Below are positions 1 to 40,840 of a stretch of DNA of 40,840 bases, one piece after another. The DNA is taken from positions 1 through 40,840 of the forward strand of contig JASLKI010000258.1 of NCBI GenBank assembly GCA_030747575.1, written 5' to 3'. How positions within the stretch are numbered: position 1 is the stretch's first letter; the number at the start of each line of letters is the position of its first letter. The translations under genes and the position numbers were made by a program. The stretch comes from Verrucomicrobiota bacterium. Lineage in GTDB: Bacteria > Verrucomicrobiota > Verrucomicrobiia > Limisphaerales > UBA1096. The notes under the pieces were generated by a model. The model ran no database searches. It saw nothing but the letters and a program-made list of their open reading frames with translations, and was not told the origin of the DNA.

Positions 1-70
1 CCTACAAAGTAGCGACGCATACAATTTACCTTAAAATATGGCAGAGAGAATATTTTAATAATTATTACAT

Positions 71-99
71 TTGACGTATCTGTATAATTCCAATATTAT
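71..99 (+). promoter_or_regulatory. Candidate sigma70-type promoter upstream of ORF 144..626
   Basis: TTGACG at 71-76, a 17-nt spacer, then TATTAT at 94-99, about 45 nt before ATG 144. Chance matches are likely in AT-rich DNA. Confidence 0.25.
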
Positions 100-143
100 T
101 TTTCTTGAAACAACAGAAAGAATAAACACCGGTAAGGAAAAAT

Positions 144-626
144 ATGGCAGAAGAACAATCAACCCAAAGGCTTCCACCGAAAACAACAAATATAAAAGTG
201 GAAAGATCGATTTTTTGGAAAATATATTTTTTTATTTTTGTCGGCTTAACTTCATTGGAGTTTATTTTTGTCGGCTTAACTTCATTGGAGTTTATTTTTG
301 AGTCTATTGAAACTACAATTTGGGATATTGTTAATATCCCTATAATGATAATGGCAACTATTGGATTATATGGGTATGTATTTAGTAAAAACTTTTACAA
401 GCAATATTTTTGGCTTTGTTTTTTTGTCTTTCTTATAATCTGGGACGCTATGTATTCAATTGTTGTAGGCATGCCGCCGGATCCAGAATTGACAGAAATG
501 GAGAATAAATACATAGACCTTTTTGCAATTATACTCGCCTATATTTTAATGACCCCTGCTTATATAGGGCTTCTATTATATGGCTTGCCATCAAATAAAT
601 TATGGAAAGTTGATTCATTTGAATAG
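144..626 (+). CDS. Hypothetical multi-pass membrane protein carrying an internal 10-aa tandem duplication
   Basis: 160-aa ORF with several hydrophobic stretches (IYFFIFVGLTSLEFIFVGLTSLEFIF, IMIMATIGLYGYVF, FWLCFFVFLIIW, LFAIILAYILMTPAYIGLLLYGL). I recognise no family. Confidence 0.5.
   Translation: MAEEQSTQRLPPKTTNIKVERSIFWKIYFFIFVGLTSLEFIFVGLTSLEFIFESIETTIWDIVNIPIMIMATIGLYGYVFSKNFYKQYFWLCFFVFLIIWDAMYSIVVGMPPDPELTEMENKYIDLFAIILAYILMTPAYIGLLLYGLPSNKLWKVDSFE
231..300 (+). repeat. Perfect 30-bp direct tandem repeat, 2.33 copies, in frame inside ORF 144..626
   Basis: tttatttttgtcggcttaacttcattggag occurs at 231-260 and 261-290, followed by a partial third copy tttatttttg at 291-300. It encodes FIFVGLTSLE twice. 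Confidence 0.95.
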
Positions 627-748
627 TTAGATGAGTCACAAAAGATCAATAGTAGCAAGAAGGCGAGAACGTAGTAGGTTTCTCGAAGGTCTTATTCACA
701 ATGCCTAGGATCATTCAATGATACTTGGATAACTAGTTTTTCAATTAC

Positions 749-816
749 GGTTTGAGAACCCTCTTTACGATTCGAGTAAATTACATAGAACTACTTCAGA
801 ATGAACGGTTTCAATT
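749..816 (+). repeat. Copy A of a roughly 68-nt noncoding repeat
   Basis: ggtttgagaaccctctttacgattcgagtaaattacatagaactacttcagaatgaacggtttcaatt aligns without gaps to 1566-1633 with about 10 mismatches. A shared gatgagtcacaa box lies about 115 nt upstream at about 631-642. Confidence 0.85.
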
Positions 817-877
817 GTGTCCTTCATTGTAGTGAATCGAAGTAGATCAACATTTAGCATAAGTTTTGTGCTGAAAT

Positions 878-1011
878 CTTCTGAACTTCTTCTGTGCTCA
901 TCCAAATTTTGAATCACTCAGTGTGGGAGAGGGTAAAGCCCATATCATTTGTAGGTGTTATTTAACTGAGCTTTAGGTCTCTCAAAGCTTTGTACAGAAG
1001 AAGTACAGAAG
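878..1011. repeat. Imperfect inverted repeat (19-nt arms, about 96-nt spacer) in a 470-bp noncoding gap
   Basis: The arm cttctgaacttcttctgtg (878-896) is complementary at 17 of 19 positions to tacagaagaagtacagaag (993-1011). A separate 7-bp hairpin, gaggttt-caa-aaacctc, lies at 1017-1033. Confidence 0.6.
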
Positions 1012-1094
1012 CATAGGAGGTTTCAAAAACCTCTCAGATCGAAGAACGTTAAGGGGCTAAAGTAATAGAGTGAGTCGGGTTACGACTCTACTGA

Positions 1095-1352
1095 TTATTT
1101 GATGCGACGCCGTAAGAGGAGTGGATCAAAATTATCGTTGCTATCGTAAGCAAATGGTTCCCATCCTTTGGGGATATTTTTGGTGTTGGAGGTTTTGTAC
1201 TCCCACTGCTGATTTGCATCCCACGGAATGATTTCGAGTTTTTTCAATAAATCCACAGTTGGTTCTTTTGAAGCACCTGTTCCGAGCACTATCGTAGTGG
1301 TCAATAATACACCAATCGCGAATGATTTCCAGTCAAGTAGTTTCATAATCAT
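1095..1352 (-). CDS. Hypothetical small secreted or membrane-anchored protein (85 aa)
   Basis: The ORF has an N-terminal hydrophobic segment (FAIGVLLTTTIVLGTGAS) followed by a hydrophilic domain. An imperfect hairpin lies just downstream at about 1066-1092. No family recognised. Confidence 0.45.
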   Translation of the reverse strand: MIMKLLDWKSFAIGVLLTTTIVLGTGASKEPTVDLLKKLEIIPWDANQQWEYKTSNTKNIPKGWEPFAYDSNDNFDPLLLRRRIK

Positions 1353-1565
1353 TTGCTTATTCGTGTTAATGCTGCAGAAGGTTACATGGAGGTTGAAGAA
1401 TCTCTCTGATTTCCGATAATCGTCTTCGTTTGATGGTTGAAGATTGATGAGTCACAATGAATTCACCGAATGAGGTACGGTGATGTTTTCTGTACTTTGT
1501 ATTAAGATTTTTCACCCAATGTTCGAACACTCAATGTTTACAATGGTTTGTCGAAGGGATCGTTT

Positions 1566-1633
1566 GGTTTGAGAACCCTCTTTACAATTCGAACAAATTA
1601 GACTGAACTACTTCAGGCTGAACGGTTTACATT
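1566..1633 (+). repeat. Copy B of the roughly 68-nt noncoding repeat, ending about 33 nt upstream of the PI-PLC-like gene
   Basis: ggtttgagaaccctctttacaattcgaacaaattagactgaactacttcaggctgaacggtttacatt. The shared gatgagtcacaa box lies at about 1445-1456, about 120 nt upstream. Confidence 0.85.
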
Positions 1634-1666
1634 AAGGAGTTAGGGAAGGGGAGTATCGTAAATTAA

Positions 1667-3142
1667 ATGCCAACTAAACAAAACAGTGATCAAGTGATTA
1701 TGATTCAGCTTCGTTGCAGCCTGATAATATTGTTGCTTCTTTCTTGCTCTTTAAATCTTAGTGCGGGGCAAATCCCAAAGCTAAAAGACAAAGATCAAAA
1801 AGAAGAGATTGTTAGAGGTTATTTACGCCAGAGTGGCGCTCAGCTGTCGTTTGATATCATTTCTTCTCAATTGCCTGTAAACGAGTTGTGGATGCACCGT
1901 GTTGAGTCAATATCACCAAAGATTTCAGTTCGGATTTCGGATAATGGAAAGCAATTGTTGCTAAATACAAAATCGAAACTGCCAACAGTGGTCAAGGTGA
2001 AGGTTCGATCCTATGTTGTCCGAAAAAGAGATCTGAAATTAACTTTGAGCCAAATTCAAACAATCGGAACGCATAATAGTTATCATATTGCTCCTCATTC
2101 CAGTGTAATGAAATTAATAAGGTCAGTTATGCCGTCACAAGCTGACGGTATATCTTATACGCATCGCCCTTTAAGTGAACAGTTGAATTTACTTGGTATG
2201 AGAAAATTTGAACTAGACCTCTTCCACGACACAAAAGGAGGTACATATTCATCTCCCGCAGGGGCTGTAATGGCTAATGGAAGCAACTGGAAAACAAAAC
2301 ATCCAGAATTTGACGAAGAGGCAATGAGTAAGCCAGGAATGAAAATAATACATTTTCCGAATTTCGACTTTCGGTCCAACACTCCAACTCTTAAAGCAGC
2401 ACTTGAGAGAATTAACAGATGGTCTAGGCGGAATTCCTATCACATTCCAATAATGATTTTGATTGAAACAAAGAAGGTCAATAGATCGGTAAATATTGAA
2501 CCAAAAAACACTTTTCAGGTTCCGGATTTTTTGGCCTTAGAAAAAGAAATATTATCAATCTTGGATATCAGCCAAATTATTACACCAGACAATGTTAAGG
2601 GTAGGTTTAACTCATTGAACAAGGCTGTAACAATGAAGGGGTGGCCATCATTATATCAGGCCAGAGGGCGGTTAATTTTTGCCTTGGATAATCAGGGTGA
2701 AGAGCGAATTAATTATTTAACCCTCCATCCTGAATTAAAAGGAGCCTTAATGTTTGTTAGTTCTCCTCCGGGAAACCCGGAATCTGCTTTTTTGAAAATA
2801 AATGATCCTGTTGCAAATTATTCAGCAATAAAGAATAGAGTTAAGGAAGGTTATCTTGTCCGAACCAGGGCGGACTCGGATTTGGCTGAGGCCAGAAATA
2901 ATGATTACTCAAAAATGGAAAAGGCTTTTTCATCCGGGGCGCAATACATAAGCACGGATTTCCCTGAATCTGTCGAAGGTGTTTCAAGTTATCGGGTTTC
3001 TCTCCCTGGTGATGTTCGGCCAGGCAGATTAAACCCGCTATTTTATCCTGCGGAGGAGGCAAATGCACTGGAGGGAATGTCTGGAGCAGTTTTAATCCGT
3101 AATTTCTTGTTGAATATCCCAAAAACAGAATCAAAAGAATAA
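1667..3142 (+). CDS. Secreted PLC-like phosphodiesterase, probably a Ca2+-dependent phosphoinositide-specific phospholipase C family protein
   Basis: 491-aa ORF with an N-terminal signal-like segment (LIILLLLSCSLNLSAG). It has the SQIQTIGTHNSYHIAP motif and a C-terminal GAQYISTDFPE, typical of the bacterial PI-PLC-C1/GDPD-like superfamily as I recall it. Confidence 0.6.
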   Translation: MPTKQNSDQVIMIQLRCSLIILLLLSCSLNLSAGQIPKLKDKDQKEEIVRGYLRQSGAQLSFDIISSQLPVNELWMHRVESISPKISVRISDNGKQLLLNTKSKLPTVVKVKVRSYVVRKRDLKLTLSQIQTIGTHNSYHIAPHSSVMKLIRSVMPSQADGISYTHRPLSEQLNLLGMRKFELDLFHDTKGGTYSSPAGAVMANGSNWKTKHPEFDEEAMSKPGMKIIHFPNFDFRSNTPTLKAALERINRWSRRNSYHIPIMILIETKKVNRSVNIEPKNTFQVPDFLALEKEILSILDISQIITPDNVKGRFNSLNKAVTMKGWPSLYQARGRLIFALDNQGEERINYLTLHPELKGALMFVSSPPGNPESAFLKINDPVANYSAIKNRVKEGYLVRTRADSDLAEARNNDYSKMEKAFSSGAQYISTDFPESVEGVSSYRVSLPGDVRPGRLNPLFYPAEEANALEGMSGAVLIRNFLLNIPKTESKE

Positions 3143-3306
3143 AATTAATGGTTACAAAGGAGCGGGTAAAGCAATCAGTTGGGTTAAATCTGCCTTTGCA
3201 GTCTTGATCGGGCTCGGATCTATTGCTCATTTCTGTGCCCGCTTCACATTGATTGGTTTAAGAATTCTCTTTTATTTAGAGGGGGTGCCCGCGCTCGCCC
3301 GTTGCG

Positions 3307-4371
3307 GTGGCTTGGGGTAGTTTCAGCGGCGACGTGGATTCCGGCTACGCGAAATACGACATCACGCAGGATTACGCCTGGAATTATGAGCATGCGCCGG
3401 AGCCGGTTGGCGATGCGGTTCCGGGCGTGGGCGGTGAGTGGCTCTACTGTGGCGTGCCTGTTGATTCGCCGCTTGGCATTGCGGCCGGCCCACTTCTCAA
3501 CGGTAAGTGGCTGCTTTATTACGCCTCCCTTGGTTTCGATGTCCTGACTTACAAAACGGTGCGGAGTTGCGAGAGGTACTCGTACGGGATGCCGAATCTT
3601 CAGCCGATTGCATGGGAGGGTGGCGAGGTGCCGGCGGAGTTGAATGTTGCCAGCGTGATGAACGGCAGTTGGGCGGTGTCGTTCGGTATGCCATCGAAGC
3701 CGCCGAGCTTTTGGAGGGATGACGTGGCGGCGACGCGGTCGCGCTTGGCGAAGGGCAAGTTTCTCAGCGTCTCTGTTGTTGCCACAGCTCAGCACGATTG
3801 GTCGATTGACGATCTCGCTGCCGATTACGCGCAATGCGCCCGGTGGGCTGCGGAGAGTGGTGCTGACGGGGTGGAAGCCAACTTCAGTTGCCCCAACGTC
3901 AGCAGTGTCGATGGCCAGCTTTTTCTCAATCCAACCGACGCGGGTATCGTGTCGGCCCAGTTGCGTGAGGCTTTGCCGGACACGCCGCTGCTGCTGAAGA
4001 TTGGGTACATCGACAACCGGGAAACGGCGCACGAGTTTTTGGAGGCGGTTGCGCCGTTTGCCGATTCGTTGGTGATGGTCAACGGTTTGTCGGCGAAAGT
4101 GCGGCAACCCAATGGCGAGCTGCTGTTTGAGGGCCAATGCCGGGGGATTGCGGGCGAGACGATTCGCGAAACGGCGCTGGAGCAGCTGGCTTTGTTTGAC
4201 GGGTTGATCCGGCAGTTCGGCCTTGATGTGCGCTTGGTTGGAGTGGGTGGGCTTGGTCAAGCGGCGGATGTTAGGGCGTGCCTCGATCGCGGCTGCGAGG
4301 CGGTGCAGTTCGCCACGGCGGCGATGGTGAAACCCGGTTTGGGCTTGGGCATTCGGCGGGAGGGGTTTTAA
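3307..4371 (+). CDS. Dihydroorotate dehydrogenase / dihydropyrimidine dehydrogenase-family FMN TIM-barrel oxidoreductase
   Basis: GTG start at 3307 is the first start after in-frame stops. PLGIAAGPLL, TYKTVRS and VEANFSCPNV resemble class-1 DHOD-family motifs. The exact substrate is not assignable. Confidence 0.65.
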   Translation: MAWGSFSGDVDSGYAKYDITQDYAWNYEHAPEPVGDAVPGVGGEWLYCGVPVDSPLGIAAGPLLNGKWLLYYASLGFDVLTYKTVRSCERYSYGMPNLQPIAWEGGEVPAELNVASVMNGSWAVSFGMPSKPPSFWRDDVAATRSRLAKGKFLSVSVVATAQHDWSIDDLAADYAQCARWAAESGADGVEANFSCPNVSSVDGQLFLNPTDAGIVSAQLREALPDTPLLLKIGYIDNRETAHEFLEAVAPFADSLVMVNGLSAKVRQPNGELLFEGQCRGIAGETIRETALEQLALFDGLIRQFGLDVRLVGVGGLGQAADVRACLDRGCEAVQFATAAMVKPGLGLGIRREGF

Positions 4372-4379
4372 TCGTGCCG

Positions 4380-4976
4380 ATGACTCGACTGGGGCTCACG
4401 GGCGGAATTGGGATGGGCAAGTCCACTGCGGCTAAACTCCTGGCCAAGCGCGGCGCGAAGGTGTGCGACTCGGATACACTTGCCCGCGAGTTGGTCGCAC
4501 CCGGGCAACCGGCTTTGACGGAGATCGTCGAGGCATTCGGCAGCGGCGTGTTGCTGAGGGATGGTTCGCTGGATCGTGCCAAGGTCGGCGAGTTGGTTTT
4601 CGGCGACTCGGCCGCTCGCGCAAAACTCGAGGGTATTTTGCACCCCTGCATCCGTGAGACTTGGCAGACCCGGCTCGACAGCTGGGCGGCGGCTGGCGAG
4701 CGGTTGGCTGTGGCGGTGATTCCACTGCTGTTCGAGACGAAGGCCGAATCGAGCTTCGACAAGATTGCGTGCGTGGCCTGTTCACCTAAGTTGCAGCGCG
4801 AGCGTCTGCGCGGGCGAGAGTGGAGCGACGATCAAATCAGCAATCGGATTTCGGCGCAGATGGCGGTGGGTGAAAAAATCAAGCGAGCCGATCACGTGAT
4901 CTGGACCGACGGCACGATCGAGGCGCACGCCGCTCAGTGGGATGATCTACTGTCGTCCTGGGACGTGGTGGACTGA
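4380..4976 (+). CDS. coaE: Dephospho-CoA kinase
   Basis: MTRLGLTGGIGMGKST P-loop at the N-terminus and CoaE-like length. ATG at 4380 (or GTG at 4374) is preferred over the tracked 4278 start, which overlaps the upstream gene. Confidence 0.85.
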   Translation: MTRLGLTGGIGMGKSTAAKLLAKRGAKVCDSDTLARELVAPGQPALTEIVEAFGSGVLLRDGSLDRAKVGELVFGDSAARAKLEGILHPCIRETWQTRLDSWAAAGERLAVAVIPLLFETKAESSFDKIACVACSPKLQRERLRGREWSDDQISNRISAQMAVGEKIKRADHVIWTDGTIEAHAAQWDDLLSSWDVVD

Positions 4977-5341
4977 ACGTCGATGGGAGGTTCCTCAATT
5001 TGGATGTCCTTTTTGCTCAAGCCGGCCATGCGCAGAACCCACGCTCCGTAGATCGTCCCGGCAAGGCTGGTCGGGATGCCGGAGAGCACGCCGGCGAGCA
5101 TGGCCTTGTTGAAGGCGCGGCCTTTTGCGTCCCGGTTGACCAGGGTTTCGATCAAGAAAACGCCCGCGCCGCCGGTGAAAAAGGCGGCGGCGCAGATAAG
5201 AGGTGTGCCGGTGAACAGCGTGATGGCGTTTGCCCCAAAGAAGGCGTTGTCGACCAGGAACACCCACAGGCCGCTGAGCTTGTGCAGGAATAATTGGCCC
5301 CGTTTCTCGGCCTTTACGGGGAGTTTCGGCGGGGGAGTCAT
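4934..5341 (-). CDS. Hypothetical membrane protein
   Basis: 135-aa ORF with an ATG start and three or four hydrophobic segments (LWVFLVDNAFFGANAITLF, LICAAAFFTGGAGVFLI, AMLAGVLSGIPTSLAGTIYGAWVL). Its 3' end overlaps the coaE 3' end convergently. Confidence 0.5.
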   Translation of the reverse strand: MTPPPKLPVKAEKRGQLFLHKLSGLWVFLVDNAFFGANAITLFTGTPLICAAAFFTGGAGVFLIETLVNRDAKGRAFNKAMLAGVLSGIPTSLAGTIYGAWVLRMAGLSKKDIQIEEPPIDVQSTTSQDDSRSSH

Positions 5342-5356
5342 CGTGTCTTTGCCGGT

Positions 5357-5740
5357 CTAAAGCGGTTCGCGGTGGTCGTAGCCGGTGTCCAGTTCGTGCC
5401 AGTGAGCGATGTCGTCCTCGCTTTTTTCCCAGCACAGGAAAACCTCGCGGGTTCCCCGGCGGGAGGGGAAGTCGACCAGACCGCGCTCGGCATCTTTGAT
5501 GAAGATTTGATGCGTCTTGAATTCGCAAAGTATGGCCTGAATTTTGGACAGGAGTTTGATCGAATGGTTGACCGAGTCACCGCCAACGTCGGACTGGGCG
5601 CTCATTATGTTATCGACGCGTTTGCTGATCGTGGCGTACTCATGACGAAGTTGAACCATGGAGTCCAGCCACTCCCTGACCCTGGGCATCATGGACCGGG
5701 CCTCGGCCAGCGTATAGTGTTTCTTGAACCGGTGGGCCAT
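5357..5740 (-). CDS. DUF2203 family protein
   Basis: HYTLAEARSMMPRVREWL, then ERGLVDFPSRRGTREVFLCWEKSEDDIAHWHELDTGY, matches my memory of the DUF2203 family. The start is ATG at 5740 (TGATG overlap with the upstream stop) or GTG at 5743. Confidence 0.65.
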   Translation of the reverse strand: MAHRFKKHYTLAEARSMMPRVREWLDSMVQLRHEYATISKRVDNIMSAQSDVGGDSVNHSIKLLSKIQAILCEFKTHQIFIKDAERGLVDFPSRRGTREVFLCWEKSEDDIAHWHELDTGYDHREPL

Positions 5741-7566
5741 CACTCCTCCTTTTCTGGTGGGTGGAGTTTTTTGTGGAGCAACTGGGTCGGGGTGATGTCG
5801 TAGGAACGCTGCCAGGCGGCATTGGCCTCATCCGCTTGGCCAAGTTTGTTGAGAACGTTGCCGAGTTGCTCGAGCAGGTAGGAGTCCGGCGAGGTCATTT
5901 CGGCCTCCTGCTTGCGAAGGAGGCCAAGCGATTTTTCCCAATGCACCTTGGCCTCGTCCGCTTGGCCAAGTTGTTGGTGTGTGTCCCCGATGTGCTCGTG
6001 GATGGTGGAGTCGGGCTCGTCCTTCATCAACTCAGCGGCCCTCTGCAACTCAGCGAGCGCCTCGGTGAATTTGCCCTGCCTGAAGTACAGCCAGCCGAGG
6101 CTGTCCACGTACGAGGCGTTGTCGGGGGAAAGCTCGTTGGCCTTGGTGATGTGCTTGGCCGCCTCGTCAAGGTTGCGGTTGATGTCCGCCCACATGTAGC
6201 CGAGATAGTTCATGGCGTTGTGATATTCGGGAGACATCTCAATGGCTTTGTTGAAGGTCTCGTCGGAGGTTTCGTACTGGCGGTTTCGCTCGTAGGCTGC
6301 GCCAAGCTGGAAATAAAAAAAATGGGTGAGCCGGTTTTGCTCGCCGGCTTGTGCCAATTTCTCGGCGTCGAGCAGATTTTCGATGGCCTTGGGATATTGG
6401 TAGAGGGCGCTGTGGGCGAGTCCGGCGTAAAACTTGGTGATGAACCTGGGCTTGAACTGCTCACCGGCCTTTTTAAGTGTGGTGAGGGTGATGGTGGGCC
6501 TGTTTTGAAACAGCCGCACGCCGGCCAGTTCGTAATAGGCCAGCTCGAACTTGGGGTTAATTTTGAGGACTGTTTCGAAGTGGGCGGCCGCCTCTTCTAG
6601 TTTGTCGAGTTGGCGCTTGATGCCGCCAAGCACGAATAGCGCTCGCTCGTTGGTGGGGCGCTCGCGCAGGATGGCCTCGAGTTGCCGGGTGGCGTCCTGG
6701 GTCTTGTCCGCCCGCAGATAAAGCTCAGCCAATTGCTCGCGAACACCGATCAGGTTGGGGTTCAGTTCGATCAACTGGATGAACAACGCGATTGCCTTGT
6801 CACTCTCGCCCCAGACTTTGTAGTAGTCAGCCAGTCGATGGAGGATCAGCGGACTCTCCGGCTTGAGGGCGCTGGCCTTGTCGAGGCTTGTGATGATGCC
6901 AGCCTTGATCCTGTCCATCTTGGTCCGGGCAGCGATGCCGGTGTCGCGGTATAGGTCGGCGATGCCCAGCCAGAATTCCGGCTCGCTTTTGTCCTTGGTG
7001 AAGGCTGTGTCGAGCACCTTGAATGCGTCATCAAAGCGCTTGGCCGCGGTGTGGAGCTTGGCCAAGCCGCTAACGGAGATGAGTGTCGGGTTCGACGTGG
7101 CAAGGGCAATGCCGAAGGCGGCGATTGCTTCGTCCGGCTGGCTGGCTTGCTGATAGGCGAGGCCGAGCCACTCGTGCGTCGTCACGGATTCAGGGTTGGC
7201 CGCCTGGCCAAGGCGCAGAATCTCGATGGCCTTATCGGTTTTTTTCCGTAGGAGAAACCGGCGAGCGGCCTGGGCAACCACGGTCTCCTGCGTGGGATCC
7301 GCCTTAGCGGCAGCCTCGAGGTGCTTGAGGGAGTCGTTCGGCTTTCCTCGAAACTCAAAGCTGAGGCTGGTGAGGAAGTGGGTGAGACCCTCGATGCGGT
7401 TCCGGAACTCAGGATCCTCCGGGCCGGTTATTTCCTCGATATTGACGCCGTAAACGCCGGAGGGGACGCCGGGTCGCGGCTTGGCCAGGGGCGAAGTGGA
7501 GCACCCTGTGCCGGCCCACAACAGGGTCAGCCCGAGGAACAGTCTCGTATGTGAACCGCGTCTCAT
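5740..7566 (-). CDS. TPR-repeat protein with a lipoprotein-type signal peptide
   Basis: MRRGSHTRLFLGLTLLWAGTGC from ATG 7566 (the tracked start at 7599 is TTG). Multiple TPR-like A/L/Y-rich repeats and a repeated LGQADEA segment near the C-terminus. Confidence 0.85.
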   Translation of the reverse strand: MRRGSHTRLFLGLTLLWAGTGCSTSPLAKPRPGVPSGVYGVNIEEITGPEDPEFRNRIEGLTHFLTSLSFEFRGKPNDSLKHLEAAAKADPTQETVVAQAARRFLLRKKTDKAIEILRLGQAANPESVTTHEWLGLAYQQASQPDEAIAAFGIALATSNPTLISVSGLAKLHTAAKRFDDAFKVLDTAFTKDKSEPEFWLGIADLYRDTGIAARTKMDRIKAGIITSLDKASALKPESPLILHRLADYYKVWGESDKAIALFIQLIELNPNLIGVREQLAELYLRADKTQDATRQLEAILRERPTNERALFVLGGIKRQLDKLEEAAAHFETVLKINPKFELAYYELAGVRLFQNRPTITLTTLKKAGEQFKPRFITKFYAGLAHSALYQYPKAIENLLDAEKLAQAGEQNRLTHFFYFQLGAAYERNRQYETSDETFNKAIEMSPEYHNAMNYLGYMWADINRNLDEAAKHITKANELSPDNASYVDSLGWLYFRQGKFTEALAELQRAAELMKDEPDSTIHEHIGDTHQQLGQADEAKVHWEKSLGLLRKQEAEMTSPDSYLLEQLGNVLNKLGQADEANAAWQRSYDITPTQLLHKKLHPPEKEE

Positions 7567-7609
7567 GGTCGGGGGTTCACCCGGAACAGCGCTGCGCAAG
7601 CCCGGCAGG

Positions 7610-7711
7610 CTACTTCTGCCAGGTGCGCTTCTTGTGGCGATTGGCGCGGGATTTTTTCTTGCGCTTGTGCTTGTTGATTTTCGCTTTCCGGCGTTTCTTC
7701 AGTGAACCCAT
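7610..7711 (-). CDS. 33-aa highly basic peptide, bS22-like (AURKAIP1/COX24-type small ribosomal protein)
   Basis: My reverse-strand translation is MGSLKKRRKAKINKHKRKKKSRANRHKKRTWQK followed by a stop. It is below the ORF-track length cut-off. It resembles the 33-aa actinobacterial bS22 as I recall it (MGSVIKKRRKRM.KKKHRKLL...). Confidence 0.6.
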   Translation of the reverse strand: MGSLKKRRKAKINKHKRKKKSRANRHKKRTWQK

Positions 7712-7753
7712 GTATGTCTCGTTTCGGTGGTTTGTTTATTTAGCAGTTAAAAA

Positions 7754-8635
7754 TTAATGGACTACCTTGTTGAGGGGATACTCGATGATTCCCTCGGCTC
7801 CGGCGGTCTTGAGTGCCGGGATAATCTCCCGGGCAACAGCTTCCTCGATGATGGTTTCAACCGCCACCCAGCCTCGCCCACTCAAGCCGGAAACGGTTGG
7901 ATTACGCAAGGCAGGGAGCTTTTTCAACACCTTTGACAGATTTTTTTCCTCTATGTTGAATTTCATGCCGACCTTGGTCTCGGCGTCGAGCGCGCCCCGC
8001 AGGAGCATTGCGATAGTCTCGATCTTGTTACGCTTCCAGCTGTTTTTCCAAGTTTCACGGTTGGAAATCAGCCGCGGGGTGGAGGAAAGCAGCTCATCAA
8101 TAATGCGTAATTTGTTCGCCACAAGACTCGATCCGGTCTCCGTGACTTCGACGATAGCATCGACCAGTTCGCGCGCCTTCACCTCGGTGGCGCCCCAGGA
8201 AAACTCGACGCTGGCCTTGACGTCGTTTTTACGCAGATACTTTTTGGTGAGGTTCACGACCTCGGTGGCGATGCGCTTGCCTTTCAGGCCTTTGACGCTT
8301 TTGATGGGCGACTCCTCCGGCACGCAGAGCACCCAGCGGGCCGGGCGGCGGGTGGCGCGGCTGAACAGTAACTCGGTGACCTCATGAACTTTGGAGCCGT
8401 TCTCCATGATCCAGTCCAGCCCGGTGATGCCACAGTCGAGATAGCCCAGCTCGACGTAGCGGCTGATTTCCTGCGCGCGGATGAGGCGAATCTCGATTTC
8501 CGGGTCGTCGATGTACGGCACCAGCGAACGGTTGTTGACGCGGATGTTATACCCTGCCTTGGCCATCTTCTCGATGGTCGGTTTCTCCAGACTGCCCTTG
8601 GGCAGTCCGAATCGGATGATTTTCTTTTTACTCAT
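7754..8635 (-). CDS. hisG: ATP phosphoribosyltransferase
   Basis: 293 aa. IRFGLPKGSL at the N-terminus, LIRAQEISRYVELGYLDCGITGLDW, and a C-terminal regulatory-domain-length extension. Confidence 0.9.
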   Translation of the reverse strand: MSKKKIIRFGLPKGSLEKPTIEKMAKAGYNIRVNNRSLVPYIDDPEIEIRLIRAQEISRYVELGYLDCGITGLDWIMENGSKVHEVTELLFSRATRRPARWVLCVPEESPIKSVKGLKGKRIATEVVNLTKKYLRKNDVKASVEFSWGATEVKARELVDAIVEVTETGSSLVANKLRIIDELLSSTPRLISNRETWKNSWKRNKIETIAMLLRGALDAETKVGMKFNIEEKNLSKVLKKLPALRNPTVSGLSGRGWVAVETIIEEAVAREIIPALKTAGAEGIIEYPLNKVVH

Positions 8636-8773
8636 GTATTTGCCGCCGCGCTGTCAGCTTGGCCTGGGCACGGCCGTAGCGCTTGACGGATTGCTTCACC
8701 CGAGTGGCCGGGTTGAATAGCCAAGTCCTGCGCGGCAGTTTTATGTTCATCTTCATACTCCATGCGGAGTGTG

Positions 8774-9367
8774 CTAAACGCGAATCTCGCCGTTAAACAA
8801 ACGGGCGAGTGTTCGCGGATAAAGCGTGTGTTCCTCTTGCTGGATGCGCTGGTGAAGCGTTGCCGCGGTGTCGTCCTCAAGCACGGGCACTACGCCCTGC
8901 GCGAGAATGGAGCCTGTGTCGATGCCGTGATCCACCATGTGAACGGTGCAACCGGTGGCCTTCACCCCGTAATCGTGCGCCTGCTTCCAAGCCTCCAGCC
9001 CGGGAAATGCGGGCAGCAAAGAGGGGTGAATATTAACGACCTTTTTCTCGAATGCACGCAGAAAATCACCCTTCAAAATACGCATGAAACCAGCCAAAGC
9101 CACCCACTCGGCCCCGGATTCACGGAGCGCGGCGACGTAGGCAGCCTCGGCAGTTTCGTCCAATTTGGTGCGAAATTTACCCGGCTCGATAAACCGGGCC
9201 GACAGGCCGAATCCTGCGGCGCGCTCCAGAATCCCCGCATCGGCGACATCGCTGGCCACCAGCACAATGTCCGCCGGCAGCATCCCGGCGGCGCAGGCTT
9301 CGGCCAAAGAGACGAGGTTTGACCCCTTGCCGGAGCCGAGCACGGCTAGTTTGATTTTATCACTCAT
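8774..9367 (-). CDS. purN: Phosphoribosylglycinamide formyltransferase
   Basis: [35 protein letters not shown] and GCTVHMVD motifs. 197 aa. Confidence 0.9.
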
Positions 9368-9402
9368 CCGTTTTGTCCCAAGTGGACGCGGCGCAGACTA
9401 AA

Positions 9403-9420
9403 CCAAGCGCTTGGCCAAGG
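9403..9420. repeat. Overlapping palindromes CCAAGCGCTTGG and CTTGGCCAAG in the purN-miaE divergent intergenic region
   Basis: ccaagcgcttggccaagg read directly. Both 12-mer and 10-mer palindromes are exact and share CTTGG. Confidence 0.9.
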
Positions 9421-9657
9421 GGAGTGTGAAATAGCCAATGAAAGCGCCCGCGCCTCAAGGTTGGACGGAGAGCAGTAAAGATGGAGCACAGGTGAACGGA
9501 GATTCGTGTGGTTTGAAAAAGATGAAAAGGGAGCGATTGACTTGCTTTGTGTTTACAAATCCTACGAATCCTGAAAGCCAGCATCCCATTTAAAAGTTAA
9601 ATCTGAAAACTTGAAACTCCACGTCGCTTTGCCAAGTTGGTAGCCTGCCGCCGCCGG

Positions 9658-10245
9658 ATGAAATTATCTCTTGAACTGACCGTGGCCACCAAGCCGGAGT
9701 GGGTTGTCGCCGTGATGGCTAACCTGCCGTCGTTCCTGCGGGACCACGCCGACTGCGAGCGCAAGGCCTCGGCGCTTGCGATGAGTCTCGTGGCCAAGTA
9801 CCCGGATCGACTCGAGATCATTCCGGAGTTGATCGCCACCGGCGTCGAGGAACTGGAGCATTTCCAGCAGGTTTACGAGGTGATGCGGGAGCGCGGCATT
9901 CCGTTGGCCAAGGAGATCGGGAAAGATCCGTACATCACGGCGCTGATGAAGCTGCTACACAGCGACTCGCTACGGCGGTTTCTCGACCGGCTGCTGTTGG
10001 CGTCGATCATTGAATGCCGGGGCGCGGAGCGTTTTCGCCTTGTCTCGGAGGCGCTAGACGACGACAAAGGGCTGCAGCAGTTCTACCACGACCTTTGGGT
10101 GTCCGAGGCCAGGCACGGGCATATTTTCGTCGGGATGGCCCTGGAGTATTTTGAGAAGGATAGGGTTTACTCACGGTTGACGGAATTGAATGAGGCCGAG
10201 GGCCGGATCGTCGACGGGTTGGAGTTGCGAGCCGCTTTGCACTGA
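9658..10245 (+). CDS. miaE: tRNA-(ms2io6A37)-hydroxylase
   Basis: DHADCERKASALAMSLVAKYPD, EELEHFQQV, ECRGAERF and WVSEARHG match the MiaE di-iron four-helix family. ATG at 9658 is preferred to the tracked start at 9637. Confidence 0.8.
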   Translation: MKLSLELTVATKPEWVVAVMANLPSFLRDHADCERKASALAMSLVAKYPDRLEIIPELIATGVEELEHFQQVYEVMRERGIPLAKEIGKDPYITALMKLLHSDSLRRFLDRLLLASIIECRGAERFRLVSEALDDDKGLQQFYHDLWVSEARHGHIFVGMALEYFEKDRVYSRLTELNEAEGRIVDGLELRAALH

Positions 10246-10258
10246 ACCAACTGACATC

Positions 10259-11620
10259 ATGAAAACCAAACAGAACAAGAGAGACATGACGCGCCGTCGA
10301 TTCATCGGCGCGAGTACGGTGGCCACCTTTGGCTTTCAGGTCGTGCCGAGCCGTGTGTTCGGTGCGAACAACCGTCTCGCCGTCGCCGGCATCGGCGCGG
10401 GCGGCAAGGGGCGGGCGGACATCAGCGGGGCGGCCAACGCCGGTTGCGACATCGTCGCACTGTGCGACGTGGACGAAGGCCGCGGCTCGGGGATGTTCAA
10501 TGCATACCCAAAAGCCAAGCGTTTCCCCGACTTCCGCGTGATGCTCGACAAGATGGGCGGCAGTATTGACGCCTGCACCATCTCCACGCCCGACCACACT
10601 CACGCCGCGGCAACCTCGATGGCGATGAAAATGGGCAAGCATTGCTACACGCAAAAACCGCTGACGCACGACGTGTACGAGGCGCGTTACCTGACCCACT
10701 TGGCCAAGCGCACCGGTGTCACTACGCAAATGGGAAACCAGGCGCACGCCGGCGAGCCGATCCGCCGGGCAGTCGAGTTGGTTCGCGCCGGCATCATCGG
10801 CAACGTCACCGAGGCGCACATCTGGACCAACCGCCCGATTTGGCCGCAGGGCATGACAGAGCGCCCGGTTAATGCCGACGTACCCAACGGCTTGGACTGG
10901 GATTTGTGGCTTGGACCGGCGTCGCACCGACCGTACGCCAAAGGGTACGTTCCGTTTTCGTGGCGCGGTTGGTGGGACTTTGGCACCGGGGCGCTTGGCG
11001 ACATGGCCTGCCACATCATGGACATGGCGTGGTGGAGTCTCGAGCTGGGTTCGCCGACGAGTGTGCGGGCCCGGCATGGCGGCAACACCGGGGAGAGCGC
11101 CCCGAACTGGGCCGTGATCGACTACCAATTCGGCTACCGTGGCAGCCGCCCGCCGGTGAAACTTGTCTGGTACGACGGCCAAAAGAACGGTGTGCAAAAC
11201 GCGCCGTCACTCGAGACCACCGGCGGCGTCAACATGGTTGCCAAGGGCAAAAATGGTTTCGGCTCTGTGTTGATCGGCGACAAGGGACGGATGTTTTTCA
11301 GTCGCAGAGGCACGGGCTGGAGGATTACCGGGCGCGACGAGGACGAGGTGAAACAGATTGAGGTCAACACGCCGAAAACACTGCCGCGAACCAAGGGCAA
11401 CTACGTCGAGTGGGTGAATGCCTCCACTGGGAACGGTCACAAGCCGCTGAGTCGTTTTGAGATCGCCGGGCCGTTCACAGAGATGGTGTTGCTGGGCAAC
11501 CTGGCTATCCGCGCTGGTGAGCCGGTGCAATGGGACGCGAAGGAGTTACGCTCGACCAACAGCGAAAAAGCCAATCGTTACGTTCGTCGGGAATATCGCC
11601 AAGGCTGGAAACTCTCATGA
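10259..11620 (+). CDS. Gfo/Idh/MocA family oxidoreductase with a twin-arginine (TAT) signal
   Basis: MKTKQNKRDMTRRRFIGASTVA TAT motif and LAVAGIGAGGKGRADI Rossmann motif. The internal ATG at 10259 is preferred because the tracked start overlaps miaE. Confidence 0.85.
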   Translation: MKTKQNKRDMTRRRFIGASTVATFGFQVVPSRVFGANNRLAVAGIGAGGKGRADISGAANAGCDIVALCDVDEGRGSGMFNAYPKAKRFPDFRVMLDKMGGSIDACTISTPDHTHAAATSMAMKMGKHCYTQKPLTHDVYEARYLTHLAKRTGVTTQMGNQAHAGEPIRRAVELVRAGIIGNVTEAHIWTNRPIWPQGMTERPVNADVPNGLDWDLWLGPASHRPYAKGYVPFSWRGWWDFGTGALGDMACHIMDMAWWSLELGSPTSVRARHGGNTGESAPNWAVIDYQFGYRGSRPPVKLVWYDGQKNGVQNAPSLETTGGVNMVAKGKNGFGSVLIGDKGRMFFSRRGTGWRITGRDEDEVKQIEVNTPKTLPRTKGNYVEWVNASTGNGHKPLSRFEIAGPFTEMVLLGNLAIRAGEPVQWDAKELRSTNSEKANRYVRREYRQGWKLS

Positions 11621-12522
11621 CCTTTCGCTTGGCACTGTGGCTTGCCGCTTGGGTTTGCGGGCAGGGGTTGCTGTTTTCCCAGCCAAGCGGTGAGCCGATC
11701 TTTTCATTCGGCGTCATCGCAGACTGCCAGTACTGCAATGTCAAGGTGCCCAAGGCAGCGGCGCGACAGTACCAGTTGTCCCCGAAAAAACTGACAGAGT
11801 GTGTCGAGCACCTGAACCGGCTCGATCTGCAGTTCGTTGTGCACCTCGGCGACTTCATCGACCGCGACTTCAAGAGTTTTGCGGACGTGGCGCCAATTTA
11901 CGGCAAGCTCAAGGCCGACCATTACCACGTCCTTGGTAATCACGATTTCAGCGTGGCCGACGAACACAAGGCCAAGGTGCCCACCGCGCTTGGCCTCAAT
12001 TCGCGGTATTACCAGTTTCGTTATCACGGATATCGATTCATCGCGCTGGACGGCAACGACGTCAGCCTGCACGCCTATCCGGCGAGTGACCCGCGCCACA
12101 AGGCCGCCGAGGTGGCTCACAGGAAACTGCCAAGCGGCACACCGACCTGGAACGGAGCCGTTGGGCAAGCGCAGCTCGACTGGTTAATAAAGGCGTTAAA
12201 CGAGGCCGAGCGGGCGGGGGAGCGGGTGGTTCTGTTCTGCCATTTTCCGGTGTACCCGGAGAACGTCCACAACCTTTGGAATGCCGCCGAGGTGCTGGCC
12301 GTGGCACGGGAGAATAGAAGTGTCGTGGCGTACATGAACGGCCACAATCACGCCGGAAATTACGGCCGCTTGGCCAACCGGCACTTTGTGACGTTTACGG
12401 GGATGGTGGACACGGAGGAGACGGCCTACGCCATCGTAAACGTCCACGCAGACCGGCTGGAGATCAAGGGGTTTGGCCGGCAGAAAAACATGACTCTGCC
12501 GTTAGCGGAGAACGGAGATTAG
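11617..12522 (+). CDS. Secreted calcineurin-like metallophosphoesterase (ADPRibase-Mn-like)
   Basis: ATGA overlap with the upstream stop. Signal-like MTFRLALWLAAWVCGQGLLFS. FGVIADCQY, HLGDFIDRD, GNHDF and NGHNH metallophosphatase motifs. Confidence 0.8.
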   Translation: MTFRLALWLAAWVCGQGLLFSQPSGEPIFSFGVIADCQYCNVKVPKAAARQYQLSPKKLTECVEHLNRLDLQFVVHLGDFIDRDFKSFADVAPIYGKLKADHYHVLGNHDFSVADEHKAKVPTALGLNSRYYQFRYHGYRFIALDGNDVSLHAYPASDPRHKAAEVAHRKLPSGTPTWNGAVGQAQLDWLIKALNEAERAGERVVLFCHFPVYPENVHNLWNAAEVLAVARENRSVVAYMNGHNHAGNYGRLANRHFVTFTGMVDTEETAYAIVNVHADRLEIKGFGRQKNMTLPLAENGD

Positions 12523-13502
12523 TTGGCCGCCTTGGACAGCGACTCCTCCCTAAACTGCCCGTGGTCGCGGAATTTCTTGTACCGGGCGTCCAGTCTTTTT
12601 TTCAACGGCATTAGCTTGAGTGCCTTGAGGTGTTTGAGCAGATGTTTCTTTAGCGTGGCCGCAGTGGCTTCGGTGTCGTTGTGTGCACCACCTAGCGGTT
12701 CGGGGATAATATCGTCCACAAGGCCAAACTTTTTCAGGTGGTCGGAAGTGATCTTGAGGGCATCGGCAGCATCGGGCGCGGCGGCACGATCCTTCCACAG
12801 GATTGAGGCGCAGCCTTCCGGGCTGATGACCGAGTAATAGGCGTTCTCGAGAATGAGGACGCGGTCGGCCACGCCGATGCCCAGCGCCCCGCCGGAGCCG
12901 CCCTCGCCGATGACCACGGCGATGATCGGCACCTTGAGCGTCATCATTTCGCGGAGATTGACGGCGATGGCCTTGGCAATGTGGCGCTCCTCGGCACCGA
13001 TGCCCGGAAAGGCGCCGGCGGTGTCGATGATGGTGATTACTGGCAGGGCGAACTTGCTGGCGAGTTTCATCAGGCGCAATGCCTTGCGGTAACCCTCGGG
13101 GTGGGCGCAGCCGAAGTTGCGCATCACGTTCTCCTTGGTGTCGCGCCCCTTCTGGGTGCCCATGACCATGACCCGTGTGTCGCCCAACTTGGCGAAGCCG
13201 GTGACCATCGCCTTGTCGTCGGAGTAAAGTCGGTCGCCGTGCAGTTCGGAGAAATCGTCAAAGGTGTTCTGGAGGTAATCGAGAGTGTAGGGACGCCGGG
13301 GGTGGCGGGCGAGTTGCACGCGCTGCCAGGGGGTGAGGTTCGAGTAAATGCTCTTTCGGGTTTCCTCGATCTTGGCCCGGATCTGATCGGCTTCACTCTG
13401 GAAGTCCATCTCGACCCCGCTTGGCAGCGATGTCTTAGTCAGGGCATCCAGCTTGGCTTGAAGGTCGACAAGGGGTTGCTCAAAATCGAGGTGGGTTTTC
13501 AT
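12519..13502 (-). CDS. accA: Acetyl-CoA carboxylase carboxyltransferase subunit alpha
   Basis: LDFEQPLVDLQAKLDAL, LTPWQRVQLARHPRRPYTLDY and IDTAGAFPGIGAEERH. 327 aa. Confidence 0.92.
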   Translation of the reverse strand: MKTHLDFEQPLVDLQAKLDALTKTSLPSGVEMDFQSEADQIRAKIEETRKSIYSNLTPWQRVQLARHPRRPYTLDYLQNTFDDFSELHGDRLYSDDKAMVTGFAKLGDTRVMVMGTQKGRDTKENVMRNFGCAHPEGYRKALRLMKLASKFALPVITIIDTAGAFPGIGAEERHIAKAIAVNLREMMTLKVPIIAVVIGEGGSGGALGIGVADRVLILENAYYSVISPEGCASILWKDRAAAPDAADALKITSDHLKKFGLVDDIIPEPLGGAHNDTEATAATLKKHLLKHLKALKLMPLKKRLDARYKKFRDHGQFREESLSKAAN

Positions 13503-13724
13503 TACGGATTTGCGGGTGGCCGCTCAGGCGGGATAGTAACGGGATGCCTACGGGGTGCAACCCGTAACAGGAAAGGTTGACGCCTCAATTGCGAGGTTCT
13601 AGCTTGCGGGAGTGTTCGCCACGCGGCCTGCGTGCTTGTCGCGCAAACCGGCGTCAAGGCCCATTGCGATTGACGGTCCAAGGCGGTAATCAAGACCCTG
13701 AAACCGTGGCATGCCTGATGCTGA

Positions 13725-14885
13725 ATGAGGATCGAGATGATCAAATTCATTTTAACTAAAACCGCAACCAAGCGCTTGCCCGGGCGTTGGATCACTGCAT
13801 GGGCGATCGCACTTGGGATGTTGATCGTGCCAGGCGAGTCGCTGGGCCAAATCACCATCACGGCTAAGGACATGTTCGGCAAGGAGGGGCAGTATTATAA
13901 AATGTATTCCAACTTTGTCGGGCATTTTTCAGAAGCCGCACGGGAGGAGGTTGATGTATTCGACTACATCGGTGAGGCCGGGGGGGATCAGGTTTGGGAT
14001 TTTCGGGAGGGGCCGGAGGATGAGACGATCCGGTTCGACTATGTGAAGCCAAGCGCGATCGACACGGATTTTGAATTTGAGGGGGCGACGATCGTGGAAC
14101 GGGCGACGTTTGATTCATCCGGGAGACAAAAAAGTTTGTTCCTTGACGTGAACGCTGCCAGGGGGCGGGATGTGTACGGTTTCCATGACATCAGCATCGA
14201 CGAAGAGGATCCGGCAATACCGTTCAGCACCCGATTGAACGACTTCCCCGCAGTCATCAAGTTTGGCGACTCGTGGAACGCCAACACGACGTTCGAGTTC
14301 GTCACCCGCCAGTCGATGCTCGGGTTGGGCGACATCGAGGCACCAACCAAGCAGGTTTACCAATCTGAAATGACGGTGGACGGCCATGGTATCATCATAC
14401 TTCCGGACCTTGGTTTTAATGACTGTCTGCGGGTCAACGAACTGGTTCAGTACGACACCTTCATTAAAATTCCAGGCGTTATTGAGGATTGGCAAAAAGC
14501 CTCAACGGACTTCGTCCGGAATTACTACTGGCTGAGCAAGGACATGGGCATTGTCGCCCAGATCAGCTCCGTGCAGGACACCGTGCCAATACCGGATGAA
14601 TTCTCAATAGCAAGTGCCGTGTGGCGGCAATTTGAAAACAATCATGGTGATTCCACCGAAGTACCCCAGTCGGTGGAGGGTCTCGAAATCTCCCTCGACA
14701 CGAAGGGAAACCGGGTTTTATTGAGCTGGAAAAAAGCTGAAAATACACTTGAATATCTGGTTCAATTCAACGACAGTTTATCCGCGAACGGTTGGAAGGA
14801 TCTGAAGACAACGTCCGGAAGCTTTGCTTTGGACTCGATTTCCACCAAAAAAGCCCGGTTTTACCGGATTGTTTCGCTGGAATAA
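13725..14885 (+). CDS. Hypothetical secreted protein
   Basis: 386-aa ORF with an N-terminal signal-like segment ([20 protein letters not shown]). The C-terminal roughly 80 aa look beta-rich and Fn3-like. No family recognised. Confidence 0.55.
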
Positions 14886-14889
14886 CGGA

Positions 14890-15801
14890 ATGAAAACGCA
14901 GGCGACCCAATGCTTGCCCAAGCGGCCAGGATGCTGTCCCCGATTGAGGGGGGGAGGGGGAGGCGCCGCGTTCACCCTCATTGAGTTGCTGGTTGTAATC
15001 GCCATTATTGCCATTCTGGCGGCCTTGATGCTCCCGTCGTTGTTTCAGGCCAAGAGCGCCGCTCGGTCGTTGGCCTGCAAAAATAATCTTCGCCAATACG
15101 GTATCGCGCTAAACTCATACGTCGGGGATCAGGGCCACTATCCCGTTTACAATTTTGATCCCACGGATGCGGAAGGTGTAACTCAGCAGTATTGGCACGA
15201 GCGTCTCCTGCCTTACATAGGAGTCGAGTGGTTGGAGAAAAGTCCCTTTATTTGTTCGGACTACAAAGGGACGACACTATCGGGCAATGACAATGCTGTT
15301 GCGCTGGGCAGTTACGGGTACAACGCCTTTGGCGTGAAGCTTGGCTACAGCAGCCTTGGCCTTGGGGGTACTTTCAGTCACACCCTGATTAGTGGCGACT
15401 TGGATGATGTTCCGTCCGAAGGGTCGAGGATTACCGATGGAGATGTTAGATCAACGGCAAACATGATCGCGATTGGCGACGCCACGCTGATTTGGATGAC
15501 TAAGCCGATGATCAATATTTTGTACGGGGAGGATCGTGATGAGGGTGCCAGTGGCATGGCGCATCTCGACATCAACTATAGGAATTATGTACAGCGCAAG
15601 GTCTACCCATTGAGCGACAAGATTATTGACGCGACTGAGGCGCGGCATGGGGGGCAATACAACATCAGTTTCTGTGACGGCCATGTCGAGGCATTGGATC
15701 GGACACGGCTTCATGAGCGTAGCTTCCGCGCCCTCCGACGTTGGAACAACGACAATTTACCTCACCGCGAATTGCTGAGCAACTACCAGTCCTGGCGCTG
15801 A
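14890..15801 (+). CDS. Prepilin-type N-terminal cleavage/methylation domain protein of the H-X9-DG (DUF1559-like) class
   Basis: [23 protein letters not shown] prepilin N-terminus and C-terminal [14 protein letters not shown] (H-X9-DG). ATG at 14890 lies 5 nt after the upstream stop. A TTG about 9 codons before FTLIEL is an alternative start. Confidence 0.85.
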
Positions 15802-15804
15802 TGT

Positions 15805-16833
15805 TCAATCCAGTCGCAGCCACGACGCTTTTAGGTAGGCGGGTTCGGTTTTGGTAACCGGAAAATCCGGGGGTTGAATCGCCGAAAACGCCTCCACGAT
15901 TTTTCTGCCGCTTCCCCGGATTCCTCTTCTGACCTCTTCCCTGAACTTTGCATTGCTCAAGCCCGCCGCATTGCAGCAGGCAAGCAGCATTCCGCCATTG
16001 CGAACCAGGGGTGCCGCCGCCTTGGTCAAGCTGCTGTAGTCCCGCTTGGCCAGAAACACCCCGGACTGCTTCGAGCGCGAAAACGTGGGCGGATCCAGGA
16101 TGACTAAGTCATGCCTTTCCCCGCGCTTGGCCAAGCGCTTCATCCACTCTAGGGCGTCTCCGTAGATGAAATCGTGATCCTTGGGGTTCACTTGGTTGAG
16201 TAGGAAATTTTCGCGGCCCCAGTCGAGGTATTTGCGCGAGAGGTCTAGGTTGATGGTTGTGGCTCCTGTACGTGCTGCGCAGACCGAGAACGAGCAGGTA
16301 TATGAGAAAGCATTCAGTACCGTGGCAGTGCCGGGGGGCAAATTAAACACGGCGAATCCGGGTTCAATGTGGTTTGAGAGAATGCGCTGCCGGTTCTCTC
16401 TCATGTCGAGGAATAGCCCTGTAGAGTATCCTTGTTTCAGGCTCAAGCGGTACTTCAGGCCATTCTCCATCACTTCAAATTCGTCCGGAGCCTCCAATCC
16501 CATGATGATCCGAGGTGATGCGGAGGTCGTGTTGCTTCGCTGCACCATTCGGTTTAGTTTTTTGTAATAAACCCCCTTGATCTTGAGGGTGCCTTTCCAC
16601 TTTATAGCAGCCTCGAGTTGCGGGTCGGTGAGTGGCTGGGGCGACTGTATCAGCAGGAAATCGCCGAGACGGTCCACGTACAGATCCTTCCAGCGATCCG
16701 CATGGCCATGAATAAGCCGATAGGCGTTGGTTTTCGGGTCGCGACCGGATCGCAGCTTGCGCGGCGTGCCGACGGAGGATGATGGTTTTGTGTTCAACGG
16801 TTTACCAAAAGTGCCATTGCTCCTTTTCGGCAT
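15805..16833 (-). CDS. Class I SAM-dependent rRNA methyltransferase (RlmI/RlmK-like)
   Basis: YRLIHGHADRWKDLYVDRLGDFLLIQ, VLNAFSYTCSFSV and DLVILDPPTFS. ATG at 16833 is chosen (the tracked 16905 start is GTG). The start is uncertain and overlaps the upstream gene by about 32 nt. Confidence 0.78.
   Translation of the reverse strand: MPKRSNGTFGKPLNTKPSSSVGTPRKLRSGRDPKTNAYRLIHGHADRWKDLYVDRLGDFLLIQSPQPLTDPQLEAAIKWKGTLKIKGVYYKKLNRMVQRSNTTSASPRIIMGLEAPDEFEVMENGLKYRLSLKQGYSTGLFLDMRENRQRILSNHIEPGFAVFNLPPGTATVLNAFSYTCSFSVCAARTGATTINLDLSRKYLDWGRENFLLNQVNPKDHDFIYGDALEWMKRLAKRGERHDLVILDPPTFSRSKQSGVFLAKRDYSSLTKAAAPLVRNGGMLLACCNAAGLSNAKFREEVRRGIRGSGRKIVEAFSAIQPPDFPVTKTEPAYLKASWLRLD
16123..16138. repeat. 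Perfect 16-bp palindrome GCGCTTGGCCAAGCGC inside the RlmI-like CDS
   Basis: Read directly. It encodes ...KRLAKRG... on the minus strand. Confidence 0.9.
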
Positions 16834-17491
16834 AGCCGAACCCCTGCGTGATAACCCAAAGCCCAAGCAGTAGGTTGGTGACGGCGTGTGCGGTGATGGC
16901 GTCACCGATCCGGTTTGTGCGGATCACCAGTAATTGGTAAATGATGCCACAGGCAATGCCGGCCAGCCAGTGCTGGTGAGTGAATCCGAATATGATTGAT
17001 GTGATCAGGAAGGGTTTAACTGCGAACGAGTTATGTGCGGTGAACATCCAGTTCGGAGCAAGAATGTAGCGGTAGAGGAATGAGCGGTAAAACACCTCCT
17101 CAAGCATCGGCACCAGCAGCGTCGAGCCAGCGATGCGCACGCCGGCGAAAAACCAATACATTGCCGGTGCGTTATCGAAGTGGTCGGGTAGGTTCCACGA
17201 ATCGTCCGGCTGGCTCAACTTCGGGTACTGCACATCCAGCGCCACCCAGATCATAAACACCAGTGTTCCGGCAAACAACGCCTCAAAACTGATCCGCCAT
17301 CGCATCTCGGAAACCAGCGGCCAAGTCACCCAAATCATCCATGCTCCAACAAGGCACTTGGCCAGATAAACCCAGAAATGCGATTCCGGGCCAAGGCTGC
17401 CTTGGCACGAAGTGAGCAAGAGGAACACGACAAACGGCAGCGCCCTTGCAAGAAGCGGAGATGCCTTCAATATGGCGGTTAACGAGTTCAT
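16802..17491 (-). CDS. CPBP family intramembrane glutamic endopeptidase (CAAX protease-like)
   Basis: EEVFYRSFLY, FGFTHQHW and ITAHAVTNLL motifs in a polytopic membrane protein. ATGA overlap with the hisC stop. Confidence 0.8.
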   Translation of the reverse strand: MNSLTAILKASPLLARALPFVVFLLLTSCQGSLGPESHFWVYLAKCLVGAWMIWVTWPLVSEMRWRISFEALFAGTLVFMIWVALDVQYPKLSQPDDSWNLPDHFDNAPAMYWFFAGVRIAGSTLLVPMLEEVFYRSFLYRYILAPNWMFTAHNSFAVKPFLITSIIFGFTHQHWLAGIACGIIYQLLVIRTNRIGDAITAHAVTNLLLGLWVITQGFGYAEKEQWHFW

Positions 17492-18630
17492 GGGGGCCTG
17501 TTGGAGCGATGGATGGCCCGTGTTGCTGAGAGGAATTTCCTCATCTCTGTCTCGGTGCCGATGGTGATGCGGAGCCAGTCACGCACTTTGGGCGCATCAA
17601 ACCATCGGGTTAGGATTTTCCTCACCCGCAATTGCTGAAACCATTCGGCAGCAGTGATGCCGGTCGGCCTGGCAAAAATGAAATTGGCTTGACTGGGCAG
17701 CACCTCAAAGCCAAGGGCCTCGAGTGACCCGGTGGTTTTGGTTCGCCACTGAACGATGTGCTCGAACTGCTTTCGGTAGTGTCCGATGTCCGAGAGTGTG
17801 GCCAGTGCCGCCGTCTGGCCAAGTCCATTAACGTTATAGCTGTCCCGTATCCTGTCCAGCGCCCCAATGAGTACCGGGTGGCCGACGAGGTAGCCTATCC
17901 GCTGAAAGCAAAGCGAGTAAGCCTTGCTAAACGTACGGGACACGATGACGTGCGGGAACCGCTTGGGCAAACGCAGCGCATTTTCGTCGGCGAAGTCAAC
18001 ATACGCCTCGTCCAGGATTGTCACGCCACTTTGCGCAGCGCAAAGTTTGCTCAAGTCGCTCGTTGCGTAGCCGCGTCCGCTGGGCGCGTTCGGCGTCGTG
18101 ATGTAGCTGAGCGCCGCGCTGAAATTCCAGTTACTCTTTTGCAAGGCCTCATTTGTTGGCAACTCAAAACTAGCGGGCAGCTTGACCTCGTTGCGCCTCG
18201 CGCCGTGAATGTCAGCGAGAATCGGGTAAAGCGAGTAGCTCGGCGTGAAGTACTGGATGGTTTGTTTCGCGATTTGCCGACGGGTTGTTGCGCCGGCTTG
18301 GCGCGGCTCGGCGAATGCGCGGGTGGCTAGGGCGAGCAACTCGTCGGAGCCGTTGCCCACGATGATGTTTTCACGCTTGCAGCCGTGGAACTTGGCAAGA
18401 GCTTCGCGCAGCGGTCGCGCGGCCGGGTCGGGGTAACGGCGCAGCCGCTCATCGGTAGCCGACCGAATGGCGCGGATGACCTTGGGCGAGGGCGGCGCAG
18501 GGTTCTCGTTCGTGTTGAGCTTGATGAGCCCGGGAACCTTCGGTTGCTCGCCCGGCACGTAGCCGTGCAGCTTTCGCACTATCGGACGAACCAGTTGTCG
18601 CGGGGAGTGATCTCTGCGCTTGGTTGTCAT
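17488..18630 (-). CDS. hisC: Histidinol-phosphate aminotransferase
   Basis: LHGYVPGEQP, IKLNTNENP and SRTFSKAYSL (PLP-binding lysine). ATG at 18630 follows the tracked TTG at 18633. Confidence 0.9.
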   Translation of the reverse strand: MTTKRRDHSPRQLVRPIVRKLHGYVPGEQPKVPGLIKLNTNENPAPPSPKVIRAIRSATDERLRRYPDPAARPLREALAKFHGCKRENIIVGNGSDELLALATRAFAEPRQAGATTRRQIAKQTIQYFTPSYSLYPILADIHGARRNEVKLPASFELPTNEALQKSNWNFSAALSYITTPNAPSGRGYATSDLSKLCAAQSGVTILDEAYVDFADENALRLPKRFPHVIVSRTFSKAYSLCFQRIGYLVGHPVLIGALDRIRDSYNVNGLGQTAALATLSDIGHYRKQFEHIVQWRTKTTGSLEALGFEVLPSQANFIFARPTGITAAEWFQQLRVRKILTRWFDAPKVRDWLRITIGTETEMRKFLSATRAIHRSNRPP

Positions 18631-18639
18631 CAAGTGTAA

Positions 18640-19935
18640 TTAATCCTCGAGGCGAATTTCGGCCGAATGGCCGTGGGCGTCGAGTCCCTCCATTTCGGCG
18701 AATGTCCGGATCGTTTCGATAGACTTGGCCAAGGCGAGCCTGTTGTATCTCACAACGCTGGTGCGGCGCTGGAATTGATCCACGGTCAAGCCGGCGAACG
18801 AAGCACCAGCGCCCCCGGTGGGCAGCGTGTGACTGGGGCCGGCCACGTAGTCGCCGAGGACGGTTGGCGTCCACGGGCCAACAAAAATTGCGCCGACGGT
18901 GGTGAGGGCTTTCACGGCCTGTCCGGGCTTTCGGAGCATCAGTTCGCAATGCTCCGGCGCGATGCGGTTGGCGAGGGCGATGCCGTCGTTGATCGATTTC
19001 ACGTGGATGAGCCACCCGTTTTTCCTGAGTGCCTTCCGAATGAACTCGCGGCGCGACAACGCGGGGAGTTGTTGCTTTAGTTCCCGCTGCACGTCGCCAA
19101 TGAGCTTTTTGGAATTGCTGGCCAACCAAACGCGCTCGTCGCCGGAGCCGTGCTCGGCTTGCGCGAGCAGGTCAGCGGCGGCGAACTTCGGGTTGGCCGA
19201 CGAGTCTGCGAGGATGAACATCTCGCTTGGCCCGGGCAGCAGGTCGATGGCCACGCGGCCAAACAACAGTCGCTTAGCAGCGACGACGTAGGCGTTGCCG
19301 GGGCCGAAGATTTTTTGCACGGGATGGATGGTCTTGGTTCCGCAAGCCATCGCGGCGATGGCCTGCGCGCCACCGACACAATACACCTCGGTGGCTCCGG
19401 CTAGAGCAAGCGCGGCGAGCAGGGCGGTATTGATCTGGCCGTCTTTACCGCAGGGAGTGCAGGCGACGATTTCGCGGCAGCCGGCAACCTTGGCCAGGGT
19501 GACGGTCATCAGCGTGGTCGATGCCAGGGGGGCTGTCCCGCCGGGAATGTACACGCCAACTCGTGCGAACGGATCGAACTTTTCACCGACCACGCCGCCT
19601 TGGGCGTTGCGGGCATGCCAGTTCTTCCGGAGGGATCGTTTTGCGAATAAGGTGACGTTGGCTTTTGCCAGGCGGATGGCCTTGCGGGTGCGGGCGTCGG
19701 TGGCGCCCCAAGCGCCAGCAAGTTCGGCTTGGCTGACGCGCAGTTTGCCCGGGGTAAGCTTGGCTCCATCGAACTTTTCCGTGTAATCAAGCAGTGCCTT
19801 GTCGCCGCGGCGCTGGACTGTGCGGATGATTTCAAGCGCTCGCTGCTCGACAACCGGATCGAAAAGGCTGGAGGCAGCGATGAGCTTGTTCAGTTTGGCG
19901 GAGAAGGCGGAATCCGTGTGCCGGATCAAATTCAT
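18640..19935 (-). CDS. hisD: Histidinol dehydrogenase
   Basis: LLAQAEHG, IAPEHCEL and GDYVAGPSHTLPTGG. 431 aa. Confidence 0.93.
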   Translation of the reverse strand: MNLIRHTDSAFSAKLNKLIAASSLFDPVVEQRALEIIRTVQRRGDKALLDYTEKFDGAKLTPGKLRVSQAELAGAWGATDARTRKAIRLAKANVTLFAKRSLRKNWHARNAQGGVVGEKFDPFARVGVYIPGGTAPLASTTLMTVTLAKVAGCREIVACTPCGKDGQINTALLAALALAGATEVYCVGGAQAIAAMACGTKTIHPVQKIFGPGNAYVVAAKRLLFGRVAIDLLPGPSEMFILADSSANPKFAAADLLAQAEHGSGDERVWLASNSKKLIGDVQRELKQQLPALSRREFIRKALRKNGWLIHVKSINDGIALANRIAPEHCELMLRKPGQAVKALTTVGAIFVGPWTPTVLGDYVAGPSHTLPTGGAGASFAGLTVDQFQRRTSVVRYNRLALAKSIETIRTFAEMEGLDAHGHSAEIRLED

Positions 19936-20092
19936 CGGGTGGGAAGATAGTGGAAGAAGCCCGGAAAAGTCAAAGCTGGGAGGCTTGTCAAGTAACTTTG
20001 GAGATCAAGAGGAGAGAAAAAATATTTTTTAGGTTTGACGAGACAGGTTGGATTATGTCGTTATTACTAACCTCTTTTATTGAGTTCTAGCG

Positions 20093-23000
20093 ATGTCCCG
20101 AACAGCCAAGAAAAAAAAGCCGATCGTCAGTTCAGCGAAAGCGTCTAAGTACGACGCGCACCACGCTGTCATCAACAACACCTACGGCGACTTCGCGGAC
20201 CTGCGCCACCAGTTGTCCGAATCCAAGGAGGACGTGGCCGAGCGGGCCAAGCTGCTGCAGATTTTTTCGGCGTGCAACGATTCGCAGCGTTCGTGGCTTT
20301 TGCTGGAGGATTATTTCGACAAGCTCAACCTGGCCCGCAAGGATTTCAGTCAGGACGACTGGTGGGGCGGCATGGCGAAGAGCAGCGGGGACGTTCGGTT
20401 AGAGGACTTGGCGCTGGTATTCATGAAGTCGGGGCGCTCGGTGCCCAACGAGTTGATGTCGTATGCCAACTTCACGCGCTTTGCCGAAGTGGAGCAGGCT
20501 GAAAAAGACCATCAACTTTTCAAGGGGCTTGAGGAATGGATGTTCCCTCCAACGCCGGTTCATCTCGACGCGCCCCGTGCTGCGTTGCGTGTGGTGGGGC
20601 GTCTTGTTGAGGACACGGAGTTGCCGGGCTTGTACAAGCTTGGGGTGGAGATTCACGTCATACGCCCCCGCACCGGCGATCGTGTGAAGACGCTGGACGA
20701 CATGGCTGACCTGACCATGCGAGCCGCTCACGAGCAGGAGTTGTTTCCCTCCAACGACTGGTCGTTTATCCGGTGGTCTTCCGGTGTCAGGCATGACTAC
20801 GACACGGAGGCGGAGCTGATTCCGCTGGGTGGTGCGGAGTTGCTGAAGTGGCTGGTGCAGTGGGGGAAATCCGGGCGAATTCATCTCGAGGGCGAAAAGA
20901 AGCCGATACAGTTTCTGGGGCGGATCATCGAGATGGAGCCCCACTTGGAGAAGGCTGAATCGGATCTGTTCTTCACACATGAGGTCAAACTGCCCGACAA
21001 GAAAACCTGCACCATGTCCGAAGTGAGATTTTTTGCCGGTGACCCCACGCTGGCTCTGATCGGGGGCGAGGTATTTCTTCTGCGCAACTCTCCCTCGCAC
21101 GAGGTGCTTGGGAATTGGGCCAAGATGAAAAGGGCGCCGGTGTCGAAGCTGACGCATCGCCTGCTCACCAAACTACGCAAGATCACCACCAACAACGGGG
21201 TGAATTGGGAGCAGCTTTGTAAGACGCACAAGGCGACACCACGATTTGTCTTTGAGATGGCCAGTGACACCGTTCGACTGAAACTCCTGGCCAAGAGCGA
21301 ATCAGACAAGAGTCTCTGGCAGTGGAACGGCCATGAATGGGCTCGGGAACAATCAGGGAAACAAAAACCGAACAAACCGGAAGTACTCGATGACGATCGT
21401 CTTGAGGCGGCCGTCGGATGGCTCAAGCGGCTGGACTGGTTCACGCCGGAGCCGGGCCTTTGGGTGGGAGACGCCAACCCTCTTTTTCTGGAGAGCCTGC
21501 ACGCCGCCTGGCCGGACAAGCCTGACGCGGAGTATCTTGGTGACACGGAATTCAAGCGACTGTTCCTCCAGCCCAAGCGCCTCAAGCCCAAGTTAATCGT
21601 CCGGGGTAGCGGCATCGATTGGCTTTCTGTCTCCGCTGAGTGGGAGGAGGAGGGGCTGAAGCTGACTGAGCGCGATCTCCAGCAACTCGCAGCTGCCAGC
21701 GGCAACTTTGTCAATCTACCCGATGCCGGCTGGGTTCAGTTGGATCAAAAGGCCGTGCAGGATGCACAGGAGGCGATGGCGGACCTTGGGGTGGATGGCT
21801 TGTCCGCAGTCGAACAGAAGGTCGGGTTGGAGCAGGCTGCGCACCTGGACGAGGACGGCTTGGCCAAGTTTGTCCCATCCGAGGAGCTGGAGCAGTTGCG
21901 GGGACGCCTGGATGAATTCGAGGGGGTTGAACACACTGAACTGCCGGATGGGATTCACGCCCAGTTGCGCCCGTACCAGGTGGAAGGCTTTAGTTTTCTT
22001 TGCCACTTGGCCAAGTTCAAGCTGGGCGGAATTCTTGCGGACGATATGGGTCTAGGCAAGACGCTGCAAACGCTTGCTTGGCTGTTGTGGTTGAGGACCA
22101 GTCGCCGGAAGAATGCCAAGACAAAGCCGACGTTGGTTGTCTGTCCCGCCTCGGTTTTGCACAACTGGCGTCGTGAATCGGAACGGTTCACCCCAAAGAT
22201 GAAGGTGCTTGTCTTGGAAAGCGGCCGAGCCCGGCACAACCTTCGCAAACGAATTCCCGACTATGACATCGTGGTTACCAATTATTCAATCCTTCGCCGT
22301 GACCTTGACGAGTTGGCCAAGTTTGCTTTCCGCGCCATCGTGCTCGACGAGGCGCAGTTCATCAAGAATCCCGGGGCGCAGGTGACCAAGTCGGTCAAGG
22401 AACTCAAGGCCGACCACAAGTTGGCGCTGACCGGCACGCCGATCGAGAACCGCATGCTCGATCTGTGGAGCATCGTAGATTTTGTCCAGCCCAACTATCT
22501 CGGCAACCAGCAGCATTTCAGCCAGGTTTACGATTTGCGGGCGTCGGAAAAGGACGAGAACGCCGCCCGGCTTGGGCGCAAAAAGCTCTCGGCCAAGCTG
22601 CGGCCGTTGTTGCTGCGCCGCGTCAAGAAACAGGTTGCCAAGGATCTTCCTGACCGGATCGAGCAGCGGCTAGACTGTGAGTTGCCCGAAGAGCAGCGCA
22701 AATTGTACCTCGCCGAGTTGAAGCGCAGCCGTGAACAGGTCATGAAAGCCGTTCAGCAGAAGGGCGTTGCCAAGAGTAAGATGCACGTGCTTGCTGCACT
22801 GACACGGTTGCGGCAGATCTGTTGTCATCCTGGCCTGGTTGGTAGCGACACGGAATCCGGCAAAATGGAAACGCTATTCGAGCTGGTCGAACCACTGCTT
22901 GAGGAGGGTCATAAGGTGCTGGTATTCAGTCAGTTTGTGCGGATGCTTCAGATTCTAGAGAAGGAATGCTCAGACAGGGGGATGCCCACCTATATGCTGA

Positions 23001-23362
23001 CCGGCGAAACCAAAAACCGGCAGGATGTCGTGAATGCTTTTCAGGAGGCCGAGTCGCCGTCGGTGTTCCTTCTCAGCCTACGGGCGGCCGGCACCGGCCT
23101 AAACCTGACGAGCGCCAGTTACGTGGTCATTTACGATCCGTGGTGGAATCCTGCCGTCGAGGCGCAGGCGATCGACCGCACGCATCGCATCGGTCAAACC
23201 GCCACGGTGAATGCATACAAGATGATTTCACCGGGCACGGTTGAGGAGAAAATATGGGATTTGCAGCAGCGCAAAGCCAAGACGGTATCTGACGTGCTCG
23301 GCGAAGACGGTTTCGCCAAGGGCCTGACAACGAACGACCTCGAGTACCTGTTCTCGGATTAA
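20093..23362 (+). CDS. SNF2-family DEAD/DEAH-box helicase with an N-terminal region of about 620 aa of unassigned function
   Basis: LRPYQVEGFSFL, ILADDMGLGKTLQT, VLDEAQFIKN, LTGTPIENR and DRTHRIGQ. I see no SWIM CxC...CxH motif in the N-terminal region. Confidence 0.9.
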   Translation: MSRTAKKKKPIVSSAKASKYDAHHAVINNTYGDFADLRHQLSESKEDVAERAKLLQIFSACNDSQRSWLLLEDYFDKLNLARKDFSQDDWWGGMAKSSGDVRLEDLALVFMKSGRSVPNELMSYANFTRFAEVEQAEKDHQLFKGLEEWMFPPTPVHLDAPRAALRVVGRLVEDTELPGLYKLGVEIHVIRPRTGDRVKTLDDMADLTMRAAHEQELFPSNDWSFIRWSSGVRHDYDTEAELIPLGGAELLKWLVQWGKSGRIHLEGEKKPIQFLGRIIEMEPHLEKAESDLFFTHEVKLPDKKTCTMSEVRFFAGDPTLALIGGEVFLLRNSPSHEVLGNWAKMKRAPVSKLTHRLLTKLRKITTNNGVNWEQLCKTHKATPRFVFEMASDTVRLKLLAKSESDKSLWQWNGHEWAREQSGKQKPNKPEVLDDDRLEAAVGWLKRLDWFTPEPGLWVGDANPLFLESLHAAWPDKPDAEYLGDTEFKRLFLQPKRLKPKLIVRGSGIDWLSVSAEWEEEGLKLTERDLQQLAAASGNFVNLPDAGWVQLDQKAVQDAQEAMADLGVDGLSAVEQKVGLEQAAHLDEDGLAKFVPSEELEQLRGRLDEFEGVEHTELPDGIHAQLRPYQVEGFSFLCHLAKFKLGGILADDMGLGKTLQTLAWLLWLRTSRRKNAKTKPTLVVCPASVLHNWRRESERFTPKMKVLVLESGRARHNLRKRIPDYDIVVTNYSILRRDLDELAKFAFRAIVLDEAQFIKNPGAQVTKSVKELKADHKLALTGTPIENRMLDLWSIVDFVQPNYLGNQQHFSQVYDLRASEKDENAARLGRKKLSAKLRPLLLRRVKKQVAKDLPDRIEQRLDCELPEEQRKLYLAELKRSREQVMKAVQQKGVAKSKMHVLAALTRLRQICCHPGLVGSDTESGKMETLFELVEPLLEEGHKVLVFSQFVRMLQILEKECSDRGMPTYMLTGETKNRQDVVNAFQEAESPSVFLLSLRAAGTGLNLTSASYVVIYDPWWNPAVEAQAIDRTHRIGQTATVNAYKMISPGTVEEKIWDLQQRKAKTVSDVLGEDGFAKGLTTNDLEYLFSD

Positions 23363-23372
23363 CCTCCTGCGT

Positions 23373-23388
23373 TTGGCCAAGCGCTTGG
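23373..23388. repeat. Overlapping palindromes TTGGCCAA and CCAAGCGCTTGG in the 30-bp gap between the convergent SNF2 and DUF1214-like genes
   Basis: gtttggccaagcgcttgg read directly. It lies between the stop at 23362 (+) and the stop at 23393 (-). Confidence 0.9.
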
Positions 23389-23392
23389 ATGA

Positions 23393-24457
23393 CTAAAGCT
23401 TCTCGACGCGAAAATTGGGCTGCCTCCATTCGCCGCTTGGCAGCAGCCAGCGAAAGATCACGCCTCCTTCGCGGTGCCCGGTGGTGTCGAGTTGGTTTGC
23501 TTCACCGGAGTCGCGGTGCGCCACGACGATTCGGAACGATCCGTCCGCTTCCAGTTTCACCTGCGAATGATTCAGGATGATTTGCTGGTTCACAAAATCG
23601 CGCGACTCAAGCCAGCGACTGCACAATTGAACCGACCAGTAAGCGCACTCGGGCGCGCGCCCTTCCATTACAAGCGCCTCGTCTTTCTCAAGCTTGTACC
23701 AGCCGCCAACGTACTCATTGTCCGGCGTGGGGAAAAGGCTGTCGAGCCCCACTTCCGTGCTGTCGACGCTGACCGTATTCGGCTGCTTCATCCAAGCTTC
23801 CGAGGCGATTTGCGTGGACTTAAATGTGCGCGACAGACTTTGGCTTAACGCCCGCAACCGGTGCGTGATTCCCTCAACTGTCGGGGCCGGTGGCGGCGTG
23901 ATGTCATCAAGCAGCTCGATGTTCAACTCGGCCGGTTTTTGTCGCAGGTCGGTGAAGTACTGGCGCGTCACCAGCGTACGGGCGATGTTGTCAAGTTGAA
24001 CCCAGTTTTTTACGCCGTCCGGTCGTTCGGCGGAAAGTACCAACTCAAAGCGGTCATCGTCGTCGAACACCATGTTAGCATCGCAGACGTTGGCCAGGAT
24101 GCAGTTCGCCCGACCGCGCAGCCCGTACAGGCAGAAGGCCAGGTACAGCTCCTCCCCGCGCCGGCCGTGAATGCGGTAGCGCAGGGCAGGATTCAGCGTG
24201 GCCCTGTGGTACAGGGTGTCTGGGTTGTCCACGAAAAATTTTCGGATAGGCGACATGATCTGTACAAGGCTCGGCGGGTTTGGGTCCTGTTCCACCTGAA
24301 ATTCCGTCATGGCGACCAGAATGCGAGTGAGGAAGCGGTAGCCCTCGGCGCGTTCTGATGCGTCGCGTCCCTCGGTCAACGCCTCCACTTGTGTCGCTGC
24401 ATTCGTGAGTTGTGCGGTCAGTGTTGCCCACGCCTTCGTCAATTCGTCGTTGTTCAT
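23393..24457 (-). CDS. Conserved hypothetical protein, DUF1214-like
   Basis: ERAEGYRFLTRIL, FFVDNPDTLYHRATL and ECAYWSVQL resemble DUF1214-type proteins as I remember them. The internal ATG at 24457 forms an ATGA overlap with the sulfotransferase stop. Confidence 0.45.
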   Translation of the reverse strand: MNNDELTKAWATLTAQLTNAATQVEALTEGRDASERAEGYRFLTRILVAMTEFQVEQDPNPPSLVQIMSPIRKFFVDNPDTLYHRATLNPALRYRIHGRRGEELYLAFCLYGLRGRANCILANVCDANMVFDDDDRFELVLSAERPDGVKNWVQLDNIARTLVTRQYFTDLRQKPAELNIELLDDITPPPAPTVEGITHRLRALSQSLSRTFKSTQIASEAWMKQPNTVSVDSTEVGLDSLFPTPDNEYVGGWYKLEKDEALVMEGRAPECAYWSVQLCSRWLESRDFVNQQIILNHSQVKLEADGSFRIVVAHRDSGEANQLDTTGHREGGVIFRWLLPSGEWRQPNFRVEKL

Positions 24458-25599
24458 TCTTCTATTCCTGCAAAATCGGATCGCACGGTTTGGGTGTCTA
24501 GCCCATACTCCTCGAGCGAGTAGCGATGCGCGCCGTGCTTGTGTTGGCGGTTGTCGGCCAGCCATTGTTCCATCCCGTTTTCAAATTCATTTGAGTAGTC
24601 GCAGCCGTGATGCTCGTAAATCCGCCGAACCGTGCCGATGGGGTCGGCGACAAGATCGGCGTATTGCACATCGAGAAACTGCGCCGGATCGGCGGCGGCG
24701 CGGACCTCGCTCGATCGCCGCTCGATCTCGAGTAGGCGCTGATACCAATGCGCGCCGATGGCAGCCTTGTCCACCACATCGCTTGCGGTGCTGCGCGTGA
24801 TCTCGCACAGGCTGCAGATGCTAGGCAGGACATTCTCCGCGCCGCGATGTGTCTGCACGATCCGCGCATCGGGAAAGACGCTCATCAGACCGCCCAGTCC
24901 GGGGAGGTGGCGAGGTGCCTTGCACACCCAGTGGATCCCGCGGCATTTCCAGCTGAGCATCTGTAGTTGGCGGCGGTAGTAGCGGTACCACACCGCGTCG
25001 GCCTCGTGCCCGGCAAGCCAATCGGAGTAAGTTGGAATGTTCGCCCTAAGTTCGAAAATAAAGTCGGCGAACGTGTGTTCGATGAGCCAAAGGCATTCCT
25101 CTGGGCCGGTGGCATTAAGCTTGTGAGCGCTCGCGAGGCGGGGTGCGATTTTCTCAAAACCGGCGACGAATTCCTCCGTTTGCGCTATCCGCGGATCGTC
25201 CTCCAGCGACTCGGGTGGTGGGGCTGGGTGCAGACCCTCCCACAGACGAAGCCAGCGCGCGGTCGGGTCGCGGGAAAGCAGGTTGTGCAGCAGCGTTGTG
25301 CCGGTCCGCGGGAAGCCAAGGATGTACAGCGGTCGCTCAATCGGCGTCTCCGCCATCTCCGGGTTTGCGGCAAACGCCTGCTCGGTCAGTAGTCGATTTA
25401 CGAGCAGACGAAGGATCGTACGTTGCAACATGATCACGCCTTGCTTGTTGAGTCGCGCCTCATCCCGCAGTGACTGGAGCAGCAACTCGTACGGCTCGAG
25501 GAACGCGTCATCGCCAAAGTCGGACAAGCCGGTCTGCGTGGCAGCTTTCTGCAGCAGGGTTTCGGCGTTCAGGGCGATGTTGGGGGAGAACCTGGACAT
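24454..25599 (-). CDS. Sulfotransferase family protein
   Basis: ILGFPRTGTTLLHNLLSRDP (5'-PSB PAPS-binding loop). 381 aa. ATG at 25599. Confidence 0.8.
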   Translation of the reverse strand: MSRFSPNIALNAETLLQKAATQTGLSDFGDDAFLEPYELLLQSLRDEARLNKQGVIMLQRTILRLLVNRLLTEQAFAANPEMAETPIERPLYILGFPRTGTTLLHNLLSRDPTARWLRLWEGLHPAPPPESLEDDPRIAQTEEFVAGFEKIAPRLASAHKLNATGPEECLWLIEHTFADFIFELRANIPTYSDWLAGHEADAVWYRYYRRQLQMLSWKCRGIHWVCKAPRHLPGLGGLMSVFPDARIVQTHRGAENVLPSICSLCEITRSTASDVVDKAAIGAHWYQRLLEIERRSSEVRAAADPAQFLDVQYADLVADPIGTVRRIYEHHGCDYSNEFENGMEQWLADNRQHKHGAHRYSLEEYGLDTQTVRSDFAGIEE

Positions 25600-25608
25600 T
25601 TTGGTGAG

Positions 25609-26382
25609 TCAACGAACGTACAGCGTCCCGCCATCGACGGGGAAGGGGGCACCGGTGATGAACGACGCCTCGTTGCTGCAGAGGAACACCGCCATCGCGC
25701 CAACTTCCGCCGGTGCGCCCATTCGGCCAATTGGCTGGTACTCGGAAAGTTTCCTGAACATCTCTGCCTGGTTGTCTGGATAATTCTCCGCGATGAAGCC
25801 ATCGACGAACGGCGTGTGGATGCGGCCCGGCAAAATCGCGTTGCAGCGGATGTTGTCGTGCAGATGATCCTTGGCCACCGAGTAGGTCATCGCAAGCACG
25901 CCGCCCTTGCTGGTGCTATAGGCGAGTCGATCGTTGATCGCCATCGTCGCCACCGTCGAGGCGATGTTGACAATCGCCCCCCCGCCGCTCTTGAGCATCT
26001 GCCGGACGCCGCCCTTGAGGCAGTTGAACACGCCTTTCAAGTTCACGCTCATCACGCAGTCAAAATCCTCCTCGCTGGTGTTCGTGATGTTGCCGACGTG
26101 CGCGATGCCGGCGTTGTTCACAAGGCAGTCCAGACCGCCGCGGTCACTGCCAAGCTTGTCAAAAACTTCCTGCACTTGGCCGTGATTCGACACGTCGCAC
26201 TCCACAGCATCCGCTTGGCCACCGGCGGAGCGGATCTGCTCGACCGTGTCGTTGGCGGCCTCAACATTAACCTCGAGAACATCGACAAACGCACCCTGCT
26301 TGGCCAAGGCGAGGGCGATCGCTTTGCCAATGCCCGATCCCGCGCCGGTCACGACAGCAGACTTTTCCGAAAGGCTGAACAT
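25609..26382 (-). CDS. SDR family oxidoreductase (FabG-like)
   Basis: AVVTGAGSGIGKAIA, NNAGI and YSTSKGGV catalytic motifs. The internal ATG at 26382 gives the usual SDR length of about 257 aa. Confidence 0.88.
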   Translation of the reverse strand: MFSLSEKSAVVTGAGSGIGKAIALALAKQGAFVDVLEVNVEAANDTVEQIRSAGGQADAVECDVSNHGQVQEVFDKLGSDRGGLDCLVNNAGIAHVGNITNTSEEDFDCVMSVNLKGVFNCLKGGVRQMLKSGGGAIVNIASTVATMAINDRLAYSTSKGGVLAMTYSVAKDHLHDNIRCNAILPGRIHTPFVDGFIAENYPDNQAEMFRKLSEYQPIGRMGAPAEVGAMAVFLCSNEASFITGAPFPVDGGTLYVR

Positions 26383-26510
26383 GCGCGGCAATCTCAACGA
26401 GACCGCTCCGCTTGGCAAGTTCCAACCCGTCCTCAAGCGTGGCGGTGCGGAGGGCGGGTGCTCCAAGGTCTGTTGGCAAACGGGGCGCGATGCTTTACGG
26501 TTGCAAGCGC

Positions 26511-28295
26511 ATGAGTGACTCGAAAAAAGCAACTAAGCGGCTTCGCAGCGAGGAGTGGTTCAATAACCCGGCGCATCCGGATGGGACGGTTATTTACATC
26601 GAGAGGTTCCTGAATTACGGCATCACGCCGGAGGAGTTGCGTGCTGGCAAGCCGATCATCGGCATCGCCCAGGTAGGGAGTGACATCACTCCGTGCAACC
26701 GTGGGCACATCGAGACGGCTGAGCGCGTCAAGGCCGGTATTCGAGATTCCGGCGGCATTCCGTTTGTATTTCCGGTACATCCGATTCAGGAGAGTTGCCG
26801 CCGACCTGCCGCCGCGCTCGATCGAAACCTCGCCTATTTGGGGCTAGTCGAGGTGCTGCACGGCTATCCGTTCGACGGCGTGGTGCTGACAACCGGTTGC
26901 GACAAGACCACGCCGGCTTGCCTCATGGCGTCGGCGACGATGAACCTGCCGGCGATCGTACAGTCCGGCGGCCCGATGCTCGACGGCTGGCACAACGGCG
27001 AGTTGGCCGGCTCCGGTACGATGATCTGGGAGGGGCGCAAGCAGGTGGCCGAGGGTAAAATCACCTTCGAGGAATTGCTCGACCAAGTGGCCGCCTCGTC
27101 GCCCAGCGTCGGCCACTGTAACACGATGGGAACAGCGCTCTCGATGAATTCACTCGCCGAGGCGTTAGGTATGTCGTTGCCGGGTTGTGCGGTGATCCCG
27201 GCGGCGTATAGAGAGCGCGGCCAGATGGCGTACCGCACCGGCAAACGGATTGTGGATATGGTTCATGAAGATTTAACGCCGAGCAAAGTGATGACACGCG
27301 AGGCGTTTGAGAATGCCGTCGTCGTCAACACAGCCATCGGCGGTTCCACGAACTGCCCCGTTCACCTAACAGCGATCGCGCGGCACTTGGGCCTTGAGTT
27401 GAGCCTGCAGGATTGGCAAGACATAGGCTACGACGTGCCGTTGCTCGTCAACTGCCAGCCAGCCGGCAAGTACCTTGGTGAGGCCTTCCATCGTGCGGGT
27501 GGAATCCCGGGCGTTATTCGCGAGTTGCTCGGCGCCGGGCGGATTCACGGCGACGCGTTGACCGTGAGCGGCAATACGGTGGCCGAAAACCAGTTGAATG
27601 TGCCGGAACCGGATCGTGAGGTGATTTACGCCTACAAAAAACCGATGAAAGAGAAGGCCGGCTTTTTGGTGTTGAGCGGCAACTTGTTTGATGCGGCGCT
27701 GATCAAGACCTGTGTCGTCAGCGACGAGTTCCGGGCGCGGTATTTGGCCGAGCCGGGGAATGAAAATGTGTTCACTTCGCGTGTGATTGTGTTTGAGGGA
27801 CCGGAGGATTATCGCGAGCGCCTCAACGATCCGTCGCTGGAAATCGACGACTCTTGCATGCTGGTGATTCGCGGCTGCGGGCCGATAGGTTATCCCGGCT
27901 CCGGCGAAGTGGTGAATATGCAGCCGCCGGACAGGCTTTTGAAACAGGGAATTCAAACGCTGCCGACGATGGGCGACGGTAGGCAAAGCGGCACCTCGGC
28001 TAGCCCTAGTATTTTGAATATTTCTCCCGAGTCGGCTGTGGGCGGGAACTTGGCCTTGCTCGAGACCGGCGACGAGGTGCGGGTGGATCTAAACGAGTGC
28101 CGGGTCGAATTGCTGGTCTCGAACGAGGCCATGGCCAAGCGGGGTGAAAATTATTCGCCGCCGGAGCTGCGGCAGCAGACGCCTTGGCAGGAGATGTACC
28201 GGGGCTGCGTCGGCCAGCTCGACACCGGCGCGTGCATCGAGTTCGCTACCAAATACCGCGATGTCGCTGGTGATTATCCGCGTCATTATCATTGA
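26511..28295 (+). CDS. IlvD/Edd family dehydratase (sugar-acid dehydratase type)
   Basis: RSEEWFNNP, GKPIIGIAQVGSDITPCN, TGCDKTTPA and GRQSGTS motifs. ATG at 26511. It diverges from the SDR gene. Confidence 0.88.
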   Translation: MSDSKKATKRLRSEEWFNNPAHPDGTVIYIERFLNYGITPEELRAGKPIIGIAQVGSDITPCNRGHIETAERVKAGIRDSGGIPFVFPVHPIQESCRRPAAALDRNLAYLGLVEVLHGYPFDGVVLTTGCDKTTPACLMASATMNLPAIVQSGGPMLDGWHNGELAGSGTMIWEGRKQVAEGKITFEELLDQVAASSPSVGHCNTMGTALSMNSLAEALGMSLPGCAVIPAAYRERGQMAYRTGKRIVDMVHEDLTPSKVMTREAFENAVVVNTAIGGSTNCPVHLTAIARHLGLELSLQDWQDIGYDVPLLVNCQPAGKYLGEAFHRAGGIPGVIRELLGAGRIHGDALTVSGNTVAENQLNVPEPDREVIYAYKKPMKEKAGFLVLSGNLFDAALIKTCVVSDEFRARYLAEPGNENVFTSRVIVFEGPEDYRERLNDPSLEIDDSCMLVIRGCGPIGYPGSGEVVNMQPPDRLLKQGIQTLPTMGDGRQSGTSASPSILNISPESAVGGNLALLETGDEVRVDLNECRVELLVSNEAMAKRGENYSPPELRQQTPWQEMYRGCVGQLDTGACIEFATKYRDVAGDYPRHYH

Positions 28296-28347
28296 GTTGA
28301 GCGATCGGGATTGAGTTGTCGTCCGCGTGACGGTAGCTTGCGCGGCC

Positions 28348-29100
28348 ATGAGCGAAGGAGACTCAAATACAACACAACGACCGGACGGCCGCGCGGTGGA
28401 TCAACTCCGTACGGTTAATTTCAAAAACAATATTGCACCGTATGCCACCGGCTCGACGCTGATTGAGTGGGGCGACACCCGCGTTATTTGCAGCGCGACC
28501 GTCGAGGAATCGGTTCCGCGCTGGATGAAGATGCAAAACGTCGAGGGCGGCTGGCTTACCGCCGAGTACTCAATGCTGCCATACTCGACGCTCGACCGCA
28601 AACGGCGCGATATCAGCAAGGGGAAAATCGACGGGCGCTCACAGGAAATCCAGCGTCTCATCGGCCGCTCGATGCGGGCTGCCGTGGACATGGTCAAGCT
28701 CGGCTCGCGCACGATTTGGATCGACTGCGATGTGCTCCAAGCCGATGGCGGCACGCGCACGGCGTCAATCACCGGCGGTTACGTGGCGCTGTCGCTGGCC
28801 TTTGTCAAGCTGCAGTCGGAGGGGTTGCTGGAGTGCGACCCGATCATTTCCCCGGTCGCCGCGGTGAGTGTCGGCGTGGTGGGCGGCGTGCCGGTTTTGG
28901 ATTTACCGTACGTCGAGGATGTCGCTGCCGAGGTGGACATGAACCTCGTGATGAACGCCAACGGTGAGTTCATCGAGTTGCAGGGCACTGGCGAGAAAAA
29001 CAGCTTCACCGAAGCCGAGCTGAGCACCATGCTGTCACACGGACGCAAAGGGGTGACTGAGCTGCTGGAGTTCCAGAAAGCGGCGATCGCCGAGGGCTGA
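28348..29100 (+). CDS. rph: Ribonuclease PH
   Basis: RPDGRAVDQLR, GSTLIEWGDTRVICSA and CDVLQADGGTRTASITG. ATG at 28348 (the tracked 28327 start is GTG). Confidence 0.92.
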   Translation: MSEGDSNTTQRPDGRAVDQLRTVNFKNNIAPYATGSTLIEWGDTRVICSATVEESVPRWMKMQNVEGGWLTAEYSMLPYSTLDRKRRDISKGKIDGRSQEIQRLIGRSMRAAVDMVKLGSRTIWIDCDVLQADGGTRTASITGGYVALSLAFVKLQSEGLLECDPIISPVAAVSVGVVGGVPVLDLPYVEDVAAEVDMNLVMNANGEFIELQGTGEKNSFTEAELSTMLSHGRKGVTELLEFQKAAIAEG

Positions 29101-29114
29101 AACAGCGGCGCATC

Positions 29115-29759
29115 ATGTACGTCAGGGAACGGCCGACACGCCTGCATCTCGTTCGCCACGGCGAAGTCGATGAGGTGTACCATCAGGTTTTCGGTGGCAG
29201 TATTGACATGGAACTGTCGGCGACTGGGCACGAGCAGGCCAAGAGCTTGGCGAAGTTTTTGCAGTGCCGCAACTTCGACCACATTTACCGAAGCCCGATG
29301 GTTCGGGTGCGGCAGACGGCCAAGCCGCTGCTCGATGGGCTTGGCCGGGAGGCCAAGGTGATTGACGAATTGCGCGAAGTCGATTTTGGCGTTTGGACTG
29401 GCCACAAGTGGCACGAGATACAGGAAAAATTCGGCGTCGATGCCGAGGACTGGCTTGTGCATTTGGAGAACGGAGACGTTGCAGAAGCCGAGCCAATGGA
29501 CGACTACCGGTCACGCATTCGCGGCAGTCTGGAGCAAATGATGGGCGAAGGGGCGGGACAGGACGTGCTTGTGCTTTGCCACGGCGGCGTGATCCGGATG
29601 CTGTTGGCCCTGCTGCTCGAAGAGCCGTTTTCTAAAATGGACCGCTTCGAGGTCGACTTCGCCAGCCTTAGCGTCATCGAGCACCGCTCGAACCGTACAG
29701 AAATCAAGTTGCACAACTTCGCCCCTTGGCTGTGGATGGGAGAGAGTGAAGAGGCGTAG
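29115..29759 (+). CDS. Histidine phosphatase family protein (phosphoglycerate mutase-like)
   Basis: LHLVRHGEV (RHG motif) and LVLCHGGVIR. 214 aa. Confidence 0.8.
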   Translation: MYVRERPTRLHLVRHGEVDEVYHQVFGGSIDMELSATGHEQAKSLAKFLQCRNFDHIYRSPMVRVRQTAKPLLDGLGREAKVIDELREVDFGVWTGHKWHEIQEKFGVDAEDWLVHLENGDVAEAEPMDDYRSRIRGSLEQMMGEGAGQDVLVLCHGGVIRMLLALLLEEPFSKMDRFEVDFASLSVIEHRSNRTEIKLHNFAPWLWMGESEEA

Positions 29760-30337
29760 AAAATATCTTGTTCAAGCGAATGATGAGCGTGACTCTGATG
29801 TGTTGCTTTTTGGGTAAGTGCGAGGTGAAGACCTGAACATTAACGCCCAAGTATGCGGTGAATGACCGTCATCGGCCGCTTGAGTTGCATTCCAAAACCC
29901 TGCAAACACTTCGTCAAGTCCAGGCGTTCGAGGAGCTAGATCTGACGAAAATGTTTGCGAGAGGGAGGTGTTTGATGTGGCTTGCGCTAATTTGATATTC
30001 GAATTTCAGGTTGCTGGAAAAGGCAAGTTGGTGTCATGGTTGCACTGGCTGGGCTGTTGGTTTTACCTGGGATTTGGGAGGAGCAGTTGCCGAAGTGGAG
30101 GCGGCTTTTTGAGGCTTGGGGATCGAACTAATTGCGGCGGAGCCGCTTGACGAGTGTTGTTCCGGGACGTTTCAATTTTCTTGCTGATTTTTTCGAACGC
30201 TTTCGCGTGGGAGGGGTCATAGTCTGTAACTGTTTGTTATGTGTTGTCTGATACATACTGGGGAGTGGATTGCGTCTAGTCAGCGTGGTTTGCCCGCTTT
30301 CTCCCCGACGGTTTCTTCCTTAAATCCATTAACCCTA

Positions 30338-30511
30338 ATGAAAAAAAACACCGATGTCGTTTCCGGCCTCGTGAGCGAGGAACATCCCTTTTATCAGGCG
30401 CAAACCCAGCCGGGTAAGGCGAAGCAGCACCGTTATGAGCGGCGGAAGATCCGGAATATTCTGAAGGTTGGGGATTGGGGGGAGGAAATCGAATACGAGG
30501 AGGCAGGCTGA
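30338..30511 (+). CDS. Possible small basic/acidic protein (57 aa), hypothetical
   Basis: Internal ATG of the tracked ORF 30239..30511 gives MKKNTDVVSGLVSEEHPFYQAQTQPGKAKQHRYERRKIRNILKVGDWGEEIEYEEAG. No obvious RBS and no recognised family. Confidence 0.25.
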   Translation: MKKNTDVVSGLVSEEHPFYQAQTQPGKAKQHRYERRKIRNILKVGDWGEEIEYEEAG

Positions 30512-30550
30512 CCGGGGGAGAAGCGGCTTTTTCGCACCCTCGCCGCGGCG

Positions 30551-31549
30551 TCAATTAGAGAGAAGCTCGTTGGCGTTTTTGTAGGTCGTGTCGAGTTGGT
30601 TTACGAGACTGTCGGTGATTTTCACTTCGGCTTCCCGCAGGGCAAGCATGGCGGCGCCGAGCACGGTTGGCAGTCGGGGTTGGCTGAGCATCACCTTGTG
30701 TTTGCTGCGGACGGTCGCCTCGAATGACTTCATCACCTCCCGGTTGAACTGGAGAACGCCACCGGAAAAAAAGAGCGGCAGCGGCGAGGCGTCCAGGCCG
30801 GATTTCTCGGCGGCTTGGAGGGTGAGGTTGCCGACGGCTTCGCCGGCCTCCCTGCAAATTTGCTGGTAAACCGGGTCGGTAGTGCCGATCTCCTTGTCCA
30901 GTCGGGCGGCAAGGATGGCAAATTTGTCGCGGGTGAATTCGGGATTGTAAATTACAGGGATCAATCCCTGCACGGTTTTGATTTCATGCCACTCGCAAAG
31001 GGCTGCTGTGATCGCGGTCTTGGGGCCGGTCTGCTCGAACTCCGAGATGGTGGCGCGAATGCATTTCAGCGCGATCCAGTAGGCGCTGCCGACATCATCG
31101 AGCAGCGGGCCCCATCCTCCCAGTTGTGTGAACTTCTTCTCCTTGTTGCGGGCGATGATGCTGGTGCCTGTCCCGCAAATGGCAAGCACGCCGGGCCGGC
31201 CCAGGGTTGCACCTTGAAACGCAGCGATGGAGTCGCCCACGAGGCGGGTGCGTTTCCAGGGGTAGATTTTGCCACAGAGCTTTTCTTTCTGGTCGACTGT
31301 GGCTTCGTTGAAGATGCCCGCGGCCGAGACGGCGTAATGGGTGAATTCGTTCGCGAAGGGCAGTTGTAGCTCGAGGTCTCGGAGGATTTCGTTGACCCGC
31401 CGCCGGACTTCCTTTTGGTAGGAGCCGGTGAAGTTCATCGACGCGGAGTGGACGACTGCGAGGACACGGCCGTCGTGCGTTGCGGCCACTCCGTGGCTGT
31501 AAGTGGCACCACCATCGATCCCAATGACTAGTTGCAAAGGAGACTCCAT
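30551..31549 (-). CDS. BadF/BadG/BcrA/BcrD-type ATPase (N-acetylglucosamine kinase-like)
   Basis: VIGIDGGATYSHG, AICGTGTSIIA and GGWGPLLDDVGSAYWIA. 332 aa. Confidence 0.8.
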   Translation of the reverse strand: MESPLQLVIGIDGGATYSHGVAATHDGRVLAVVHSASMNFTGSYQKEVRRRVNEILRDLELQLPFANEFTHYAVSAAGIFNEATVDQKEKLCGKIYPWKRTRLVGDSIAAFQGATLGRPGVLAICGTGTSIIARNKEKKFTQLGGWGPLLDDVGSAYWIALKCIRATISEFEQTGPKTAITAALCEWHEIKTVQGLIPVIYNPEFTRDKFAILAARLDKEIGTTDPVYQQICREAGEAVGNLTLQAAEKSGLDASPLPLFFSGGVLQFNREVMKSFEATVRSKHKVMLSQPRLPTVLGAAMLALREAEVKITDSLVNQLDTTYKNANELLSN

Positions 31550-31839
31550 GCGCTGGCCTGGCCAAGCGCCTGGCCAAGTTCGACTGCAGGGATAGTGGCG
31601 TAAATGGCCTCCGGAGGCAATCTGGACATGATCTCCCAGCTTTCGGAGCTCTTGGTTTACTGCCTCGCCCGGATAAAAAATGAATTAAGACTTGGCTGGT
31701 CGGCGAGCTTCGGGTAGCCATTTGCGCCCTTCTCGAGGTGGTTGGGGTTCGCCTGGAGATTTTTTGTCTGCTTTTACTTTGTTTTCAATGAGGATAAGCT
31801 GCCCCACTCATTGGGATTGAGTGCCCCTGAATTAAGACT

Positions 31840-33552
31840 GTGTCTGCACGAGACGACTATTTACTGGAAACACTGACCGAGATGGGAGTGGTGACGGACG
31901 AGGAACGCGCCCTCGCCGAGGATGAGTCCATGTCCAGTGGTGAGGGAGTTGTCGATACTCTCATCACCAAGGGTGTGCTCGTGGCGATCCAAGTGTCCCA
32001 GGCCAAGGCGGCGCAATTCGGCGCGGAGTTTGTGGAGATCGCTGAGCAGACGATTGAGGACGACGTGATCTCCTCGGTTCCCCGGTCCGTGGCGCACCAG
32101 TACAAGGTGGTGCCGTTGTATCATGACGACTTGAGTGTCACGGTTGCGATGTCCGACCCCTCCGACCTTGATGCGATCGACGCGCTTGGCCAGGCGCTCA
32201 ACAAGGAGGTGAAGATCAGTGTTGCCGATGAGGATGAGATTGAGGATGCCCTCAAGCAGTATTACGGGGTCGCCAAGGATGACAATGTAAGCAAACTGAT
32301 TCAGGACATCACCGAGGGGGACGTGCAGATCAGCACGATTGGGGAAGTGAGTGTGGAGGAAGATGGGGATGCCGTCGATGCGGACACACCGATCATCAAG
32401 CTGGTGAACACCATGATTGTGGAGGCGTTCCGTATGGGAGCGTCGGACATTCATCTCGAGCCATTGGCTGCGCGGTTTCGGATGCGTTACAGGATTGACG
32501 GGGTTTGCCATGAGCAGAAATCGCCGCCAAGGCGGTTGCAGGCCTCGGTGATCAGTCGTTTGAAGATTATGTCCGAGATGGACATTGCCGAAAAACGCGT
32601 TCCGCAGGACGGCCGTATTCAGGCCAACGTCGGCGGTAAATCGATTGACTTGCGTGTAAGTTGCCTCCCGACGACGCACGGCGAGAGCATCGTCATGCGA
32701 CTCTTGGATAAGGAGGGGCTGAAGCTTGGCCTTGGTCAGTTGGGTTTTTTGACTGATGACCAGCAGACATTTGAGAAGTTGATTCAGTTGCCTGACGGAA
32801 TTCTTCTGGTGACAGGCCCAACAGGCTCGGGGAAAACCACCACGCTGTACTCCTGCCTAAACTACATCAACAAGCCGGATCGAAAAATCATCACCGTGGA
32901 GGATCCGGTCGAGTATTTACTTGAGGGGATCAACCAGGTGCAGGTGAATACAGCGGTGGATCTGACTTTCGCCAACTCGCTCAGGGCGATGTTGCGCCAG
33001 GCGCCGAACGTGGTGATGCTGGGTGAGATTCGTGACTACGAGACAGCGTCCATCGCCATTAATGCTTCGTTGACCGGCCATTTGGTTTTCTCCACACTGC
33101 ACACAAACGATGCACCTTCTGCGGTGACACGATTGACGGATATCGGTGTGAAACCGTTCCTTATCGCCTCCGCCACGCGGTGTCTCATGGCGCAGCGCCT
33201 GGTTCGGAAGATTTGCCAAAAATGCGAGATGCCGGCTACACCTGAGAACAGTGATCTATTGGCACTTGGCCTTGATCTGGAGCAGATAAAGGATCCCAAT
33301 TTCAAGGCGGGGAAAGGCTGTGATAAGTGCAACGGCACCGGGCACAAGGGGAGGTTTGGCTTGTTTGAAGTATTCGTAGTGGATGATGAAAGTCGAAAGA
33401 TGATTGTGAACCAGGTTACGACCACAGAGTTGAGAAAGCGTGCCCGCGAAGTGGGTATGCGTACCCTTCGCGAGGATGGCGCCCGAAAGGCGGTTGCCGG
33501 CATGACCACAGCGAACGAAGTGTTGCGCGTCACAGTGGGTGACGAGGATTGA
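31840..33552 (+). CDS. pilB: Type IV pilus assembly / type II secretion ATPase (GspE/PilB family)
   Basis: GTG start. N-terminal T2SSE_N-like domain, Walker [35 protein letters not shown], and the tetracysteine motif CQKC...CDKC. Confidence 0.9.
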   Translation: MSARDDYLLETLTEMGVVTDEERALAEDESMSSGEGVVDTLITKGVLVAIQVSQAKAAQFGAEFVEIAEQTIEDDVISSVPRSVAHQYKVVPLYHDDLSVTVAMSDPSDLDAIDALGQALNKEVKISVADEDEIEDALKQYYGVAKDDNVSKLIQDITEGDVQISTIGEVSVEEDGDAVDADTPIIKLVNTMIVEAFRMGASDIHLEPLAARFRMRYRIDGVCHEQKSPPRRLQASVISRLKIMSEMDIAEKRVPQDGRIQANVGGKSIDLRVSCLPTTHGESIVMRLLDKEGLKLGLGQLGFLTDDQQTFEKLIQLPDGILLVTGPTGSGKTTTLYSCLNYINKPDRKIITVEDPVEYLLEGINQVQVNTAVDLTFANSLRAMLRQAPNVVMLGEIRDYETASIAINASLTGHLVFSTLHTNDAPSAVTRLTDIGVKPFLIASATRCLMAQRLVRKICQKCEMPATPENSDLLALGLDLEQIKDPNFKAGKGCDKCNGTGHKGRFGLFEVFVVDDESRKMIVNQVTTTELRKRAREVGMRTLREDGARKAVAGMTTANEVLRVTVGDED

Positions 33553-33571
33553 GCGGTTTTTTTAGATAGCA

Positions 33572-34687
33572 ATGTCATATTCAATGTCAGACTTGTTGCA
33601 CCTTGTGGTGAAGGAGGGCGCTTCCGATCTCCACATTCGGGTGGGCGTGCCGCCTGCGATCCGCTTGAACGGTGTATTGCAGAAGGTGGATGGCCCTGCT
33701 GTCACGGAAGAAATATCCGAGGAGTTGATGCGTTCTATCACATCTGATGAGAATGTTCAGGCGGTGCGTGAACGTGGTGGTGCTGACTTTGCTTTTGCGT
33801 TTGGAGAGATGGCTCGCTTCCGGGTGGCGATTTTCAAGGAGAAAGGAAGGTTTGCATCCGTGTTGCGCCAGATTCCGACAACTCTGCTGACTTTCGAGCA
33901 GATCGGGTTGCCGCCCTCGGTAAAAGAGTTGTTGTACAAACCTCGTGGCATGTGCCTTGTGACCGGCCCAACAGGGTCCGGGAAGAGCACAACACTGGCT
34001 TCGATGGTTGACATCATCAACATAGAACGGGACGACGCCCATATTGTCACCGTAGAAGATCCCATTGAGTTTTATCACAACCACAAGGCCGCTATTATCA
34101 CACAGCGCGAGGTGCACGTGGATGTGCCGAGTTTCGGCGAAGCTCTTCGGCGCGTCCTTAGACAGGATCCAGACATTATTCTGGTGGGTGAGATGCGGGA
34201 TTTGGAGACGATTGAGTCTGCCATCACTGCTGCGGAGACGGGTCACTTGGTGTTTGGCACCTTGCACACGACGGGGGCCGCCAAGACCATCGACCGTGTC
34301 GTGAACGCCTTTCCGACCAATCAGCAGAACACCATCCGCATCCAGCTTTCCACAGTATTAATTTCCGTGATTTCACAGTTGCTCTGTCCGCGCGCTGACA
34401 GGCCGGGTCGGGTGGCAATATTCGAGATCATGAACTTGACCCCGTCGATTTCCGCGCTGATTCGTGACAATAAAACCTACCGGATTAATTCCGATATTCA
34501 AACCGGCGCTAAATACGGCATGGTGACCTTGGATGGATTCCTGTTGGAGAAATATCAGGCCGGCTTGATTACCGAGGACGAGGTCATCACCAAGTCACAA
34601 GATCCATCGACCATCATGGAGAAGCTTCGGAGTGTGCAGGCAGGGATGGCGGCTGATGACGAGGAAGGGGAGGAAGGGGAGGTTTGA
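33572..34687 (+). CDS. pilT: Type IV pilus twitching motility (retraction) ATPase
   Basis: [43 protein letters not shown] and [14 protein letters not shown]. The start could be ATG at 33584 instead. Confidence 0.9.
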
Positions 34688-36405
34688 TGGCAGACTATTT
34701 GTCCATACCTCTTCTGTCTTTGATAGCGGAACTGAACCTATTGGACGAGTTCCAGGTAGAGGAGGCCGCCGGTGAAGTGGAAGCCAAGGGGGTAACCGCA
34801 TTTCAGGCCTTGTTGGACTTGGGTTATCTGGACTCCGACGCGATCATTCAGGCTTTGTGTGACCATCTCGGAGTGGAGTCGATGGATCTTAACGACGCCA
34901 TGATCACTCCGGAATTGATCAAACTCCTGCCGTCCGGATTAGCCAAGCAGCACAAGTGTATTCCGGTGTCCAATTTTGAGTCGACGTTGCAAGTGGCTTT
35001 TGTAGATCCGCTTGACCTCGCAGCGATCGATGAGATCATCTTTACTACCGGCTTGGAGATTCAGACGGTGGTGGCTGATCCCGCCCAGGTTATGGCTGCC
35101 GTCAAGGAGCACTACGGCGAGGACGAGGCGGATTCCGTGGCCGGAGGGGCTGCGTTTGAGGAGATTCTGAAGGAAATGGGTGTCGACTCCTTGGAGGAAA
35201 GCAAGGAGGAGGAGGACATAGTAAAAATAGACGTCTCGGGGGATGATCGGGATATCGCCGCCTTTGTGGATGCTGTCTTGATAACGGCTATTGGTGACCG
35301 CGCCAGCGATATTCACTTTGAGCCGTTCGAGAACGATTTCAAGATTCGGGCCCGAGTTGACGGAGCTCTTTACGAGTTGACTAGCCCGCCGAAAGGTCTG
35401 TCCAAAAATGTGGTCAGCCGCATCAAGGTTATGGCGGATCTAAAGCCGGACGAGACACGCCGGCCACAGGACGGACGCATTCCTCGCATAATGCCTGACG
35501 GCCGAAAGATCGACCTGCGTGTTTCCTGTTTGCCGACACAGTTCGGTGAGTCTGTTGTGTTGCGTGTGCTCGACCGCGAAGCCATCACGCTGGATCTGGA
35601 TGCTCTTGGTTTTCCGGATGACATGCTGACCAGGATCAAGGAAACCGCAAGAACTCCCAACGGGATTTTCATTGTTACGGGCCCGACGGGCTGTGGTAAA
35701 ACCACCACCCTGTATTCCACGCTTCACGAGGTGAATTCCATCGGCGACAAGATTCTATCAGTAGAGGATCCGGTCGAGTTCGACATCGATGGGATCATGC
35801 AGGTTCCTGTCAGTGAAGCCGTTGGGATGACGTTTGCCGCTGGTTTGCGGTCTTTTTTGCGGCAGGATCCAGATATTATAATGGTCGGAGAGATGCGCGA
35901 TCTCGAGACGGCGCAGATCTCCATCCAGGCATCGCTGACGGGTCACTTGGTTCTCAGTACCCTTCACACCAACGATGCTGCTGGGGCTGTTACTCGGCTT
36001 TTAGATATGGGTGTCGAGCCGTTCCTTATCTCATCATCCCTCTTGTGCGTGCTTGCTCAGCGCCTCATCCGGACCATCTGCAAAAAATGCAGCAGTCCGT
36101 TTGAGCCGACGGATAACCAACTTAAGCAACTTGGATTAAAGCAAAACGATTCAAACGACACCCAGTTTCATTACGGCCGGGGTTGCTCCCCCTGCCACGA
36201 CACCGGTTATTCTGGCCGACGGGGTATTTTTGAGTTTTTAGTCATTACCGAAGAGATTCGTGAGTTGATCAACGTAAGTGCGCCCACCATCGTCATTCGC
36301 CAAAAAGCCATGGAACTGGGCATGAGTACGCTGCGACAAGATGGCTTGCGCGGCATCTACGATGGTGATACGACCGTGGAAGAGGTGCTCCGTTACACAT
36401 CATAA
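34687..36405 (+). CDS. Second GspE/PilB-family secretion ATPase paralog
   Basis: ATG at 34687 overlaps the pilT stop (TGATG). Two N-terminal T2SSE_N-like segments, Walker [35 protein letters not shown], and CKKC...CSPC. Confidence 0.88.
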
Positions 36406-36422
36406 GATATTAGGACTCATTT

Positions 36423-37706
36423 ATGGCCACCTTCCAATACGAAGCCGTCAATAACAAGAGTGGTAAGACTGAGAAGGGCGAACTACCCGCCGCCAGTCAG
36501 CCCGAGGCGTTGGCTCGGTTGCAGGAGATGGGGTTGCATCCCACCAAGGTGGAGCAAGCCAAGGCCGCCTCAAAGAGAACCAAACCGGGGAAAGGTAAAA
36601 AGGGTGCCAAAAAGGGTGTCGGGCAGATGGAGATCAACATCCCTGGCCTTGGGGGCAGGGTTAAGGAAAAGATTCTCACGATCTTCACCCGGCAGTTGGC
36701 CCAGTTGACTTCCGCCGGCTTGCCTCTTCTCACCGGTCTAAAGGTGCTTCAGAAACAGGAAAAGGACGCCACATTAAGGCGCGTCTTGGGTGAAATGTCC
36801 GAGGTGATCGAGGGCGGCGGCACGTTCTCCGAGGGTTTGGCTCAGCACCCCAAGGTTTTCAACAAGCTGTTTGTCAGCATGGTCAAAGCGGGTGAGTTGG
36901 GTGGTGTCCTTGAGGTGGTCCTCGACCGCTTGGCCATGTTCATGGAAAAAGCCATGAAAATTAAAGGCAAGGTCAAAGCTGCCATGTTTTATCCGATAGC
37001 GGTGTTGGTGGTTGCGGTGGTGATCATGGGCATCCTTTTGGTGTTCGTCATCCCTAAATTCAAGGACGTGTTTTCTGACATGCTGGGTAAGGACGGGTTG
37101 CCGGATTTTACCGAATTCGTGTTATCCATTAGTGACACGGTTCGCTTGAACGCCATGGGGACAATGTGCGGTGTTTTTGCCTGTTTTTTCACGTTTTCGA
37201 TGATTGGCCGGACAAACTTTGGCCGTTACATTCTCGATAAAATGAGCCTTGTTTTCCCTGTCATTGGCCCCGTGGTGGAGCGGGTGGCGATTGCCCGTTT
37301 TGCACGGACGCTTGGCACTCTAATCAATTCCGGTGTGCCGATTCTCCAGGCGCTCAATATCGTCAAGGACACTTCAGGCAACGTGGTCGTGTCGCGTGCG
37401 GTTCAGGATGTCCACGACAGCGTGAAGGAGGGTGAAACCATCGTCGCACCGCTGGATGCTTCCCGCGTGTTCCCTCCGATGGTTATAAGCATGGTGGATG
37501 TCGGCGAAAAAACCGGTGATATGCCACAGATGCTCGAGAAAATCGCCGACACCTACGATGAGGAGGTTGATCGCGCCGTGGAATCTCTCACATCGTTGAT
37601 CGAGCCCATCATGATTGTTTTCCTCGCCGTAATCGTTGGCGGTATCGTGATCGCCATGTTCCTGCCTTTGATTGTCATGATCGAGAGCTTGGGCGGGGCG
37701 GAGTAG
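36423..37706 (+). CDS. pilC: Type IV pilus platform protein (GspF/PilC family)
   Basis: MATFQYEAVN start, duplicated T2SSF-type domains (FTRQLAQLTSAGLPLL and FARTLGTLINSGVPIL), and three TM segments. Confidence 0.9.
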   Translation: MATFQYEAVNNKSGKTEKGELPAASQPEALARLQEMGLHPTKVEQAKAASKRTKPGKGKKGAKKGVGQMEINIPGLGGRVKEKILTIFTRQLAQLTSAGLPLLTGLKVLQKQEKDATLRRVLGEMSEVIEGGGTFSEGLAQHPKVFNKLFVSMVKAGELGGVLEVVLDRLAMFMEKAMKIKGKVKAAMFYPIAVLVVAVVIMGILLVFVIPKFKDVFSDMLGKDGLPDFTEFVLSISDTVRLNAMGTMCGVFACFFTFSMIGRTNFGRYILDKMSLVFPVIGPVVERVAIARFARTLGTLINSGVPILQALNIVKDTSGNVVVSRAVQDVHDSVKEGETIVAPLDASRVFPPMVISMVDVGEKTGDMPQMLEKIADTYDEEVDRAVESLTSLIEPIMIVFLAVIVGGIVIAMFLPLIVMIESLGGAE

Positions 37707-37768
37707 CCGAGCTTGGTTGAGTCGGCTCAGTCCAGTCCCTTAATGCAATTGGTCGTGCGTTTGGGTAA

Positions 37769-39220
37769 ATGGGCATGAACTGTAAGGCAGACAAAAGACA
37801 GCTCACCCGCCGTTTGGCCGAGATCGTTGGCAAAGATGCCGTGCTTGACGACGAGCGGGAACTCGTGGTGTACGAGTGCGACGCCTACACGCTCCAAAGG
37901 AACCCCCCAACTGCAGTTGTGCTGCCCCGATCCACACAGGAAGTGGCGGCGGTCGTCCGCCTTTGCGCCGAGATGGGCGTGCCCGTCATCCCGCGCGGAG
38001 CCGGCACCAGTCTCAGCGGTGCAGTACTTGCGGTCGATGGCGGCGTGATGATCGCGCTCACCCGGATGAACCGGGTGCTAAACATCGATCCGCGCAACCG
38101 CCGGGCACTCGTCGAGGCGGGCTGCGTCAACGCGTGGATAACCCGTAACGCGTCGGCGCACGGATTGTTTTATGCGCCGGATCCATCGAGCCAGACGGCC
38201 TGCACGATCGGCGGCAACATCGCTACCAACTCCGGCGGGCCGCACACGCTGAAAAACGGGGTCACTACCAATCACGTGCTCGGCTACGAGATGGTGTTGC
38301 CGGACGGTGCAATTGAATGGCTTGGCGTTGAACCCGATGGCGGTGAGGAGGTGGCCGGGTTCGATTTGCGCGGCGCGGCGATCGGCTCGGAGGGGATGTT
38401 CGGTGTCGTGACGAGGGTGTTGGTTCGCCTCATGAAAACGCCGCCGGCGTTCAAGACCTTCCTCTGTGTTTTCGAAAGTGTGGACGAGGCCAGCCAGGCT
38501 GTGAGCGGCATTATTGCCGCGGGGATTGTGCCAGCAGCACTGGAGATGATGGATCAACTTATCACCCAGGCGCTTGAGGAGGCGTATCACTTCGGCTTCC
38601 CGCTCGATGCCGGTGCGGTGCTGATCGTTGAGCTGGACGGCTTGACCAAGGGCGTGGAGCAACAGGCCAAGCGGGTCGAGGAGGTTTGCCGCCAAAACAA
38701 CGCCAGCGAAGTGCGTTTGGCCAAGGACGATGCTGAGCGCACCGCCCTGTGGAAATGCCGCAAACGCGCCTTCGGTGCGATCGGTCGCCTGAGCCCCAAC
38801 TACGTCACGCAGGACGGCGTCGTGCCGCGAAGCAAACTGCCGGAAATCATGCGTTTCATCAGCTCCGTGAGTGACAAATACGAACTGCGAATCCCCAACG
38901 TCTTCCACGCCGGCGACGGCAATATTCACCCGCTGATCCTATACGATGAACGCGATCCCGACCAAGTGAAACGGGCATTGCAGGCGGGGCACGACATTCT
39001 GGGAAAATGCATCGAACTCGGCGGCAGCGTCACCGGCGAGCACGGCATCGGTGCCGAAAAAATCGACTTCATGGCGAAGCAATACAGCGGGGATGACTTA
39101 GACGCCATGCAACAGTTGCGTCACGTTTTTGATCCGAACAGACGCTCTAACCCTCACAAAATGTTCCCCGGCGCCAAGCGCTGCGCCGAGTTCGCCCAGA
39201 AGAAACAAATTCCTGCATGA
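37769..39220 (+). CDS. glcD: Glycolate oxidase subunit GlcD (FAD-linked oxidase)
   Basis: VVLPRSTQEVAAVVRLCAEMGVPVIPRGAGTSLSGA FAD-binding PCMH motif, then GSVTGEHGIG. 483 aa. Confidence 0.85.
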   Translation: MGMNCKADKRQLTRRLAEIVGKDAVLDDERELVVYECDAYTLQRNPPTAVVLPRSTQEVAAVVRLCAEMGVPVIPRGAGTSLSGAVLAVDGGVMIALTRMNRVLNIDPRNRRALVEAGCVNAWITRNASAHGLFYAPDPSSQTACTIGGNIATNSGGPHTLKNGVTTNHVLGYEMVLPDGAIEWLGVEPDGGEEVAGFDLRGAAIGSEGMFGVVTRVLVRLMKTPPAFKTFLCVFESVDEASQAVSGIIAAGIVPAALEMMDQLITQALEEAYHFGFPLDAGAVLIVELDGLTKGVEQQAKRVEEVCRQNNASEVRLAKDDAERTALWKCRKRAFGAIGRLSPNYVTQDGVVPRSKLPEIMRFISSVSDKYELRIPNVFHAGDGNIHPLILYDERDPDQVKRALQAGHDILGKCIELGGSVTGEHGIGAEKIDFMAKQYSGDDLDAMQQLRHVFDPNRRSNPHKMFPGAKRCAEFAQKKQIPA

Positions 39221-40116
39221 CGATCAAGCCGGGCTCCATTTCAGAGTTACAGGAATTGCTGCCGCAATCGCAGCGAGTGGAGGAAGTGTCACTGGAGGCT
39301 GTCGCTGAACTCATCGAGCATGTGCCAGAAGACATGACGGCAACGGTGCATGCCGGTATGTCCTTGAGCGAATTTCAGTCGCGCTTAGGCAAGGTGGGCC
39401 AGTGGTTGCCGGTAGACCCACCGCATCCGCAAGTTGTTACAATTGGCGAGTTGTTGGCCTGCAACCTCAACGGACCGAGGCGTTTCGGTTGCGGGGCGAT
39501 TCGCGACTGGGTTATCGGCATGGCCGTTGTGCTGCCGGACGGACGGCTGATTCGCAACGGCGGCAAGGTGGTCAAGAATGTTGCCGGATTCGATCTGTGC
39601 CGATTGTTCGTCGGCGCGAAAAATGAACTGGGCATCATCGTTGAGGCGGCGTTCAAGTTGCTGCCATTGCCGGAAGCGGAGGCACACTTGGCCAAGCCGT
39701 GCGAGTCGCTTGGCCAAGCAGAGGAAGTGCTCGAAAAAATCTGGGCCTCCGATCTGCAGCCGACGGTGCTCGATCTGCACCGGGTCGATGGGAAACCTCT
39801 TACATTGGTTGCTGGTTTCGCCGGGCCAAGCGCGGATATTGAGGCCCAGTCGGGTGCTGCGAACGCACTTGGTATTGTTGTAGAGACGTCACTCGATTAC
39901 GACGCCCGATTTCGCCAAACGGCTCCCTGCTTTACGTCAGTTGCTCCAGGGAAATTGATTTCAACTTTGCGGAGCCTGGGCGATGAGTCGTTCGTAGCCC
40001 GTGCGGGGAATGGTGTGATTTATCATCCCAGCGCTAAGCCAATGGGGGTTCCGTCGCTGGATTTACAGAAGAGGGTAAAGGGCATTTTTGACCCGAAAGG
40101 AGTGCTGGTCGGATGA
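39217..40116 (+). CDS. glcE: Glycolate oxidase FAD-binding subunit GlcE (short form)
   Basis: ATGA overlap with the glcD stop. NGGKVVKNVAGFDLCRLFVGA is typical of GlcE. It sits between glcD and glcF. Confidence 0.72.
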   Translation: MTIKPGSISELQELLPQSQRVEEVSLEAVAELIEHVPEDMTATVHAGMSLSEFQSRLGKVGQWLPVDPPHPQVVTIGELLACNLNGPRRFGCGAIRDWVIGMAVVLPDGRLIRNGGKVVKNVAGFDLCRLFVGAKNELGIIVEAAFKLLPLPEAEAHLAKPCESLGQAEEVLEKIWASDLQPTVLDLHRVDGKPLTLVAGFAGPSADIEAQSGAANALGIVVETSLDYDARFRQTAPCFTSVAPGKLISTLRSLGDESFVARAGNGVIYHPSAKPMGVPSLDLQKRVKGIFDPKGVLVG

Positions 40117-40840
40117 GTGCCATTGACCAATTTCTCGATGAAACAAAGGCGCTTGCCTGTGTGCATTGCGGTTTGTGCCTCTCCTCCTGCCCGACTTATC
40201 TCGAGACCGGGAATGAAAACGACTCGCCGCGTGGCCGAATTTACATCATGCGCGCCATACAGGCTGGGCGGTTGGATGTGGGGGCTGCAACGGTTCGGCA
40301 TATCGACTTGTGCCTCGGTTGCCGTGCCTGCGAGACCGCCTGCCCAAGCGGCGTGCAGTACGGGACGCTGCTGGAGGAGACGCGCGATCACATCGAGAAA
40401 CACCACAGTCGCGGCCTCTTCCAATGGCTGTTGCGCCGGCTCGTCATCGAGCAGGTTTTTCCGTTTCCGTGGCGGATGCAAGTGGCTTTGTGGCCGGTGC
40501 GGGTCATTCGTTTTTTACGGCTTGGATTTTTGCTGCCCAAGTTTGCACGGGAAATGATGGAACTGCTGCCGCAACAGTTGACCAAGGGCAATCTGCCCGC
40601 CAAGCGCTTGGTCAAGGTGGAGGCGAAGGGGCAGGTTGGATTCATCGAGGGCTGCGTAATGCAGGGCATGTTCGGCGACACGAACGAATCGAGCGTCGAG
40701 TTGCTCAACCGCGACGGCTGGGATGTAATCACACCAAGGAGGCAGGGCTGCTGCGGCGCGTTGTACGCCCACAGTGGGCAACTGGCCAAGGCACGCGATT
40801 GTGCTCGGCGCAACATTGCGGCGTTTGAGAATGAACCGCT
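40113..40840 (+). CDS. glcF: Glycolate oxidase iron-sulfur subunit GlcF, 3'-truncated by the window end
   Basis: My own translation from ATG 40113 (ATGA overlap with the glcE stop) is MSAIDQFLDETKALACVHCGLCLSSCPTYLETGNENDSPRGRIYIMRA...DLCLGCRACETACPSGV, with two CxxCxxCxxxCP ferredoxin motifs. The frame stays open to position 40840, so it is absent from the ORF track. Confidence 0.82.
   Translation, partial: MSAIDQFLDETKALACVHCGLCLSSCPTYLETGNENDSPRGRIYIMRAIQAGRLDVGAATVRHIDLCLGCRACETACPSGVQYGTLLEETRDHIEKHHSRGLFQWLLRRLVIEQVFPFPWRMQVALWPVRVIRFLRLGFLLPKFAREMMELLPQQLTKGNLPAKRLVKVEAKGQVGFIEGCVMQGMFGDTNESSVELLNRDGWDVITPRRQGCCGALYAHSGQLAKARDCARRNIAAFENEP

Follow-up and report, generated by a model that had tools for sequence, protein, structure and literature searches.

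Why does one short palindrome, the 8-mer TTGGCCAA, recur throughout the GC-rich part of a 40,840-nt stretch of DNA from a Verrucomicrobiota bacterium (the whole of which is called the window here)? The initial annotation had taken it for a palindrome resembling HIP1 of cyanobacteria that codon preference does not explain, and each of the tests it named that was run supports this. The motif is a highly iterated palindrome (HIP), a word of duplex DNA whose centre, TGGCCA, leans towards invariance and which is not embedded in a longer repeat. It is found about once per kb across the genes and spacers of a marine Verrucomicrobiota clade, in an excess far above what codon or amino-acid usage accounts for.

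The motif in the window

A recount matched every one of the coordinates given previously for 17 copies of TTGGCCAA and for the 12 that extend to the 10-mer CTTGGCCAAG. Dinucleotide-preserving shuffles yield 1.24 copies of the 8-mer (maximum 4), the same order of magnitude as the 0.5 that had been roughly estimated, and 0.04 copies of the 10-mer. The copies, together with a second palindrome, are distributed as follows.

5835..5844, minus strand, TPR gene: CTTGGCCAAG, Leu-Gly-Gln, in an internal repeat shared with the 5961 copy
5961..5970, minus strand, TPR gene: CTTGGCCAAG, Leu-Gly-Gln, repeat partner of the 5835 copy
7057..7066, minus strand, TPR gene: GCTTGGCCAAGC, Leu-Ala-Lys
9403..9419, divergent spacer between the formyltransferase gene and miaE: compound CCAAGCGCTTGGCCAAG, the second palindrome CCAAGCGCTTGG plus the 10-mer
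9904..9911, plus strand, miaE: TTGGCCAA (as GTTGGCCAAG), Leu-Ala-Lys
10699..10708, plus strand, Gfo/Idh/MocA oxidoreductase gene: CTTGGCCAAGCGC, Leu-Ala-Lys-Arg
12370..12377, plus strand, metallophosphoesterase gene: CGCTTGGCCAAC, Leu-Ala-Asn; CTTAGCCAAG in the sister clade
16123..16138, minus strand, RlmI-like methyltransferase gene: full 16-nt palindrome GCGCTTGGCCAAGCGC, Arg-Leu-Ala-Lys-Arg
18724..18733, minus strand, hisD: CTTGGCCAAG, Leu-Ala-Lys (residues 402-404), common to the sister clade
21859..21868, plus strand, SNF2 helicase gene: CTTGGCCAAG, Leu-Ala-Lys
22006..22015, plus strand, SNF2 helicase gene: CTTGGCCAAG, Leu-Ala-Lys, window-only; a one-base variant in the sister clade
22313..22320, plus strand, SNF2 helicase gene: TTGGCCAA (as GTTGGCCAAG), Leu-Ala-Lys
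23373..23388, convergent (3'-3') spacer, 11 nt past the SNF2 stop: compound TTGGCCAAGCGCTTGG, the 16-mer used as metagenome probe
26299..26308, minus strand, short-chain dehydrogenase gene: CTTGGCCAAG, Leu-Ala-Lys
38717..38724, plus strand, glcD: TTGGCCAA (as TTTGGCCAAG), Leu-Ala-Lys
39687..39696, plus strand, glcE: CTTGGCCAAGCC, Leu-Ala-Lys
39707..39720, plus strand, glcE: CGCTTGGCCAAGCA, Leu-Gly-Gln-Ala, starting 22 nt after the previous glcE copy
40600..40611: second palindrome CCAAGCGCTTGG, built from the same half-sites, everted around a CG spacer

The 17 copies share no similarity in their flanks (median identity 0.31) except for the pair at 5836 and 5962 (0.54), which bears out the caveat that these two lie in an internal repeat of the TPR gene; there are therefore 16 independent copies rather than 17, and the excess is not limited to duplicated segments. 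Given their density, the half-sites CTTGG and CCAAG should be joined directly, in that order, 0.33 times, but 12 such junctions are present. The one-mismatch variant CTGGCCAAG, noticed at 4440, 7204, 31558 and 31570, is present there and at eight further sites (12 in total against 0.56 expected). The absence of copies from the AT-rich segment 1-3277, to which attention had been drawn, is not significant and carries no weight, only ~1.5 being expected there at window density.

In 28 CDS of the window, synonymous-codon shuffles give 2.7 copies of TTGGCCAA against 15 observed and 0.73 of CTTGGCCAAG against 11, with 0 of 1000 shuffles reaching the observed value in either case. Eleven of the 21 Leu-Ala-Lys tripeptides are written TTGGCCAAG, against 1.4 expected from independent codon frequencies.

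Recurrence and consensus in related marine loci

Scanning metagenomes with the 16-mer TTGGCCAAGCGCTTGG retrieved 120 mostly non-redundant marine stretches (109 similarity groups), three proteins of which carry the names of Verrucomicrobiota MAGs. Counts in relatives, which had been suggested as a check, show that the excess recurs in marine relatives within the Verrucomicrobiota, over about 110 loci unrelated to one another; the motif was absent from the nearest GTDB representatives among the matches listed (HisD identity 64% or less). Unfiltered loci contain 614 copies per Mb of the 8-mer and 445 of the 10-mer, and a motif-rich subset of 82 loci (556 kb, probe sites masked before counting) contains 438 copies of the 8-mer and 330-331 of the 10-mer (about 600/Mb), absolute densities that are biased upwards, the motif having served to find the loci and half-site density to filter them. 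Within this subset, CTTGGCCAAG is the top 10-mer, at 83 times its order-3 Markov expectation, and all the remaining top words are sub-words of GCGCTTGGCCAAGCGC. Gaps between sites in these short loci are roughly exponential, with a surplus of short ones, a mean of ~1 kb and no regular spacing. A strict one-tag-per-fragment arrangement would predict a regular pattern, which this spacing does not resemble.

The motif-rich loci also define the consensus. The flank trend to GCTTGGCCAAGC reported previously is real and reaches further, to a palindrome of 14-16 nt, sCGCTTGGCCAAGCGs, with symmetric flanks (G 73% at -1, C 67% at -2, C 70% at +1, G 63% at +2). The exact 10-mer, with 330 copies, outnumbers all 30 of its one-base variants combined (274), and these variants are scarcest within the central TGGCCA.

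A pressure that acts on DNA

The pressure that maintains the motif is exerted at the level of DNA rather than of protein or translation, as is apparent from the way in which any frame that the motif hits is recoded (TTG-GCC-AAG, CTT-GGC-CAA or TGG-CCA-AGC). In the window, the initial annotation had counted 12 copies read TTG-GCC-AAx, three read xTT-GGC-CAA and two intergenic (9411 and 23373), which was confirmed, and none in the third register, which does not hold in the larger sample, where the Trp-Pro-Ser frame accounts for 12 of 331 copies of the 10-mer. The remainder comprise 151 Leu-Ala-Lys, 110 Leu-Gly-Gln and 58 intergenic copies. The excess over codon-preserving shuffles likewise persists beyond the window: 420 genes without a probe site contain the 10-mer 215 times against 12.7 in synonymous shuffles. 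In these genes, Leu-Ala-Lys is written TTGGCCAAG in 144 of 246 cases (15 expected), Leu-Gly-Gln as CTTGGCCAA in 94 of 139 (3 expected) and Trp-Pro-Ser as TGGCCAAGC in 13 of 17 (0.5 expected). Codon choice for Leu-Ala-Lys, which had been proposed as a diagnostic, thus departs ~8-10 fold from independence in window and metagenome genes alike.

Where coding constraint is absent, the motif reaches its fullest symmetric form. Spacers of the motif-rich loci are denser than genes (17.5% of copies in 11.2% of the sequence), their copies are nearly all cgCTTGGCCAAGcg, the fullest consensus, and the density of compound copies is 3.2/kb in spacers between converging genes and 0.47/kb between diverging ones. 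The pressure is also strong enough to alter amino acids and to make the proteome richer in Leu-Ala-Lys and Leu-Gly-Gln, observed/expected ratios being 3.6 for LAK, 3.65 for LGQ, 22 for LGQA and 16 for LAKR in motif loci, and 0.9, 1.4, 1.5 and 0.4, respectively, in outgroup loci.

Turnover, gain and phages

Copies turn over among close strains. Relative to a sister clade that is 95% identical, nine copies are common, two are window-only and eight are sister-only, and new copies come from substitution at existing near-matches. Judged by outgroup residues, the HisD changes A177G and L178Q (GCTCTA to GGCCAA) are derived in the sister clade, as is HisC S194A together with AAA to AAG. The strain alignment has many clusters of three or more mismatches (38 in 21 kb), so these multi-base gains are only suggestive of a directed process. 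Sites show 13 mismatches in 224 positions against a background of 4.9% and, in this small sample, no visible conservation beyond that of the average position. Contigs of bona fide P22-like phages contain the half-site at 5-6x and several full copies, which fits a host-wide mutation or repair bias better than an uptake drive, unless the phages are temperate.

What maintains the motif?

The most prosaic explanations fare worst. That the motif is a by-product of amino-acid, codon or codon-pair preference, or consists of copies of a dispersed repeat or mobile element, has a negligible chance of being correct. TTG, GCC and AAG do account for 24% of Leu, 47% of Ala and 61% of Lys codons in the window, and the sense-strand pair GCC-AAG is used in 53 of 74 Ala-Lys dipeptides. 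However, shuffles keeping the protein and per-gene codon usage give 15-17 fold fewer 10-mers, the one DNA word is imposed on three frames whose codon pairs are unrelated, whichever strand is coding, and non-coding DNA is denser and closer to the full consensus. The copies have unrelated flanks, and 82% of them lie within conserved housekeeping genes. On our reading, both forms of this explanation are thereby refuted. Dcm-type methylation of CCWGG, in which deamination of C(m5C)TGG would produce CTTGG (and CCAAG opposite it) and the palindrome would derive from CCTGGCCAGG, is very improbable. It is in line with the depletion of CCTGG/CCAGG (0.52 of composition expectation, 0.4-0.6 of synonymous-shuffle expectation), the 2.1-2.7x enrichment of CTTGG/CCAAG, and the fact that CCTGG in place of CTTGG is both the commonest variant and the commonest difference between orthologs, one symmetric pair (CGCCTGGCCAGGCG versus CGCTTGGCCAAGCG) among them. 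Yet CTAGG/CCTAG, which deamination would also yield, shows no enrichment (0.10 of composition, 0.63 of order-2 expectation), and documented gains include transversions. As a sufficient cause we take it to be refuted, since half-sites enriched 2-3x cannot give a 36-fold head-to-head pairing or an 83-fold 10-mer excess, the symmetric CG flanks are unexplained and CCTGGCCAGG, from which the word would derive, has only 6 sites against 330, although it may still add to the half-site background.

Sites for an abundant nucleoid or chromosome-organising protein, in line with the structural role that Xu et al. 2018 (PMC5861425) suggested for HIP1, are an improbable explanation. Dimeric DNA-binding proteins typically recognise sites with dyad symmetry of this length (14-16 bp), and the motif is distributed genome-wide, within and between genes; against this, kilobase-scale spacing is not regular in loci too short to reveal a 10-90 kb periodicity, quick turnover between 95% identical clades argues against positionally constrained sites, and presence in phage contigs is not predicted. 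Known palindromes of this kind (parS, matS, Noc and SlmA sites) come in tens rather than thousands per genome. Only slight credence can be given to a Chi-like recombination signal that shields DNA ends from RecBCD/AddAB-type degradation. Density and over-representation are of the order known for Chi sites, and presence in phages would be adaptive, but Chi is asymmetric and co-oriented with replication, whereas the word is a perfect palindrome whose half-sites show no strand skew (67 versus 60 on the plus strand) despite a uniformly positive GC skew in the window.

A more serious contender, although still a minority possibility, is that the central TGGCCA is the target of a solitary DNA methyltransferase, the motif being abundant through strand discrimination in mismatch repair, as Elhai proposed for methylated HIP1 sites, or through short-patch repair that converts near-matches. 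A type II-like hexamer with flanks is what cyanobacterial HIPs have (PMC4390886), and the low tolerance of the centre, the mean spacing of about 1 kb, and the phage contigs, whose bias is expected of a process acting on any DNA replicating in the host, all fit; depletion of CCWGG (0.4-0.6 of shuffle expectation) shows, further, that DNA in the clade is under sequence-specific pressure. A hexamer-specific enzyme, however, does not account for a consensus of 14-16 nt. TGGCCA is enriched only ~1.3x outside the full word, and GGCC, at 0.9-1.0 of shuffle expectation, is not enriched. Deamination-type variants (CTTGGTCAAG/CTTGACCAAG, CTTGGCTAAG/CTTAGCCAAG) are not depleted relative to transversion variants, whereas very-short-patch-like conversion should deplete them. 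An insensitive regular-expression scan of ~1.1 Mb of partly overlapping sequence (window, strain and sister loci, and the 120 stretches), a small part of any genome, detected no C5-methyltransferase or Vsr signature.

The best explanation, to which we give about an even chance, is that this HIP-type duplex-DNA word is a self-tag kept by drive or selection. Dyad symmetry over 14-16 bp suggests that a two-fold symmetric (dimeric) protein reads the motif as double-stranded DNA, and the density of ~1/kb, turnover, reshaped proteome and compound copies at convergent 3' ends together favour a tag that marks 'self-DNA'. This tag would build up either by drive coupled to recombination or because selection acts weakly on many sites that can stand in for one another, and its action may be methylation-dependent. 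Uptake or recombination would be the likeliest concrete mechanism, at less than even odds, with methylation and repair coming next. The connection with DNA uptake and with the type IV pilus genes of the window, raised in the initial annotation, is still speculative, although nothing contradicts it. To our knowledge, characterised uptake sequences are all asymmetric, and we know of no documented competence in the phylum Verrucomicrobiota.

Comparison with HIP1

DNA uptake sequences and, in recent work, HIP1 have been proposed to accumulate by the route envisaged here for the self-tag. Cyanobacterial HIPs, including HIP1 (G-CGATCG-C), each have a cognate methyltransferase (PMC4390886). HIP1 sites are more conserved than the average position (PMC5861425), whereas the sites described here, in a small sample, are not visibly so. 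In both, a type II-like hexamer core is extended by flanks and the central positions are the least tolerant of deviation, which makes the motif described here a close analogue, in another phylum, of the enigmatic HIP1.

Abundance of the palindrome in the window

The initial annotation had described a highly iterated palindrome with the 8-mer core TTGGCCAA at 17 positions; all 17 are exact, where dinucleotide-preserving shuffles give 1.24, and 12 of them extend to the 10-mer palindrome CTTGGCCAAG, for which such shuffles give 0.04. Its tally of reading frames was reproduced against a gene set checked with Pfam and public gene calls, with 12 copies read as TTG-GCC-AAx, three as xTT-GGC-CAA and two intergenic, and the near-variant CTGGCCAAG is indeed common (12 vs 0.56 expected). 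The 14-mer CGCTTGGCCAAGCG occurs 19 times with at most two mismatches (0.42 expected), and the commonest words of 8 and 10 nt in the window are without exception contained in one self-complementary sequence, ...GCGCTTGGCCAAGCGC.... Enrichment is about 2-3-fold for each of the half-sites CTTGG and CCAAG, and their head-to-head pairing CTTGG|CCAAG is found 12 times when half-site density predicts 0.33; the everted pairing CCAAG-CG-CTTGG is found four times. GGCC alone is not enriched in the window (0.89). Maximal-order Markov models return an observed/expected ratio of about 1 at every length and are uninformative for such nested words. In the window, which was not picked through the motif and has 53-62% G+C outside its AT-rich left end, the density is 320-450 per Mb.

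The excess does not stem from duplicated segments, since the flanks of the copies resemble each other only at the random level (median identity 0.31). The sole exception is the pair at 5836 and 5962, which lies, as first noted, in a repeat of the TPR gene. With this pair set aside, the flank comparison also speaks against a longer repeat as carrier. The following features of the window are referred to below.

Features of the window
1667-3142, Ca2+-dependent PI-PLC gene, in the AT-rich segment (Pfam E 8e-107)
9403-9419, 23373-23388 and 40600-40611, second palindrome CCAAGCGCTTGG and compound forms, also found in many of the metagenome loci fetched with the probe described below
14890-15801, DUF1559/N-methyl pseudopilin gene
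31840-37706, type IV pilus motor cluster: two PilB-type ATPases of 570 and 573 aa (pilB, pilB2), pilT and pilC

In the compound copy at 9403-9419, the palindrome is joined to the second palindrome, which has the same half-sites in everted order; these window sites and many probe-fetched loci also include tandem arrays of 12 nt, for example TTGGCCAAGCGCTTGGCCAA. The left end of the window (1-3277) has 36-39% G+C vs about 58% elsewhere and carries a 160-aa ORF besides the PI-PLC gene. It is not a chimera, since independent contigs of the species (L093, L091) have this junction as well, and it is probably an island gained by horizontal transfer. The absence of the motif from this segment is statistically not meaningful.

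Spread through a marine clade

Many proteins from marine metagenomes match HisD of the window at 94-99% identity, including two from MAGs named as Verrucomicrobiota or Verrucomicrobiales, and the DUF1559/N-methyl pseudopilin gene fits a placement in the Verrucomicrobiota. When the 16-mer TTGGCCAAGCGCTTGG, common to both intergenic copies of the window, was used as a probe on metagenome contigs, it matched at least 120 stretches, which form 109 similarity groups and have 53-64% G+C. Three of ten test proteins from these stretches had an exact public match, in all three cases a protein of a Verrucomicrobiota MAG. The 82 loci retained by half-site density (556 kb, probe sites masked) contain 438 copies of the 8-mer, about 790 per Mb, and about 330 of the 10-mer, about 600 per Mb; over the 120 listed loci, unfiltered, the values are 614 and 445 per Mb. 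Since these loci were picked through the motif itself, such absolute densities are too high. Among the 10-mers of this clade sample, CTTGGCCAAG ranks first, at 83 times its order-3 Markov expectation. An assembly or adaptor artefact was rejected: in conserved genes the copies are in frame, and this is so in NCBI, JGI, ENA, Tara and long-read assemblies that are independent of each other.

Relatives in GTDB were found by HisD alignment, the closest among the matches listed having 64% identity, and they comprise subdivision-3-like and other Verrucomicrobiota; these listed relatives show no enrichment, with 0-2 8-mers per 21 kb. In the closest of them (L011), the commonest palindromic 8-mer is GCCCGGGC, with six sites in 21 kb as a raw count. 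In the cultured Pelagicoccus sp. SDUM812005, half-sites are in excess (CTTGGC/GCCAAG 42 vs 13, CTTGG/CCAAG 108 vs 45) although the full palindrome is absent; the same bias may act here in a weaker or different form.

Codon and amino-acid usage

Neither codon nor amino-acid preference accounts for the abundance. When synonymous codons were shuffled 1000 times within each of 28 window genes, with proteins and per-gene codon usage held fixed, none of the shuffles had as many copies as are observed in the coding sequence, whether of the 8-mer (15 vs 2.7) or of the 10-mer (11 vs 0.73), which upholds the excess claimed in the initial annotation. The choice of codons for Leu-Ala-Lys (LAK) departs from independent usage, TTGGCCAAG being used in 11 of the 21 window cases when 1.4 are expected. 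Ala-Lys is written GCCAAG in 53 of 74 cases (21 expected) and Leu-Gly is written CTTGGC in 23 of 94 (7.9 expected), so that two unrelated pairs of codons, read from opposite strands, both lean towards complementary hexamers.

The same holds in 420 clade genes without a probe site (397 kb), where the 10-mer is present 215 times vs 12.7 under synonymous shuffling and the 12-mer 107 times vs 3.3. In these genes, LAK is written TTGGCCAAG in 144 of 246 cases (15 expected), Leu-Gly-Gln (LGQ) is written CTTGGCCAA in 94 of 139 (3 expected) and Trp-Pro-Ser (WPS) is written TGGCCAAGC in 13 of 17 (0.5 expected). An artefact of codon, codon-pair or amino-acid usage was rejected, as a 15-17-fold excess is left after synonymous shuffling and codon-order shuffles speak against it too. 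The peptides themselves are inflated in the motif-bearing clade, while control tripeptides stay at about 1-fold.

Peptide frequency relative to amino-acid composition (motif-bearing clade; outgroup loci)
LAK: 3.6-fold; 0.9-fold
LGQ: 3.65-fold; 1.4-fold
LGQA: 22-fold; 1.5-fold
LAKR: 16-fold; 0.4-fold

Anatomy and placement of copies

In the clade sample, the 10-mer is preceded by G at -1 (73%), C at -2 (67%) and G/C at -3, with the mirror image following it on the 3' side, and these symmetric flanks yield the consensus sCGCTTGGCCAAGCGs. Dyad symmetry over 14-16 bp would imply a two-fold symmetric reader of duplex DNA. Exact 10-mers in the clade sample (330) outnumber all 30 one-base variants combined (274); such variants are rarest at the central TGGCCA (positions 3-8) and commonest at position 2/9, as CCTGGCCAAG.

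Context of the 10-mer in 331 clade copies
LAK: 151
LGQ: 110
WPS: 12
Intergenic: 58

Most copies (82%) thus lie within coding sequence, and the intergenic share is 17.5% vs 11.2% of the sequence. Intergenic copies are nearly always the full cgCTTGGCCAAGcg. Compound copies reach 3.2 per kb in convergent 3'-3' spacers vs 0.47 per kb in divergent ones, a bias of about 7-fold, and this hints that they act at the 3' ends of transcripts or close to them. Copies are about 1 kb apart on average, and the gaps follow a roughly exponential distribution with a surplus of short gaps that includes the 12-nt tandem arrays.

Gain, loss and turnover of sites

A sister clade, 95% identical to the window in nucleotide sequence and represented by Fram Strait contigs (L097-L101), can be compared with it over the same 21 kb (8641-29778): nine sites are shared, two are lacking from the sister clade and eight are extra, for a total of 17 copies of TTGGCCAA there vs 11 in the window. 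The SNF2, hisC and metallophosphoesterase genes are each split into two calls in the two long-read contigs (L100, L101). Two of the gains in the sister clade have been polarised. The HisD codons GCT-CTA (Ala-Leu) were changed to GGC-CAA (Gly-Gln), and the L178Q replacement thereby affects a position at which nine of ten outgroups conserve Leu or another hydrophobic residue. In HisC, AGC-AAA became GCC-AAG, introducing an Ala seen in no outgroup, while the synonymous change from AAA to AAG completes the motif. These changes show that sites are gained by substitution and that gain is able to override protein conservation. No templated 'writing' is claimed, because clusters of at least three mismatches are common (38 in 21 kb) and motif columns change at about the average rate.

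The 104 site comparisons among strains 99.3-99.9% identical include one gain and one loss, close to the rate expected under neutrality. Ortholog pairs 72-96% identical share 17 sites and differ at 11, although sharing is inflated by ascertainment; the unshared sites differ most often by CTTGG/CCTGG.

Phages

A scan of IMG/VR with the 14-mer returned two groups of related contigs in which half-sites are enriched 5-8-fold, each with 2-4 extra full 8-mers. The first group is genuinely a P22-like phage: it encodes a major head protein (E 8e-66), Hc3 (head closure, E 2e-95) and a DNA transfer protein, and has a P22-coat-like best match. The palindrome in such contigs may help to predict their hosts, with marine Verrucomicrobiota as the group indicated.

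Viral contigs with the motif (about 49-55% G+C)
L104, L120, L156 and L157, from IMG/VR
L119, L172, L187, L198 and L206, further viral contigs

Possible functions

What has been found is a clade-wide, DNA-level, highly iterated palindrome. That it acts as a self-tag for uptake or recombination is a tentative proposal made by analogy, since its density, its preference for spacers and 3' ends, its reading frames, the proteome inflation and the turnover of sites match DNA uptake sequences; these features also match the current transformation-linked reading of the cyanobacterial palindrome HIP1 (recent work including a PCC 7002 preprint). Such a signal would possibly be gated by methylation, and the molecular drive behind it would be strong enough to change residues that are conserved in housekeeping enzymes. 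In a fuller and rather doubtful version, this would be the first 'self-DNA' tag identified in Verrucomicrobiota, a symmetric uptake or recombination signal that is recognised by a dimeric receptor linked to the type IV pilus or pseudopilin machinery of the phylum, spread by drive and copied by temperate phages. A mechanism of methylation and repair, as read for HIP1, is likewise conceivable if somewhat doubtful: the architecture of a hexamer plus flanks, the central constraint and the presence in phages match that reading (PMC4390886), and members of the HIP class have a cognate DNA methyltransferase, as a rule a solitary one, with a target site that is part of the palindrome (Elhai 2015, PMC4390886). 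A regular-expression scan of the window, of its loci in other strains and in the sister clade, and of the 120 listed stretches from metagenomes found no C5-methyltransferase or Vsr signatures, although these partly overlapping genome fragments amount to about 1.1 Mb, too little to weigh. The tag and the methylation-repair mechanism are not mutually exclusive.

Other explanations carry less weight. A role in structuring the nucleoid is improbable; regular kilobase-scale spacing was not found, the gaps having a coefficient of variation of 1.15. Chi and KOPS are also over-represented words on the 8-mer scale that are read anywhere in the genome, genes included, by DNA-processing machines, yet they are asymmetric, strand-skewed and co-oriented with replication. 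The present word is symmetric and its half-sites are unskewed, at 67 and 60 on a strand along which GC skew is positive throughout, which makes a Chi-like function very unlikely and a skewed word of this type untenable. In the motif-rich loci and the window CDS, the Dcm/EcoRII-type site CCWGG reaches no more than 0.4-0.6 of the number expected from synonymous shuffles, a depletion which suggests restriction avoidance or some other site-specific pressure separate from the palindrome. Despite this depletion, CTAGG is not enriched, and the pairing of half-sites and the flank statistics also stand against Dcm-type deamination as sole cause, which can hardly be credited. Equally hard to sustain is a coding artefact: one confined to a single frame is contradicted by three frames and the spacers converging on the same DNA word.

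The data provide a clear case of DNA shaping protein, with LAK and LGQ inflated 3.6-fold, LGQA 22-fold and a conserved HisD residue replaced. The palindrome is also a sharp compositional marker that lends itself to contig binning for the clade, flagging of foreign DNA and prediction of phage hosts.

Comparison with known systems

DNA uptake sequences such as the Neisseria DUS GCCGTCTGAA and the Pasteurellaceae USS AAGTGCGGT direct preferential uptake by competent cells through a pilin-type receptor (a ComP-like minor pilin), and both are asymmetric. The verrucomicrobial word shares with them a density of about one copy per kb in both orientations, a location mostly in genes, in coding-allowed frames and with measurable effects on peptide content, and an enrichment in spacers, above all at convergent 3' ends, as paired or compound copies. 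Its sites are likewise gained by substitution and polymorphic among strains, and the genome also has the type IV pilus genes pilB, pilT, pilB2 and pilC. It thus agrees with this class in density, orientation, frame bias and 3'-end preference. However, it is a perfect palindrome, whereas all DUS and USS known to us are asymmetric, and it is also found in P22-like phage contigs. It therefore resembles uptake sequences in behaviour, without their asymmetry, and would be the first palindromic uptake-type sequence if the tag reading is true. REP/BIME elements, too, have a palindromic unit and compound copies in 3' spacers, but REPs are imperfect, 30-40 nt long and confined to spacers, in contrast to the 10-16 nt word here.

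For three decades the function of HIP1 has not been settled, and the motif has been regarded as peculiar to cyanobacteria. The cyanobacterial palindromes have been described by Robinson et al., Elhai 2015 (PMC4390886) and Xu et al. 2018 (PMC5861425), HIP1 being GCGATCGC at 300-2700 copies per Mb (PMC4390886), a range that includes the densities of the clade sample. Like HIP1 and other HIPs, the verrucomicrobial word is a perfect short palindrome around a type II-like hexamer, and, as for HIP1, there are hundreds of copies per Mb with tens-fold over-representation, scattered in genes and spacers rather than within longer repeats, and specific to a clade. Palindromic extensions past the core, a centre least tolerant of change and the use of particular reading frames are further points in common. 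Unlike HIP1, it is centred on TGGCCA rather than GATC or CGATCG, belongs to another phylum and has a longer consensus, firm over 10 nt and graded over 14-16 nt. For HIP1, a periodicity of 10-90 kb has been reported. The turnover of sites seems rapid here, on a small sample, while HIP1 sites are reported to be conserved between genomes beyond neutral expectation (Xu 2018, PMC5861425). HIP1 proper was rejected, the sequence being CTTGGCCAAG and the source names Verrucomicrobiota. The likeness to HIP1 seen in the initial annotation is therefore borne out at the level of phenomenon: hyper-abundance, a dispersal that codon usage does not explain and dyad-symmetric extensions with a constrained centre place the palindrome within the phenomenological definition of a HIP, outside that of HIP1 itself.

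Literature matches to the 10-, 12- and 14-mers were primers and oligonucleotides only, and no iterated palindrome in Verrucomicrobia was among the top-ranked keyword matches. The palindrome is a further case of the HIP kind, for all members of which the mechanism is unsolved. Together with the recent data linking HIP1 to transformation, the tag reading, if true, would suggest a single function common to highly iterated palindromes of unrelated phyla. An equally extreme and unrelated palindrome in an abundant, uncultured marine clade of Verrucomicrobiota is an independent natural replicate of HIP1, and the functions that have been proposed (methylation-guided repair, chromosome structure and DNA uptake) can now be tested through the genes that co-occur with both motifs.
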